Shown here in pieces: positions 1 to 64,000 of a DNA stretch of 64,000 nucleotides. The stretch comes from a virus, in the IMG/VR virus record IMGVR_UViG_3300037246_000452, positions 1 through 64,000 of that record; one strand, 5' to 3'. Made by a program: the position numbers and the translations under genes. Numbering within the stretch: position 1 is the stretch's first letter; each line of letters begins with the position of its first letter. Below the pieces are notes generated by a model that did no database searches, was not told where the DNA came from, and saw only the letters and a list, made by a program, of their open reading frames with translations.

Positions 1-407
1 TTGGCCGGCTTCTTCTTAATTGCCAAATTCACCGGCTGCTCTAAAACGAAGCCCCACTCAATATAACCTGATGCTTCCCGGGGAGTCCTTATAGCTCTTC
101 GTACCTTATCCAAGATTATAGTCGTCTTCTCCTTCTTATCATCGATTCGACTATCCGTCCTGTCATCTCCTATTAGTACCACATCTATGGTCAATTTTAC
201 AACCCCATTCTCAGCTACGTTGTTCTCTTCTTCCCTCATACCGCCATATAATATTCCAGCAGAAGGCATTCCAATCTCCCTTGACTGATCTACAAAGTCT
301 GCTTGACTGAATACATATATGGCTGCATTACCAATCTCTGATACTGTTTCCAGTGCAGCCTTAATATCCTCTACGGTTACTGTAGCCCAATCTATTGGCT
401 CTCCCAT
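1..407 (-). CDS. putative tail terminator/completion protein (partial, runs off window)
   Basis: ATG at 407 overlaps TAA of upstream gene (TAATG); open frame MGEPIDWATVTVEDIKAALETV...; position after neck genes. Confidence 0.5.
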   Translation of the reverse strand, partial: MGEPIDWATVTVEDIKAALETVSEIGNAAIYVFSQADFVDQSREIGMPSAGILYGGMREEENNVAENGVVKLTIDVVLIGDDRTDSRIDDKKEKTTIILDKVRRAIRTPREASGYIEWGFVLEQPVNLAIKKKPA

Positions 408-862
408 TACTTTATCCTCCTGTTATATTCCTCTATCATTATCTTTCGGGTCATTGTAATGTCGTCATCCCCAAACCCTAAAAACTTACGCTCAATCATC
501 CCATCCGTTCCTTCTTGGTGCCTTCTTGCGTATGGAATATCTGTATATAATACTCGCCCGTTCCTGCCCTCTGTACGGACCTCAAGGGAATGGAAGAGGT
601 CACCCGTATTAAATAGAGTTCCCCCGTCCCGACCTTCCCCCCCTTTACTTACATCTGTTCTACGTCTCTTAGCTGCCATGGATTCTGGCCATGCTTTTCC
701 ATCTGGGTCTTCCTGCGCTAAGAATCGTTTCTTATTGTTTCTGAATACAACTGCTATGGACCTATCCAATATCTCACGTATCCCTTCCTCTCCAACTGAT
801 GCAGCTTTCTTAAGCATCTCGTTGACTGCATCTGTTTTATAGGATATTTTTACGCTGCTCAT
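407..862 (-). CDS. phage virion morphogenesis / neck protein (Mu gpG / P2 gpS-like)
   Basis: Motifs RFLAQEDPDGKAW, TLFNTGDL, YARRHQEG, RKFLG typical of this family; synteny. Confidence 0.8.
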   Translation of the reverse strand: MSSVKISYKTDAVNEMLKKAASVGEEGIREILDRSIAVVFRNNKKRFLAQEDPDGKAWPESMAAKRRRTDVSKGGEGRDGGTLFNTGDLFHSLEVRTEGRNGRVLYTDIPYARRHQEGTDGMIERKFLGFGDDDITMTRKIMIEEYNRRIK

Positions 863-1464
863 GCTACTGCTTTAAGAGCTGCTGGATACCATCTCATCAG
901 TTGCTCAATTAGATGTGCAATAGGGAAGGGTTCTTCATCTGAATCATTACTATATCTATATAGATTCATGGCTTGGAGTATTGCTACTTCTTGCAACCTT
1001 TCGGGTACACCTGTAAAGACCCCGTTGGATATCGTAAACCCAGAGTTATACTTTACCTCGAAGAAATACGTTCCGGTTCCAATGTCTGTAAGGTCTATTT
1101 TAACAGTCCCTTTAAGGAGGTCTGTAATGATGTTCTTGTCTGCTACTGCTACGCCCTCAGTGTTCAGCTCTGATCGTACTGAACCGTACTTTACAGATGT
1201 AATGCTGTTCACATACCCGTTTTTTAACCCAAGAGTAGGCATGCCTGCCTGTGCATTTTCATATCCACTCCTCAAATAAAAAACCTCAGTGTGATCTCCA
1301 ACTGCGAAATCATCCTGTAGCATATGGTCTTGTAAATGGAGGGTAGCGGCACTTAACACATCAGTTATCAGTGCGTTGACTTTTACGTTATCACTCGCTG
1401 TCAATCTGGCTCTCACCTTCGCTACTGTTACTAACCTGTCCATACCACTACCCCCCGTTTGCAA
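859..1464 (-). CDS. head-tail connector/adaptor protein
   Basis: LVTVAKVR N-terminus and V.YxSG...VPERL motif of gp6/gp15-like adaptors; synteny. Confidence 0.65.
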   Translation of the reverse strand: MQTGGSGMDRLVTVAKVRARLTASDNVKVNALITDVLSAATLHLQDHMLQDDFAVGDHTEVFYLRSGYENAQAGMPTLGLKNGYVNSITSVKYGSVRSELNTEGVAVADKNIITDLLKGTVKIDLTDIGTGTYFFEVKYNSGFTISNGVFTGVPERLQEVAILQAMNLYRYSNDSDEEPFPIAHLIEQLMRWYPAALKAVA

Positions 1465-1476
1465 TTAATGTCAATC

Positions 1477-1809
1477 TTAGACTTCTATTTCACCTTTACC
1501 TGCTGGTCCTTTTTCTTTTTTTGCTGCCTCTACATCAGATTGAGACATCTTCTTCTGCTTCTTAGGCTTTTTAGCCTTAACCCTTGTCACTTTGGCCTCA
1601 GGCTCTGGGTCTGCTTCAATTACAACCTCACAAAAATAGAACTGGCCGTGATTGTCTTGGAGTTCCAGAAGTTCTTCCGCCTTTTTTACTGGCAGTTCGT
1701 ACACTTTCCCACCTTTGTAGGTATCATTCTCTATGCCGTAGTGATTCCTGCCTTCTTCCAGCATTACGTGCATTGTTGTTGCCTTGTCTTTTTCTTTTGT
1801 TACTATCAT
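1477..1809 (-). CDS. hypothetical virion-associated protein
   Basis: ORF with SD in head module; Lys-rich C-terminus. Confidence 0.5.
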   Translation of the reverse strand: MIVTKEKDKATTMHVMLEEGRNHYGIENDTYKGGKVYELPVKKAEELLELQDNHGQFYFCEVVIEADPEPEAKVTRVKAKKPKKQKKMSQSDVEAAKKEKGPAGKGEIEV

Positions 1810-1833
1810 ATCTTCCTCCCTGATTTACGTTAT

Positions 1834-1864
1834 AAAAGAAGGGGGCTCCTCTGAGCCCCTTTCT
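1834..1864 (-). terminator. intrinsic terminator
   Basis: AGAAAGGGGCTC-AGAG-GAGCCCCCTTCT-TTT on minus strand. Confidence 0.8.
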
Positions 1865-1883
1865 CGGTTTACTTACAAAGCCC

Positions 1884-2783
1884 TTACCCTACGATGAGGA
1901 CGTTTACCTCTGAGGTAGCCGCCCAGTCGGTGCTGCCCCCGTTACCCAGTGTGACAAGCTTGTTAGCTGCGTCAATGGTATACGCACCGTCCCATGCAAC
2001 GGTATCCCCTGAAGAGTCCCTTATATGAACAAAAGCCTCAACAGGTGTGAACGGTACCACTATGTGAAGACTCCCTATGAGAACTTCCTGCGCTGTTGGT
2101 GTTCTTGCTACGCTTGCTACATAACCAGAACCTTTGTCTCGGTCACCGGCTGTAGTAGCCTCAATGGTGTTATCACCACCTGACAAGTCTTCTGAAAATA
2201 CCACGGCTGCAGCACCTATTACAGTCTGCTTGAACAATATCTCGTTTACAGATATTGCTATTGCAGCAAGTCCCTCAGTACCTTCAGCATTTACAACTGC
2301 CACTAGGGCTGCTGAGAATACCGTTGGTGTGAGTGTTGCTACCATGCCTACAGGTATCGTGGATTCAGCTGCAATACCATCACCCTTATACATTGCTGTA
2401 GTGGCTATATGCGTTGCTGCTGTGGTGCCTGAATGACCCCTACTTGCTACAAGGTTGTCGGTATCAGTGGCGGGTACATACGTGACTTTGAGAATCTCAT
2501 TCTCCAACCTAAAAAGCTGCCCTACTATGAGGCCGTGGGCATCAATGTTAAACTTCTTTTCAGTTACAGACGTGATTGCTGTGTCAAGAGTCTTGGTAGA
2601 ATCTGTATTCACTATCTCAACTTCATATACGTCGGCACCAAGAGTTACGAACTCGTCAGCCACAACATCAGCTGCAAGCCTTAGGACTGCCGAACCATTG
2701 ATGCCGGGAACAACTGCGTTAGCAAGTTGATGTATCGCTTTTCCCTTTACTGTCTCTTTGGAGACTGCACTAATCTGGTCCAT
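1884..2783 (-). CDS. putative capsid decoration / structural protein
   Basis: Ala/Thr/Val-rich beta-type composition, directly after major capsid gene, strong SD. Confidence 0.55.
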   Translation of the reverse strand: MDQISAVSKETVKGKAIHQLANAVVPGINGSAVLRLAADVVADEFVTLGADVYEVEIVNTDSTKTLDTAITSVTEKKFNIDAHGLIVGQLFRLENEILKVTYVPATDTDNLVASRGHSGTTAATHIATTAMYKGDGIAAESTIPVGMVATLTPTVFSAALVAVVNAEGTEGLAAIAISVNEILFKQTVIGAAAVVFSEDLSGGDNTIEATTAGDRDKGSGYVASVARTPTAQEVLIGSLHIVVPFTPVEAFVHIRDSSGDTVAWDGAYTIDAANKLVTLGNGGSTDWAATSEVNVLIVG

Positions 2784-2810
2784 ATCTTATTCCTCCTTAA
2801 TCGAATTTTG

Positions 2811-2843
2811 AAAAAGAGCAGGAGGCTTTTACACCTCCCACCC
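2811..2843 (-). terminator. intrinsic terminator after major capsid gene
   Basis: GGGTGGGAGGT-GTAAAA-GCCTCCTGCTC-TTTTT on minus strand. Confidence 0.7.
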
Positions 2844-2858
2844 ATGGTCAGGGTTTAC

Positions 2859-3809
2859 TTAGGAACCGATGTTGGTATATTCAACACAGGCCAGCTCTTC
2901 TTCAATCTTGAAGTCAATCCTTGCAGTAAGGACTATAATAAACACCCTTGCTGAGATATCCTTCGCAACTTCAACGCTGATCTTCCTCTGAATACCCATG
3001 ATGAAGTTCTTCGGGTTCGTATAGATACCGGAAGCTTCAGGCATGAGGCCTACAGGCACGATGGAAGAACCGAAGGCAGCTACCGGAGTGAGACCTTCGG
3101 CAAGCTGGTCACCTCTTGATGTCTCCCTTGCAGCGTATACGTCCCTATACTCAGTCTCCTGATTATGAGAAACGAAATGCTTGAACTGGCTTCTGTTCCT
3201 CAAGTAGGCAGGAGGCATTGCCTTCACACCCTTCTTGAACATCGCCCTGTCAATGGTAGCCGTAGCCTGATTTACCGTGTTGCTGGTAATCTGCTTCAAC
3301 CAACCATTATTAAGAGCGAGGAAGTCATCACCTGACTCGGTGTCCCCTAGAAGTGCGAGCTCTTCCATATCAAGGGCAGCTCTCTCCGCTATAAGAGCCA
3401 TGATGGTATCCTTGAATCCACCTTTAACAGGCTGAGCAACTGAGTTTTCCCCTGCAAGGTTAAGGTTACCCCTCTCAATGTTGTCCTCTATGACATCATA
3501 AGGAAGCCTTACTTCCGCTATAACCTCATTCGTGTCAAGAGTTACCTTCCCAAGATCGGGCTTGCTTCTGTCACCGGATGATAGGCCTGTGGCCGCAACC
3601 GCTTTCTTGAGGATTCTGCTCCCGAAGCCGATCTTATTGATCTCTCTCTTCGGGCTGTTCATTGCCACAACCCTTGCCTGATTCAGGATGGTTGGTGCAA
3701 GTATCAAGTTTCTGATAAAACTGTTACTCTGCTCAGTTGTGAGCAAACCGCCTGAGGCAAGATCGCCTATTACCATATCCGCTTTCTGGATTAGTGCCTG
3801 ATTGTCCAT
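2859..3809 (-). CDS. major capsid protein (HK97 fold)
   Basis: GGLLTTEQSNSFI, EDNIERG, DMEELALLGDT, NGWLK motifs; 316 aa; position after scaffold. Confidence 0.9.
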   Translation of the reverse strand: MDNQALIQKADMVIGDLASGGLLTTEQSNSFIRNLILAPTILNQARVVAMNSPKREINKIGFGSRILKKAVAATGLSSGDRSKPDLGKVTLDTNEVIAEVRLPYDVIEDNIERGNLNLAGENSVAQPVKGGFKDTIMALIAERAALDMEELALLGDTESGDDFLALNNGWLKQITSNTVNQATATIDRAMFKKGVKAMPPAYLRNRSQFKHFVSHNQETEYRDVYAARETSRGDQLAEGLTPVAAFGSSIVPVGLMPEASGIYTNPKNFIMGIQRKISVEVAKDISARVFIIVLTARIDFKIEEELACVEYTNIGS

Positions 3810-3851
3810 TTTATGTTCCCCCTTATTAATTATTTAAAGTTTAATATACTG

Positions 3852-5006
3852 TTACGCTATCTCGAAGTTGAGGGCACTATCAAATATGCCTTCCTTTTCT
3901 TCTGTTTTCTGCGCTTGCACATTTGTACCGTCCAGCTCGCCTGCCCCCGTATGAACCTTACCACTCACCGCCTCATCAGCTGACTTAGCAAGTTCTGCAG
4001 TTGCATCCATTTGGGTCTTTAGGGCATCCGTGCTTTTGGTCACTTCCGCCTGTGTTGTCTCAATGCCTGTTACCTTTGTACTGAGTCCGTCTATGGCTGT
4101 TGTAACATCACTCATCACCTCAGTAAGCATTAAGGATATACCAGCCTTCAGTTCCGCAGAGAGGCCCTCACTCTTTACTACAGGCTCACCACCTGCATCA
4201 GTACCGGCATCAGCACCAGCGGTATCCGTATCACCCTTAGTAATGCCATCCCCTGCATCTTCAGCGCCCCCTGCAACAGCACCGGCTTCATCCCCCACCT
4301 CACCATCGGCTTTTACAATCGGCTTACCACCAGCACTAGCCCCAGCAACCTTGTCATCCTCTTTTTTGGCGACGGGCTCCTCGGTGGAGAGCATAGGAAC
4401 TTCCATCTTCTCCATCTTGATAGCAGTAACCGGAATAGCATTTGCAAGGCCGGTCACATACTTGCTATACTCATCTGCAGCCTTACTTATCTCCATTATG
4501 GTATCCGTACCTTCAGCATAAGCAATATTGTACAAAGTCTCCATAAAGGATTCTGTAGCCATTCTTACACCCGGGAAGAAGCCACTTTTCTGCACATTCT
4601 CTGTGAATGATTTAGAGTCTGGCCACGTCTCAAATCCCTTAATAAGAGCTACAACGCCATCAGAGAGTTTAACGCTTTTGGCGCCTTCCATATCGGTGTC
4701 ATACTTGAGCACTGTTGCTCCATCCACTTCGGCTGCTTCGAGTGGTTCAGGCATACCCATGTCAAGCAGTAGCGCCCTGAACGCATCAACATCAACCCCT
4801 TTTACTATCGCAAGCCCAGCAATCTGTGGCCCTGCTGGTGCTGCATCCTCCTTTTGGAACATTTTTAGAAAATTAAATTCGAGCATACCCTTGTCCTCCG
4901 ATTTTATTATTCGGAATGGAATCATGTTCGCACCTCTACCCACTAGAGAAATATGACCTACCTTAACATCTGAGAGCTTACGGGCTCTTACCTTTATTTT
5001 TGGCAT
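3852..5006 (-). CDS. scaffold protein carrying a protease SLV..GAN segment
   Basis: N-terminal KLSDVKVGHISLVGRGAN; acidic Gly/Ala-rich linker; coiled-coil C-terminus. Confidence 0.65.
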   Translation of the reverse strand: MPKIKVRARKLSDVKVGHISLVGRGANMIPFRIIKSEDKGMLEFNFLKMFQKEDAAPAGPQIAGLAIVKGVDVDAFRALLLDMGMPEPLEAAEVDGATVLKYDTDMEGAKSVKLSDGVVALIKGFETWPDSKSFTENVQKSGFFPGVRMATESFMETLYNIAYAEGTDTIMEISKAADEYSKYVTGLANAIPVTAIKMEKMEVPMLSTEEPVAKKEDDKVAGASAGGKPIVKADGEVGDEAGAVAGGAEDAGDGITKGDTDTAGADAGTDAGGEPVVKSEGLSAELKAGISLMLTEVMSDVTTAIDGLSTKVTGIETTQAEVTKSTDALKTQMDATAELAKSADEAVSGKVHTGAGELDGTNVQAQKTEEKEGIFDSALNFEIA

Positions 5007-5584
5007 TTCAATATCTCCTCTACGAATGAGTATCTGTGAGAATGGTCACCCATATCCTCTGTTTTGGTGCCTCGTTTAATGACGTGGACTCCCTCATGAT
5101 TTTCATCAGGTACAGTTTCGCCACCTATTAAGACCCCCTCTGGTGAGAACTTCAATATGTAAACGTGCGTGTGGCCTTCAGTTTCATATGTTCTCCCCTC
5201 CAACTCTTCAGGTACATTAATCTCTATGTCCTCATACGTGGCAGTAGCTGCACCATCCATGGAAAAGCCATTAATCTCGCCCTTCTTCACTTTGGTCCAA
5301 ATATCCACATCCGAGATATGAATCCCGACTACCCACGAACCTTCGATAAAATCCTCATCACCCTTACGGACAATGAATGATTCAACCACAACAGCATCTA
5401 CCAGCTGATGATCATGATTCATGTCTATTGAGTCGAGCGCCATACTACGCATAAAGTCGTGTCCCATTTTACGTATCTCTACGGCATCCGTGAAGTCCCC
5501 TTGAGTATCTATCATGTCCGGGGCGTACACTTCGCTGTAAACAATTTGTAATTCGTCATCGAATTTTATAAATTTCGTCTTCAT
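4994..5584 (-). CDS. XkdF-like prohead serine protease
   Basis: VYSEVYAPD..DTQGDF, DMNH, VVESFI, GSWVVG, GEINGFSMDG; His-rich tail. Confidence 0.8.
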   Translation of the reverse strand: MKTKFIKFDDELQIVYSEVYAPDMIDTQGDFTDAVEIRKMGHDFMRSMALDSIDMNHDHQLVDAVVVESFIVRKGDEDFIEGSWVVGIHISDVDIWTKVKKGEINGFSMDGAATATYEDIEINVPEELEGRTYETEGHTHVYILKFSPEGVLIGGETVPDENHEGVHVIKRGTKTEDMGDHSHRYSFVEEILKCQK

Positions 5585-5730
5585 AAAAAGAGTATCTCAC
5601 AGCTCCTTTTAAAAACGCAAGACTTTTTTGCAATTAGTTGCACTTTATTTTCGTGGTAGGTTTTTGCAGTTAATTGCAAAAGGTGAGGTATTACTTATTG
5701 AGTGGTGCTATGACACTATCTCTAATGAGG

Positions 5731-6825
5731 TTACATAGGTAGCGGTCTTCCGTCTGCATCCAATCCTAATAGGAATAATGCATCAGCGGTATTCCCTTCT
5801 GTTAATAGTACTTCAGCTTCTAATACCTTAGTAGCACTGGTGAGTGTACTAATCTCAAGTGCTATATTTGCTAGTAGTACCTGCTCTGTTACTGTTTGAG
5901 TCATTGACCCCATGTCTATGGTATCTATAGGTGTCTGAGTCTCGTCATAAGTTATTACATTTCCTATGTAATCTAACAGCCCTCTACATCTTGGATGGTA
6001 CGGTGGAGTATCCCATCCCGCCTTAACCAAGTCCTCAGAACTCATACCTCGTAAGTTGGCTATAGCATCTTTGTTCTGTTTAGGCCATGGCGCCATGCTT
6101 CTAAGGTCTGCTGGGTCGTCTACTCTTAAAAGGGTATCCACCTTTTCGTAGGCGGTCTTAACCTCAAATACTTTTCCATGCATGGTCCTACAAACTGGAC
6201 ATGTTCTGTTATCCAACTGCTCATTAACAGCATACTTGGTTACACCTGTAGCTCGTGCTTCTATTAGATATCCATACCCAGCCAGTCGGGCCATCTGTAA
6301 TGATGAGCCTATATCAATTAAGGAATTACCAGTTGTCTTAATCTTAGGGTCAAGAACATCCTTCATACGTATCTTATCCTCCTCTCCCTTCACTACATTA
6401 GTACTGTACTCCGCATCCTCCTCTGCCAATCTTATAGCCTCTATCTCGTCAAGGGCTGCATACGCTGCCTTCTTTAAAGTGATGTTGGCATTTTCCAGCA
6501 TCAACTTATATTGCTTTACAGCCGGTACTACAATTGAAGGAACTTTGTCCCCTCTAGCTATGGAAGTTTCCTTGGCCTTCACATTAAGTCTAGTAGCCCC
6601 AAATAGTAGTGCAGACGTAAATAAAAACTTGATGTAGCTATGCTCTCCTGCCATAATTTTAGACAAGTCCATAGTCTCTATGATCTCCACCGCCTTAGTG
6701 ACATCATCCTTATCAAGGGCTGCAGCAACCTTGGTAGTAATCTTGGTAGCGTATTTGTCCCACTTCGGTCCTAGTCTTCCTGACATCGACGCTTCTAGTG
6801 AAAGATATGCTTCTACCTTAGGCAT
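5731..6825 (-). CDS. head morphogenesis / minor head protein (Mu gpF / SPP1 gp7-like)
   Basis: DNRTCPVCRTMHGK and PPYHPRCRG motifs; follows portal. Confidence 0.8.
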   Translation of the reverse strand: MPKVEAYLSLEASMSGRLGPKWDKYATKITTKVAAALDKDDVTKAVEIIETMDLSKIMAGEHSYIKFLFTSALLFGATRLNVKAKETSIARGDKVPSIVVPAVKQYKLMLENANITLKKAAYAALDEIEAIRLAEEDAEYSTNVVKGEEDKIRMKDVLDPKIKTTGNSLIDIGSSLQMARLAGYGYLIEARATGVTKYAVNEQLDNRTCPVCRTMHGKVFEVKTAYEKVDTLLRVDDPADLRSMAPWPKQNKDAIANLRGMSSEDLVKAGWDTPPYHPRCRGLLDYIGNVITYDETQTPIDTIDMGSMTQTVTEQVLLANIALEISTLTSATKVLEAEVLLTEGNTADALFLLGLDADGRPLPM

Positions 6826-8608
6826 GCTTGTCTCCTGTGATTAAAGCAGTGGCACAACACCCAATCTCTTTCATCCCTTCAGTATCATGGTGTGTATCTG
6901 TGTATATTCTACTGGCAACGATACTATCAAATAAGTCCCTATCTGCTTTGGTCATACTCTTCATCCTCTTCTTTAGGGACTCCTGCTCACCTTTGGTGAA
7001 TTTCTTCTTGGAGCCATCAAGCCCTGCATACGCTGTGTATTCCGTGGCCAACTCAAGGACATCGAATGAATCCATCTTCTGAATCCCTGTTGATTTTGCT
7101 ACAGCCCCGGTAGTCGTAGTAGTCGATTCTGCTGCTTTTGCACTTACGGATATACCCTCCTCCGTAAAGGGTAAGGTTGTCCCGGTGGCTTCATTGATAG
7201 CGTCTATCATATCCTCGCCACTCACGGACCCAAGCTTACTGGCTAAGTCTAAACCTTTAAGTTGACTCTCTCTGTCTTTAAGTGTAATGGGCTTACTAAT
7301 ATATTTAAAATCCCCAAAACCTAACTCCTTCAAAATCGTTACAGTCATTATCTCGTCAAACTCCACCCGTTCTGGAGCGAAAACCTGAGACTCACCTATC
7401 ATGTAAGATGTGATCGCGGTAGCATGCGTATAATCATCCGTTCTTCCTACGAATAATGGCGGCAGTCTAAAAGACGACCTTACTCTTTTCTCACTATTCT
7501 CATCGTACTTCTCGAACATAGAGTCCTGCTGCTTCTCTGACCCGAACCTCTCTACCTGTACCTTGACACTACCTTTAGAGTCAAGCCCACCTGAGGTACT
7601 CATTACCTCTACTACTGCTGCTTTATTCTTCTTCTTTGCCTTACCATCCAACATATTCTCAAGTTGAGTCTTGGCTCCTGTTACAAAGGCTCCTCCTTCA
7701 ACTATAATTAAAACTGGGGGAATTCCACCACTACTGAAATAATCAAGATTAAGCTCTTCTGCTGCTCTTGAGCCCAAAACTGATGGTAGCTGATTCAACC
7801 ATCGGGGTAGTCCATAAGGCGTATTCGTATCTTTATTTACTGTCAAGTGGATAACTTCTGTACCTCTTTCTGCTGCTGCCAGATCAGAACCTTTCTCTGC
7901 CCACTCTCCAGTACTCTTATTAATATCTCTGGATGCATTAAACTCTTTGAAATATACAGTAGTCGTGCCTATCTTTTGTACAAAGACTCTCTCTCTTAGA
8001 AGTACTTCAACCTCAAAATTCACCCCGTTCCGCATAACCGATCTTTTTACTGGGACTGCCTCGGCTAATCTAGCACATCTCATAGTTGTTACATCTATAG
8101 GCTTAAGGAATATAATCTCTCTTTTTGCATTTCTCATTACCTCAAGGAATGCATTACCTGTAGACTCCAAGTCCCTCCTTAGTGCTCTACGTTGTGTCAT
8201 AAATGATTGACCGGGGAAGGGTTCAGCAAAGAAATCTAAAGCTGCATCTATCTGAGCCTCTTCCGCAGCGGTCACTTTTTCATCATGTTTAGGTTTAATG
8301 TCTGCACCTGTGCCATCTATATTAACTTCCATGGCTGTAACACATTGTCCTAAAGTGTTATTCTCCTGTGTCAGCTCTATCAGGGTCTTGAATACATACG
8401 GTGGTTCTATTACAGTTCCTTCTCCAGTCGCCCCACTGTAATACGATAATGCAAATTCATCTTCTGATAAACCTGCCCGTGACTCAATGGTGTTGTCCCC
8501 CTTTATAAGACTCACCTTTGTATCAAGCTTGTCTTGAGGATTCTGTGTGCTCCCCTTCCCTCTAGCAGGGGTTTTCTTATCTGCACTCTTATCCACCTTT
8601 TTAATCAT
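6818..8608 (-). CDS. portal protein (PBSX-like)
   Basis: DLESTGNAFLEV, PYGLPRW, NLDYFSSGGIP, SSFRLPP motifs; start moved to ATG 8608 after GGAGG. Confidence 0.9.
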   Translation of the reverse strand: MIKKVDKSADKKTPARGKGSTQNPQDKLDTKVSLIKGDNTIESRAGLSEDEFALSYYSGATGEGTVIEPPYVFKTLIELTQENNTLGQCVTAMEVNIDGTGADIKPKHDEKVTAAEEAQIDAALDFFAEPFPGQSFMTQRRALRRDLESTGNAFLEVMRNAKREIIFLKPIDVTTMRCARLAEAVPVKRSVMRNGVNFEVEVLLRERVFVQKIGTTTVYFKEFNASRDINKSTGEWAEKGSDLAAAERGTEVIHLTVNKDTNTPYGLPRWLNQLPSVLGSRAAEELNLDYFSSGGIPPVLIIVEGGAFVTGAKTQLENMLDGKAKKKNKAAVVEVMSTSGGLDSKGSVKVQVERFGSEKQQDSMFEKYDENSEKRVRSSFRLPPLFVGRTDDYTHATAITSYMIGESQVFAPERVEFDEIMTVTILKELGFGDFKYISKPITLKDRESQLKGLDLASKLGSVSGEDMIDAINEATGTTLPFTEEGISVSAKAAESTTTTTGAVAKSTGIQKMDSFDVLELATEYTAYAGLDGSKKKFTKGEQESLKKRMKSMTKADRDLFDSIVASRIYTDTHHDTEGMKEIGCCATALITGDKHA

Positions 8609-8632
8609 CACGTCCTCCATTTGCAATTAATT

Positions 8633-11023
8633 TCACGCAGCTTCCATGTACTCTGCATAATCAACCAGATCAGCGTAGTTGTCTCCTACCTCTGCATCCG
8701 TAATAAACTTAAGCTGGGGCGTCCAGTTGAACACCTCCTCCAATGGAAGATTCTCCATAATATCCTTCATTCTGGGTACCCACACGTCGATCATATCTTC
8801 TTTTACATAAGCTGTCAAGGAATCATGTGTCATTCCCCAAAATCTACAGCTGTCAGGCGTCCCATACTGCTCCTTAAATCGAGATAAGGACCAACATGAC
8901 AGGTCACTGAGGGCTGATTGTATTGGACTGTTTATGGCCTGTCTCTCTGCGCTGGAGCGTGTAAGACCATCCCTACTATTAATCAATGGCAGATGTCTAA
9001 TCCGTCCTAATGGTGACCGTACAAATCCCTGTAGTTTCGCATGAGTAATGTACTCCCTGTGGTAATCAATCAACTCTGGGTATAATTCAAAGAATCCATT
9101 CCGCTGCTGCTCTGCTTCCATCTCTGTCATGACTACACCATAAGTATCATAAGCAAATTCCTTATAGCCTTTTGCACTCATACCATAAATTAATCCGAAG
9201 TTACCGGCCTTCCCACCTTGCCTAATGACCTTCATGATCTTCTTATCACCCTCGTCTTTAGACTGCATCATCGCCAGTGCATCTTCAAACTCATACCCGT
9301 TCAGCATGGCACCTGTCTTTAGGTGTAGGTCAAATCCTGCTGCATAGGCTTCTATCATAGGTTTAGAATTAGCTACACAGGCAATTACTCTAAGCTCTCC
9401 CTGAGAGTAATCCCAGTTCACTATCTTGTATCCCGGTGGTGCTGTGTATCCACGTCTCAACTTATCAGCCCATTTGGTATGTTTTGGAATTGTTTGACAA
9501 GCTGGGTTTTTAAAGGATAGGCGGCCGGTTACCGTCCCTGACTCTCCTTCATCCCCTCCCACATCCCCTTTATATAGTACTGCGGTCGGGTGCAATCTAT
9601 TATCTGGCCTCAGGTGTTTCATGAATCCTACCACATAAGTACTTAGCGTTTTGGATGCTGAATTGTAAGCGTTATATTCGTCCATGAACGCCTTAGCCTC
9701 TGGGACATGGGTAAATAGTTTCATATGTTTTTTATTCGTCGAAGGTATTCTGTCCTTCATCGGCAATTTCTTAGTCTTGTCCGTCCACATCTGGGGTGTC
9801 AAGTTCAGGCCTTTCTTGGTAAACATAAACTCCTTAATAATTGCTGGCCTTGTCAGCTTGAGATTATCAGCATACTTTCCAGTTATCCGTCTTGGCATTT
9901 GCTTGAATGCAATCTTCTCTAGTCTCGCAAGTTCTTTCTCAAGCTCCTTCTGTAGCTTCATGTAGTATGGAACATCAAGAACAATCCCTTCTATCTCCAT
10001 ATCCTCGAAGGCTCTTCCTGCTGGATGTATCAGCCTTGTGTACAGGTTTACAAGTGCCCTGTCCTTAAGTAATTCCTTAGCAAATACATTCCTTACCCGT
10101 AGGCCAGCATCAGTATCCCCGCCAGCGTATGTAAGCAGATCATCCTTAGGCACCAAGTCCATCCTCGACTTATCGTGTGTGTTGTTGAAGTAGTCATCAT
10201 ACCCTCCCATATCTGTTGCTATTTTTGCGTGTGTATTTAGGCCATTCAGTCTGTTCTCATTTAACAGTGAGCCGACAATAGTACTGTCAAACTTAAAGTT
10301 GCTGCATGACATACCCCACTTAACCCTCTCCCATACCAAGTCATACTTGAGATTAGCCCCACACATCGATATATCTTGGCAGTTCATAAGCCAGTTAATC
10401 TGCTCATATAATTTATCACCTTTATTGGGTTGGTCGTCAAGCCCCTCGAAGTATACAAGGTCTGACTTCCCTTCTCTGTAACTGAATGATATTGATACAA
10501 TATGAGCACTCGGGTTAAACGATACAAGCCCTACTGTTTCAAGGTCAGTACAAACTGACACCCTCCCCTTACTCGATTTAATTCGTTCTTTAACCTTAGC
10601 AATCAACTCTGTGAAATCATCAACCCATCTATAGCTACCTACCTTGGGCTCTATACTGCCAGTATTACATTGCCTCATGGCCAGTCTTACATCAATGGTG
10701 AGGTCCACATAAGATGGATAATGTATCTCCGATATGCCGGGAGAATACGAGATCATCAAACCGCCTTGCTGGTACGGATGTATCTTGCTTCTCAAGGAAC
10801 CTGTCTTTCTACCCTTCGGTACAATACCAGCTTCTTGCAGTAATTCTAAGGGCTGACTTCCCAACGCAAAAAGAATATCCCCGGGATTTATGTCGGGGAT
10901 TTGGCCTTGCTGGAATGGTTGGATTGTGTAGCTGACACCTTGTTTGAGATACTTACCAAGGATACGATCTATTTCCTGTTTCTTACTCTTGCTCCAGATT
11001 CTTAGCAAATCATTACCTCCCAC
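8633..11023 (-). CDS. polA: family A DNA polymerase with 3'-5' exonuclease and degenerate UDG-like N-terminus
   Basis: Exo DLET/NLKYD/YAGGD; TGRLS; motif A DYSQGELR; motif B KAGNFGLIYG; motif C THDS. Confidence 0.95.
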   Translation of the reverse strand: MGGNDLLRIWSKSKKQEIDRILGKYLKQGVSYTIQPFQQGQIPDINPGDILFALGSQPLELLQEAGIVPKGRKTGSLRSKIHPYQQGGLMISYSPGISEIHYPSYVDLTIDVRLAMRQCNTGSIEPKVGSYRWVDDFTELIAKVKERIKSSKGRVSVCTDLETVGLVSFNPSAHIVSISFSYREGKSDLVYFEGLDDQPNKGDKLYEQINWLMNCQDISMCGANLKYDLVWERVKWGMSCSNFKFDSTIVGSLLNENRLNGLNTHAKIATDMGGYDDYFNNTHDKSRMDLVPKDDLLTYAGGDTDAGLRVRNVFAKELLKDRALVNLYTRLIHPAGRAFEDMEIEGIVLDVPYYMKLQKELEKELARLEKIAFKQMPRRITGKYADNLKLTRPAIIKEFMFTKKGLNLTPQMWTDKTKKLPMKDRIPSTNKKHMKLFTHVPEAKAFMDEYNAYNSASKTLSTYVVGFMKHLRPDNRLHPTAVLYKGDVGGDEGESGTVTGRLSFKNPACQTIPKHTKWADKLRRGYTAPPGYKIVNWDYSQGELRVIACVANSKPMIEAYAAGFDLHLKTGAMLNGYEFEDALAMMQSKDEGDKKIMKVIRQGGKAGNFGLIYGMSAKGYKEFAYDTYGVVMTEMEAEQQRNGFFELYPELIDYHREYITHAKLQGFVRSPLGRIRHLPLINSRDGLTRSSAERQAINSPIQSALSDLSCWSLSRFKEQYGTPDSCRFWGMTHDSLTAYVKEDMIDVWVPRMKDIMENLPLEEVFNWTPQLKFITDAEVGDNYADLVDYAEYMEAA

Positions 11024-11442
11024 TTCAATGTTAGGGTATCAAATTTAAACGACTGTACTATGCCTCTAGCAAAGCCCTTCATGACCGTCTGTATTTTCAT
11101 ATTGCTTGTACTGAAATTGTATCTGTTCTTCCTTGGTGCTGCTCCGCCTCCTAGCTTATCTATCACAAGGTTACCATCTATCAAGTGAAGAATAGTCACC
11201 TCGTTATTATTAGTATCATATTCGGACGTAATAATCAAGTACAAGTTACCTTTGACATGACATAGGATACCGCAACCTGCCTCATCTCCTTTAACTCCCC
11301 ACGCCCCCATGACCTGCATCTTAAAAGTCATTGCTGTGTTGGGCACCTGTATATTCACACTACCTGTCATGGTGGTAATGTTTCCTTCTTTGTAGCGTAA
11401 TTCTATTTGTAGCAAGTCAGCCAGCTTGAATATAGGCTCCAT
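11002..11442 (-). CDS. hypothetical protein
   Basis: ORF with SD GGAGG, in operon. Confidence 0.6.
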   Translation of the reverse strand: MEPIFKLADLLQIELRYKEGNITTMTGSVNIQVPNTAMTFKMQVMGAWGVKGDEAGCGILCHVKGNLYLIITSEYDTNNNEVTILHLIDGNLVIDKLGGGAAPRKNRYNFSTSNMKIQTVMKGFARGIVQSFKFDTLTLKWEVMIC

Positions 11443-11450
11443 CAGTCCTC

Positions 11451-11684
11451 CTACAATTTAAGTTCAGTGTATTGCATGTTACCGTTTACGAAACTGATAT
11501 CATACGTTGCTAAATATACTCCAATCCAAGAGCACCTAAATCTTCTAACATTCTTCGCAATAGCCTTACATTTCCAAACAATCTCCTCGCCACCAATACC
11601 GGGGAACATGTCTCCTTGCTTGAATTTCTGGTCTACATTTATCTCGTTGAACTGTGCCTCAGTCATATTAAACTCCTTGTCCAA
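11451..11684 (-). CDS. hypothetical protein
   Basis: ORF in operon. Confidence 0.5.
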   Translation of the reverse strand: MDKEFNMTEAQFNEINVDQKFKQGDMFPGIGGEEIVWKCKAIAKNVRRFRCSWIGVYLATYDISFVNGNMQYTELKL

Positions 11685-12933
11685 ATAGTTGATCTAACTG
11701 CGGCATTGGTGTGGTAAACGGTACACTCATTGAGGCAAGCAGTGCCCCTACCGATTTCTTTGCCAGTGCCTTATCCTCTGTTTGCAAATGCATGGAAGCA
11801 TATTTTCCATGTAGCTTAAAACCTGCTGCAACCAGTGATTCTGCGTGACTATCTATCGCCCCTTCCACCCTGAAGGATATAGCATTGTTCTTAAGTCTCA
11901 CCGCTGCCTTAAGTGTTGCACAGAGTCCTACTACATAATATATTGAATCGGGGGATGACCCTTTAACTCTCTGGTACAATGCAGTTGCGTCTACCAAGTC
12001 CAAGGGAATCGGATTAACTCCTATTGGACCTTTAGTCTTTGGGTTCCCGAAGTATACCTTACCATCTTTATTGGTGACCTTCCCCTCGACAACCTCACCT
12101 TGAGCGTTTATTTCAACTTCAGTTATAGGTTTGGCCTTCTTCAGTGAGTCAAAGGCAGTCTTCCCCCTAGGCCACACAATACCAGAGGCGTCTGTTACAT
12201 TTGGAGTTAACTTCTTAGCAGCCTGATACACGTCATCAAGGTCTTCCTTCTTGGGGGCTCCATGATACCCTAACTTAGCGGCACTGAGTACTGTCTCTTC
12301 AAGAAGCTTCTGAAATTCAAACTGAAAGGCTTCGTAGCTTTTTACTCCAAGAATTTGCTGCTCTATCAATGCAACCGTCCCAGCCTTATAAGTATAGCTC
12401 GTCAGGTGTGTTTTGTTGATACTGAATTTAGCAACCTCGGTCAGGAACTTAACCTCAATTCCTACTTCCTGAGCTTCTTTTATTATTAGGCTATCGACTC
12501 CCAACTTTTTTAGTACCTCATACCCATCCTTCTTTTTTGTAATCTTTAATGCCATTCCGTCCTCCTTGACTTGCCCTTTATGTACTGTTACAACTTTACC
12601 GGCAGGATACTTGAACTTATCCCCTCCAACCAGTACAGGATTAATCCCCATCATCATTTTATCAGTTTCTACCTGTAACTTCTTACCATACATATCCGCC
12701 ATAGCCTTTTCCATTTTCTGTATGTCTACATTATGAGCTAGGTCTGCGACAGCTGATTGTGTCATATAGTTGGGGGACTTTTTAAGGAATGATATCTTAG
12801 CCTCTCCCTTCTTAGGAATGAAGAACTTAGGTGCGGAAGTACCCTTAGCAGTCGATGTAACTTTTGCAAAGGTGCCATCAAAATTAAGAGTCGAGGATAT
12901 TTTAATCTCCCTATTTAAAAGCTTATCTTTCAT
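11668..12933 (-). CDS. hypothetical protein
   Basis: 421-aa Lys-rich ORF downstream of promoter at 12983-13011. Confidence 0.65.
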   Translation of the reverse strand: MKDKLLNREIKISSTLNFDGTFAKVTSTAKGTSAPKFFIPKKGEAKISFLKKSPNYMTQSAVADLAHNVDIQKMEKAMADMYGKKLQVETDKMMMGINPVLVGGDKFKYPAGKVVTVHKGQVKEDGMALKITKKKDGYEVLKKLGVDSLIIKEAQEVGIEVKFLTEVAKFSINKTHLTSYTYKAGTVALIEQQILGVKSYEAFQFEFQKLLEETVLSAAKLGYHGAPKKEDLDDVYQAAKKLTPNVTDASGIVWPRGKTAFDSLKKAKPITEVEINAQGEVVEGKVTNKDGKVYFGNPKTKGPIGVNPIPLDLVDATALYQRVKGSSPDSIYYVVGLCATLKAAVRLKNNAISFRVEGAIDSHAESLVAAGFKLHGKYASMHLQTEDKALAKKSVGALLASMSVPFTTPMPQLDQLFGQGV

Positions 12934-12982
12934 CTTCTTAAAGGCTAGTGCTTTGTTATGTTTTTTTTGTAATCATGCTGTA

Positions 12983-13011
12983 ATCATACCACGTTATTAT
13001 TGGTTTGTCAA
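12983..13011 (-). promoter_or_regulatory. sigma70-type promoter
   Basis: TTGACA-N17-TATGAT with TG extension. Confidence 0.7.
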
Positions 13012-13668
13012 GATTTTATTATCACCATGCAATTGTCCTGTAACTAGGACAGGTGACACTTTAATATCCTTCCCTGTCAGTTTGGGCTGATGTTTAATCA
13101 ACTTGGTCTGAATTGTGTATGTCTGTGTTGATGTTTGTTTCTTGACTCCCGAGTATGCTCCTTTAGTGGGTTGTACTTTTTTAATCCCCCACTCCTTATA
13201 CAGGAAATCAATCTGTGCTTTCGACTCAACCACCTTCTTACAGTAATTCTTTCTGACGTAGCTAATACTATCAACTTCCCCTGTCATATGGGTTACCAGT
13301 GCTGAGAAGAAAGTCCCGGTCCTTCCGTGCCCACCAATGCAACCGGCATGTACCTGCTTTCCTGCAATTAATTGCAATGCCGTCCATTTCACCAGATTCT
13401 CAAAATGCTTTGCGTTGCTTGGCGCCTTCATATCAACTATGTGGAAATGTATGTGCTCCCCTTCAATCCATGGAAACTGTCTAAAGGTCTGCTTCATACC
13501 TGAGTCGAACCCTATGAAAACCTCCACTCCTTTATCCGGTATTACGTTGCATGAACCCCCACTAATATAATGCGTTCCGTCCTTAGTAATGATTGGTAAT
13601 AATGGATGCGTTTCCCAACATCGTTTCCAACCACTTGTTACAGTCTTCATATCAAATGCTCCTGTCAT
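12997..13668 (-). CDS. CX5R (PTP/dual-specificity-like) phosphatase 1
   Basis: HAGCIGGHGRTG P-loop, IVDMKAP acid loop, VES..Q motif. Confidence 0.85.
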   Translation of the reverse strand: MTGAFDMKTVTSGWKRCWETHPLLPIITKDGTHYISGGSCNVIPDKGVEVFIGFDSGMKQTFRQFPWIEGEHIHFHIVDMKAPSNAKHFENLVKWTALQLIAGKQVHAGCIGGHGRTGTFFSALVTHMTGEVDSISYVRKNYCKKVVESKAQIDFLYKEWGIKKVQPTKGAYSGVKKQTSTQTYTIQTKLIKHQPKLTGKDIKVSPVLVTGQLHGDNKILTNQ

Positions 13669-14768
13669 GCCACCATCTCCCCAAAATCAAATACGGGTGC
13701 AGCAGTACCTAATATTGTACTTTTGTTTAACATCTGATTCACCTGCTTTCTATTAATCTTCTGAATTTTATCCTTCGGAGTCAACCACATCCATTCAATA
13801 TCTCCTTTAGATGTTTTACTGTAAGTGGTGATAGGCTTCTTCTCTGGATGATACTCTTTCTGCTTCGTTTTATGTCCGGGATACGTCTTGAGAGCCCCAA
13901 GGTCTTCAACTTTCTGCCAGCATATGGAATCGCTGAATTCGTTCCTAAGAATAGGCTCGATAGTCTCATGCAGTTGGTGACTTGTACTAAACATTTGACC
14001 TATGTAATAATTCCCAACTCTGGAATCTTTTATCAATTGCGGTATCTGCCCTGATCTTTGAATATCTAGGATAGTTTCAATCTGTGTTTTTTCATAACAC
14101 TTGAATAACATCCCCTTATTAAAGATCGGTCCATTATTATGGCATAGCGTAAAGGCCGTATCCACCATTGCCTCCATGGAGTATTCACCTATAACATACC
14201 TGTGGAGGCATTCTGCAACTTCTCCCCATGCCTTACCCCCGTAGCTAGAGGTATACTGTCCGGTATTGAATACCGCCACCATATGTTCCGTATATTTGCC
14301 TATGCCTGCATACAAGGGCTTATCCAACAACTTCTGGGCGGCCATGTCAGACTCCATCGGAGGAGTATTAAAAAAATCCCAGATAGTAATCCCGTAATCT
14401 TTTACAATACGCTCCTTCTGCTCCTCCTTATTCTTGCAGTGCCGACTCTCTCTGGTACATATCAGTAATAAGTAGAAAAACATGTACTTGGCGTATTCTG
14501 TATTATTCTTGAAATAGAGGTCTATAATCTTCATGAACTCTTGCTTGAGGGGTTCCTCAGGCAGAACTTGTAGTCTTATTTGGGCAAAGGCATGATTCAA
14601 CATATAGAAGTTGACGGCGTGCTCTTCTGGTGTAGCCTTTGTCTGTAGCTGATCTACGAAAGGTTTCATTACTTTGGTAATTGATGCAAGTTCGATCTTT
14701 GATATATCCCTCTTTGCTACTAAGGGTCTAGTCATCTGGTATGCTATTGTGTCTTTCTCTAATACCAC
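13665..14768 (-). CDS. hypothetical protein with YGGxxW / HNNG motifs
   Basis: Start re-assigned to GTG 14768 after AAGGAGG; motifs RESRH, YGGKAW, DTAFTLCHNNGPIFNKG look enzyme-like. Confidence 0.7.
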   Translation of the reverse strand: MVLEKDTIAYQMTRPLVAKRDISKIELASITKVMKPFVDQLQTKATPEEHAVNFYMLNHAFAQIRLQVLPEEPLKQEFMKIIDLYFKNNTEYAKYMFFYLLLICTRESRHCKNKEEQKERIVKDYGITIWDFFNTPPMESDMAAQKLLDKPLYAGIGKYTEHMVAVFNTGQYTSSYGGKAWGEVAECLHRYVIGEYSMEAMVDTAFTLCHNNGPIFNKGMLFKCYEKTQIETILDIQRSGQIPQLIKDSRVGNYYIGQMFSTSHQLHETIEPILRNEFSDSICWQKVEDLGALKTYPGHKTKQKEYHPEKKPITTYSKTSKGDIEWMWLTPKDKIQKINRKQVNQMLNKSTILGTAAPVFDFGEMVA

Positions 14769-14802
14769 ATTGCCCTCCTTGGCTGTGCAATTAATTTCAA
14801 AT

Positions 14803-14910
14803 TGGTGGAGGGGGTAGGACTCGAACTCTACAATTACCGACATCCTCTCGCTTTCGCTATGTCGTTTGCCCCGAAGGACTTTCAGCGTCTACCAATTCCG
14901 CCACCTCCGC
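14803..14910 (-). ncRNA. tRNA-like RNA with D-arm, T-arm and CCA but no anticodon arm
   Basis: GCGGAATTGGTAGACGC D-arm, GTTCGAGTCC T-loop, CCTCCACCA end; middle has UUCG and GAAA hairpins. Confidence 0.65.
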
Positions 14911-14929
14911 CATACTAAACTGAATAAAA

Positions 14930-14993
14930 TGGTGGGAGAAGGGGGCCGAGAATAGGTACCTCTCACAAGCCTACCCCGAACCCCATTCCACCC
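14930..14993 (-). ncRNA. CCA-terminated rod-like hairpin RNA
   Basis: Long G.U-rich stem with GTGA tetraloop ending CCCACCA followed by TTTT, like the true tRNAs. Confidence 0.5.
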
Positions 14994-14996
14994 AGC

Positions 14997-15482
14997 TTAC
15001 AGATATTTAATAAATGTAAGCATCTCTGTCAAATCAAACTCTTCTACAAATGCTTCCTGCTCAGGAGTTTCAACTGCTTCGGGCACGTATACATTTCTAA
15101 CATGCTCGATCACATCATACTCCGGGTGAATCAAGAAGTGCCCACCGTTCTCATTTGCATAACTGTGAACTGCCAGTCTATGCATAATGGCAAGGATTGT
15201 CCCAGTCCTACCTTGCCCTGCCGTGCAGCCGATGTAAATACGCTTACCATCCTTCATAAGCAATAACATTTGTGCTATTGCTGTGTTAAGGTCATCTTTA
15301 TCCGGCAAACAAAAATCTACAATGGGAAGATGTATCGTAGCATTACAACCTATCGGAACATCTTCAAGTAGACAAACACCGTGCGTTGCCTCGGGCTTTT
15401 TGGTGTATGGCCCTCCGTACATATCACCTTTGATATTACCGTTGTTGAATTTTACATGCCCTCTGCCTATCTTCTTACTCAT
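14997..15482 (-). CDS. CX5R (PTP/dual-specificity-like) phosphatase 2
   Basis: YIGCTAGQGRTG, PIVDFCLP, AVETPEQ. Confidence 0.85.
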   Translation of the reverse strand: MSKKIGRGHVKFNNGNIKGDMYGGPYTKKPEATHGVCLLEDVPIGCNATIHLPIVDFCLPDKDDLNTAIAQMLLLMKDGKRIYIGCTAGQGRTGTILAIMHRLAVHSYANENGGHFLIHPEYDVIEHVRNVYVPEAVETPEQEAFVEEFDLTEMLTFIKYL

Positions 15483-15523
15483 TTCACCCTCCTTGGTTTT
15501 ATGTTTTTGTTTATTATCCGTAT

Positions 15524-15552
15524 ATATTAACAGGTTTATTTTAGTTTGTCAA
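15524..15552 (-). promoter_or_regulatory. sigma70-type promoter
   Basis: TTGACA-N17-TAATAT. Confidence 0.65.
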
Positions 15553-15555
15553 GTT

Positions 15556-15906
15556 TTATTTACAATGGGGGCATCTTATGGATGCGGCTACTTCCCCTTC
15601 ATCATTGCATTGCTTACAGCCGGCTCCATCACAAAAAGTACATATGTCACTTACCTGTATTCTCTTTGTCCCAAAACAATGATTGCATAAATGCCCTAAG
15701 GCTCGTCCCGGTATCTTATGCTTCATGAGCCCTATCGCTACCACCTCCCTATTCTCAATCAGGAATACGAACTCATTGTACCGTCGATTAGCAAAAGTAT
15801 GGGTACATACGGCCGACTCCTTTAACATCTTTTGCAAATGCTTTCCTGTGACCATAGGAAGTAACATTGCTTTATCTTCCATCGCCCTCTCTGTGATCTT
15901 ATACAT
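15556..15906 (-). CDS. hypothetical protein with CxxCxG zinc-finger (DnaJ-like cysteine repeats)
   Basis: CNHCFG, CTFCDGAGCKQC, CPHC. Confidence 0.65.
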   Translation of the reverse strand: MYKITERAMEDKAMLLPMVTGKHLQKMLKESAVCTHTFANRRYNEFVFLIENREVVAIGLMKHKIPGRALGHLCNHCFGTKRIQVSDICTFCDGAGCKQCNDEGEVAASIRCPHCK

Positions 15907-16195
15907 ACTTCTTCTCCTTCATTGATTCTCTCAATATCTTAATACTTCTTGGCGCCTCTATGGCCACCCGGGCAACTTCCATCTTACCCTTAAGCCCACA
16001 GCTTATCATAACATTAGGGAATATTTCAGTTGCTTTCTTATCTGTTATAATCTTGTTCACACAAGGAAACTTCTTACCATAAGTATGAACCTTTACAACG
16101 AACTCCGTCTCTGACCTAATCTCAATAACTTCAAAGTACCCGTTATCAGATACCGCCACTTGCTCTCCCTTTGGTAACCCTAATACTAATGCCAT
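15899..16195 (-). CDS. CsrA/RsmA-like RNA-binding protein with internal insertion
   Basis: N-term MALVLGLPKGEQVAV resembles CsrA MLILTRRVGETLMI; C-term ARVAIEAPRSIKILRE resembles VRIGVNAPKEVSVHRE including the key Arg. Confidence 0.7.
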   Translation of the reverse strand: MALVLGLPKGEQVAVSDNGYFEVIEIRSETEFVVKVHTYGKKFPCVNKIITDKKATEIFPNVMISCGLKGKMEVARVAIEAPRSIKILRESMKEKKYV

Positions 16196-16204
16196 ATCAT
16201 CCTC

Positions 16205-16906
16205 CTAATTCAAAAGTTCATACATTGCTCGTTCCATAGTCACTGGCCTTGGTACTGGCTTGCACTGTTCATTTCCATAGTCTGCTATCATTTCTTGCAG
16301 ATCGTGGAAAGCTTCATCCCCTCCAATTACCTCATCAATAAACTTTTGGCTTACATTCTTATATCCTCCTGCCATCAGACAGGCAACCGTTTTAGCCTCT
16401 CCTGCAGATTGGAAGTACTCCTCAGCCTTTGAGGCCTCCATACGTATCTCAAACAATTCCTTAGGGATGCATAGGACTACCTCCCCATACATCTGAATGA
16501 GGCGTCTGTAGCAATCAAAGGTTGTCCTTGCCCCTATCCTGTTTATCCATTCCTGTACAGTGTCTTGCGTGATACCCACATTCAATATCGTATCCATCAT
16601 ACCCGGCATGCTGACAGGGGCTCCTGATCTAATCGATACAAGCGGCATGTACCCAAAGTAGTCTATAAGAGGATACATCTCATGTATAGCTTTTGTAGTC
16701 AAGTCTGTCAGGTAAGCATTTCTGGATGCACCCTGCAACTCTCTGTATCTATTACACATCTTTGTAGTCAATGTAAAACCGGGAGGGACTGGTAACCCTA
16801 TCCTTGCCATTTCAGCAAGGTTGGCACCCTTACCACCAAGCAGAGCTTTGTTCCCTACTGTTCCGTCTGTATCATTCTTTCCGAATCGGTATATTGCTTC
16901 ATCCAT
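16205..16906 (-). CDS. truncated pyruvate phosphate dikinase N-terminal (ATP-grasp) domain
   Basis: LLGGKGANLAEM..IGLPVPPGFT, PLVSIRSGAPVSMPGMMDTILNVG, DCYRRLIQMYG; similarity appears lost after about aa 160. Confidence 0.85.
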   Translation of the reverse strand: MDEAIYRFGKNDTDGTVGNKALLGGKGANLAEMARIGLPVPPGFTLTTKMCNRYRELQGASRNAYLTDLTTKAIHEMYPLIDYFGYMPLVSIRSGAPVSMPGMMDTILNVGITQDTVQEWINRIGARTTFDCYRRLIQMYGEVVLCIPKELFEIRMEASKAEEYFQSAGEAKTVACLMAGGYKNVSQKFIDEVIGGDEAFHDLQEMIADYGNEQCKPVPRPVTMERAMYELLN

Positions 16907-16948
16907 TGGCGCCCTCCTTGGCTGTGGTATTAATTAATTTATAAGTAA

Positions 16949-16977
16949 ATCTTAACAAATTGAAAAAGGTTTGTCAA
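16949..16977 (-). promoter_or_regulatory. sigma70-type promoter
   Basis: TTGACA-N17-TAAGAT. Confidence 0.7.
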
Positions 16978-16984
16978 GTAAAAA

Positions 16985-17061
16985 TGGCGCCCCTCAACGG
17001 ATTTGAACCGATGACCTCTGCACTGACAATGCATTGCTCTCCCAAACTGAGCTAGAGGGGC
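16985..17061 (-). tRNA. tRNA-Asp(GTC)
   Basis: Cloverleaf GCCCCTC/GAGGGGC, anticodon loop TT-GTC-AG, G73, encoded CCA. Confidence 0.92.
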
Positions 17062-17071
17062 ACTTATAAAA

Positions 17072-17149
17072 TGGTCTGGGGGGGAGGATTTGAACCTCCG
17101 TTTCCTACGTCCAAGGCAGGAGGGTTAAGCCAGACTACCCTACCCCCAG
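17072..17149 (-). tRNA. tRNA-Pro(TGG)
   Basis: Cloverleaf CTGGGGG/CCCCCAG, loop CT-TGG-AC, C1-G72, A73, encoded CCA. Confidence 0.92.
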
Positions 17150-17169
17150 ATAATTTGTATTCTCGTACC

Positions 17170-18363
17170 CTACACCTCTTTACCTTTCTTGTAAACCTTT
17201 TTCTTATTCCTCGCCTTGATTGTCGTTATGGGTGTGAGCTTTATATCTGCACTCACCAAATCAATCTGATTCGCCATTACTTCGTCAATATTCTTATAGG
17301 CGCCCACCGCTTCCCCCATATGATGTTGCTCAAGGTCATCATGAAGTATACCCATTTTCACTAGATATGTGCTCTCTGCTTCTAGGTCAAGTATGTTTGC
17401 GCTCTCAGTCGTTGATCTCTTCCTACCTGCTCCATGGGAACATGATTGGAACGACTTAAGATTACCTTGGCCTTTGCCTATATAACTGGCTGTTCCATAA
17501 GAACCGGGGATAATACACATGTCATTGAACCTTGCTCGTATTGCACCCTTCCTATGCACCCATAAGTTCTGACCTTCATGATTTTCAAGAGCAGCAAAGT
17601 TATGGTGGCAATCTATATCTTGCTCGAACCCTATATCAGGATGAAGCTCTCTTAGTGCCTTTTGCATTTCACGCATTATGAGTCTCCTGTTTAACTTCGC
17701 ATACTTTAGGCAGAAGATCATATCCTTGATATAGTATGCCGCTTCTTCCGTGTCTGTAGGAAGAAATGCAAGATCATGCTTCTCAGGTACTTGGCTTCGC
17801 CAACGTCGATTCAATCTCTTGGCTATCTCGTTGTAATAATCGCAGACCCTCTTACCTAAGTTCCTGCTTCCTGTATGGAGAAGAAACCAGTAGTTGTCTC
17901 CATCCGTACAAAGTTCCATGAAGTGATTACCACTCCCCACTGTTCCTAACTGTAATGCTGCTTTCACCCTCAAGCCCTCTACAAACATAGTGGCCTCCGG
18001 TAACTGTAACCCCTGCACTAACGGTTCATTACGGCTTGCGGTTCCTACCGGCACCCGTAGCTTTACTCGCCTTACCCAATCCCAAATCTCAGCTTTTGTC
18101 AAGTCATGCGACAAGATGATTTTACAGGCTCTAACTCCACAACCTATGTCACTGCCTACTGCGACAGGTGAGATTGCCCCTTGTGCTGCCCAAACCCCAC
18201 CAATAGGCATACCATACCCCGGCTGTAAATCAGCCATTGCAGCAGGGCCACGAAACGTAAAGGGGTGGTTCGCTAGATTTCTTAATTGCTCCAAAGCTCT
18301 CTCTTGATAGTCCTCAGTCCAAAGGAATATAGGTTTAGGTTCGGTGGTTACTACTTGCTTCAT
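17170..18363 (-). CDS. rtcB: RtcB RNA ligase
   Basis: GMPIGG, VGSDIGCG, GSGNHF, HTGSR, CHHN, HRKGA, SHGAGR motifs. Confidence 0.95.
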   Translation of the reverse strand: MKQVVTTEPKPIFLWTEDYQERALEQLRNLANHPFTFRGPAAMADLQPGYGMPIGGVWAAQGAISPVAVGSDIGCGVRACKIILSHDLTKAEIWDWVRRVKLRVPVGTASRNEPLVQGLQLPEATMFVEGLRVKAALQLGTVGSGNHFMELCTDGDNYWFLLHTGSRNLGKRVCDYYNEIAKRLNRRWRSQVPEKHDLAFLPTDTEEAAYYIKDMIFCLKYAKLNRRLIMREMQKALRELHPDIGFEQDIDCHHNFAALENHEGQNLWVHRKGAIRARFNDMCIIPGSYGTASYIGKGQGNLKSFQSCSHGAGRKRSTTESANILDLEAESTYLVKMGILHDDLEQHHMGEAVGAYKNIDEVMANQIDLVSADIKLTPITTIKARNKKKVYKKGKEV

Positions 18364-18372
18364 ACTCCCTCC

Positions 18373-18807
18373 TTAATACTCGTCTGAATGTCTAATTCTA
18401 TGGCAACAAGCATATACTAAATCACACTTATCAGCTTCTCGCCCTAATGCTACTATACTTCTTTCCATCAGCAAACCACTTATCCCAAATAATTTGGCCT
18501 TCGGGTCTCGATGGTGAAAGTCAAATATGCAAGCATTTATTCCGGTATATAATGCTCCACAATCAAGGCAAACACCCCCTTTGTAAACTACTAATTTACC
18601 TTTACGTACTTGTCTTTGAATCCTACGTTTATTGGTTCTGGTAGTTCTGTTCTTATCTGCCCATGCCTTTTTATGCCCCATAGGGGTGCGGTACTTCCTA
18701 CCATTATGCCCTGAAATATACTTCCTATAACGGTAATGGCAATCCTGCTCATATAATTTTTGGCCACAGCCACAGGCGCATTTTATAATTGCACCTTTAC
18801 CATTCAC
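18373..18807 (-). CDS. HNH endonuclease
   Basis: CACGCG N-term; GGVCLDCG, FDFHHRDP, KCDLVYACCH. Confidence 0.75.
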   Translation of the reverse strand: MNGKGAIIKCACGCGQKLYEQDCHYRYRKYISGHNGRKYRTPMGHKKAWADKNRTTRTNKRRIQRQVRKGKLVVYKGGVCLDCGALYTGINACIFDFHHRDPKAKLFGISGLLMERSIVALGREADKCDLVYACCHRIRHSDEY

Positions 18808-19310
18808 TTTCCACCCCTCCCTATGTTGGTTGGTAGTACTGACATCTTCGCCTCTATCTGTTCCTGTGTTTCATCAAAGGCTGTACATCCTAATCCTAGA
18901 AAGTACTCTTGATTTTGATTAATGAAATTAATTGCACTGATCTCAAAGTCTAATGCCTTAAGTCTTAATCCTACAGCTTTGGCCTCCATAGCAATTAGCT
19001 TATTCTGTAGTCGTCTCCTTTCTTTCTCTTCTACCTGCCAGTGTAATGTAGCACTTACCCATAACCCTGTCATAACCAAAGCCATAACTATAAAAAACCA
19101 TGTCCAACCCTCTCCTTCTTTAAGCTTCATGCGTTTGCCCCCCACCCATAATAATGGAAGTGTCCCATCTTAATGGCCTCGAAAGCATCCTGTTCCGTGA
19201 GTTTCGATATGAAGAACTTACCAGATTCAAGCTCATCAGCAATCAATGCTCCTGCCATTTCCCTAGCTGCAATAGCTGTGTGAATATCTTGCAATGCTAC
19301 CAATCTTAGG

Positions 19311-19457
19311 TTACTCAAAATAAGCTCCTTCTTCCATTCTTGAGAGTTCAACTTTATCAACCATCATATCTGGGTCGAAGTCCTCAACCTCTACTCCGGT
19401 TGTTACCTCTGAAATCATTCCCATTACTTCTTTGTCTAACTCTTCTGATATAAACAT
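19311..19457 (-). CDS. unannotated 48-aa highly acidic protein
   Basis: ATG 19457 after GGAGG and promoter; MFISEELDKEVMGMISEVTTGVEVEDFDPDMMVDKVELSRMEEGAYFE. Confidence 0.65.
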   Translation of the reverse strand: MFISEELDKEVMGMISEVTTGVEVEDFDPDMMVDKVELSRMEEGAYFE

Positions 19458-19499
19458 ATTGCCCTCCATGGCGTTTTGTTTTATTTAATTTATAAAGAT

Positions 19500-19528
19500 A
19501 TTTTAACAAATTAAAAAAGTTATGTCAA
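19500..19528 (-). promoter_or_regulatory. sigma70-type promoter
   Basis: TTGACA-N17-TAAAAT. Confidence 0.7.
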
Positions 19529-21147
19529 GTTTATTATTACTTTTCGTACTTTTTATTTATCATACTGGTGAGATACGTTGACAGATGATCGCTCCTATCA
19601 TGGCAATTATATCCTTGCTGCCTTAGGGTATCCGCCACCTTAGGGTAATGCTCAAAGCCCTCCTCCTTAGAGTTGATGGTTTTGAGTGTATCCCTTACAA
19701 TCTTTGGAATCTTAAGTATCACTCATCAAGCCATACTACTGAATCAATACAGGTCATCTTACCCTTAACCTTTGACATCCCCTTTCCGGTAAACTCTATC
19801 TCAATGATACCGTTATACCTATGAGTATGGCATACTGCTTCCTCATCGTTGTACAGGCATTGCTTCCCCACCATACTTACAAAACCTTCTGGTGCTTCTG
19901 CCCCCGGGAGAATGGTTTTAACATCCGCACTTGGTACAACCTCTTTCTTTCGCTTGAGGTTCTGCTTCACCTTGAGCTTAGCCATATCAACCTTACCTTT
20001 AATCCGTGCTGCCGTATCCTTAGGTGCTTCGTCCTTTGGTACGTCCTTATCTTTCTTCTTGAATATAATGCCCATCCGATTCACCCTCCTTGGTTAAAGT
20101 TTATGTCCAGCCCTGTGATTTGAGGAAATTACAAAGCTGCATGGTTTCATCATAAAGCTTATGATCTGAATTCCTATCCCCCAAATGTTTTAGCAGCCAG
20201 TTCGCATTTCTGGTCTTGCCTATAGGAATATCCAACTTTGCAGTTAATTGCACCAGTTTACTTTCCGCTTCCTTCCGTACCATTAGTACCTCCACATTTA
20301 CATTCACAGTTTATAGTATCGTACCCTGCATTCTTTTGTTCATCGAGATAGTCACTTAAGATTTGTAAGTTCCAGACAATCATAAATCCTAGACTCATGA
20401 GCAAGGCCCACGTTACCCCAGCATTAACCTTCTTTTTCATCCTTATCCTCCTTGGCATTACTTGCAGCCTCAGTCCATTCATCTACAGTCTCTTCTGCAA
20501 TTATAACAAGAGGGTGGAAGTTAATGCCATCAAAGTTTTTAAAGATGAGATACTTTATAGCATCTTCCTTGGTGGCTGGCAAGATAAAAGTACATTTCAT
20601 ATGTACCACCATGGTATCACCTGCTGCCACCTCAATCTTGGCCGGCTTAACTGCGTATATCCCTCGTATGATCGTGGTTATAAATTTCAAGTACTGGTCC
20701 TGCGTCATTTCTGCTTCCATTAATCCCCCCACACCATTTTATAAATTTTATAGCAACTGTTACATAAATACACATGATGCCCGTGTACCATAATCTGTGA
20801 TCTATAATACTGCTTGTACGATGTCGTGTTCCCTATCGTTTCGTACCCTTTCTTAGGTTTCCATAGTGCACTAGGTTCCTTGATCGTCACCTCCAGCGTT
20901 GGCTTGTCTGGATAGTTCGTATGGATATGACATAAGCAGTTACTATTGTGGCAAAAGAAATGCTTCGAGTACTTCCCACCCCATTCATTTACATGCCTCA
21001 TACTCGTACAAGCAGGGCAGAATCTATATAGTACTTCTTTCTGTAATTCCTCAATCCATACATGCGTGGTCTTCAATTGTATTAAATGCTTATGCGTCCC
21101 TTTCAGGTTGTGGTATTCACATTCTTTATTATCACACCCCTTATGTT

Positions 21148-22113
21148 TCATGCCCATGTTTCACCTTTATTACTTTCATGATCTCCGGTGTGGCCATGCT
21201 GTTTTATACACTGTTCCTTTGAGCCATCCTTATTTACGATTGCATACTTACATTTATAGGGCATCACCCCTTCCGGTTCTTGGGGCCATACACCTACATC
21301 ATGATCATCAGTGCCCTTACTACAGGCTACATGATCTCCTGAGTGTCCTTTGGGTAATGAACAATAACACGATATCCCAGTGGAGGAGGGAGCGTTACAC
21401 CATTCTGATTTATCATCATCCTTATAAGGTAAACACTTATCCCCGCATTTATGAATACTCTGAGTCCATTGGTGCAGCACCGTCCCTTTATGGTCTACAG
21501 CCATATGGTCTCCTTCATGTTCTACAGGAAGAGTACAGACAAATAGCCCCTTGTCTGCTAAGCATTTACTAATCTTTATAGGAGAAAACTCATTCTTCCA
21601 TGTCCCTAAACAATCCCCATGCATCGTATACTCCTTGTGATGCCCGGTGTGCCCGTAGTGTAAGGTGTAGCTATTCATACCATTCATATGATTACAACTA
21701 TCAGCAGTAGGATTGGTAAAAGCTGAATTAGCAGGTTTCTCATATATACTTATAGGCCACGTAAACTGGTTATCATCAATAGGGTGGTGTCCTGTATGCT
21801 TCCCGCCATGACCTTCTGTAAGATAGCAGATCGTACCATTCATGTGGTTCTCCCCACAGTTAGCAGGGAACTTCTTAAGCTTCTCTTTAGCCTCATTCTC
21901 CAGTGCCCTTGCCAATTCCATCAGCCCTATAGGAGTGAACTGACATTTGATTGACCCGAGTACGTATCCTAAGCCTTCAACTACTCCCGCCCCGTGTTGT
22001 ATCGTCTCAGCCAAATCATTCAGTACACAGGTTAAATGACCTACTTGTTTAACCGTCAGGAGCTTTAGCAAATCATTGTATACCTTATCCAACTCCAAGT
22101 TCGGATGCGTCAT
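21148..22113 (-). CDS. His/Cys-repeat (putative multi zinc-finger) protein
   Basis: Five repeats resembling C-x-L-x3-H-x-G-x-H. Confidence 0.7.
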   Translation of the reverse strand: MTHPNLELDKVYNDLLKLLTVKQVGHLTCVLNDLAETIQHGAGVVEGLGYVLGSIKCQFTPIGLMELARALENEAKEKLKKFPANCGENHMNGTICYLTEGHGGKHTGHHPIDDNQFTWPISIYEKPANSAFTNPTADSCNHMNGMNSYTLHYGHTGHHKEYTMHGDCLGTWKNEFSPIKISKCLADKGLFVCTLPVEHEGDHMAVDHKGTVLHQWTQSIHKCGDKCLPYKDDDKSEWCNAPSSTGISCYCSLPKGHSGDHVACSKGTDDHDVGVWPQEPEGVMPYKCKYAIVNKDGSKEQCIKQHGHTGDHESNKGETWA

Positions 22114-22644
22114 GGCCTTAGCCTTACTGGTGGGGTGTGTATCCTATTAGGATGTTCTTTTACATGTCTATGGTAACTCTCCCAGCGTTCCTTGTTTTTA
22201 GTCCACACTGTCAGTCGTCTTGCATACTTCTCCCACATTGAACGGTGGACTGGTCTGTTCATCCATTTAGAGAAATGGTGCCCATAGCACCTATCCCAAA
22301 ACCATAAGATATATTTCCAGTCGTTTGTTCCTGTCTTTGTTATAACCACTGCTGGCGGTACGCAGCCATGCAGCTTCTTTGCTAACATTCCTTTTATGCT
22401 GATCTTCTCATCTAAGGTTATAAGCCTCATTTGCTGATACCCATTGTCTTGAGTTTATTCTTAGCTCGTTTCACACAATCAAAGCAGATGAATACGTCCC
22501 CGGCTTTACCCTCCTGCCCTTCGACAAGACCCCCGGCTACACGCCCCACCTTTACCTTTTCTAATTCTTCTTTGGTTCTTTCACAAAAGCTACATCCTAC
22601 TTCTGACATCACTGCCCTCCTTGGCCTGTTTTGATTATACCGTT

Positions 22645-22673
22645 ATAATACCAGATGTTTTGTGGTTTGTCAA
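22645..22673 (-). promoter_or_regulatory. sigma70-type promoter
   Basis: TTGACA-N17-TATTAT. Confidence 0.7.
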
Positions 22674-23544
22674 GTTATTAAATCAAGTGCCTTGAAGTAC
22701 TGATCTGTTGCATTCTGGACTATCCGGGCGTGGTCCATTTCCCCCTCGAAAGTTTATCAAGTACTGTCCTCAGTTCATTCCTGATTATCTGTAATTTGCT
22801 GTGCGATTCAACAGTCTTCTCAAATCTCCGAAGTACCCGTATAGCCTTTCTGGCTCCATCATCAAATACTGAGCAGTTATCCATTGAACCTATATCCACT
22901 TGCATTTCAACATCGTCTGGAGTCCTCTCTTTAAGATACACCTCAGCCATCGCCCACTTAAATCCCTCGGCATACTCCCTATCATACCCTGCCGCCTTTC
23001 TTGCCTCTCTCCATTTCTTATCAAATATCATACCCTTCCTCCTTTGCAATTAATTTCAAACAAATACGTATTCTATAGCAGAATGAACTACAAACACACA
23101 AGGTACTCCTCGGTACTTGCTGGAGTAATACCTAACATGGTAGTCATTCTTTATTGTCAGGCCACTATTCTTGTACATAGGAAACAATGTAGCCAGTTCC
23201 TGCGTGTCTATATGGCTTAGGAAAGTTGTGTACTTAATCTCTCTAGCCAACTCTATCATTTCAGAGATATCCTCACCTTTTGCTTGTACACAATTAATCA
23301 GATATGTCTTCATCTTCTTCCTCCGCACCCTCTATTTTAGCTCTGTAGGCCTGATCTGCTTTTTCTTCTTCATCCTCCTGATCAGTAACACAGATTTCAC
23401 CTTCATTATAACCTTCAATAATACAGTGAGCTATGTGCTCTCGGTCACAATCGTCGATTTCAACATTTACGTTTAACTTCCACCAGCCTCTTTCCTTTGC
23501 CATCTTGGCCTCCTTGCCTTTGATGTTTTTTAATTGATATAAAC

Positions 23545-23573
23545 ATTATATTAAATTATAAGCAGTTTGTCAA
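23545..23573 (-). promoter_or_regulatory. consensus sigma70 promoter
   Basis: TTGACA-N17-TATAAT. Confidence 0.85.
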
Positions 23574-23849
23574 GAGAATAATTCATACCCATCGGTCAGG
23601 CCGAAGTCATCATCCTGACTTAGTACTACCTCCATATACCTTAAGAGCTTGTCTTTCCATCCCTTAGGGTTCTCAAGCTCGTACAACTTTATGTTGAGGT
23701 GATCAAAAGCTTGTCCTATAGCTGCGTTCCGGGCGTCCTCCTTGGCTGCTAAGATATGGGCTAGATTACCGAATTCTAGTATACTTTTCTTCGTTTTCTT
23801 CTTACGTTTAATAGCCATACCTACTCCTTGCAGTTAATTGCAAACTACC

Positions 23850-24233
23850 TCAGTGTCCTGTTAAATTGAAGCCTTTTAATCCGGGACTTCTTATTACCCT
23901 CTTTTTAAAATGTGGGTCATCTGGTACTTCCAATCCGTACTTGACCCCAAGATGTTTGTACTCATGGAGCATACACACCTCAGGCCATGGACCATAACAA
24001 TGCAACTCATTAGTTGAACCATTGAAAAAGCCTCCATACTCACCCCTCTTTTTCTTCTTAGATTTACTACCCCTCCTCTTAGCCCACACCTGCTCATACG
24101 CATTCTCCATTTCAACCTTAGTGGCATGGAGTACAATAGTATGTGCCCGTACATCTATACGTTGGGGCTTATAAGCATGATGGACACAGCCGGTCATAGT
24201 ACCTACTAGTAGGATAACTGCTAACTTCTTCAT
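23850..24233 (-). CDS. putative lipoprotein with HExxH motif
   Basis: MKKLAVILLVGTMTG-C lipobox-like signal; LHEYKH. Confidence 0.55.
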   Translation of the reverse strand: MKKLAVILLVGTMTGCVHHAYKPQRIDVRAHTIVLHATKVEMENAYEQVWAKRRGSKSKKKKRGEYGGFFNGSTNELHCYGPWPEVCMLHEYKHLGVKYGLEVPDDPHFKKRVIRSPGLKGFNLTGH

Positions 24234-24273
24234 CCCGAAACGGTAGCATACCCACCCCCTATTATCAACTACT

Positions 24274-26840
24274 TTATAGTAATGACTTAACAAATTCTAC
24301 TGCCCCCTTACCATAGTGAGTCTCCACATACTCTTGCATTGATACCTGCTTCCGGTCATCATAACCCACTCTTTTCAACCATTCTTCAAATTTAAAAATA
24401 TCAAGCTTATATCCCCCGGCTACCGTTGTGGTCGCCCCACACATAAATTGGTGTGCATGCTGATTAAAATGAAACATCATACCCTTATCTACTTCTTTCA
24501 CAGTAGATACTCTTTTAGGTTTTACTATCGTAGCCTCCCTCATAGGGTTGCAGATGCCCTGTTCTTTTATCAGCTTCCCGATCAATTCCTGAAGACCCTG
24601 CTTATGTTTTCTTAGCTTCTCCGTTGCAAGTCCTGTTACTCCCGCCACCGTGCTCCCAAATGCAATGGCGCAGCCGGACCTGTATTCCGATATTGTCCAG
24701 CTATTCCTTGACCCATGCCTGAAGCATAAAATCCCGTCCAACTGGAATGCGTAGCCTTCTACTTCCATCAACTCGTGACTGGGGTTCTGCCTTATATTAA
24801 ACTTTTGCTTTTTCTTGGTTGCCATAGCTTCTCTCTTGTCCTCCTCCGTTTTAACCATTCAGTTATTATAGGATAGTTCTCCACCGTGCCGGCTTGTACA
24901 TTTACTGCCTCATGATATCCTATGCTAAACATATCTACTATGGCTCTTACCTCACATGCCCACGTACTGCAGTCATCTTCATCAGGTGAGTTTACCCACT
25001 CTTCCCATTCAGCCAACGTCCATGACTTACCTTTAAAATAATGGCCTTTACATGCATGACAAAATAAATGGGTCTCCCTCTTATCCCCGAGGGCAAAGGA
25101 GAAATCAGCAATGTGCTGGTAGTCGCAACAATCGAAGCCTATAGCCTGTGCCTTCTTATCTTTACTATTCCCGTTACGTTCAAACCATTTCAGGCAACCG
25201 AAGTCACTCATTACTTCACCTTCAGGTTATGAAGATCAGGCGCCCAATACCACACACCATCAATCTCGATATTCCTGCCCTTGACATCGGTAACTGTTCC
25301 TTCATCCTCAAAGTAGGTTCCCCTCTTAGGGTCTCTTGCACATTCCCAAACAATCGTCTTACCTACCGCCTTACTTAACTTTAACTTCTTACTCATTTTT
25401 GGCCTCCATGCCTTTGTTATTTTACTTTACCAACTCTACAAAAGTTCTGTTATAGCAAGATGCTTCTTTTGCAGCATAGGCTTTTTGCAGGTTACTTATA
25501 AAAGAATTTATCGTTTTGGGCTTTCTGTTTACTTTTGAATTCCAACTCGCCCCTACTTCCAAAGTATAACCGAAGTACTGTATAAGTTCTTCCAATGTTC
25601 CTTTTACTTCTTTTTCTCTCCTGCCGGATACTTGGACTGTATGTACTTTTGATGTTGTCATCTTGGCCTCCTGCCGTTTGTTTTGTTTATTTATTAATTG
25701 TTTATACGTAAGTATACCTTTTTATAAGTGGTTTGTCAAGGATTAATTGCAGTTAATTGCAATTTATTTCTTGTTGGTGTAATAGTCTCCTGTCTTACGG
25801 TTCATCAAGATTGCCTGATGATATTTCTTAATACGCCTTGCTGCATTCTCCAGCATGTGTGATGGAAAGAAGAACTGCTTATGTCCTTTACTATAGTCTG
25901 GGTAGGGTTCCTTAATATCAAGTCTTATATTCCATCTATACCCATACCTCTTCCTCTCGGGATGATCACCTATCCTACACATCCCAATCCTCGGGTCCGT
26001 AAAGCCCATATAACAGCTACTATTGTTCGTCTGTTTATGTACGTATGTTTCTATCCCTAAGTCCCTCAGATGCTCCCTGAGTCGCTTCATGTGTGCTAAT
26101 GGTGTCATGGTGCCTGTAGCTTCCTGATCTCTACTGCAAGGTCATGTAAGAAGTCCCTCTCTGCTTGTACAAACGGGATGCAGCACTCTCCCACCTTATC
26201 ATAAGGGGTTTGCATAACTCCATGCTTATTCTCTTGATGTAGTACCCAATCCTTGTAAGGTGTTCCGCCACACCATTGCCGGCCAGTCTTAATTTTTACA
26301 GGGCAATACTTACAGGAATACTGTCTCTGAGCTCCCCTAGCATAATGTTGTATCGTGAACTGTATACATAGAGGGCAGTTAGCTACTCCATTATCCTCAC
26401 CCTCTCCTTCTAGTATCTTATCCCATTTACCTACGGACTCATCCAGTATCCCCAATACTGCCTGTGATGTATCTATTAGGCTTTCGGGCCTGTACCCTTC
26501 ATTTTCCACACTTACCTCCACATTTGCACTTAGGTTCAATCGATATCGTTATGTCCTTTTCATGGATGTGGAGCCGACAACCTGCATACACTTTATGCTT
26601 GTGCCAGAATTTCCGTGCCCCCAATTCTTTCAACTCTGCCTTGAAGGATTCCTTGGTAGGCCACTCCTTATTTGTGCCTATGTTGGCCTGTTTTATGGCA
26701 TTAATGCATGCTCCTATTGCGGCCATGTGGGATAAGGTCACAACCAGTATATGAGCCATACCACTGTGCTCCCCTGTTTGCAGTACTACAAATGCCTTCT
26801 TATTTTTCATCTTTTCTCCCCTGAGTTTTAAGGTCTTCAA
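24274..26840 (-). other. cluster of accessory hypothetical genes
   Basis: ORFs 24274, 24792, 25211, 25422, 25764, 26105, 26499. Confidence 0.6.
25711..25761 (-). promoter_or_regulatory. sigma70 promoter with 14-bp palindrome just upstream of -35
   Basis: TTGACA(25734-39)-N17-TATACT; TGCAGTTAATTGCA at 25748-25761. Confidence 0.8.
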
Positions 26841-26960
26841 TAACCTCGTTAATCTCTTGCGTCATACTTTGTATCTCTTCTTCTTTCTCTCCCTCGGTGA
26901 GGAAACGATACATCGGACTATCGAAATACCTTCTTATGGTATCCTCCACATTCTTTGGCA

Positions 26961-27305
26961 TTATGCTACTATCCTCCCCGCTGCCTTGGCTGTTTCAGTA
27001 TATTCTGCCATGGTCTTATCTAAAGTTATGTACATATCCCTTTCAATAGGTAATCCGAAAGGTGGGAATCTTATTGCCTCAAGTTCTACCCTCGATACAT
27101 ATCCAATTTCCGCACAGCCTTGCCCCAAATCACATAGGCCAAAGAAGTTTCCTTCTTCTGGGTAGTACTCACTTAGCAACCATGTACATGCCCCGCCCCC
27201 AAACAATTTGATTACTGGTTTAAGGTGTGAGCCGTCCCCTTTCTCCCCGGCTTCAATACCGTTTTTAACAAGTTTCTTTTCTTGTGCTACTGTCATGATT
27301 TTCAT
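26961..27305 (-). CDS. DUF2958-like protein
   Basis: PVIKLF..G.CTWLLSE, FGLCDLGQG.AEIGYVS, GLPIERD. Confidence 0.75.
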   Translation of the reverse strand: MKIMTVAQEKKLVKNGIEAGEKGDGSHLKPVIKLFGGGACTWLLSEYYPEEGNFFGLCDLGQGCAEIGYVSRVELEAIRFPPFGLPIERDMYITLDKTMAEYTETAKAAGRIVA

Positions 27306-27326
27306 ATTGGCCTCCGGGGCTTTTGC

Positions 27327-27605
27327 TTACTTTCTAAAATGAAGGTCTGCCCAAGAATTACCGGACATGTCTACTTCCTCATTTAGTAATACCATATCAC
27401 TCTCGGGAACACAAACTGAACCGCCCCCTTCACAAAGTATGTTATACCATATTTCTGATTTAGTGGATTCCGGTAATGGTGGCCTCTGCTCCTTAAACCA
27501 TACATCACCTTCGGAGAAACAAGCCTCTTTTTTGAATACTTTGCCTACATGTGAATGCCTCTTTGTTGCTACTGAATCTCCGTGAAAGAATTTTCCGTTG
27601 TCCAT
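27327..27605 (-). CDS. hypothetical protein
   Basis: Start moved to ATG 27605 after GGAGG hairpin and promoter. Confidence 0.6.
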   Translation of the reverse strand: MDNGKFFHGDSVATKRHSHVGKVFKKEACFSEGDVWFKEQRPPLPESTKSEIWYNILCEGGGSVCVPESDMVLLNEEVDMSGNSWADLHFRK

Positions 27606-27656
27606 GTCGCCCTCCGTGGCTTTGTTTATTTGTTTTTGTTGATTGTTTATAATGTA

Positions 27657-27685
27657 ATTATATATGATTGAAAAGGGTTTGTCAA
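27657..27685 (-). promoter_or_regulatory. consensus sigma70 promoter
   Basis: TTGACA-N17-TATAAT. Confidence 0.85.
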
Positions 27686-27699
27686 GTAAATAATGCAAT

Positions 27700-27732
27700 A
27701 AAAAAGCCCCTTCCATTACAGAGGGGGCTTTT
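27700..27732 (-). terminator. intrinsic (possibly bidirectional) terminator
   Basis: AAAAGCCCCCTC-loop-GAAGGGGCTTTTTT on minus strand. Confidence 0.8.
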
Positions 27733-27762
27733 AGTGTTCGTGCAGTTAATTGCAATCGCTAC

Positions 27763-28137
27763 TTAACACCTCGGTACTATTCGGGGGGCGTCTTTGGCGA
27801 TTTGCAATGTCATCTCATCATCTTCTTCGGCTGATAGCTCTTTGGTGGGTTGGTATCGGGTATCATAATGATCTTGTTCCACCGTAAAAGTTACAGCCGC
27901 CATAATCATAACGACTTCATCATCTTCTTCCACTGCTCCTGCTATCCTATACTCGGTGGGGTCTGCTGCCATGATAAACTCATGGCCCCCAATCGGCACA
28001 TCTGCAAGTTCCCCACTTATTGAGAAGCCCGATGCCGGACCTCCCTCTGATGCAATTACTGGACTGCACCATATCAGTAGGGACAGTAGACATAGCATTA
28101 TTGCTAAACCTCCTGCTTTCCAATTTCTATGCTTCAT
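27763..28137 (-). CDS. putative secreted acidic protein
   Basis: Signal peptide MKHRNWKAGGLAIMLCLLSLLIWCSPVIA; acidic mature part. Confidence 0.6.
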   Translation of the reverse strand: MKHRNWKAGGLAIMLCLLSLLIWCSPVIASEGGPASGFSISGELADVPIGGHEFIMAADPTEYRIAGAVEEDDEVVMIMAAVTFTVEQDHYDTRYQPTKELSAEEDDEMTLQIAKDAPRIVPRC

Positions 28138-28163
28138 TCTTTACCTCCTTCTTTGTCTAGGGT

Positions 28164-31100
28164 TTACGAATTGTTTAAATCAAAACTATAGCACCACTCT
28201 CTGAACTCTGTCAAGGCCTTCATTATTTCAGCCTCATCTTCAATCCCTATATGGGGTGGGTACTTATCATTTAGCTTTCTTATATCTTTGTCCCCGAAGT
28301 TCTCACAAATGCCTTTCCTCCGGGCATATGCTTTTAACCGTACCTTGGTTATAGCTATATCATGCTGTGCTTTCTTGATGCTCATACTACCTCCTTTGGT
28401 TGAACTTGTTTTACAAAATGCCATGGAGCACAGTTGGCCTTGCAGCATTTATTGTTTACCCTTCCTTGAGAAGAACAGTTGTAACCTCCTATATTATCAG
28501 CGCCTGAATTGTACCATCCTCTTCTCCAAGGACATTCTTTAGCCATCTTGCTCCATTTACCTTCAGCCATCATTTCACCTTATTTATAGTGGCAATATGT
28601 ATCGTACCCCTATCCTTTGTTTCTATCTCCACGATACTTCTTATCTCGTAATTATCATTGTCAACCCCAAGTAGTATCGTAGCCTTTTCAGCACAGAACG
28701 CTTCTTGGAAGAACTTCTCTACCTCGTCTTTCTTCTTTTCATCTTCTGGTGTCATGAGTCCCCCGGTGTGTCTCGTAGAGTCTGCCTTATCTTTCTAAAG
28801 TATATCTTTGCATCTAGTGTAAGCTCAAGATCACGCAAACCTACATCATCTAGTGCCTTGAGTACTCCTTCCATGTAATGAGCTATTGCCAATATATCAG
28901 GGAGCCTTGCTATCAGCTTTGCATTTGCATCCCTGTTGATCGGATTAATTCCATATTTCGAGGCTTCTGTTGATCTATCCATTTTACAGATCACACCTTC
29001 CCCTTTCTCAGTATCAACTACCACCCTTCCGTCTGAGTATCTCCATGGTCCGGGAGTTTCTCTCCAGATTCTTGGCGGTGGGGGTTTAAACTTCTCACAG
29101 TCTACACCATTAGCCTCAAGGAACTTGATCTGCCTTTCTGTGCCAGCCTCATTGATCTGTTTAGCCATTACACCACAGTGCTCATGTACCAGTTCATCTA
29201 TTTCGTTTTCCTTTTTATCGTTACTCATGATAACACCCCCACTACGTCAAAGTCTTTTGTATATGCCCCACCCCTGTGCATCAGAAGATTATCTGAGTTC
29301 TTTCCGTAATCTTCTGTAATAAGAAGTATTTCGTCCCCTTTATTGTATGTCATAGGTCCGATTGGCCGACCTGTGTCTAAGTGAGTGGGACACAGCATCT
29401 CATATTTAGTATTCTTCCGGTGTACCAATCTTACACCGTTCCTAAGCTTTACTATTTGTCCTTGCATGGCTCCTCCTGCGCTATAGGTTTCTCGTGCCCG
29501 CATATCCAACACTTATCTGACGTAGTGCCTGTGTCAAACTTCTGTCTCTTCTGACAGCCTTGGCAATACTGGACTTTCACTGTCTCGTCGGGGTTAATCA
29601 ATTTATCATAGCCGGTAAGCTCATACACGTCCTGCCATGTTGAGTCACACTCAGTACATTTGATCTCTTGCCATACACATCCGGCATCACTCTGTAAGGC
29701 CCCATCACCCTCGATCTTTTTGCCTCTACAGTTAGGGCATCTGGCTCCGCCATGCTCTATGTACTCCTTATCATTCATCATCTTCCGCCTCTCCTGTTGA
29801 TATGCTTTATTCTGGTTTTCTTAGGTACATGATTTCGGTTCTGTTTCTTAACCTTAGTCGTTGAGGTCTTGCACTTTCTTACAAACTTATCATGCCTTTC
29901 CTCGGCCTCAAACTCCCTCATCATTCTATCGAATCCATTTGAACCGTACATCTAATACTCCTTCGCTGCATTGTATAGCTTATCTAATAGTCGCATCAGC
30001 TCTTGCCTTTTTTCTCTCCCTTCGCTACAGAGGTGAATCCCGTTACAATCTTTCAGCCATGCCCCACAATCACTTTTTCTGATACTCTTTACCACTTCTA
30101 GCAACTGCTCCTTTGCCTCGTCTTCAGGCCTCACAGGGATGTATGTTTTACCGCAATCATCACATTGCTGCTCCTTACCCATCTGCTCCCCATCCCATAC
30201 ATGGCCGGCAGGGCATCCCGGGCACTGTACCATAAATGTTTCACTCCCGAGGGTGCCTACTACTGTCATTGAGGGTCGCCCACATCTGGTGTTATGATAA
30301 TCTTCGGCATTCATACTGCTACCTCCTCAATTAAGTCCTTCATAGTAGTGCCATTAACTGTATGTTCAAAGTCTGATAACCTATTTAACAAACATAGTCT
30401 CTGGCAGTCCTCCTCCTTATCCCCCTTCGATGGCATGTTCTCTGTAATAAGAGTCTGTATCTCTTCGATTCTGTTTTCTAATGAATGGATTAAGTCTGGT
30501 AGTTCCATTATACCAACCCCCTCGCGCCATGCTTTAGTACTTTGGGATTCATGGAGAATTTAAAGTCCCCAAATTCAAGGATGTCAGTGTGCATCAGATG
30601 TTCTACAAGCAACTTCTTTGTCGCCCGGATGTAAGGTCTTGATACCTCCTTACCTTTACTCAGGGTTACCTCAGTTACGGGCTCCTTCATTGTACCAATC
30701 CTCATAAAGATTCCTGTCTTTGGCTTCTTGTTTATCCCACTACTCTGAACCATTAATTCTAACATCTACTTTCTCCCTGTAGTGGTCATCAGTATTGTAC
30801 CGTGACCATCAGTTAATGTTGTGACCACATGGCCGGGATAAATTACGTTTCTATTAGTATGGCGCCTCATATCCTTGGCCAGATTATTGAGATACTTCGT
30901 AAAATTTACTCTCAGCTTATGCATCGCATGCCATCCCTGAATCTGAGCCCCATATTCTGAGGTATTCCTGAGCCAGCTTGTTACCCTCTGTATTCATTTC
31001 CAATTCCTCAATAGGATGTAGAGTACCGTCCGTCCCACCTGACCCTGCGTTGTATGTTGGGTCTTGCCATACTGGCTTGTCTCCATAAGATGACTCTTGC

Positions 31101-31216
31101 ATGACTGAAATACTGTCTATCCAAAACCCCTTCGGCTTGATCGTTACAGCACGTCTGTTCTTACCTACACTCTCCACTACCTGACAATTTCCTACTGTCT
31201 TCTTCGTGATACTCAT
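28164..31216 (-). other. cluster of small accessory hypothetical genes (several zinc-ribbon)
   Basis: ORFs 28164, 28382, 28570, 28752, 29225, 29452, 29952, 30311, 30508, 30917. Confidence 0.6.
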
Positions 31217-31272
31217 TTCGCCCTCCATGGCTTTGGTTGTTGATTTGTTTTATTAATTTTTGATTATACGTA

Positions 31273-31322
31273 ATTATAACTTATTGGTTTTAGTTTGTCA
31301 AGTTTATTTGCAGTTAATTGCA
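31273..31322 (-). promoter_or_regulatory. consensus sigma70 promoter with 14-bp palindrome upstream
   Basis: TTGACA(31296-301)-N17-TATAAT; palindrome 31309-31322. Confidence 0.85.
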
Positions 31323-31726
31323 ATTAATAATCTCTTAATAAGACCTTCCTTCCATAGAGTACATTCGGAGTGGTACTCAGGTATAGGACTACCCTCTAGG
31401 TATCGATCTAGTGGCGTATCATAGTTTGGATAGCCACTGCATACCTCAGGCCTGTCCTTGTGGATGCTACACCCCTCCTTGCTTCTCCTGAGACAAGTAA
31501 AGTACGCTGTTGGCCCAGTAGCCTCTCGGGCTGTCAGTAGGTAAGGATTTAATCTCTGGGCTGTCTCCTCAGGTATCATCACCCAGTTTTCTTGAATGAA
31601 TAACATATCCCCACTTGCACCATTATTCTTATCCATAAACCATCGAGCTTGATGCTCCCCGGTGAGGCGGATTACCTCGCAGCATTTGGTACACCTCTTA
31701 CCTTCTATTATACAATGTTCACTCAT
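31304..31726 (-). CDS. CxxCC zinc/iron-chelating (YkgJ-like) protein
   Basis: CTKCC...C...CSIHKDRPEVCSGYP motif. Confidence 0.75.
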   Translation of the reverse strand: MSEHCIIEGKRCTKCCEVIRLTGEHQARWFMDKNNGASGDMLFIQENWVMIPEETAQRLNPYLLTAREATGPTAYFTCLRRSKEGCSIHKDRPEVCSGYPNYDTPLDRYLEGSPIPEYHSECTLWKEGLIKRLLIAINCK

Positions 31727-33762
31727 CCAAATAATCCTCCCTTTAGTGGGTTCTTATTTGGTGGCTCCTCTCCTTTTTCTTTAGCAATCATATTCTCTAT
31801 CGCCCACTTACTCCGCTCAGCCCGGTTAAGCATAGTGCTCAGTATTCGTATTTGACTTTTCTTCCTCCACCTAAATGCTTCCATGGCCTCAAGCTCCGTA
31901 GGATGAGCAAACCTTTTACGACTCGTGTTAGAAATCCACCGGGGTTTATCATACGCTGACCATAAGTTTCCACGCTTCCTCGGCCCTATCCACCAACCAC
32001 AGGGAGTCTCTCTGTCTCCCTCATAGATTGCTAGATTGATTGTAGTCCCGTGCTCATAATGAGTTTCTACATATCGGTAAAATAGCTTTCCCTCCATTAA
32101 CCCTCGTCCTCCTTCGTCAGTCTCGCCATTGTCAGTGCAGATATAACCTCACATATCTTGCTACGCGCTTTTAGAAGATGACCTCTTGGTCTCAGTTGCT
32201 TCTCCGCTTCTATCCTATCTTCCAAATGCCTTTTGGTAATCTCTGCCTCTGCCAGTATATCTGCATAAGGTATGCTCATGAGCCCTCCTTACGGTATTCT
32301 TCCATAATTTTAATACAACCTTTCAGACTTATTAGAGCACTCAGTTTATGGGGCACATACCTCGCACATGATCGATTCTGATAACAGCCTTTAGCTACAC
32401 AGGCGGGGGCAGGTGTACCTATCTCACATCGGCCTCCACAGGTATAAGCACTTAGGTTAAAGTACTGCTCTCGATAGGGGTCTCTCTGCTTAAGGTTCGG
32501 AATAAAGAGGTGTCTTTCTGGTATCTCTGCTCCAGTAAGTACATCAAATACTTTACCCTCCCGCTTCATCCCAAACTTACTACCTGTTACCTTTGAGATT
32601 ATCCTTAACTTTTCAAGCATCAGTCCTCCTCCTTATCTTCCGTATGTTCTATTACTCCAGCAAGATCGTAATCTCCGTTTTTAATAGCTTTCAAGCCAGT
32701 GGCCTGTACTACATGAGTGATATGAGCATCTATCTCGCCCTTGGCCTCCATCACAGTCTGGTCTACCTGCTTATTAAATTGTTGTTCTACAAATGGGATA
32801 TCTGAGGTTATATGCTGCTTTAACATTTGCACTGATCTGAGTATCTCTTCAAGATCACCCTTGCCGGCCTTACCTTTCTTTAGTTGTTCCTGTATCTTCT
32901 CAATAGTATCATCCGCCTTGCTCCCTATGCCATGCATACTTTTCTTGAATTCATGGGAGAACTCCGCACGTTTACTAATGGTTTCACATCTTTCCATGGC
33001 AATCCCATCAACCCTATCTATAGTACAAGGAACTCCATCCCCGACACCCATATTAGTCATCGCTTCCGCAAATTGTGTGTACGACATAGACACTTCGACA
33101 ATAGGTGGGCCATTACCTCCACTACTTGGCCAGTCCTTATGTAGGTGCCGGTTCATATGCGCTCTTGATATCTTTAGCGTGATGTAGTTACTATGCTTAA
33201 TGGACGACCCGAACATTTCTGCCGGTGGATTACATTGAACTCTGGAGAACCCTACTAACCCATAGGATTCATGTTGGTATTCCAATTCCTCACCCCCACC
33301 ACAAGCCTTCTTCTTTACTATTTTAATTGCCATATTATACTCCTGCTGCTTTAGCTATTGTATTCAGTTCATTGTCTGGTAGAAAAGCCAGTTTTAAAAT
33401 ACAGCCCCACCCTCTAACCATTTTTCCCCGTCCCAGAAATAATTAAACTCCTGTACCTCATGCTCCATAGCTGCCCCAACAGATGGGTAACTTCTTGCTT
33501 TTTGTTCAGTTTCTCCCCGATCTCTTTCGTAGAAAGTGGAATAACCCTTTATCCTGTTATCAAAGTTATGGCCTTCGGGGCATTCAAGACTTTCTCTAAG
33601 GGATGATACATTACCTAAAGCTATGAGTGCCTCGGCCTTTTCCTGAGAATGATAATGTTTTATGAGCGTTACCCCAACTCCATCATGGTATCCATCCCAG
33701 TGATTGTATATTGTTTTTACACCATTCCTTGTCTTTACTGTGATACTTGCTCTTGTTCCCAT
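31723..33762 (-). other. cluster of accessory hypothetical genes
   Basis: ORFs 31723, 32097, 32276, 32620 (237 aa), 33394 (MGTR...YNHWDGY phage-type motif). Confidence 0.6.
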
Positions 33763-33815
33763 GATGGCCTCCTGCCGTTTTGTTTGTTTTTTTTTTTGTT
33801 TTTTGATTATAAGTA

Positions 33816-33866
33816 ATTATAACTTTTTATAAGTGGTTTGTCAAGGATTAAATGCAGTTAATTGCA
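33816..33866 (-). promoter_or_regulatory. consensus sigma70 promoter with 14-bp palindrome upstream
   Basis: TTGACA(33839-44)-N17-TATAAT; palindrome 33853-33866. Confidence 0.85.
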
Positions 33867-34266
33867 ATCTGGTACATTTTTATTGTACTGGTATATCTCC
33901 ATCACTCCACGGTCCATCGTCATCATCGTTACCTTTAAACCATACCATTCCTGCTATAAATAATGCTATCAGTACTGCGTGTAATACCCTTGTCTGTAGT
34001 TCGTCCATACCTTCCTCCTTAGTTATAATACTCGTTCCATGTCCTTGCCTTAATACGCCTCACGACTACTTTACAAAAATCACAGTTAGCTTCTGCGGGG
34101 CATAAGTCTGCCGGGTCTACATGTACTATCTTAAAACCCGCTGTCTTACAAATATTACCATGAGTTACCTCAACCACTTTGGCCTCTTTCTTATCGGGGT
34201 CATACGTTACCAAGTTCACCTTCCTTCTCATACCCATAACTTCCTCCTTATGCAATTAAGTGCAAC

Positions 34267-36228
34267 CTATTCATCCTCACCCTCTTCCATGTCCTCTACT
34301 TCCGCTGCTTTCATGTTGTCCTTCTTAACCATCTCTATTACTGAGTTCGGTATCTGAGATGGGTTTAGCTTATGCCTTATCCATAGCTCAGTCCTCATCG
34401 TAAGTCCATATACAACACCGGCCACAGCATCGGCCACATCGTTACTACCGTTTGGTGGATGATCTATCTTTCCGGTCTTAGGGTCTTTCTCAAGAGAGAC
34501 AAATTCCTTCCGTAGCTTATCATGCCGGGGGATTATTAACCTTCTATCATAGAGTGCTGTCTTCGTCATATAGTAAGGCGCTGACGGTACTGAATCAATC
34601 GATTGCTGGCCGGTTATGAATCCCTTCTGTCTGAGTATTTGCTGAGAGTCCCTAGACTGGTACTGGTCAAAGCTTACCCACTGGATATTGAGTCCGAGTT
34701 GTTTCAGTTTATACAGCATAGCCCTGATCTTTCCGAATATAATCTCACCGTTCTTTGGTGGACTTACCTCCAGAGTGCCATCCAAATGTATCTCTGGCAG
34801 TATCTCTTCAACATCCCCTCGATCTATATTCACAAACCTCTTTACATGGCCTATAGCTATACCCGCACTGTCTCCTGTCACTGCAAGGTCGATATGCACC
34901 CAGCGAGGCTCATCAGGTCTTACAAACATATCTGGGAGCAGACTTAGCTTGACGTTCTTGAAGTCCACCTTCTCATTATTAAAGATGGAATATATCTCAT
35001 CTGACATGGCCTCACTAACAGCTTCAGTCTCCAGTATAAACGGATGCCTTGCAAGGGTGGATACTCCCGCAATCTCTCGAAGGGCATCAATAATGTCTGT
35101 CTCAAATTCGGGCTTGAACTCTATCGGAATATCCTTGACTAACTCCGCGTCATCCTCATGTACTTCCTCCCCTTCCTCAAGCATTCTGGGCTTTCTGGCA
35201 TCATCTCCTATAAATACTCTAAACCATATCCCTAGAAAGTCATCTGGCTTAATATCCCACACTCTTTTATCATAAACGTATATCTGGGATGTCCCCTTCT
35301 CAGCTACTTCCTTATCCCTCTCCGCCTCTTTTATGTCTGTGAACTGTCCCGGGTACCTCTTCGATGAGACTAGACAAAGGATGCCGGGGAGTTTACCTGC
35401 CTTCAGGAAACGTGACTTCCTTCTACGTGCAATGGAGTTATACACTGCTACGGCCTGATCATATGTTCCTCCATCAACACTTGCCTTCGAGTTCTCCGTT
35501 ACTGACATGTAGTTCAGTTCATCTATCAGTCCCCCGATAACATTCTGTCCAATGGCTGCTGAGTCCGAACCTGATACAGGCTTGACTATAATTCTATTCG
35601 GAAACCTCATCTCTGACTCCAGATTCCTGTCGAAGGGAAACTCATTCTGGAAATAAGGACTCTTCTGAATCATATCCTTGAACCTCATGAAGTCAACCCC
35701 CTTAGCCAGTGCTGCCGTGATACTCTGGAATATAAACTCAATCTCGTGCGATGAGTCCAGCCCAAACTCTGCGTGGGGGTTCCTCATACAAGACAACAGG
35801 TACACCTGATAAGCATTGAGGTATATTGCTATTGTAGTTTTAGCTGACCCGATTCCGCCAGTAAGTACTACCTCTATATACTTACCCGAACTCATCTCCT
35901 CAATATAATCCATTACAATAGGATACACTTCGTTACCTTTGTTCAGAAAGTAAGGGTCTTCTACAAACTGCCTTACTGATACAGGTTGCGTTCTCCATTT
36001 GATGTTCTTCTTCATATGAGCAAACGTATTATTCCCTGCATGTAGGCCGGCCAGATCAAGTACAACACTCTTGAAGAACTTCTCCCTCAGTGCTGGCTTG
36101 CCTATCTCCATGCCCACTTTATATACAGCCTCACCTCTATCTCCCCCTAACGCTTCTATCAGGAATTCCTTTGCATGGGTCTCACTTACTTTCTTAGTTA
36201 ACATCGATTGGCTCCTCCAACTTCCCAT
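34267..36228 (-). CDS. terminase large subunit
   Basis: Walker A VLTGGIGSAKTT, Walker B GGLIDE, nuclease HIDLA, FDQYQS, KIDHPPNGSNDVADA. Confidence 0.9.
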   Translation of the reverse strand: MGSWRSQSMLTKKVSETHAKEFLIEALGGDRGEAVYKVGMEIGKPALREKFFKSVVLDLAGLHAGNNTFAHMKKNIKWRTQPVSVRQFVEDPYFLNKGNEVYPIVMDYIEEMSSGKYIEVVLTGGIGSAKTTIAIYLNAYQVYLLSCMRNPHAEFGLDSSHEIEFIFQSITAALAKGVDFMRFKDMIQKSPYFQNEFPFDRNLESEMRFPNRIIVKPVSGSDSAAIGQNVIGGLIDELNYMSVTENSKASVDGGTYDQAVAVYNSIARRRKSRFLKAGKLPGILCLVSSKRYPGQFTDIKEAERDKEVAEKGTSQIYVYDKRVWDIKPDDFLGIWFRVFIGDDARKPRMLEEGEEVHEDDAELVKDIPIEFKPEFETDIIDALREIAGVSTLARHPFILETEAVSEAMSDEIYSIFNNEKVDFKNVKLSLLPDMFVRPDEPRWVHIDLAVTGDSAGIAIGHVKRFVNIDRGDVEEILPEIHLDGTLEVSPPKNGEIIFGKIRAMLYKLKQLGLNIQWVSFDQYQSRDSQQILRQKGFITGQQSIDSVPSAPYYMTKTALYDRRLIIPRHDKLRKEFVSLEKDPKTGKIDHPPNGSNDVADAVAGVVYGLTMRTELWIRHKLNPSQIPNSVIEMVKKDNMKAAEVEDMEEGEDE

Positions 36229-36841
36229 ACTTAAAAATTTCTATAACTTTCTGTGTAGCTATGGCCAGTTGTTCATTATCTTCCTTTGACTCCACATGGA
36301 GCTGTTGTACTTCGGTGTCCGTCATAGAGAACGACCCTATCAGATGTTTCTGTATTGGCGCCACCTTCTTAAGTAATCCCAGATCAAACTGGAGGTCCGA
36401 AAGCTGATTTAGTAAGTCCTTCATAAGACCCATCTCTTTCCGCATAGCATCAAATAGCAGGGGGGCTCCGTGTTCCTTATTGTACAGCTTCTGCATCCTC
36501 ATCATCTGCATCTCTACAAGCTCCGTGAGAGCCGTATGGGCATCTATCCTCTTATCTACAGGTGTGAAGATGGTCAGGGTGTCTACCTTGTCCTCTGTGC
36601 CCTTTGTGTCGCTTGGAATCAGTACCTTACTATGCAAGTGAGGTGTGATTTTATCTTTCTTATACCTGACAAGCTGCTTCTGGAGTGTCCCCGGCTTCAT
36701 ATCAGTCAGTAACTTCCACTCTTCTTGTATCTTCGCTACTACTTTGGGCGCACTGGTGTTTTTGATAAGCATAGACTCGATGATATCTAGCTTAGCCTGC
36801 CCCAGCCCTGTGAGTGTCTTGTACTGCCTTACTACAGCCAT
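36194..36841 (-). CDS. putative terminase small subunit
   Basis: Directly upstream of TerL; helical N-terminal HTH-like region plus coiled coil. Confidence 0.5.
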   Translation of the reverse strand: MAVVRQYKTLTGLGQAKLDIIESMLIKNTSAPKVVAKIQEEWKLLTDMKPGTLQKQLVRYKKDKITPHLHSKVLIPSDTKGTEDKVDTLTIFTPVDKRIDAHTALTELVEMQMMRMQKLYNKEHGAPLLFDAMRKEMGLMKDLLNQLSDLQFDLGLLKKVAPIQKHLIGSFSMTDTEVQQLHVESKEDNEQLAIATQKVIEIFKYGKLEEPIDVN

Positions 36842-36842
36842 C

Positions 36843-37676
36843 TTATCCTCCCATATTCTCTATCGTAGGGTCTACTCCATCCGCCAGCCCAGATATATCT
36901 ACTTCTTTGGTTACTGAGAGCAACCTCTCCGACAGAGTGGGGTCATTTGCAATTAGTTGCACAGCTGCGGATAGTATATCATCTATTGACCTACTGTTAG
37001 CCTTACACATCTGACCTAAAGTCCTGAAGCCCTCCCTATCTTTAGCCTTCATCCTTAACCAGATATTCTCCTGCCCGTTGAAGTCAAAAATCATGTAGCC
37101 ATAGTCCAGTGTATCTCCGAAGGTACTGAATAGGTGGTTCAACACTTTGCTCAGGTCATCTATAGTCTTGATCTCTTTTGCTGCCTGAGTAAACTCGGCT
37201 TGCATCTCCTTGGGAAGACTCTTCTTGGTCTGTTTAATCAGTTTAGCAAACTCTGCATCATCTGCAAAACCGAAGGCATCCTGTAATAAGTCTTCTTCAT
37301 ACTTATCCGACACTGACTGATACATATTCATGAACTTCTCAGGGTCAAGCTTACCCCTGATCATATTCATCCTTACAACTTGAAAGGTCTCAGCATCCCC
37401 ATCAAAGTTCGGGTCTGTAATCACCGTGCAGGGCACTGTCTCAAAGTCCAGATACTTAGCGGCCTCCCACCTGTGATGACCACCCACAATACGGTATGTT
37501 CCCTCATCAAGAGGTCTTACAAAGATGGGGTCTACTATCCCTACCTGTGCATAGTTATCACAGAGCAGATCGAAAGATCGGGCATCCATCTTGTTCGGGT
37601 TGTTCTCATTCGGAACCAACTGGTCTATAGGTAAGTCCACCCGCTTATGACTCTTTGTTAATTCTTTGGCATCCAT
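36843..37676 (-). CDS. ParB/Srx-fold protein
   Basis: PNENNPNKM, GIVDPIFVR, YRIVGGHHRWEAA. Confidence 0.85.
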   Translation of the reverse strand: MDAKELTKSHKRVDLPIDQLVPNENNPNKMDARSFDLLCDNYAQVGIVDPIFVRPLDEGTYRIVGGHHRWEAAKYLDFETVPCTVITDPNFDGDAETFQVVRMNMIRGKLDPEKFMNMYQSVSDKYEEDLLQDAFGFADDAEFAKLIKQTKKSLPKEMQAEFTQAAKEIKTIDDLSKVLNHLFSTFGDTLDYGYMIFDFNGQENIWLRMKAKDREGFRTLGQMCKANSRSIDDILSAAVQLIANDPTLSERLLSVTKEVDISGLADGVDPTIENMGG

Positions 37677-37677
37677 C

Positions 37678-38328
37678 TTAAACCTCCCTCAAAAAGTTTA
37701 ATGTATATCCTTCTGCATACTTATGGCCACACTTGGCCCCAATCACTTTATGTACTGCTTCTATGTTTTCCATCGATCTTGGATGAACGCCACTCCTTGC
37801 CTCCCTCCGGTACTGCTCTATTGCAATTAATTTCACCATCAAGTCATTAGCAGTCATAGGGATGAAATAATTGGCACTGGTCGGTATTCCGTCAAACGCA
37901 TGTGCTTCTAATATCCTGACTACTCCCTGTAGGTTAGCAGGTCTTAGTGCTATCTTGCAAGCATGATTTAAAAATTTATGATCTTGGTTCATATCTGAGG
38001 CCGAGGGTATTACTACTTCGTGGGGACTAAAGGTACTTAATACTCCCTCTATCCTCTCCAGTATCTTATAGTAGCCTACTTGTGCCGGCTCTCCCTCGGT
38101 CAGGTTCATACATCTATGCAGCTGATAGCCCAGCTTCTCTTTAGCTTGCATAAAATCCAAGCACTGCTCTGCGTATGATTCATCCACGGTCTCCTTGCCA
38201 TACTCATACACCCTACCGTACACTGTGAGTACAAATACTTCCCCGCCCTCACGAATTCTTCTAACAACTAAAGCCCCCGTTGAGAGGGCTTCGTCGTCCA
38301 TATGTGCTGCTATTATTAAAGTTCTCAT
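37678..38328 (-). CDS. PIG-L / LmbE-family N-deacetylase
   Basis: IAAHMDDE, DMNQDH, HPRS, AEGY motifs. Confidence 0.85.
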   Translation of the reverse strand: MRTLIIAAHMDDEALSTGALVVRRIREGGEVFVLTVYGRVYEYGKETVDESYAEQCLDFMQAKEKLGYQLHRCMNLTEGEPAQVGYYKILERIEGVLSTFSPHEVVIPSASDMNQDHKFLNHACKIALRPANLQGVVRILEAHAFDGIPTSANYFIPMTANDLMVKLIAIEQYRREARSGVHPRSMENIEAVHKVIGAKCGHKYAEGYTLNFLREV

Positions 38329-38348
38329 CTTTACTCCCTATTGCTTGT

Positions 38349-38531
38349 TTAAGCTTGGACAAGTCTTCTGTGCTTTGTTATTTGTTGATACCTGTAGGCA
38401 TAGCCAGCATTAACAAATTCCTTTTCCGTGCCGGTAAAGTTTTTAGATTTAGAACTAAAGACCTGTTCGTACTGGAAAGGACTTACTTCTTTGTATCCTA
38501 TGCTCTCTACGTCATCTGGTAATTGTGTCAT
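38349..38531 (-). CDS. small hypothetical protein (possible gene remnant)
   Basis: 60-aa ORF with SD between deacetylase and MgsA-C-like gene. Confidence 0.4.
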   Translation of the reverse strand: MTQLPDDVESIGYKEVSPFQYEQVFSSKSKNFTGTEKEFVNAGYAYRYQQITKHRRLVQA

Positions 38532-38539
38532 TTTATCTC

Positions 38540-39637
38540 CTACTTAAAAGAGACCACCCATCTCCGTTTGTCGTTCAACCTCTTAATCTCCTTCTCTACT
38601 ATGTCCCGGACATCTGCGAGTGACTCATTTGGAACTCCTCCCCACAGCATTAGTACCTCATCCTGCCTGTCCTTCAAATAAGAGAGGTGAGGTATTACCA
38701 ACCTTCTGTCTACCTGTCCCCCCTCCACTACAAATACTGTTGACCCCATGGCATATACTGCCTTCTCTGAGGGTATTGCATCTATCACCTCATACTCTTT
38801 TCTGAGGCTGGTATAAAATGCCTTCAGTGCGAACTTACCTTGCCTGTTGTGCATGTCCAGTGCTGCTCCCGACAATCCCTTCAGTCTTATCTCTATGGGC
38901 ATATCATCTGGCTCTACCTCCCAACCACCCATGGTATTGTGTGACAACTCAAGGATGGGGGCCAGTGCTAAATGCATTGAGTCTACTGCTGATAACGTAC
39001 ACTGCTTAATTGCATGATGATATTCCTCTGGCAACCTTTCACAGTATGCATCTATCACTTGCGTTAATCCGGGTATGTCCCTCTTCCTTCTCTGCTCGGT
39101 CTTCCTTGGTACAAATCCTGCCAGTGTACATATGGCAAGGTATCTCTCTTCCAGTGTCTCCGTACCATTTCCTTCCAGTGCCCAGCCTACCAACTCCTCA
39201 GTGGACATCTGTGAATACCTGTTGTACTGAACTATCCCTTCTGTGGAGTAATCAACTGACACTGACAACTCACAACATATTCTGCTCTTGGGCGACTTAC
39301 ATGCTTCTTCTATGACGTGTGCAGTTAATGTCAAATCCCCCAAAGACATTCTTACCTTCTTATTCTTTGAGAAGGCCACCACCTGCCATACCAACTCTGG
39401 GTTACCTATGCTGATATCTTCTATGGTGATGATTGCCAACGATCTCCACAAATACGTGGGGTCATCGTTGTACAAGTACCCAGCACACTTTAATGCTGTT
39501 TCAACATCACCTCTCCGTATAGCTTTCTGTAATCCACTCCTTACCAGCCACTTATTATCTGGATGAACCAATGCCCTTGGTACTATGGGTTTAACTCCTA
39601 CCAACTGTTCCTGTACTTTGTGTAACACTTTCAACAT
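38540..39637 (-). CDS. RarA/MgsA C-terminal-like helical protein lacking the ATPase domain
   Basis: SGLQKAIRRGD...LWRSLAIITIEDISIGNP resembles RarA SALHKSIRGSD...IASEDIG; no Walker A. Confidence 0.6.
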   Translation of the reverse strand: MLKVLHKVQEQLVGVKPIVPRALVHPDNKWLVRSGLQKAIRRGDVETALKCAGYLYNDDPTYLWRSLAIITIEDISIGNPELVWQVVAFSKNKKVRMSLGDLTLTAHVIEEACKSPKSRICCELSVSVDYSTEGIVQYNRYSQMSTEELVGWALEGNGTETLEERYLAICTLAGFVPRKTEQRRKRDIPGLTQVIDAYCERLPEEYHHAIKQCTLSAVDSMHLALAPILELSHNTMGGWEVEPDDMPIEIRLKGLSGAALDMHNRQGKFALKAFYTSLRKEYEVIDAIPSEKAVYAMGSTVFVVEGGQVDRRLVIPHLSYLKDRQDEVLMLWGGVPNESLADVRDIVEKEIKRLNDKRRWVVSFK

Positions 39638-39681
39638 ATACTAACCTCCATTGATGTAAATATAAATGTTTAATTGTGTAA

Positions 39682-39710
39682 AGCATACCATACTATAATA
39701 GTTTTGTCAA
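39682..39710 (-). promoter_or_regulatory. sigma70-type promoter
   Basis: TTGACA-N17-TATGCT with TG extension. Confidence 0.65.
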
Positions 39711-40681
39711 GTTAATTGTTGCTCCCACTCCCATGCATCCTGCACCATAGAGGTCAGGTCACTGTGCTCAGGCTCCCACCCGAAACGACTTCTTATCCTC
39801 TTATTGTCGGCCACTGCTCGGGCTACATCCCCCTCCCTCCTTGGGGCGTGTATAACAGGTAGCATCATACCAGTGACTCTCTCCACCTCAACTACCATAT
39901 CTTCCACTGAATACCCCTCACCCGTTCCTACGTTTAAGGTAATAGATGGGGTGTCCTCCTCTAAATACCTTACAGCCTGAATATGAGCCTCCGATACATC
40001 CTTTACATGGACATAATCGCGTAAGCATGTGCCGTCTGGGGTGTCATAGTCCGTACCGTAAATAGAAAGCTCTGACTTATTCTTAATGGCGTTGAAACAA
40101 TTCTTTAGCAGGTGGGTTGCTTTGGGGTTGCGGGGGCCAATACCATTTACAAGGTCAGCTCCCAGCACATTGAAATACCTCAGGATTGCATACTTGATAC
40201 CTATACGATCTGCCGCACTGGTTATCATCTGCTCTCCCACCATCTTGGTCATGCCATAAGGATTGCTAGGGTTCAAAGGTGTAATTTCTGTCAGGGTCAT
40301 ACTACTTTTAGTTGCCCCATACACTGCTGCCGTGCTGGAGAATATCAAGCGTTTAACACTTGTGCAGTTAATTGCACTGAGCAATGCGATTACTCCTCCG
40401 ATGTTATTCTCATAATACTTCAAGGGGTCTTCGACTGATTCCGGGGCTGAGAGGCTGGCAGCAAACATCATTACTGTATCTACTTTGTACTCATTAATCA
40501 CTGACCTTACTCTGTCCACCTCCTGAACTCTGGCTACCACACACCTAACATGCTTGGGGAGACTCGCAGGGTGGCCGGTTGAAAGGTCGTCGATCACTAC
40601 AACTTCTTCCCCTTGATTTACTAGCTGGTGTACTACTGTACTGCCGATATACCCTGCCCCTCCTACTACTAATGTACTCAT
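39707..40681 (-). CDS. galE: UDP-glucose 4-epimerase
   Basis: GGAGYIGS, ESVEDPLKYYENN, FSSTAAVYG, YGMTK, LRYFN, TPDGTCLRDYVHV. Confidence 0.92.
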   Translation of the reverse strand: MSTLVVGGAGYIGSTVVHQLVNQGEEVVVIDDLSTGHPASLPKHVRCVVARVQEVDRVRSVINEYKVDTVMMFAASLSAPESVEDPLKYYENNIGGVIALLSAINCTSVKRLIFSSTAAVYGATKSSMTLTEITPLNPSNPYGMTKMVGEQMITSAADRIGIKYAILRYFNVLGADLVNGIGPRNPKATHLLKNCFNAIKNKSELSIYGTDYDTPDGTCLRDYVHVKDVSEAHIQAVRYLEEDTPSITLNVGTGEGYSVEDMVVEVERVTGMMLPVIHAPRREGDVARAVADNKRIRSRFGWEPEHSDLTSMVQDAWEWEQQLT

Positions 40682-40750
40682 GTCTTATACTCCTTAATTG
40701 ACTGACTCATGTAAAGTGTTGGTATACAACAACTTTCAATATCGGGGTCT

Positions 40751-40787
40751 ATGTCTTACTAATGTCTTGTCTTATGTCTTAAGACAC
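40751..40787. repeat. short TGTCTT tandem/inverted repeats
   Basis: TGTCTT at 40752, 40763, 40768, 40775; palindrome TGTCTTAAGACA at 40775-40786. Confidence 0.55.
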
Positions 40788-40810
40788 TATATATAATACC
40801 CTATGACATA

Positions 40811-43201
40811 TCAAGTCTTTTCTTTCTTCTGTTCTTTATACCACTCGGTAAACTGTTCTAGGTTGCCTCTATAGAATAGGCAGTTACAGTGAGTTGTTTC
40901 ATTACAAGCATCATGCAATACATCGAAGCAATAGTTGGCTTGCATAGTTGATATATCATCTTTCTCTACCTCGGAACTATCCTCTACGGTACTTCCTGTT
41001 TGAGTGGGTATATTTAACCCTTTATACTTTTTCATTCTTCCTCCTTAACCGATCTTCTTTAACATTTTCAACTTCGATTCTATCTGCCGTACTCCTATGG
41101 ATAGGTTTCCTATAATGTTCCGATAAAATACGCTATCTCTAAGCGACTGACACCCTACACTACCCATGTCCCTTTGTAGTACGTCTCTGGCTCTTATAGT
41201 CATCTTGAGTTCTTTCTCATAACTCTCTATCCTATCCCTTCGTTCTTCTTTATCTCCCCAACCTGTGCAATCTTTATTCATCCCGCCAACTCCTTTATAC
41301 TTTCCTTGCTTCCGTTAGTAATCCTCTCTGTCTCTTAATGATCTTATTATATAGCATTCGTTCTATTGGACATGTGAGCTTACTCATAGTATGTTCTAAG
41401 GTTAATATTATTCTTACTAAGGCTCTTATAATCGCTCTATCTTTATCTGTTCTTTCCTTCTCCGCACCCATCAGCCCTCCGCTCCCGACTTACCATTGGC
41501 TGTTATCCTCTCCAGTATAGAAGGACTACAACTTATTATCCGCAGACTATCTTTATCTACAACCTTCGGCCCAAACACTGATAACATTAACTCACCTATA
41601 TGACTAGCCCACTGAGCTATTATAATATCCCCCGTGGCACTGTCCCGGTACTTAGTCATACCATTCCATGTTTCTTCCTCTATGAAGCCATTGAATTCCA
41701 CCCCATTAATGAGAAAGTCATATGCTGCTCTCTTTCTGTTTACCTGTATCTCTATCTTACTCATAATCCCTCCATCTGGGTTAGGCATACAACCAGCCTA
41801 TCTCTTGTTAATGGGTTAAGGTTCATTGAGAAGGCTTCTTTCTCATAGTAGCTTCTTGCTGTATCTCCGAACTTCCTACTCATGCCTCGCCAGTCCGCTA
41901 CCATTTGTCGTATGTACTTATGAGGCATTGGTTTAGCATGGCCTTCTTTGTCTACCCAATGGTTCCAGTGATGTTTATTTCTTCCATAATGTAAGGCCCA
42001 CGCCTTCCTGAAATCTTCATCTATTAACTTCTGCCCCGCCACACCCGTTTCCCAATCTACAGGGCAGTAGAACTTCCATGCGTAAGGGAAGAACTCAGCT
42101 GGCAGGAACTTTGACAGGTCATGTGTTATAGCATGCCAGTACAATCCCATCTTCCAAGCCTCTATCCCCACATTCTTCTTATGCTCTAAAATATACATCA
42201 GGTAGTGCCAATACATTCTTATCATAATACCATCCCCCGGGAATACCCGTTATATATTGCATCTAACTTATGAGCCCTTGCTCTACCTTTGTTTATCCTT
42301 GCAATCTCCTTGTAATAGGCTTCCCAACTCATAGAACATTTCTTCAGGTCAATATTTAGGGAGTGATGAAACTCGTCTCCCTCTATTACATAGTAGAACC
42401 AATACCTATCCCTCGCCCACTGTATTACTTCTTTGAAGTCCCGCCAAACCTTTGCTATCCTTGCACCGTAGATAGTCTCGAATACTATAAATAGAGTGAG
42501 TACTACTAGGACTAATATAAAAATAAACCATATCCTACTTAGCCATAATGTATATACTGCAATCATGCTTCCCTCCTTGGTTTGCATCGATGTAGGGTAA
42601 TTCTTTTGTTTTCATCCCTTGCCCTTATATACCTTGGACAACTATCGGCTCCTGACCTCATGACCTTATGAGTACATCGATCTCCTTCCCTCCAGATACA
42701 TTCATTATACCCACGCTCTACCTTATCTCCCTCAAGCAGTGGTTGCTTTAAGAATGGTCCTTCCATTACTTCCAGAGGTAATATCTCCTGACTACCCGGC
42801 CCCAACTTAGTAGGATTCTTACTATCCTGAGCCTCCAGCTTCTTAAGTCTATTATCTAAGTCGTCAATTAAATCAAAGAGTGCTGAGAATCCGCCCCACT
42901 TCCTGACTTCTTTAGTAATACTCATAGGCTAATCTCCAGATGTTTGATCAGATTCAACGCTTCTGCCTGAGGCCTTATCTCTGCTTACTTTAGCTGCCCG
43001 GGCATCGAACCATGGAACATACTGCTCAATATTCTTCTCATCGAATAGGCAGACACTACAGTCTTGTACCCCTTTAGCCTTCTCAGGGCAGTCCTTAAGC
43101 TCCACCTTATTACAATCAAGGCATTGCTCTGTTTCATAACATAATGAATCTCCCTTGTTCTTGTTCTGTGCTGGTACAAATTTTCCTTTAAACTTTTTCA
43201 T
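40811..43201 (-). other. cluster of small hypothetical genes
   Basis: ORFs 40811, 41045, 41471, 42222, 42563, 42929; 40811 and 42929 look paralogous (MKKxKG...CLF...N.EQ...W). Confidence 0.55.
41761..42225 (-). CDS. HD-like (DUF5662-type) protein
   Basis: HK..V, HDLSKF, HYGRNKHHW, MVADW. Confidence 0.7.
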   Translation of the reverse strand: MIRMYWHYLMYILEHKKNVGIEAWKMGLYWHAITHDLSKFLPAEFFPYAWKFYCPVDWETGVAGQKLIDEDFRKAWALHYGRNKHHWNHWVDKEGHAKPMPHKYIRQMVADWRGMSRKFGDTARSYYEKEAFSMNLNPLTRDRLVVCLTQMEGL

Positions 43202-43654
43202 GATTTACCCTCCTTCAACTCTTTAATTAATTCATGAACCCACTCAATCTTAACAGACCATTTCACTTTACTTCTTTCAACGTGTAGCGTGAAGCAGTCA
43301 ATCATATAATCTACTGCCTGTTGATTTGCCCAGGTATTAACCGCCCGGAGCTTAGCCAATACCTGAGCCCTCCTACCCCTTAGGATAGAGAAGCCAGCAT
43401 GTTTAACTCCATGGCAGTCAGGGCATAAGGCCTGTATGCCTACCAGTACCTGTTGTCTTTTCTTATCATCATAATACCAGACTTCGTGAGCCTCTACTGG
43501 ATGTGCTCTTCCTTTACCCCCACATATCTCACACTTATACCCCGCCAGTTTGTAGCAATGCCTTCTAATCAAGTCCCATTCACTCTTTTTTGAGCATGGT
43601 ACGAAGATTCTTTTTCTGTACTCCGTCTGGTACTAATTCAATTGATAATTTCAC
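43198..43654 (-). pseudogene. HNH endonuclease split by a frameshift
   Basis: GTG 43654 gives MKLSIELVP..NLRTMLKK; removing one A in CTC-AAAAAA-G joins it to SEWDLIRRHCY..CEICGG..HEVW..ALCPDCH. Confidence 0.65.
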
Positions 43655-44268
43655 CTCGATCTCCTTGGCTGGGTCACCGCTTTCTCTAAGGGCCATCCTA
43701 ATTTTAATCTTTTATATATAATGCCTCGGGGGAATCCTTGCTGTTCTTCTAGTTCAGTAACAGCTATCTTTTTACCTTCCCATTCCACAAAGACAGTTGA
43801 TTTCTTATTACGTTGATTCTTTTTATTGCTTAGCCATCTACAGTTATTTGGCTCATAATTACCGTCATTATCTTCCCTGTCTATAGTGATTCTACTCCCT
43901 TTGGGTCTATCCCCCATATCTTTGAGAAAATTCTCAAACTTTAGCCACTTAGTACAAACTGTAATTCCTCGGCCACCATAGTTACTGTAACCTTCTCTGT
44001 TATTATTGGTACATCTTTGAATCATGTTATGCCACGAGTTGTAGGTTCCACTTGTAACTCCTGCTTTGGTATGTCCGTGCTTTCTAGCCTCTCTCTTCCA
44101 ACAACCGCATGATATAGTCTTACCATTTTTAAGAGCTATTTTAGTGGCTACAGTTGTAGTTCCACAATCACACTTACAAACATATGCTATGTTACGGCCA
44201 ACTTTTGTTTCCTCAACTACTGTTAATCTACCATATTTCTTTGTTGTATCGAAAAAAATACGCCTCAT
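43651..44268 (-). CDS. HNH homing endonuclease
   Basis: CKCDCG, SCGC, YGGRGITVC, IDREDNDGNYEPNNCRW. Confidence 0.85.
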   Translation of the reverse strand: MRRIFFDTTKKYGRLTVVEETKVGRNIAYVCKCDCGTTTVATKIALKNGKTISCGCWKREARKHGHTKAGVTSGTYNSWHNMIQRCTNNNREGYSNYGGRGITVCTKWLKFENFLKDMGDRPKGSRITIDREDNDGNYEPNNCRWLSNKKNQRNKKSTVFVEWEGKKIAVTELEEQQGFPRGIIYKRLKLGWPLEKAVTQPRRSR

Positions 44269-44297
44269 GATACACCTCCAATTTTTAATTATAAATC

Positions 44298-44326
44298 AGT
44301 ATACCATGAGGCGTTAATTATGTCAA
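44298..44326 (-). promoter_or_regulatory. sigma70-type promoter
   Basis: TTGACA-N17-TATACT with TG extension. Confidence 0.7.
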
Positions 44327-44337
44327 TCTATACTTGG

Positions 44338-45216
44338 TTAAACTGCAACCTCAATATCTATGTTGGGATATAAAGCGGCAAACGTGTTAAGGGTATCATC
44401 TGGACCGACTTCTTCCATAAGTTCTTTAAGAGTCTTTTGTTTACCCTTACCCTTCCCCTTGCCTAATCCGTTTTCTAAGAATTGCTGACAAATGTATTCA
44501 AGAGCAACCGTGTTATATTCCGTACCACTTGTTTTCATTTGTTTAGCCACTGCAGCTTCAATAATTTCCTTTTGGTCGGTATGCACCTTGAATGTTAGCG
44601 TGGTAACGGTATTGCCTGTATCTCCGGCCCCGTCATCACCACCTTCATCCGTACCGCCCAGACTTTTAACAGTTTCAATTAACTGCAGGCACGTCATCGA
44701 ATTGGCCTTTTCAACCCACTCTTCCACGTTCTCCTCATTAAGCAGGTGAGCAATTTCTTTCAGCTTGGTCCAGCCGACTGACTTAACGTCGTCCCACTTA
44801 ACACCGGACTCAACAAGGTCTCTGTAAATCTGAACGAGATACATGGCCTTCCTGTAATGCATGCCGAATTCATCAGTGATGTAGTCCTTGAAAGACTCAT
44901 GACCTGAGAACCAATCCTCCTCCTGCATTTTGGAGAGAAAACCACCGATCTTGAAGTTATTGAATTCACCTTCCTCGATGAGTTCCTTAACCAGATCAGA
45001 GACTTCAGTTTCCTTGATGTTTTCAACGGCAAATACCGTCTGAACAATCAAGTCCTCGCTGACCTCCTTCTTTGCCTTTGTCTTCGCCTTTGGTGCTGCC
45101 TTTGTTGCTGATTCTGTTGCTCCTTCTTTCGCCTTCGTTTTAAGTGCCATATCCTTTCCTCCTGTTTTTGTAGCCTCGACCTTCGTAGTCTCTGGCTTAG
45201 TTTCTGTTTCGGCCAT
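44338..45216 (-). CDS. hypothetical (possibly DNA-binding) protein
   Basis: Lys/Ala-rich N-terminus, helical core; first gene after promoter 45261-45311. Confidence 0.65.
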   Translation of the reverse strand: MAETETKPETTKVEATKTGGKDMALKTKAKEGATESATKAAPKAKTKAKKEVSEDLIVQTVFAVENIKETEVSDLVKELIEEGEFNNFKIGGFLSKMQEEDWFSGHESFKDYITDEFGMHYRKAMYLVQIYRDLVESGVKWDDVKSVGWTKLKEIAHLLNEENVEEWVEKANSMTCLQLIETVKSLGGTDEGGDDGAGDTGNTVTTLTFKVHTDQKEIIEAAVAKQMKTSGTEYNTVALEYICQQFLENGLGKGKGKGKQKTLKELMEEVGPDDTLNTFAALYPNIDIEVAV

Positions 45217-45260
45217 ATTGCCCTCCCTGATTTAGTTATTTATTAATTATTTATACTGTA

Positions 45261-45311
45261 ATTATACCTAATTGAATATGGTTTGTCAAGTAAATATTGC
45301 AGTTAATTGCA
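45261..45311 (-). promoter_or_regulatory. consensus sigma70 promoter with 14-bp palindrome upstream
   Basis: TTGACA(45284-89)-N17-TATAAT; palindrome 45298-45311. Confidence 0.85.
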
Positions 45312-45440
45312 AATTACCCTAGACTATCTATCCATGCTGCAAAGGCATAACCGGCAATAAGCATTATAGGCACTGTAAATATATATACCCAAGTGTTATT
45401 ACTCAACCATGCAACAAGCTTCTCCGCCCTTTCTTCACAC

Positions 45441-45743
45441 TTACAACTCATGGCTATCACCTTCATAATTGTAGTACTTACCCGCAGTCCCAAATTTCTC
45501 TTCCTTGGCCTTGTTGATGTTGGCCCTACTCAACCTTCCGTGCTTTACAATCACGTCCACCCAGAAGAGTATATGCCCTATCTCTTCCTCAAGCTTCTCC
45601 CTATTGGTCTTGCCTGTCTTATGCTTTTTGTCGTTCCATCCGAATAGTTTAACCTTAGAGACAGCTATAGCCACTTCGTTACATTCCTCAGCCAGCTTGG
45701 TAAGGTTCTTCCGGGAGTCATTATACATTGTTCCTTGGCTCAT
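45441..45743 (-). CDS. MazG-like NTP pyrophosphohydrolase
   Basis: AEECNEV...LEEEIGH acidic motifs. Confidence 0.7.
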   Translation of the reverse strand: MSQGTMYNDSRKNLTKLAEECNEVAIAVSKVKLFGWNDKKHKTGKTNREKLEEEIGHILFWVDVIVKHGRLSRANINKAKEEKFGTAGKYYNYEGDSHEL

Positions 45744-46183
45744 GATTTTTCCTCCATAGTTTTAATATCATGGCATTGGTAGCACAGTACCTGTAGCCCT
45801 GATACTGAGCAAAATAGTTTCAGTATATAAGCTCCTGCATGTGCCAGCGTAGTAAACGGTCCACACCCTTTGATATGATCTATATTGTAGGCACTGGTCT
45901 CCTTCATCCCACCCTTTGCTGCCGGCACCTTGACCTTCTCTTTGAGGTAATACGTGTCACCGCAATAGGCACAGGGAACCACCCATTTCTTCTTACTGCT
46001 ATCGGTACAGGGTATTCTTGCATTAAGTACGGCATCCTTGTACATCTGACTGTTACGCCACTCCTTACGCAATGCAGCTTTCAGCTTACCTACAAACTTC
46101 CCCTCTGTCATGCCATACTTAGGATGCTTGGCCTGTTTCTTACCCTTGCTACCATTCTTCTTCTTTGCTAAATACTTTATCAT
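45740..46183 (-). CDS. HNH endonuclease
   Basis: CAYC, IDHI, LQVLCYQCHDIKT. Confidence 0.75.
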   Translation of the reverse strand: MIKYLAKKKNGSKGKKQAKHPKYGMTEGKFVGKLKAALRKEWRNSQMYKDAVLNARIPCTDSSKKKWVVPCAYCGDTYYLKEKVKVPAAKGGMKETSAYNIDHIKGCGPFTTLAHAGAYILKLFCSVSGLQVLCYQCHDIKTMEEKS

Positions 46184-46316
46184 CGTTGCTTACCCGCTAC
46201 TATAAAGAAGATGGGTAGTATTATCCCTATGCATACTATCACCATACCTACATACTCCATATTGTCCCCCTGTGCAATTAATTGCAACTACTTGCGTGAT
46301 TTGGCCCCTACATACT

Positions 46317-46706
46317 TTAGCTTCCCGGGTCAGCATTAACACCTATAAGGCAGCACTTCTTGTATTTCTTCCCAGACTTACAAGGGCAAGGGTCATTCCG
46401 TTTGGTTTTATTAAACTTCACCAATGTTATACCCTTCTTGGTTAGCACCCTAACTTTATCTTTCATAGCTGGGTTGTCAATCAGGAATTGAGGAAGGTCT
46501 TTCTTCTTTACCAGATCGAAGTCTTTCAACTCTGCATTACTGGCATTCCTCAACATGGCGTAAGTCACCATATCCTGATCATCCACCACCAGTATTTTCT
46601 TCTTTGGTTCCTTAAGTTTAAATGATGCCTCATCCAATATGACACCCACCTTTTGCACCCCTCTAAATGCTGGGGTTTCGTTGATGGTTTTTACTGCTGC
46701 ACTCAT
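46317..46706 (-). CDS. SEC-C motif protein
   Basis: C-terminal RNDPCPCKSGKKYKKCC. Confidence 0.8.
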   Translation of the reverse strand: MSAAVKTINETPAFRGVQKVGVILDEASFKLKEPKKKILVVDDQDMVTYAMLRNASNAELKDFDLVKKKDLPQFLIDNPAMKDKVRVLTKKGITLVKFNKTKRNDPCPCKSGKKYKKCCLIGVNADPGS

Positions 46707-46889
46707 ATGTCACCTCCAATTAATTTAAGAGCAGGTACTATATCCTCCTCAATATCCAGCTCAAGGCGGGGTAGTACTATTTCCTTTACGGTACACTCCT
46801 CCAATGCAGATTTTGGGAATGTAACGTTAGTCACAACCGTGACGGTAATAGTTATATTGTTCCCTTTGATGTCTATATCTACACTCATT

Positions 46890-47798
46890 TTAACTCTCCT
46901 TTGGCATTGTGCCTTCTTTATATTTGTCACCGAAGCATTGCTTAGAAACCGCACACTCGGTAACTCGTTTATCGTATATGTCAATACATACTCTCCCAGA
47001 GAAACAACCTCCCTGCTCCCTGAACTCTATTACCTTTATAGCCTCGTCACATCCGTCCTGAGTCAGTGCATCGTCGCGCTTTACATGATACTCTTTGAAG
47101 GGTGTAAAAGGTGCATCTTTAAAGCCCTGCCCCTTCAGTCCATGATCAGATATCCCAAAGCCCTTAACCATATAGAGGACGGATGCCTCTTTGAGGTTGA
47201 TCATCTTGGCTGCTAGGCCTCCGTACTCCTCCACCAAGCGCATGTAAAGGTTTGTTCTTTTTCTATGCTCAGCTTTGGGCGCCTTGAGGACTTTAAACTG
47301 GTCCTTATCAATAGACTTGAGTTCAACTATTCTGTATTTCTTTTCTCCGGGAAGGTGCAATAGTACATCAATGCCCCCCGATATACCAGAACTTTTTGAC
47401 TTGAATCTCAGTTCCTGATAATGCCAGTCTTGATGTCCACAGGTGCTGCATGCTCCGGGGTGTTTACAGAAAGTCACCACATGCTTGCACCTTCTACACT
47501 TCCAATCCCCCACTGCTATAGCACGAGCCCACCTATTCCTAAATTCCTCGTGCAGTAGCTCCCCAAGATCAAAGGTGTATCGAAGGGACGTTCCAATGAA
47601 CATACCCTTCTTCTCCTCCCCTGTAACATCAAGTAATTGGTACTCCCTTGCACAGAACTTCCTGTCCGGGTTCGTAATGTCTGAGGCATGCAGTCTTTTT
47701 ATAGGTCTTGCCGGCTCATACTTTGGCATGAGGTGATGCAGGTATTCCTTAATACCTTCCTTAGGCAGTAAGTCCTTAGCTTTCTTGCCCCAAGCCAT
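46890..47798 (-). CDS. Cas4-like PD-(D/E)xK exonuclease
   Basis: HASD..CARE, GGIDV..IVELKS, terminal Cys cluster; start moved to ATG 47798. Confidence 0.75.
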   Translation of the reverse strand: MAWGKKAKDLLPKEGIKEYLHHLMPKYEPARPIKRLHASDITNPDRKFCAREYQLLDVTGEEKKGMFIGTSLRYTFDLGELLHEEFRNRWARAIAVGDWKCRRCKHVVTFCKHPGACSTCGHQDWHYQELRFKSKSSGISGGIDVLLHLPGEKKYRIVELKSIDKDQFKVLKAPKAEHRKRTNLYMRLVEEYGGLAAKMINLKEASVLYMVKGFGISDHGLKGQGFKDAPFTPFKEYHVKRDDALTQDGCDEAIKVIEFREQGGCFSGRVCIDIYDKRVTECAVSKQCFGDKYKEGTMPKES

Positions 47799-47808
47799 TC
47801 CCGATTTT

Positions 47809-48486
47809 TTAGTTGTCAAGCCCTTCAAGAGGAACCTCCACACCTTCAAAGAACACTGGCTGCATGTCCTTGAACTCTTCAAGTAGAGGGCACATAAGCT
47901 GCCTCATTTTAGGGTGTGCGAACTTAGAGATTCGTTGCGTAAACACCTCTCGCCATTGTCGGAAGTTACACGTTACTACGATCTCGGCTTTCAAATCCAC
48001 AGGTAACAGACCTCGTGCTTCCTGTGCTGAGGCGCCTAGCTCAAGCTGCTCAAAGTAGTAACTCTCCGCAGCTTCCATACCCTTTACCCATGACTTCCGC
48101 CTTCGTTTCTTAGCTCGTATAACTTCCGCTGAGTCATTCGATTGTATTGTATGGAACAAGGACTCAATTACGGTAATCTCCTTATCGAACTTCTTCTTGG
48201 AGTAGTTGCAATACCGTGTACTCTCCTGAGAGAATGAGCATAGCCTGTGTCGCACTATCTCATGAGTAATACCTCTATCCATAATGAAGTGCACACTTGC
48301 CCCTGCATGCTCTATCACAGATAAGTGTCCCTTCTTGATGATACCTCGGATAAACGTCTCAGCATCCTCGTCCTTCTCACCTGCTATACTCTTATAGCAT
48401 GTTCGTCCCGCAAACTCTACCAATCTAAGTGAGTCACTGTAATTAGGCATCTGTAGTATCTGTGACTGTGGTTTAACGATTCTCAT
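47809..48486 (-). CDS. thyX: flavin-dependent thymidylate synthase
   Basis: GRTCYKS, HLSVIEH, HEIVRHRLCSFSQESTRY. Confidence 0.93.
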   Translation of the reverse strand: MRIVKPQSQILQMPNYSDSLRLVEFAGRTCYKSIAGEKDEDAETFIRGIIKKGHLSVIEHAGASVHFIMDRGITHEIVRHRLCSFSQESTRYCNYSKKKFDKEITVIESLFHTIQSNDSAEVIRAKKRRRKSWVKGMEAAESYYFEQLELGASAQEARGLLPVDLKAEIVVTCNFRQWREVFTQRISKFAHPKMRQLMCPLLEEFKDMQPVFFEGVEVPLEGLDN

Positions 48487-48715
48487 AATTCCTCCTTATT
48501 GTCTAAAAAATATCCTTCACTCTCATCAAAACTAGGCTCTGCTAACGTACATCCACAAGCCCAGCATTCACCATCTTCTTTATTTACAAAGGCCTTACAC
48601 TGAGGACACCTCAGACTTTCTTTCTTAAAAGTCTCCCCATGTCCCACCCGGTAGTTATCTGTTGTTGGCATCTGGATACAAGGGTAGTCTCCTAAACATC
48701 CGTCATCACCCCCAC

Positions 48716-49108
48716 TCATGGCTTACCTGCCCCTTCAAAAGTACCATTAGGCTTAGTCTCCTCTTCCTTAGCATCATGCCCTGCTGCAACTTCTTCTGCC
48801 AGCATGTAGGAGTAATTACCTAAATCCCCTGCGGTGTCTATCATAGACTCATCCTTTACCTGCTGGTCCTTCCCGCTGAATCTCAGATTAGCGAAGCGCA
48901 TCATCTTATCCGTCATCCTTACCAGTAGCCCGAACTGGATGAAGTCTTCCACCGTTTCTAGTTTAGCAGAACCCCCACACATTTCCCTCAGGATTCCACC
49001 TGTCTTCTGATATGAACTTCCATAATCATTGTTCTTGGCCTTAAATATCTCAGCCCCCTCATGCATTCGTGCTGGTACTCCTTGTGCTTGTGCTTTTGCT
49101 TTTTCCAT
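48716..49108 (-). CDS. DUF1599 / nucleotide-modification-associated-like protein
   Basis: KNNDYGSS, RMTDKMMR, ESMIDT.GDLGNY. Confidence 0.7.
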   Translation of the reverse strand: MEKAKAQAQGVPARMHEGAEIFKAKNNDYGSSYQKTGGILREMCGGSAKLETVEDFIQFGLLVRMTDKMMRFANLRFSGKDQQVKDESMIDTAGDLGNYSYMLAEEVAAGHDAKEEETKPNGTFEGAGKP

Positions 49109-49109
49109 T

Positions 49110-49541
49110 CTACCCTCCTTGATATTCTTTTAATGCTCTCTCTATGGGCCATCCACGCTTCAACCTATGTAATACTGTGTGAGTTGATAACCCTAATCTC
49201 TTTGACCACCCCGGGGCAGTATCAGTGACATCCTTAAAAGTGTACATCTTAACTCTAGGTTGATTACAACTTTGTTCTTTGGCTGTCGCCCATCTGCAAT
49301 TCTTTTTGGAGTAACCCTTTGTTCCGTCTTTCCTATCGATAGACATGCCTTCAGGTTTTTCCCCCATATCCTTAAAGAAGTTAGCGAAATTATCCCACCG
49401 TTTACAGAGCTTTATACCTTTACCTCCATACCGAGGATATTTGTGATGATTTGGATTGTTGCATCTCGCCCTAATTCCTTTCCATAACACATACAACGCT
49501 GTACTTGACATTCCATGTGTTGCGTTACCATGTTTACGCAT
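49110..49541 (-). CDS. HNH homing endonuclease
   Basis: RCNNPN, YGGKGIKLC, SIDRKD, NCRWAT; own promoter at 49575-49603. Confidence 0.8.
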   Translation of the reverse strand: MRKHGNATHGMSSTALYVLWKGIRARCNNPNHHKYPRYGGKGIKLCKRWDNFANFFKDMGEKPEGMSIDRKDGTKGYSKKNCRWATAKEQSCNQPRVKMYTFKDVTDTAPGWSKRLGLSTHTVLHRLKRGWPIERALKEYQGG

Positions 49542-49588
49542 GTGGCCTCCTTAAATATTAAATTTATATATTTAAGTCTACCAAATTA

Positions 49589-49960
49589 TTACTTGTTTGT
49601 CAATTCTTTAAAGGTATGCATTTTCATAACTATAAACTCAGAGTCAATGTCCTGTAGCTCTCCTGTGTCGTCTACAAAGGAAAGAGTAAGCAGAGGCACC
49701 CTGCCTGTTTCTCGTGCCTCCACTCCAATTTTATTAAGCCATGATTTCTTAAGGGATATAGACTGATGAATGGTAGCCTTGGCCTCAATTCTAAACTCTA
49801 TACCTTTAAGTGTTGTGGTACCATCACTCTTAGCCCCCACCATTGCCCCGCTTCCCGGTGTCAACCTCCCCTTTAAACCGACGACAACCCTTTTCTCAGA
49901 AGTTGTTCCATGATCTTTACGTGCTCCTGTAGAAAATCTATTGCCTAAGATTTTAGCCAT
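49589..49960 (-). CDS. Holliday-junction-resolvase-like PD-(D/E)xK nuclease
   Basis: PGSGA..KSD..IEAK; adjacent to recA. Confidence 0.65.
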   Translation of the reverse strand: MAKILGNRFSTGARKDHGTTSEKRVVVGLKGRLTPGSGAMVGAKSDGTTTLKGIEFRIEAKATIHQSISLKKSWLNKIGVEARETGRVPLLTLSFVDDTGELQDIDSEFIVMKMHTFKELTNK

Positions 49961-51125
49961 ACAGCAACTCCAGATTGGCGTCAATTACTGCCTGCTCATA
50001 GTACTTTTTAAGTTCTGTATTATTGTTTAAATGTTCTTTTAGTGCCTGCTGAGTTTTAAATTCAAATTTCTCTTCCAAGGATACTACATCATGTAAGCTC
50101 CATTTATTCTTACCTTGCTGTATTAGTCCAAAGTCTTTCAAAAATCCTGATAATGTTGCCCAACTCTCAACATATCCAGCTGGATTATCATTGAAGGGCA
50201 ACATCTGCATATCATAAACAATGTTCTTGGATACAATAGGAACTCGGTGCTTCATGATAGTTACTGCCGTTTCCTTGTAGCATGCTAAGGCTTCACTGAT
50301 TGTCTTATCAAGTTTCTCCTTACCGTATATCCTACATGTAAGCCCTGATGCATGTTCCAATGTTGCTCCCCCGGGTTGATATTCAGGGTCACCAAACATC
50401 TGGCCTATTTTTGTTCTTACCTGATTAATGAAAATCGGTGTTGGGTACCTGCCATTTGCTTCTGCTCTAGTTAACCCAACCAAACATTTCCTCATTAAAG
50501 TGCCTATCAATTTACTGGCACCTCCCACTGCTGCTTTCTCTGCTGAATTGGCATCTTCATTTTTGGTAAGAATACTTCCCAAAGAATCGAAGAGGATAAT
50601 AGATACATCATCAGCATTAAGCATAGCCTCAAACATATCTACGGCTTCCTCCCCCCAAGTGGGCTTTAGAACTATCAACCTATCAATGTCAACTCCCAAC
50701 AGTGCCCACCATACAGGGTCATAGGACTTCTCTACATCTATTACCACACAATAGAGGTGAGGATTAATCTTTTGCTCCATAGCTATAGTGAGTATGGCAA
50801 GATTCGTTTTCCCCGAACTCTTCTTCCCGTAAAAGATACTGGCTTTCCCCCTCGGAACACCCCCGCCAGTTCCTAAGTCAAACGGATATACCCCTGTAGG
50901 AATGCGCTCAACATTACCAATCTCTCCTCCAATGGAGCCTGCTGCTTCCCCCATAACCGTTTTAACATTCTTCATTACATCAAGAACTGAATTTCCCGTC
51001 CCAGCTGCGAACTTATCCTTGTTATCCTGCTTACTCTTCTTTGTATTGTTCTTATGGACTACAACAGGGACTTTCTTTTTTTCTGTATCGTTTCCTGTTG
51101 CGCTTTTCTTAACCTTTTTAACCAT
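49953..51125 (-). CDS. recA: RecA-family recombinase
   Basis: IPTG..DLGTGGGVPRG, GKKSSGKT, DVE, FDSL, FINQVRTKIG.MFGDPE..PGG. Confidence 0.92.
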   Translation of the reverse strand: MVKKVKKSATGNDTEKKKVPVVVHKNNTKKSKQDNKDKFAAGTGNSVLDVMKNVKTVMGEAAGSIGGEIGNVERIPTGVYPFDLGTGGGVPRGKASIFYGKKSSGKTNLAILTIAMEQKINPHLYCVVIDVEKSYDPVWWALLGVDIDRLIVLKPTWGEEAVDMFEAMLNADDVSIILFDSLGSILTKNEDANSAEKAAVGGASKLIGTLMRKCLVGLTRAEANGRYPTPIFINQVRTKIGQMFGDPEYQPGGATLEHASGLTCRIYGKEKLDKTISEALACYKETAVTIMKHRVPIVSKNIVYDMQMLPFNDNPAGYVESWATLSGFLKDFGLIQQGKNKWSLHDVVSLEEKFEFKTQQALKEHLNNNTELKKYYEQAVIDANLELLYG

Positions 51126-51159
51126 ACTTCAATCCTCCTGACTATTGCAATTAATTTCA

Positions 51160-51474
51160 CTAGGACTCAAGGTCGTCAAGCATACCCTGCATTTTTTTAC
51201 CTACCCACTCATACCCCTCATTGAAAGCCTCATCAAGGTCAACCTTCTCACAAGGAATTGATACCCCTACATCGAACCGGATACTTTCATAGTCTCCAAG
51301 GTTCACGGTCTTACCAGCTTTGACTGTTACAATGCATGCCTCCCCTTCTATAATCTTACCCCCCAAATCCTCCTCTTGGGTATCAATCACTTCATCCTCA
51401 CCTTTACCTTTAGTCATCGTAACCGTGCCTTTACCTTTTGCCAGTTCTTCTTTCTTTTTCTTAAACTTTAGCAT
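51160..51474 (-). CDS. hypothetical protein
   Basis: TVNLGDYESIRFDV motif; SD present. Confidence 0.6.
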   Translation of the reverse strand: MLKFKKKKEELAKGKGTVTMTKGKGEDEVIDTQEEDLGGKIIEGEACIVTVKAGKTVNLGDYESIRFDVGVSIPCEKVDLDEAFNEGYEWVGKKMQGMLDDLES

Positions 51475-51488
51475 AATTCCTCCTTGTC

Positions 51489-51929
51489 TTAAATTGCATT
51501 ATACCATTGACCTTCTAGTGTATTCATGGCCGTTGTCTTCGCGCCTTTGTCTTTGCCTAGAAGTTTTGCCTTTACCTTCTGTAGCAGTCCCACTTGATGC
51601 TTCGTGTAGCACCTATGAGGTGTATCGAATATCTGTGAGGGTATCCAATTCTTTTGCTCCCAGATCAGGAGAAGCTTAGTAGTAATCCCAAGTCTGTTTG
51701 CCACGGTCCTTGCCTTGTAAGCCAGTATTTCTTTACCGTTATACTCTTTCCTACTCATCCCGGCAGGTGGCTTAATGCTGGCCTTATACTCCCGAGCTTT
51801 CTTTTTTAATAGCTCCCTGTGCTCCGGGTCGTTGTCATACTTATCCTTCCTGTCCTTCGCAATCGTAACTTTGTTATTAATGTAATGCTGTTTATGTGAA
51901 AACCCATTACCATTTTTATGTCGTCCCAT
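51489..51929 (-). CDS. MerR-like HTH DNA-binding protein
   Basis: VANRLGITTKLLLIWEQKNWIP...HRCYT. Confidence 0.65.
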   Translation of the reverse strand: MGRHKNGNGFSHKQHYINNKVTIAKDRKDKYDNDPEHRELLKKKAREYKASIKPPAGMSRKEYNGKEILAYKARTVANRLGITTKLLLIWEQKNWIPSQIFDTPHRCYTKHQVGLLQKVKAKLLGKDKGAKTTAMNTLEGQWYNAI

Positions 51930-51937
51930 ACATCCCC

Positions 51938-53344
51938 CTATTTATCTACTACAATCGCGCCTATCTCATGATACCACGCTAATCTTTTATTTTCGTATCC
52001 CTGAAATACGTTACTGGTCTTGTCCAGTACATCAAAGACTATTGGCACCACGCCTTTAACCTTTCCCCACTCTGAAGCATCTATCTTACCTTCATACTCC
52101 CTCAATATCCTGCCCACTGTCTGCCTTACATCTGAGCGAGGATGACATAGGATTGCTGTATTCCACCAAGGGGCGTCAGTACCCTCTTCACACATCTTAA
52201 ATGTTGCTAGGACTAATGGGAGGGCTTTAATACGATCTCGTTCTGCCTCTGCCTTAATACCCCCTATGAAGTACCCCATGTCATCTTTAGGTACTCCAAG
52301 CCCTCTAAGCTTCCCCTCTAACAGTTCTAACATTTCTTTTGTCTCAGAGAATACCACCACGTTTCTGCCAGCCTTATGGCATTGCCTAGCAAATTGCGCT
52401 ATCAGGTTCGTCCTGCTTTTATGCCTCGACAACATCTTATTTAGATGCATGGTCTTGCCGGCCGTATGTGGTAGTGGGCCTATACTTGACTCCCCTGTTA
52501 CTTTATCTTTTATTACTACCTGCGGTATCTTCCATGTAGACGTAACCCGTATTACCTTTGGTACCATAGGGAGTCCGTCTGCTACTATTCGTACAGGACC
52601 AATATGTGCCCTAAATACCACATCCCTACCATCCTTACGTTTGGGGGTGGCAGATAGGCCCATCCTTAATAATGCCGGGAAGAGCCACATAGCCTCACTA
52701 AACTTTTCTGCCCCCATCCTGTGAACCTCATCACATATTATAAACCCGAAGTCTTTATACACCCAAGAAGGATATCTCCCTCTTTTGCAAAGACTCTGCA
52801 TGTATCCTATAACTACTTTCTTTCCTACAACATCACATTTGTCCCCGTATATCTCCCCGATCTCTGAATCCTTTAACCCCAGAAAGTCCCTGCAAGCTTT
52901 GCGCCACTGGCCCTTCAAGTCTTCTTTATGTACCATTATGAGAGTTTTTCTTCCCACATTGGCAATCAACTGCATACTACAGGCAGTCTTTCCCTTTCCT
53001 GTTGCAGCCTGAATCACAAATGACTCTCTTGCTTGCAGGAGCTTTGTCGCGTCACGGACTATCCTGACTTGATCATCGTTCCTTGGCTTAAATGATGAAG
53101 TGAAATTAATTGCAGGGCCAACCACTCGTCTGTCGTCATCAGATACAGGTGTACAGTTTCTAGGTATCTCTATCAATGGTTTACTACTATTGGTGCTGAG
53201 TAGTCTATACATCTTGATATCTTCTTTGTCTTCAAACCTAGACTTACGGGTGTACATCTTCTCAAATGCCTTAGTATATTCGTACACTGCTGAACTTCCT
53301 GTCCATAGTGGTTTTTGTGTCTGCATCAACTTCTTCATCTTCAC
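51938..53344 (-). CDS. superfamily 2 DNA helicase (UvsW/XPB-like)
   Basis: AATGKGKT, DEVH, SATP, EGTD, QTVGRILR. Confidence 0.9.
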   Translation of the reverse strand: MKMKKLMQTQKPLWTGSSAVYEYTKAFEKMYTRKSRFEDKEDIKMYRLLSTNSSKPLIEIPRNCTPVSDDDRRVVGPAINFTSSFKPRNDDQVRIVRDATKLLQARESFVIQAATGKGKTACSMQLIANVGRKTLIMVHKEDLKGQWRKACRDFLGLKDSEIGEIYGDKCDVVGKKVVIGYMQSLCKRGRYPSWVYKDFGFIICDEVHRMGAEKFSEAMWLFPALLRMGLSATPKRKDGRDVVFRAHIGPVRIVADGLPMVPKVIRVTSTWKIPQVVIKDKVTGESSIGPLPHTAGKTMHLNKMLSRHKSRTNLIAQFARQCHKAGRNVVVFSETKEMLELLEGKLRGLGVPKDDMGYFIGGIKAEAERDRIKALPLVLATFKMCEEGTDAPWWNTAILCHPRSDVRQTVGRILREYEGKIDASEWGKVKGVVPIVFDVLDKTSNVFQGYENKRLAWYHEIGAIVVDK

Positions 53345-53414
53345 TCCTTGATAGAGGAATTACGGGGGGCGGTGTAGTGTGGTGGCCCGACCCCCCGACC
53401 TCAATTACTTAGAC

Positions 53415-54173
53415 TTACAGCTCATTCTTATAAGATTGACCAGCATCACTTCCACTCTGATCTGCAGAACCCATGGCCTTTGTGCCGAAGCCCAACTTTC
53501 TCAGTTCATCTGCAGTACGGTACTCAAGGAATTCTCCATAATCCAGAGGCTCACATACCGTATCTGGAAGCTCCTTTTGAATTTCTTTGAGGGTGTTGGT
53601 CTCATCATAATCAAAGACGTTACCTACCCCAGCCTCCTTGTCCCCTGTACGTGATACATCAAAGGTTGCTCCGGTCAGACCACCACGCTTAGCAGCTATC
53701 TTCTGAAGTTGCTTGACAGTACCACGTTTGGCAATAAAGAGTTTAATCTGGTCTTCATACACTGTACCATCCTTGGCAGTATACTTGTCATGATCGATAA
53801 TAGTCAACGCCCCTGCAAGATAAGGTTTGTCACCCCCCTGACATAGTGGGCAGGGCTCACTGTCCTGAGTACATATAAAGTAGTTCTGGTACGAACCATT
53901 CAAGAACATACTATGCTCATAGTACATCAGCATGTCGAGTACACCGTCGTCGTCCAGTGCTCCATCCATGAATGTAATCATGTTGTCCTTGTTTGGTGGC
54001 ATCCAGTACCGTCTTGGTTTGCCAGCTGCTTCCTTAGCTGCCTGAGCTTTTTGCTCTTCCTGCTCCATGGATTCAGCTGCTGCCTTTCCTTTTTTCATCC
54101 AACCAGTATTGGTGGACTTTTCCTTCTTCGGCTCAGCTGATTTAGCTGCTGCCTTATTCTTCTTTTTAATCAT
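53415..54173 (-). CDS. putative single-stranded DNA-binding protein
   Basis: YEH..C..CPLC zinc motif, OB-type strands, location in replication block. Confidence 0.55.
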   Translation of the reverse strand: MIKKKNKAAAKSAEPKKEKSTNTGWMKKGKAAAESMEQEEQKAQAAKEAAGKPRRYWMPPNKDNMITFMDGALDDDGVLDMLMYYEHSMFLNGSYQNYFICTQDSEPCPLCQGGDKPYLAGALTIIDHDKYTAKDGTVYEDQIKLFIAKRGTVKQLQKIAAKRGGLTGATFDVSRTGDKEAGVGNVFDYDETNTLKEIQKELPDTVCEPLDYGEFLEYRTADELRKLGFGTKAMGSADQSGSDAGQSYKNEL

Positions 54174-54458
54174 GGTTCTTCTCCTTTTTGGGTTTTGTAT
54201 GACTCTCGGTCATCTTCGGTAAGGATACTAAACAAACGTGAATTTGTCAAGTCTTTAATCTTACTTGTACTACTCCTTCTCGCAGAGGGCATCTTGGGTC
54301 CACCCAACCCATGCGCTCTGCACCATCCGCTAACAAATCCAATTCAAAATGTTGTAACGTACAGACCTGTTCATTTCTAAATACTGCCAGCATAGGCTTT
54401 GCCTGTGTTACATTTTTTCTAAAGGGACATGCCTCACATGATCTAACAATGTACTCTT

Positions 54459-55421
54459 TCATAATTCAATTCCCATCCTTTCGAGGTTCTCTGCAATTAC
54501 TTGCAATGGGGTTTCCCCCGCATCCCCGTACTCTTCCTCTGGTTCTATGTGAGAACATTTTACTCCCAACTTCTTGAAGTGCTTCTCTGCCCTCTCTCGT
54601 CCACGATCTCCACCAGTCCCTATGTCGAAGTACGTCACTATCTCGGCAGCGTCCCTTAGCCTCTTATATTTTGCGTCAGGCATACTTCCCATCAGTCCCG
54701 CAGCCACGTTTGGATACACTTCATAGATTCTTAATAGATCAAATGGGCCTTCTACTACCACCACCGGCTCATCTAGGTCAAGCTTATCTTCGTTCATCCA
54801 TATCTGAGGATTTCTGTGTCCCTGATAATCATAAGCGTAATACCTTAGTTGTGCCTCCCCCGTCACGTCCCTACCGTGCAATCCATAACATCTTCCGTGA
54901 AAGTCCATGACCGGAAAACATACCGTCTGCCTCTGGAAGTCGAACTTAATGTTCAAATCATCAACTACGCAGTCTGGAACTTCTCGCCCCTTCAGGTATG
55001 GATGCCCTTTGGCTGAATTGAATGAGTTTAACCATACCATTGGAAACTCCACCAGCTCCCCCACCTTACTTTGCATGGTCTCATCATAGTCGAGGATACC
55101 TTCTGTTTCATCGTCTTCCTCTTCTTCAAGAGCAATCTCAAGGGCAGACTTGATATCTACATCAACTTTGTGCTCAAGTCTATTCATCATCCGAATATCC
55201 ATTACAAGATCATAAGCATTACCCACGAACCCGCAAGTGAAACAATGAAACAAAGATTCGCCATGAGATTGCTCACCTCCACCAAAGGAAGGGTTGTTGT
55301 CCGTCCCGTTGGTGTGCTTCCAAGGAGCCCGGGGGCATTGTGCTGTAACCCATGTGGACGTACCCCCTTTAAGCTTTGCTCCTAAAAAGGTGAGGAACTG
55401 AGTTATATCATGGCGCTTCAT
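54459..55421 (-). CDS. DNA primase (zinc finger + TOPRIM)
   Basis: CPRA..H...FHCFTCG; VVEGPFD; YFDIG. Confidence 0.85.
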   Translation of the reverse strand: MKRHDITQFLTFLGAKLKGGTSTWVTAQCPRAPWKHTNGTDNNPSFGGGEQSHGESLFHCFTCGFVGNAYDLVMDIRMMNRLEHKVDVDIKSALEIALEEEEDDETEGILDYDETMQSKVGELVEFPMVWLNSFNSAKGHPYLKGREVPDCVVDDLNIKFDFQRQTVCFPVMDFHGRCYGLHGRDVTGEAQLRYYAYDYQGHRNPQIWMNEDKLDLDEPVVVVEGPFDLLRIYEVYPNVAAGLMGSMPDAKYKRLRDAAEIVTYFDIGTGGDRGRERAEKHFKKLGVKCSHIEPEEEYGDAGETPLQVIAENLERMGIEL

Positions 55422-55437
55422 TAGTTACCTCCTTATT

Positions 55438-55899
55438 TTAACTATTTACCTGCTTATTCTTTCCTGCGTTATTACCTGTAGGAGTATTCAACGCTCGTTC
55501 CACACTCCACCCTAAATCCTGTATCCGTCTCCATACCATTTTATATCGGTTACCCTGCCCCCCACATAAAGCTATCAGTGGTACAGTTTCTCCCTCATAT
55601 TCAACGAATAATGTACTTCTTCTATTACGTTGGTTCTCTAAACAAGATACCCACCTGCAGTTATCTTTGGAATATCCTTTGTTGTTATCAATCCTATCTA
55701 ACTGCATTCCTTCAGGTCGTTCTCCCATGTCAGCTAGGAAATTAGCGAAGTTATCCCAGTCGTTGCTGTATCTTATCCCTCTTCCCCCGTACCATTTATA
55801 TATTTTACAGTTGGGGTCATTACATCTTTGCCGCATTCCTGTCCAGACACTATATAGAGGATGCTTATTTCCTCGATGAGCTAATCCGTGCCAGTGCAT
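55438..55899 (-). CDS. HNH homing endonuclease
   Basis: YGGRGI, LDRIDNNKGYSKDNCRW. Confidence 0.8.
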   Translation of the reverse strand: MHWHGLAHRGNKHPLYSVWTGMRQRCNDPNCKIYKWYGGRGIRYSNDWDNFANFLADMGERPEGMQLDRIDNNKGYSKDNCRWVSCLENQRNRRSTLFVEYEGETVPLIALCGGQGNRYKMVWRRIQDLGWSVERALNTPTGNNAGKNKQVNS

Positions 55900-56381
55900 T
55901 ATTTCACCTTAAAACTTCTGGCACCCTTTTGCTCCTCTACCAGTATAACCTTCTGCTGTTCCGGTGTGAGGTATGAGTCTACATCCTTGAGAGTGAAGCC
56001 GGCCAGTTCAAGAGCAAGACCTTCTTTTACTTCCTCAAACATATCAATGAGTTGCCCGGTGTCCTTTATGGACCGACTCTTACCCATCGCCCCAACATTG
56101 AGGACATTTTTACCAGAGTCAGATACAAGCTCCAACTTCTCATCCTTCGTAAGATCAAGGTCTTCAGTGACTATCCCCATGATCTTATTTTTGGAGGCAG
56201 TCAATTTTACTAAGAGAGGTTTCAGCTTATCCTGAAGAGCTTTTATCTTAGTCTCAATATCTGCATACGTATCCACCTCCTTTGCAATAATGTCAACTGC
56301 CACCTCCGTTGCCGTGGTTACTATTTCAGTCTTTTCCTCTTGTTCTACTGGTTTTGTCTTGGTCTTAAATTTTAATGCCAT
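55899..56381 (-). CDS. hypothetical protein
   Basis: ORF with SD after promoter 56417-56445. Confidence 0.6.
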   Translation of the reverse strand: MALKFKTKTKPVEQEEKTEIVTTATEVAVDIIAKEVDTYADIETKIKALQDKLKPLLVKLTASKNKIMGIVTEDLDLTKDEKLELVSDSGKNVLNVGAMGKSRSIKDTGQLIDMFEEVKEGLALELAGFTLKDVDSYLTPEQQKVILVEEQKGARSFKVK

Positions 56382-56416
56382 ATTATCCTCCTTGGTTTTA
56401 TTATTTTAATGCTGTA

Positions 56417-56445
56417 ACTATAACTTATTTATTTAGTTTTGTCAA
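56417..56445 (-). promoter_or_regulatory. sigma70-type promoter
   Basis: TTGACA-N17-TATAGT. Confidence 0.7.
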
Positions 56446-57059
56446 GAGAATTTATTATACTTCATTAGATTCTCTTTCTGGGTAATAATCTGTAAATTTC
56501 CTTGTACATGTAAACCAGACACCCTAACTCCGTTAAGAGGTATAATATGGTCTACATGGAACTGCTCCCCATATCGCTCAGTGAGTTTAGCTGCTAAAAT
56601 GTAGTATTGTTGTATCTTCCAATCATCCGCCCAAGCTGGCATAGCTTTCAGCTTAGCTGCTCTTCTTTTAGCGGTACTATAATTTACCTTGTCCTTGTTA
56701 GCCCTTCTCCAATACTGCTTATAAACCTTATGCGCTTCTTTTGTTTTAGCAGGCTGTATGGTCCCTCTCTTGCGTATAACTTCTGGTAGATTATCCTTAT
56801 ACCTTTTCATAGCGGCAAGTTCATGTTCTCGGTTGCTTTCGTACCTAGTCCTTCGTATAGCCTGCCGCACTGGTACTGGGGTACTATAGTATCTTTTTGC
56901 TACTTTGGCTATTACAGTTTCTTTATTGTTTTGATACCACTTAGCACTGTAAGCTTTCGCACATAGTAAACACTTGCCTTTCTTACCATCTTTAGTCCGT
57001 GGTTCATTACCAAACTCTGATAACTCCTTGGGTACACCACACCCTTTACATACTTTCAT
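56442..57059 (-). CDS. HNH endonuclease
   Basis: CKGC..CLLC N-term; HVDHIIPL..VSGLHVQGNLQII..EN. Confidence 0.85.
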   Translation of the reverse strand: MKVCKGCGVPKELSEFGNEPRTKDGKKGKCLLCAKAYSAKWYQNNKETVIAKVAKRYYSTPVPVRQAIRRTRYESNREHELAAMKRYKDNLPEVIRKRGTIQPAKTKEAHKVYKQYWRRANKDKVNYSTAKRRAAKLKAMPAWADDWKIQQYYILAAKLTERYGEQFHVDHIIPLNGVRVSGLHVQGNLQIITQKENLMKYNKFS

Positions 57060-57068
57060 AACTACACC

Positions 57069-59183
57069 TCAATCCAGAAATAACATATCATCGGTATTTT
57101 CCATAACTTCTTGAAAATTCATTAAATTAAAATCCCAGTTTATATTGAATCCACCTACCTCACCATTCCTACCTTTGAGAATGTTTACTTTTCTCTGCAT
57201 TTTGGTTGCGATGCTCTCCTCCTCCAATAGACCTAGAACTATAGTGCTGAGCTGACCAATAGCATCTGAATACCCAATATCCTCAAGTCCTATATCCTCT
57301 CCTTTACTTGCCTTCATTTTCTTGGCTGCGTCCCTGTTAAACTGGTAGCTGCAGATTGTCGGGATTCCAAGATCGGTTGCCAATGCTTGCTTTATAAGTT
57401 CCGCATTCTCATCAATCCTTGCAAACTTATTCATTCTCTTATCTGGGTGCTTTAGTAGGTATGCTCCATCGATGATAAGGGCTCCCGGTTTCAACTGTTT
57501 ACATAGTGCCCAGATATCCTCAACTGTAGCTGTGAGGTTACCATCTACAATCCAGCAAGGGACTGGATGATCTTCCATCAGTTTCAAGCCATGAGTCATC
57601 TGCTTATACCCTGCTGTAGACAAGGCTGCTTGTTTGATATGAGTTAATGGTTTATGGGTATGCATTGCCGCCACTCGTTGTATCAAGGGTAAGGGCGTCA
57701 TTTCCATTGAGACCAGAAGCGTTGGGCGTTTCATCTTACTCCATATGTAATGCATAATGAATAAGAGAAGAAATGTCTTTCCTGAATTGTGTGTAACAAA
57801 TCCTTCAGCTATAAAGTTATTGTAAGGGTCGGCACATACTAAGTCATAAGTATCTTCCATCCCAAATAATTCAATACTTATTATTTTCTCTGCATGTACC
57901 AAATTCTGTCCGAAACGACTTCTAGTCCCCTCATACCCCATCCCTGCACCGTGCTCTTTACCATGCTCTGAGTTTGTCAATAATCCTAAATTCGATACAG
58001 CATTGTTATTAGTATCCTCATCTTTATGATGTATATGCAACGAGCTTTCAGAGAATACAAAACCGTGATTTGGGTTCGTTTTCAATTGCTGAATAAAGTC
58101 TTGGAGGTTAACTCCATTTAGGGCTGCGTCATAATTAGCTCGCTGCTCTAGTACTCTATGGTATACACACCCATTTATAACTCTGGTGGGATAAGGGGCG
58201 TAGGGCATCTTTGTACAAATCTCTTTTCTGTAGCGTCCAGTTTGTTTATAACCTTTTCCAGTATCAGGAGCTTTACATATTACCTCGTCGCCTACTACTA
58301 AATCTCCCAAAGGCCTAAAACCATTAGGTGTCATAAACATGTGGTCTGTGGTTGCCCTTACTACTTTTCCCGATTCCGTAGTAACAGTGTATGTCTCCTT
58401 CTTTCCAGAGTACACAATATCTTCGACTATGTTAAGCCCTGTCAAGTCGTCGTCCATCAAAGATTGTACTCTCGTGGGGATACTTAAATCCCACTTTCTA
58501 GCACCCCTTCCTTGTTTAGCGGTTTTTCCATGCATTCCTCGGTATACCTCTTTGAGGGTGTAATACCTCCCACTACCTTTTGATTTTCTGGAGATATAAA
58601 GTTTTGTATCACCGGATAAACAAGCCGGCCGGCCCACGATAGATATAACGTCTCCCGGCATTAAACCCCCGGTCATCTTGTCGAGGTAATCCCATCCGGT
58701 ATTGATTCCGTAGTCGTCCCCAAACTTCATCTTTTCTTTATATTCTTTGGTGATAATATCACAAGCATGCCTAAAGTCTACCAGTTGAGTACCGTACTTC
58801 TTAACTGTGAGGCCTGTTAGTATCCCTGTAAGCATTTCAATGGCTTGGCCAGGGTTCATGTTCTCTTTGGTCAAGAACATCTTTGCTTCGTCGAATCCTT
58901 GCTTCAAGGCATTATGAAAATATCTATCCTTTACCTTGTCGGCATAGAATGAGGCCGGTTCAATGGCCTTTGGCAATATAAGGTCTTCAAACTGATTTTC
59001 TACTGTGGCCATCTTTGGGATAGTACCGTGATCATGGATGAAGTTCTTTATATAACCATGCAACTCCAACTCTGTGGGGCGCAGATAATCTGTATCTATA
59101 CAAAGCTTGACGAATGATTCAACATCACCTTCCTTGATAATGGATGAAATTAATTGCAATCCTATCGAACTCTTCTTAATCAT
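57069..59183 (-). CDS. dnaB: replicative DnaB-like helicase with intein
   Basis: TGWDYLD..TGG, split Walker A GRPA/SGKT, SMEM, IIDG, QFNR, KGRNG. Confidence 0.92.
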   Translation of the reverse strand: MIKKSSIGLQLISSIIKEGDVESFVKLCIDTDYLRPTELELHGYIKNFIHDHGTIPKMATVENQFEDLILPKAIEPASFYADKVKDRYFHNALKQGFDEAKMFLTKENMNPGQAIEMLTGILTGLTVKKYGTQLVDFRHACDIITKEYKEKMKFGDDYGINTGWDYLDKMTGGLMPGDVISIVGRPACLSGDTKLYISRKSKGSGRYYTLKEVYRGMHGKTAKQGRGARKWDLSIPTRVQSLMDDDLTGLNIVEDIVYSGKKETYTVTTESGKVVRATTDHMFMTPNGFRPLGDLVVGDEVICKAPDTGKGYKQTGRYRKEICTKMPYAPYPTRVINGCVYHRVLEQRANYDAALNGVNLQDFIQQLKTNPNHGFVFSESSLHIHHKDEDTNNNAVSNLGLLTNSEHGKEHGAGMGYEGTRSRFGQNLVHAEKIISIELFGMEDTYDLVCADPYNNFIAEGFVTHNSGKTFLLLFIMHYIWSKMKRPTLLVSMEMTPLPLIQRVAAMHTHKPLTHIKQAALSTAGYKQMTHGLKLMEDHPVPCWIVDGNLTATVEDIWALCKQLKPGALIIDGAYLLKHPDKRMNKFARIDENAELIKQALATDLGIPTICSYQFNRDAAKKMKASKGEDIGLEDIGYSDAIGQLSTIVLGLLEEESIATKMQRKVNILKGRNGEVGGFNINWDFNLMNFQEVMENTDDMLFLD
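57786..58622 (-). mobile_element. 279-aa intein with HNH endonuclease in the DnaB P-loop
   Basis: Starts CLSGDT, block B ATTDHMF, block F TYDL, ends THN followed by Ser; internal HIHHKDEDTNNNAVSNL. Confidence 0.9.
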
Positions 59184-59191
59184 ATGGCTCC

Positions 59192-59767
59192 CTATTTGAC
59201 TATTTTAAAATGTGCTGTGATGTGATCATAGAAGGCCACGCCATATTGTGACTTCAACAGCTGCATATCTGCTATGTAAAGGACCGTCTGTAGGTCAGCT
59301 GCAAACCTCCTGTGTAGCCAACCAAGCAAAGTTGATACTTCCCATGTTGCTATATCACCCCCGCTGCTCTTTTGTAAGAAAAAGTTGGGAATACAAATCA
59401 ATGGAGGCTCGAAGTTCTTATGTGCCTTCTCCATCTTAAGTATTTCCTGAACGGTAACCAGTCTGGCATCAAGGTAATTCCTGAGACACGCCCCGACAAT
59501 GGCCATCATCCTATCCTCAACATTCACAACTGAGCCGGTGAATACCATGCCAGCCTGTCCGTCCTCTGGACTCCTGATGGTCTTGAGCCATTCTCGTTCT
59601 TTATCCCCACAATGATCACTAAAGGCTGTATACGTAAAGTATTTTGGGATACCTGCAATCTTACAAACTTCCGCAAGGTCTTCCACCATACGCTCATGGT
59701 GTTCGCGCTTCAATACACCTGATTCGTAATACTTCTTGTATAGCGCCATGTGATTATCTACTGCCAT
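59192..59767 (-). CDS. degenerate DnaC-like helicase loader
   Basis: AGIP, GMVFTG, LLGWLHRR...TVLY resemble a DnaC/IstB scaffold without GKT; adjacent to dnaB. Confidence 0.5.
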   Translation of the reverse strand: MAVDNHMALYKKYYESGVLKREHHERMVEDLAEVCKIAGIPKYFTYTAFSDHCGDKEREWLKTIRSPEDGQAGMVFTGSVVNVEDRMMAIVGACLRNYLDARLVTVQEILKMEKAHKNFEPPLICIPNFFLQKSSGGDIATWEVSTLLGWLHRRFAADLQTVLYIADMQLLKSQYGVAFYDHITAHFKIVK

Positions 59768-59907
59768 TCATTCCTCCTGAATTAAATTGAAGCCCCCATT
59801 TTCCGATTGTGGGATGGTTGGTAGGAGGCCACTGTTATCAGCACCAATCAGGTTAAGTGTTACGGACACCGCTCCTGCCTATTCGCTCGGTCAGAGGCCG
59901 TAAAATT

Positions 59908-60571
59908 CTAATCTTTAAGTTTATCCCATTCACGACGTAGATCAAATACTTCAGGATTGTCTACTATACCGATTATTTGGGATATAGCATTATCAGCACT
60001 TAAGGTAGAGTCTGGTATTATATGCTCGTTCATAACATCTATCACCTTGGTAATAACCTGATTGGCTTTTTCCAATTGTGCAAATAAGTGAGCCTCAACT
60101 ACTGTCTCTGTTTTCATAAATCCTCCTTAATGATTATTAAACTATAATACCTTGTTTATTTAGTTTTGTCAAGATTATTATTCTTAGCCTTAGCATGCTC
60201 TCGGTACTCCTTAATATTATTTTGTAACATTAACACGCTATTCTTACAACAATGTCCGGCCATATAGTGCCCTGCCTCGATAAATTCTTTCTCAAGTTCT
60301 CGAAGTAAGGCGCAGCACTTAGAGGCGTTAGCTATAATATTACTCATAAGAATCCTCCTACTAAATACTCAAGTCCACTAATGGCACGGTAATCCGTTGT
60401 TGCTAAAATCATGTCATGATCGTCTTGTAACTCCTGTCGTATTACCTCTGCCGGTATACATATCTCAGAGAAGCCGGGACTTACACTTATCTTAGATTCA
60501 TCGTACCTAAATTCGTCCGGGTCAAGATACCCGTATGTTTCGTTCCAAGCTACCTCGTCAAAGTCTTGCAT
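59908..60571 (-). other. three small hypothetical genes
   Basis: ORFs 59908, 60156, 60344; promoter TTGACA-N17-TATTAT at 60144-60172. Confidence 0.55.
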
Positions 60572-60871
60572 AACATCCCTCCCTATAGTTTCACCAACAG
60601 ATGTCAGGGTAGCACTGAGCTATTGTTTAGTCAAGGGCAAGGTGGCTGAATAGGAAGTAACCATAATAGTCTCACCAGTAACCCAAAAGTGTAAGCTATA
60701 AAACATACTATTAACAAACCACGTAGCATAGTAGGCTTTAGCCGTCCTTCCTCTAAATACTCAAAGTTCCTCATATAACCCCCCATACCCATATACCTAA
60801 GTTAATGATTAGTATCCATGATACTCCTAAAATGACAGTGATACATGCGGCTATTACTGTATTATTCCAAT

Positions 60872-61837
60872 TCATACTTTACCCTCCTTCTCTAATTGTT
60901 CAAGTTCTTCCAGTGTCATAGGTTTATGCTCTTTCAGTTCCACCACCTTTGGCTTCTCCTTCTTTGGTTGTGCAGTTAATTGCAAACCAGTCTTCTTTCC
61001 TGCCTCAGTCAAGGCATCTACATTTTGCTTCATCCATGCTATTGCCAGTTCAGTGTTTGAAAGCAGGAATCCGAGGATAGGTTTATCGGGGGGAGTCTTC
61101 ATCCCTAGACTGTCCTTACAGTGCATATGGAAGTCTATCCACCGGGGGATAATATACTCCACCATAGGTAAAACATCATTCCCTCCTTTTCGTATCATGT
61201 CTTTAAAGTTCCGGGTATCTTTCATTGTAAAAGTCAGATACTCAACTCCCTGTGTTTCAATCATCAGCTGCCGGTAAGTTTCCTTTACCTGATTTAGAGG
61301 TGACATCTTCTTTACCTGCTCCTCTTTATTCTTCTTGAATTGCTCTATCATAGAACTTGCTCCGCCCTTCGTATACTTCATAAACTCCTCCGCTATTTCT
61401 TTTTTTGTTTTACTAGAAAGGAGGTCGCCTTCTCTATAAGCCTTCTCTACTAGCCTTATAAGCCTTTGGGTGGCAGTGTGCAACATATCCATTGCATAGT
61501 GCGACTCCTCTAAGGCAGTGTGCAACATATCCGTCTCACTGTGCAACATACTAATAGTCTCACTCTGCGACTTATATGATGCACCCTGCAACTGCTCAGT
61601 ATCAAGAGAATACGTTACACTTTTAGATTTTCCAGATACCGTAACCCATCCATTCTTCTTAAGACTTGTGAGTGCTCTGAACACCGTGGACCTATCCATA
61701 CCCATGAACTTTGCTATAGTGTCTACAGAAGGCCATGCCTTGCCTTCCTCATTAGCATAAGTGGCCAGTACCTGTAGCACCATCTTCTCCGTACCTTTCA
61801 AGTCTGAATCTAATACCAGCTTGTTCCACTTAAACAT
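60872..61837 (-). CDS. replication initiator with N-terminal winged HTH
   Basis: EKMVL..LATYAN..GKAWPSVDTIA..MGMDRSTVFRAL..L; internal DNA repeats. Confidence 0.75.
   Translation of the reverse strand: MFKWNKLVLDSDLKGTEKMVLQVLATYANEEGKAWPSVDTIAKFMGMDRSTVFRALTSLKKNGWVTVSGKSKSVTYSLDTEQLQGASYKSQSETISMLHSETDMLHTALEESHYAMDMLHTATQRLIRLVEKAYREGDLLSSKTKKEIAEEFMKYTKGGASSMIEQFKKNKEEQVKKMSPLNQVKETYRQLMIETQGVEYLTFTMKDTRNFKDMIRKGGNDVLPMVEYIIPRWIDFHMHCKDSLGMKTPPDKPILGFLLSNTELAIAWMKQNVDALTEAGKKTGLQLTAQPKKEKPKVVELKEHKPMTLEELEQLEKEGKV
61472..61572. repeat. iteron-like direct repeats within initiator gene (candidate ori)
   Basis: GGCAGTGTGCAACATATCC at 61472 and 61514; GTGCAACATA again at 61541; GTCTCACT twice. 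Confidence 0.6.
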
Positions 61838-61872
61838 ATTTTCCTTTTTGCAATTAGTTTCAATCTTTAATA

Positions 61873-61960
61873 GACACAGGATACAGCTTTAGTCGCTACA
61901 ACATAATGCCAGAGGACTATCCCCTGTGGTGTTCTGTTAGTCACCTATATATCCTATGCC
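61873..61960 (-). ncRNA. candidate structured RNA
   Basis: 13-bp closing stem GGCATAGGATATA/TGTATCCTGTGTC with G.U pairs; inner hairpin CAGGGGA-TAG-TCCTCTG. Confidence 0.4.
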
Positions 61961-61970
61961 TATTAAAAAG

Positions 61971-62113
61971 ATGATCGGGGCAGGATTCGATACCTGCAAG
62001 GTACTAAACGTGTACTTAGCCTTTCCCTACTTCACCCTAACCTCGTAATGATTAACCGCCGTAGCTGTTAAACCCTCATAGTAGTGATGCGTTACCTTAC
62101 GCTACCCGATCAT
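61971..62113 (-). ncRNA. tRNA-like RNA (about 140 nt) with expanded central domain
   Basis: Stem ATGATCGGG/CCCGATCAT, TA linker, D-arm GCGT-AAGGTA-ACGC, T-arm GCAGG-TATCGAAT-CCTGC. Confidence 0.65.
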
Positions 62114-62127
62114 ATTAAATTTAACTC

Positions 62128-62898
62128 CTACTGCTCAGTAGGTTTCTTCTCATCCTTCTCAGTCTGGGCCTTATGCTCATCACTGGGAGTAGCCGTAACC
62201 TCTTCATTTTCTGCATCAAGCAATACCGCATCACTTGCACCGTCTGCCGTTTGCTCCACAGTAACGGTAGTGTCTTCTGCTAGGGCAAGTTGAGAATCTT
62301 CCATGCCACCGGGAACCTCTTTAGCGAAGTGGAGCGTTTCCAGCATCTTTGTGTAATCCGTACTGTAGTTGCCTTCCTCAATCTCTACATTGCCAAAGTA
62401 CTGCTCAAGGATTGTGAGGTACCTTTCTATAGAGTAGTCCTTGAGGAGCTGTTTACGGTACTGGCAGCATTGCGCTTCGTCAATCATGGCAGAGCTTAAG
62501 GCCACCACTGTCTCTGCAAAGGGGCCATCCTGCAGTGCTCTCATCAATACCTTTACACCTTCTTGGCCCCCCGGTATCTTCATAAAGCTTTCTATACCAA
62601 AGAAGCATGAGCCTCTTCTTCTGACGTTATCAAGCTTGGCAAACTTAATGTCAGGAAATACCTCTTTGATAAGGGCTACAACATCCTGTACATCATTATC
62701 CTTCTCAGGAGCAAACCTAACCCTTGAACCAATCATTATGCTGGCTCCATCAACCTCAAGTACAGGCTTATAGCCAACCCTGAGACCTCCCTTCTTTCCG
62801 AGCACTAGATAGTCAAGGTTTCCCTCTGTGCCTATCATGAGCTCGAAATCACTGATGTCTATCTTTTTCGTTCCTTCTTGCAACTGCTTATCATCCAT
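62128..62898 (-). CDS. hypothetical protein with acidic tail
   Basis: 256-aa ORF with SD. Confidence 0.6.
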   Translation of the reverse strand: MDDKQLQEGTKKIDISDFELMIGTEGNLDYLVLGKKGGLRVGYKPVLEVDGASIMIGSRVRFAPEKDNDVQDVVALIKEVFPDIKFAKLDNVRRRGSCFFGIESFMKIPGGQEGVKVLMRALQDGPFAETVVALSSAMIDEAQCCQYRKQLLKDYSIERYLTILEQYFGNVEIEEGNYSTDYTKMLETLHFAKEVPGGMEDSQLALAEDTTVTVEQTADGASDAVLLDAENEEVTATPSDEHKAQTEKDEKKPTEQ

Positions 62899-62899
62899 A

Positions 62900-63979
62900 T
62901 CAGTCCTCCTCTTTATTAAAGTAATGTTCTTTGATTACATCTAACGTGATCTCTGTTACCTGTGCATGTGATACCTCCTTGTTCAGGTTTAATGTGTCAT
63001 CAATAATCTCACTGACTGCATCTGCAACTTTTTGATTTACATAGTTCTCATCAAAGGTTGCCAAAAGTGCGTTGGTCAGTTTAAAGGCTCCCTGCTCATC
63101 CAGTCCCTTCATGGTGAATATCTCATTAATCCTTCCCGGTCTGTAAACTTCCTTAGGAATGGCGTCAATGGCATTGGTAGTCATTACGGTCAGTACTCTT
63201 GATTTATGCTCCTGTAGCCACCATAACAGCTGTTCTAATAGTCTGCCTGTTACACCTGAGTCATCCCCTTGTGTAAATAGTTTCTCCATTTCATCCAATA
63301 GCAGGATGCAGGGCTCTTCCATATCAAGTTGTTGGAATACTGCTTTGAGTCGGCCTTCGCTCTCCCCTACCCACTTTACCATAATACCTGACATATCCAA
63401 TCTATAGAGAGGGATGTCAAGCTTACTGGCCATCATCTTGGCACCAACCGTTTTTCCCACTCCGGGGCAACCATGCAATAGTACCCCTCGCGGTATTAAT
63501 CTATGATCATCACATTCAAGGAAGAACTTACCATTCTTGTCCAGCCAGTTCATCAAAGGCACATCTGGAAGGTAACAAGGCAGATTCGTATCTATTTCCT
63601 CAATACCTTTATGATCTACCATAAGTGCCCTTCTCGTCTTCCTAATTCCAAAGGGTGTGATAGCCCCTTCTGCATATGTAAGCTTCAATACATTGCGAAC
63701 CTCGAAGAGCGTGAGGCCACTTAAGGCTTGTGTCGTGTGAAGTATATTATCATCCTCAACTATATCTACCACATGCTCAGCAATCAACTCCTTTGGTGTC
63801 GGCAGTACCCCTGCATCAAAAAACAGGTAATGCTCACATTCTGGATTAATGAGTATCAGGCATGACGCCCTTTCCTCAAAACTGTCATATATCTTCTGCC
63901 AGTTATCCTGCTCCTTAGTACCTATGATAGCTACATACTTATTGGTTCCCATCATCTTAAGTACGGTATTTGTCGGCAT
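62900..63979 (-). CDS. AAA+ ATPase
   Basis: GCPGVGKT, KWVGESE, LLLDEMEK, TTN, RPGR. Confidence 0.9.
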   Translation of the reverse strand: MPTNTVLKMMGTNKYVAIIGTKEQDNWQKIYDSFEERASCLILINPECEHYLFFDAGVLPTPKELIAEHVVDIVEDDNILHTTQALSGLTLFEVRNVLKLTYAEGAITPFGIRKTRRALMVDHKGIEEIDTNLPCYLPDVPLMNWLDKNGKFFLECDDHRLIPRGVLLHGCPGVGKTVGAKMMASKLDIPLYRLDMSGIMVKWVGESEGRLKAVFQQLDMEEPCILLLDEMEKLFTQGDDSGVTGRLLEQLLWWLQEHKSRVLTVMTTNAIDAIPKEVYRPGRINEIFTMKGLDEQGAFKLTNALLATFDENYVNQKVADAVSEIIDDTLNLNKEVSHAQVTEITLDVIKEHYFNKEED

Positions 63980-64000
63980 GACATGGCCAACGCTGCATGA

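Follow-up and report, generated by a model that had tools for sequence, protein, structure and literature searches.

A tandem CsrA-like protein and co-varying Shine-Dalgarno hairpins in a siphophage clade: a candidate phage-encoded translational regulon

Could a phage use a protein of the CsrA family to regulate translation of its own genes? To our knowledge, reports of CsrA genes in phages have so far come from sequence surveys alone, with the genes assumed to manipulate host targets, and we know of no cis-regulon of CsrA described inside a phage. The question is raised by the window analysed here, a stretch of 64,000 nucleotides (positions 1 to 64,000 of IMG/VR record IMGVR_UViG_3300037246_000452) from an 89-kb phage genome recovered from a marine sediment metagenome, and it bears on the timing of early-gene translation in phages outside the T4 paradigm, on whether a monovalent CsrA can repress through a single hairpin, and on remodelling of the CsrA fold by duplication and fusion. 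The phage falls in a clade of siphophages of 80-100 kb, including Rhodobacter phage RcZahn, Rhizobium phage RHph_TM16 (TM16), Stenotrophomonas phages DLP5, DLP3 and Summit, Vibrio phage J26 and several IMG/VR contigs, whose members have in common Shine-Dalgarno (SD) sequences set in hairpin loops and a gene for a CsrA-like protein. Besides the marine-sediment members, the clade has alpha- and gammaproteobacterial hosts.

The first-pass annotation of the window listed fourteen SD hairpins, all of which are present where it placed them, with minus as the coding strand (Table 1). The loop reads AAGGAG, ATGGAG or ACGGAG, or at some sites is an AGGAG pentaloop, the stems are of 3-5 bp, and for every motif the start codon lies 4-10 nt downstream. 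On the minus strand, GCCANGGAGGGC recurs in six copies where 0.01 would be expected, and GGCANGGAGGCC, GGCAGGAGGCC and ACCAAGGAGGGT in two copies each; at least five different complementary stems occur among the hairpins of this genome. When candidate sites were defined across the whole 89-kb genome as A(N)GGAG followed by an ORF start, and a hairpin as Watson-Crick flanks of at least 3 bp, 19-21 sites carried such flanks (21/202 in one count) against about 3.8-3.9 ± 1.9 upon flank permutation (p ~2e-4 for 21/202, 3' flanks shuffled), bearing out the expectation that the hairpins would exceed a shuffled control; where no start codon follows, flanks of this length surround just 3 of the 279 A(N)GGAG motifs. 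The leaders are G-poor and A-rich (A/C/U-rich), with one GGA each. RNAfold, applied to nine of them, returned the 3-bp hairpin every time as the MFE or centroid structure (-3.4 to -7.3 kcal/mol). A stem of 3 bp has marginal thermodynamic stability. The hairpins had also been described as lying mostly on promoter-proximal genes, and a sigma70-like promoter (a TTGACA-N16-18-TATAAT-like site at most 120 nt upstream) indeed precedes 9 of 17 hairpin genes as compared with 8 of 105 others (Fisher p = 2.8e-5).

Table 1. Features of the phage genome discussed in the text; the motif column gives the recurrent form to which a hairpin belongs.
Feature	Coordinates	Strand	Motif	Gene or remark
Hairpin GTC-AAGGAG-GAC	12559..12570	(-)		gene 11668-12555
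Hairpin GCC-AAGGAG-GGC	14772..14783	(-)	GCCANGGAGGGC	gene Y, phrog_20946, start GTG 14768
Hairpin ACC-AAGGAG-GGT	15486..15497	(-)	ACCAAGGAGGGT	DSP-PTP phosphatase gene (14997-15482); sigma70-like promoter 41 nt upstream
ORF X, small conserved ORF, 116 aa	15556..15906	(-)		directly downstream of CsrA-like gene, overlaps it
Tandem CsrA-like protein P0001, 98 aa	15899..16195	(-)		putative N-half, CsrA beta1-beta4; C-half, beta2-beta5 + helix
Truncated PPDK N-terminal (ATP-grasp) kinase-like gene	16205..16906	(-)		Pfam PPDK_N 1.9e-15; phrog_18609; synteny
Hairpin GCC-AAGGAG-GGC	16911..16922	(-)	GCCANGGAGGGC	PPDK_N-like kinase gene, ATG 16906; first cistron of CsrA-like operon
Hairpin GCC-ATGGAG-GGC	19461..19472	(-)	GCCANGGAGGGC	gene 1 downstream of promoter ~19500-19528
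Hairpin ACC-AAGGAG-GGT	20083..20094	(-)	ACCAAGGAGGGT	internal gene, ATG 20075
Hairpin GCC-AAGGAG-GGC	22614..22625	(-)	GCCANGGAGGGC	gene 1 downstream of promoter ~22645-22673
Hairpin GGC-AAGGAG-GCC, middle pair swapped	23507..23518	(-)	GGCANGGAGGCC	gene 1 downstream of promoter ~23545-23573
Hairpin GGC-ATGGAG-GCC	25401..25412	(-)	GGCANGGAGGCC	second gene of operon
Hairpin GGC-AGGAG-GCC (pentaloop)	25665..25675	(-)	GGCAGGAGGCC	gene 1 downstream of promoter ~25711-25739
Hairpin GCC-ACGGAG-GGC	27609..27620	(-)	GCCANGGAGGGC	gene 1 downstream of promoter ~27657-27685
Hairpin GCC-ATGGAG-GGC	31220..31231	(-)	GCCANGGAGGGC	gene 1 downstream of promoter ~31273-31301
Hairpin GGC-AGGAG-GCC	33766..33776	(-)	GGCAGGAGGCC	gene 1 downstream of promoter ~33816-33844
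Hairpin TTGG-AGGAG-CCAA	36208..36220	(-)		before large terminase gene
Hairpin AGTC-AGGAG-GATT (one G-U pair)	51131..51143	(-)		before recA-like gene
Hairpin ATTC-AGGAG-GAAT	59770..59782	(-)		gene 59192-59767

Hairpins of this type extend through much of the clade. RcZahn, a phage of 61% GC, has 28 hairpins where 3.8 are expected, built on 24 different stems; six IMG/VR relatives together have 17 (2.1 expected), and the TM16 count is 2 of 8. No enrichment was seen in SPP1 (0 vs 0.7 expected) or in 23 unrelated IMG/VR phage loci (5 vs 3.1), SD hairpins are not in excess at loci with a canonical phage CsrA, and the SDs of the RcZahn portal and capsid genes lack the hairpin. The PPDK-like kinase gene has an orthologous SD hairpin in RcZahn, L025 and L018, and at the SD of gene Y six phages present six different stems. 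To quantify such changes, an alignment (A3) was made of 29 SD sites from three genes in 10 phages, the genes being picked by orthology and not by pairing. Covariation across A3 is 0.533 as against 0.179 ± 0.042 for shuffled alignments, none of 500 shuffles reaching the observed value, and controls slid along the sequence give 0.06-0.124. Cells with double changes number 32 vs 14.9 ± 3.1, and the closing pair is CG in 12 cases, AU in 10 and GC in 3, with four closing-pair types overall. The stems thus change with pairing kept not only within this phage, as first noted, but also across its relatives. The hairpins are real and selected: the cis element of this clade is an SD presented as a hexaloop on a complementary, drifting stem at many first cistrons, and it occurs at sigma70-driven early/accessory units and at genes of a PPDK-kinase/PTP-phosphatase module.

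The CsrA-like gene is present in every clade member examined, always in the same module, with the conserved order PPDK-like kinase, CsrA-like gene, X, PTP phosphatase, Y. In the present phage it is the second gene of an operon whose first, the kinase gene, bears a hairpin, as the first-pass annotation had proposed. RtcB and tRNA genes adjoin the module. Gene and hairpins go together in the clade, although the correspondence weakens in DLP5 and J26, which have the gene and the hairpin only as a 2-bp or register-shifted version. In DLP5, 3-bp stems are not in excess, and what is found is just a fixed CCAATGGAGTGA motif whose CA/TG stem has 2 bp. J26 lacks ANGGAG hairpins, but its CsrA-like protein has also lost the APR/R signature, a parallel loss that speaks for a link between protein and hairpin. 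Since the co-occurrence is confined to one clade, it amounts to a single evolutionary observation rather than independent support. Some other clade-specific factor could be the partner of the hairpins.

The protein encoded at 15899-16195 is, by homology, supported as a true but divergent and atypical member of the CsrA family; membership of the CsrA equivalog is not supported. Its Pfam CsrA score is 23.2 bits, with a cut-off of 27 (E 6.8e-5, the match being limited to residues 69-95), and with the NCBIfam model it reaches 19 bits, where the cut-off is 70. However, it belongs to a family of 121 cluster representatives in which 65 of 83 members match Pfam CsrA at E<=0.01 (best 2.5e-10) and whose profile matches all CsrA/RsmA/RsmE/RsmN entries of the PDB in two stretches (E ~1e-4), and hhalign against a profile of canonical phage CsrAs returns Prob 98.6 (E 7e-16). 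L3 is invariant in the family, and M1, I87 and R89 are nearly so; L3 and L5 align with CsrA L2 and L4, and R89 with CsrA R44. The phage protein has no basic residues where CsrA has R6/R7. The CsrA-like ends and the "LRE arginine" that had been recognized at the outset accordingly hold up, but the roughly 37 residues between them are not an insert. Matched separately to the canonical phage CsrA profile, both halves score (N-half Prob 96.8, C-half Prob 97.2), the N-half aligning to CsrA residues 1-38 and the C-half to 8-54, so that the middle segment is rejected as a spacer and instead reads as what is left of a second copy of CsrA; compared directly with each other, the halves have no similarity. 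We infer an origin by partial tandem duplication of CsrA to a protein of ~95 aa, in which copy 1 kept beta1-beta4 and copy 2 beta2-beta5 plus the helix. The AlphaFold2 monomer, a self-contained 9-strand sandwich plus helix (pLDDT 91.7), agrees with a CsrA-type fold, albeit not as the canonical ~60-aa protomer. In VIA structural alignments, the whole RsmA chain (1vpz) superposes on residues 43-98 and RsmN (4kji) on residues 1-93 at 33% identity, with moderate Z-scores against CsrA-family chains (4.1-4.8). Because the middle segment represents a second copy, it is probable that the single chain forms a pseudo-dimer on its own and keeps one intact beta1/beta5 surface for RNA binding; it would have at most one canonical surface because copy 1 lacks beta5 and the helix. 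The surface predicted by the model would combine beta1 of copy 1 (MALVL) with beta5/helix of copy 2 (IxILR, R equivalent to CsrA R44).

Set beside CsrA/RsmA/RsmE (PF02599), the phage protein has homologous beta1-beta3 and beta4-beta5-helix segments and conserved equivalents of L2, L4 and R44, but it is ~95 rather than ~60 aa long and falls below the Pfam and NCBIfam cut-offs; where CsrA forms an interdigitated homodimer of five-strand-plus-helix protomers with two identical RNA-binding surfaces, it is predicted to be a single chain with one. Of the CsrA-family chains compared, RsmN/RsmF of Pseudomonas aeruginosa (PDB 4kji, 4k59) matches best in structure (Z 4.4-4.8, 2.2 A over 51 residues, 33% identity) and is a precedent for tolerance of rearrangement by the CsrA fold. 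RsmN, however, has a helix inserted between beta2 and beta3 and is still a two-site homodimer, whereas in the phage protein four extra strands appear to replace the partner subunit. Canonical CsrA homologues borne by phages and plasmids have been catalogued (Campa et al. 2021, PMC8450108; Sobrero and Valverde 2020, PMC7366521); they are single-copy proteins of 55-75 aa with proposed host targets such as CRISPR-Cas, and the short phage CsrAs of IMG/VR loci share with the present protein a C-terminal signature, GIEAPRxIxIxR, and sometimes the MAL(T/V)L start. ORF99 of Vibrio phage vB_VneS_J26, annotated as 'CsrA' (PMC12038007), sits in the same PPDK/PTP module as the gene described here.

The hairpins themselves fit the published high-affinity ligand of CsrA/RsmE, an ANGGAN hexaloop on a stem of at most 4 bp at which a protein bound on top of the SD keeps ribosomes off (PMC7652899), and this part of the original proposal stands. 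As in the known systems, the candidate binding site has GGA in a hexaloop and a short stem that overlaps the SD; here the loop itself is the SD. Two or more GGA sites per target would allow the CsrA dimer to bridge them, but each phage leader offers a single site, which precludes dual-site bridging; one GGA per leader fits a protein with one surface. The candidate targets further differ in being the phage's own genes, and neither a sponge sRNA nor a FliW-like antagonist was identified in the phage. It is plausible, at a little under an even chance, that the protein represses translation by binding these hairpins. It would bind the one GGA hexaloop that a leader carries and, once bound, stabilise the short stem and exclude the 30S subunit, and its own expression would be self-limiting because its operon begins with an SD hairpin. 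The timing of early accessory genes suggested by the first-pass annotation would be a further putative role; its other suggestion, rewiring of host CsrA targets, finds no support in the results. In such a scheme the protein would act on a class of phage mRNAs much as RegA does in T4. T4 RegA is a translational repressor of early mRNAs with AU-rich, unstructured sites, and T4 RegB is an endoribonuclease specific for GGAG, the key element lying within the SD; both resemble the present case as phage-encoded factors acting on the translation-initiation regions of an early-message class, yet neither is related to the CsrA-like protein in sequence or fold. More broadly, and more tentatively, a partly duplicated and fused CsrA may have become a monovalent single-chain RNA binder with which the clade, independently of its hosts, regulates translation of its early genes globally, with one co-evolving SD-hexaloop hairpin per operon, in effect a self-contained phage 'Csr regulon' comparable to T4 RegA. 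The hairpins give a definite set of candidate targets that can be counted and that is backed by covariation across culturable phages (RcZahn, RHph_TM16, DLP5 and J26), and the CsrA derivative beside them differs in structure and may be limited to one binding surface. Hairpin and protein could together serve as an orthogonal translational switch.

Other readings must be weighed against repression by the CsrA-like protein. The hairpins could work protein-free, the stem keeping the SD exposed in its loop and shielded from long-range pairing. Shielding of this kind matters most at the 5'-proximal cistron because no upstream ribosomes unfold its mRNA, and the hairpins are concentrated at first cistrons, on stems weak enough for the anti-SD to open. 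In that case the CsrA-like protein would have another role, on host mRNAs or in the PPDK/PTP module; its strict synteny with the kinase and two phosphatase genes, rather than with hairpin genes, suggests that its job could lie inside the module, and DLP5 has the gene yet only 2-bp stems. We consider protein-free hairpins unlikely, and a protein acting elsewhere equally so, since restriction to the clade (with no excess in SPP1 or the 23 unrelated loci), the strict A-N-GGA-G loop, the lack of hairpins at highly expressed late genes and the conservation alongside of what is by homology a loop-specific RNA binder would all go unexplained. Alternatively, the protein might bind the hairpins but act positively, protecting leaders from RNases or aiding ribosome loading. 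The structural and co-occurrence evidence speaks for this as much as for repression, the RtcB and tRNA genes hint at a setting of RNA damage and repair, and CsrA has activating modes (flhDC, ymdA, moaA; PMC7652899). Positive action is nevertheless improbable, as a loop that is the SD itself should, when occupied, exclude the 30S subunit, and where CsrA is known to activate it does so through sites that lie apart from the SD.

The loops also match the canonical CsrA consensus, and CsrA/RsmA is known from the groups to which the Vibrio and Stenotrophomonas hosts belong; the hairpins might therefore be sites for host CsrA/Rsm, tying early expression of the phage to the physiology of its host or titrating host CsrA. 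We regard this as decidedly improbable: the strongest hairpin set is that of a Rhodobacter phage and a Rhizobium phage has hairpins too, a sample of 301 genomes from the alphaproteobacterial class has Pfam CsrA in only 62, a chromosomal csrA is reportedly missing from S. meliloti (PMC7366521), and the dimer is bound less effectively by a single site (PMC7652899). A GGAG that is invariant, loop-exposed and placed on early-class genes could also mark endoribonuclease cleavage sites that inactivate early mRNAs, the CsrA-like protein being unrelated or a specificity or protective cofactor. T4 RegB, which cuts GGAG in early SDs, supplies the analogy; no RegB-like or other candidate nuclease was found among the few proteins scanned, and cleavage strikes us as highly improbable. 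Several leaders are clearly paralogous, with a CTTGACAAAC promoter, an A-rich leader and identical 12-mers, as would be expected of copies of one duplicated promoter-leader cassette, and complementarity at strong SDs might arise by chance. That the structures have no function is nonetheless scarcely credible, given the variety of stems in this genome and in RcZahn, the covariation of orthologous sites across 10 phages and the failure of permutation and slid controls to reproduce the signal.

Family searches gave no assignment for ORF X, which overlaps the CsrA-like gene; tblastn recovers its homologues in L011, L018, L025, RcZahn and DLP5.

Shine-Dalgarno (SD) sequences held in the loop of a short stem, either as ANGGAG hexaloops or as AGGAG pentaloops, recur throughout this phage genome. 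Every motif position claimed in the first-pass annotation was recovered on the minus strand, the sites at 51131 and 59770 included, and for each of the four motif classes in the table dinucleotide shuffles gave at most 0.03 expected copies. When each A(N)GGAG with an ORF start 3-11 nt downstream was counted across the 89-kb genome, at least three complementary flanking pairs were present at 21 of 202 SD sites (19 of 188 under a stricter ORF filter), whereas shuffling of the 3' flanks among SD sites yielded 3.8-3.9 ± 1.9; the suspected excess over a shuffled control is thus borne out. Such flanks accompany 3/279 A(N)GGAG sequences that lack a start codon. The leaders follow a recurring order, in which a near-consensus CTTGACAAAC-N17-TATAAT promoter precedes a leader of 30-45 nt, rich in A and nearly devoid of G, and then the hairpin, with the start codon 4-7 nt beyond it. 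RNAfold returned the 3-bp hairpin as both the minimum-free-energy and the centroid structure in all nine leaders that were folded (-3.4 to -7.3 kcal/mol). The proposed placement on promoter-proximal genes mostly holds: a sigma70-like promoter lies within 120 nt of 9 of the 17 hairpin genes vs 8 of 105 others (odds ratio 13.6, p = 2.8e-5), in a test whose rough gene list left out the two hairpin genes at 22612 and 27605, which are promoter-proximal as well. Stems in this genome include GCC/GGC, GGC/GCC, ACC/GGT, GTC/GAC, ATTC/GAAT and TTGG/CCAA, among others, and an Rfam scan of the window matched the two tRNAs and nothing at the hairpins. In several leaders, RNAfold also pairs an upstream CAU(C) or AUCA with the (G)AUG or UGAU of the start codon; this outer helix may be a chance product of A/C-rich leaders or a second layer occluding the start codon.

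Features of the phage genome and related loci discussed in the text
Feature	Position	Strand	Basis or content
GCC-ANGGAG-GGC, six copies		-	pattern count
GGC-ANGGAG-GCC, two copies		-	pattern count
GGC-AGGAG-GCC, two copies		-	pattern count
ACC-AAGGAG-GGT, two copies		-	pattern count
Leaders with outer helix	15472-15528, 19447-19496, 22602-22641, 23493-23541	-	RNAfold
Phosphotransfer/RNA-repair-flavoured neighbourhood, conserved	12997-18363	-	RtcB ligase, tRNA-Pro, tRNA-Asp, truncated PPDK ATP-grasp kinase, CsrA-like, ORF X, DSP-PTP, phrog_20946, further ORF
tRNA-like stretch	14803-14905	-	in 228-nt gap between PTP gene and gene Y
Near-palindrome, examples in the window	~14787-14800, ~51145-51160, upstream of -35 boxes near 33850 and 25745		
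Near-palindrome, other loci	L005/L006 (RcZahn), L007/L008 (DLP5), L009 (J26), L018 (IMG/VR)		

Because the leaders are partly paralogous, relatives were examined to separate a selected structure from a copied cassette. The phage DNA comes from a marine sediment metagenome; its record is 89,218 bp long with direct terminal repeats, the window being its first 64 kb, and nearly every gene in the window is on the minus strand. A 20-kb megablast query had no nucleotide match in the phage collection. For the large terminase, identity is ~53% both to Stenotrophomonas phages DLP5, DLP3 and Summit and to a group of Vibrio siphophages with 80-kb genomes. Within this clade of siphophages, Rhodobacter phage RcZahn, with a GC content of 61% and a composition very unlike this phage, has 28 hairpin sites vs 3.8 ± 1.8 expected; they enclose AAGGAG or ATGGAG in 24 distinct stems, each 3-5 bp long. 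Six further clade members, all IMG/VR contigs, have 17 sites vs 2.1 expected, and a 16-kb stretch of Rhizobium phage RHph_TM16 has hairpins at 2 of 8 sites. No excess was present in 23 unrelated IMG/VR phage loci (5 vs 3.1) or in Bacillus phage SPP1 (0 vs 0.7). Covariation was scored at the SD regions of orthologues of the PPDK-like kinase, the PTP phosphatases and gene Y from 10 phages, with every ANGGAG site retained irrespective of pairing (29 sites). The hexaloop stem scored 0.533 vs 0.179 ± 0.042 in shuffles (0/500 as high), and sliding the partner columns lowered the score to at most 0.124. Among these sites the closing pair is CG in 12, AU in 10, GC in 3 and UA in 1, and the second pair is CG in 22, GC in 3, UA in 1 and UG in 1. 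At gene Y, for example, the stem is GCC/GGC in this phage and AACC/GGTT, TCC/GGA, ACC/GGT, TTTCG/CGAAA or GCA/TGC elsewhere, with a further CTTTCA/TGAAAG in the pentaloop register. From the covariation at orthologous sites and the clade counts with their null controls, it follows that the A-N-G-G-A-G display element is a conserved, co-varying hairpin restricted to this clade.

The expectation that gene and hairpins would co-occur in relatives is upheld by RcZahn and the six IMG/VR contigs and fails in its simple form for two others. DLP5 places a fixed CCAATGGAGTGA ahead of many genes, giving a 2-bp CA/TG stem (stems of at least 2 bp, 26 vs 10.5 expected; stems of 3 bp and longer not enriched), and Vibrio phage J26 has GC-UAAGGA-GC or GA-UAAGGA-UC, with a shifted loop and a 2-bp stem. 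Stereotyped translation-initiation motifs mark many genes of both, one style per phage (CCAATGGAGTGA in DLP5; GCUAAGGAGCA and GAUAAGGAUC in J26), all with palindromic flanks around a GGA-containing hexaloop.

The CsrA-like protein (ORF 15899-16195, 98 aa) matches Pfam CsrA below threshold (residues 69-95, 23.2 bits vs a cut-off of 27), has no PHROG assigned, and as a single sequence found nothing meaningful in the PDB by phmmer and no related loci. An exhaustive HMMER search gathered 121 cluster representatives of ~90-105 aa with the consensus MALVL...G..F.V.D....V..I...[insert]...ITD....EI.P.V.VS.G.......AR..IEAPR.I.ILR, and 65 of 83 family members match Pfam CsrA (best 2.5e-10). The family profile matches all PDB entries for CsrA, RsmA, RsmE and RsmN at E ~1e-4 over two separate stretches: profile positions 1-28 align with CsrA 1-29, and 65-92 with CsrA 26-53. 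The CsrA-like ends and LRE arginine noticed at first pass are thereby confirmed: R89, which hardly varies in the family, falls on R44, and L3 and L5 fall on CsrA L2 and L4; RNA binding by CsrA is reported to depend most on L4 and R44 (PMC7652899). The ~40-aa insert thought to separate these ends is not a linker. Against a canonical profile of 10 single-copy phage CsrAs, found in IMG/VR loci with a degenerate DNA pattern for IEAPRxIxIxR, the N-terminal half (1-42) aligns with CsrA positions 1-38 (Prob 96.8, E 2e-10) and the C-terminal half (43-98) independently with positions 8-54 (Prob 97.2, E 3e-11). Direct hhalign comparison of the halves detected no similarity (E 0.4-0.8), and it is solely through each half's match to CsrA that a partial duplication is suggested. 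Short canonical CsrA homologues with the GIEAPRxIxIxR signature occur in ~19 unrelated viral contigs (among L012-L039 of IMG/VR), and one of them (L034) begins MALTL, as the tandem family does; this short subfamily may be the origin of the duplication.

AlphaFold2 with the family alignment gave a confident, self-contained model (pLDDT 91.7, pTM 0.81) of nine strands followed by a C-terminal helix. Residues 43-98 of the model can be overlaid with an entire RsmA chain (1vpz; 55 residues, 2.4 A, Z 4.1), and residues 1-93 with RsmN/RsmF chains (51 residues, 2.2 A, 33% identity, Z 4.4-4.8). The CsrA-like fold is supported in this respect, in a predicted single-chain, nine-strand form. Foldseek of the model against the PDB found no match at E<=0.001; the top VIA matches (Z 7-9), to CcsBA and to domains of class II fusion proteins, reflect a generic beta-sandwich and were not taken for relatives. 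Since each RNA surface of the CsrA dimer combines beta1 of one subunit with beta5 of the other (PMC7652899), we infer that the single chain mimics the dimer, copy one supplying beta1-beta4 and copy two beta2-beta5 and the helix. In the model, exactly one canonical RNA surface would be left, formed by the MALVL strand with the IxILR strand and helix.

The CsrA-like gene always lies inside a module comprising the PPDK-like kinase, the CsrA-like gene, the small ORF X, the DSP-PTP phosphatase and gene Y (phrog_20946), often with a second PTP. RcZahn (gp6-gp11), RHph_TM16, DLP5, J26 and six 92-100 kb IMG/VR contigs all carry this module, with the terminase on one side of it and the genes for DNA polymerase and portal on the other. 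In this phage, RtcB and two tRNA genes are directly upstream, and most hairpins occur in the ~15 kb of small promoter-driven genes between terminase and module. The first gene of the CsrA-like transcript carries an SD hairpin, as originally described, and in most clade members so do the module's first gene, PTP and Y genes; the CsrA-like gene itself has none and starts 9 nt past the kinase stop codon. The kinase of this phage is truncated to 233 aa; relatives have the complete kinase, of about 650-735 aa, and their neighbourhood goes on to a second PTP.

Two candidate sides of a regulatory circuit are present: in cis, a co-varying hairpin, restricted to the clade, that puts the SD of a class of mostly promoter-proximal genes in a hexaloop and, in trans, a clade-conserved, CsrA-derived protein that keeps the beta1 and beta5 signatures. 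The high-affinity ligand of CsrA/RsmE is an ANGGAN hexaloop on a stem of at most 4 bp, affinity drops when the loop gains nucleotides or the stem is lost, and protein bound over the SD shuts out ribosomes (PMC7652899). We tentatively favour a model, to which we give slightly less than an even chance, in which the phage protein would bind the single loop of each leader and repress translation of the first cistron, perhaps affecting downstream genes via coupling or mRNA decay and placing its own operon under feedback; T4 RegA would then be a functional analogue. A one-surface protein would suit leaders that each offer a single G-containing site, and the J26 protein has lost the APR/R signature in a phage that also lacks ANGGAG hairpins. 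Against repression by binding, every co-occurrence falls in one lineage, and DLP5 has the CsrA-like gene, yet its stems are only 2-bp; the tight synteny with kinase and phosphatases may be a sign of a different role for the gene. A comparison of protein residues with the closing pair in 10 phages, too small a set for such a test, showed no pattern.

A structure that displays the SD and works without any protein is unlikely, if far from negligible, and the lack of SD hairpins on the late structural genes of RcZahn argues against a simple high-expression device. It is improbable that the same CsrA-like protein plays a positive role, and quite improbable that the hairpins are sites for host CsrA, an option made less likely by two facts: in a class-level sample of the alphaproteobacterial class, CsrA turned up in just 62/301 genomes, and S. 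meliloti reportedly has no chromosomal csrA (PMC7366521). Cleavage of the hairpins by a RegB-like activity appears very improbable, and a copied cassette or chance, set against covariation at orthologous sites, nearly negligible.

Surveys have turned up CsrA homologues in phages (PMC8450108, PMC7366521), and one CsrA annotation already exists within the clade, that of J26 ORF99, which lies in the module (PMC12038007). These were treated as canonical and host-directed; in the literature searched, neither the predicted tandem single-chain form, nor its conserved module, nor an SD-hairpin regulon inside the phage itself is described.

Two further elements were noticed. In the tRNA-like stretch, a D arm of class-II-like form, a T arm, the 3' strand of an acceptor stem and an encoded CCA can be recognised around a long, irregular middle; ARAGORN and Rfam made no call there, and its presence implies a gene Y start at GTG 14768, not ATG 14843. 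Additionally, a clade-conserved 14-bp near-palindrome, TGCAATTAATTGCA in this phage and TGCAATCAATTGCA in RcZahn and DLP5, lies directly upstream of many SDs or beside -35 boxes and may serve as an operator or as a middle or late promoter specific to the phage.
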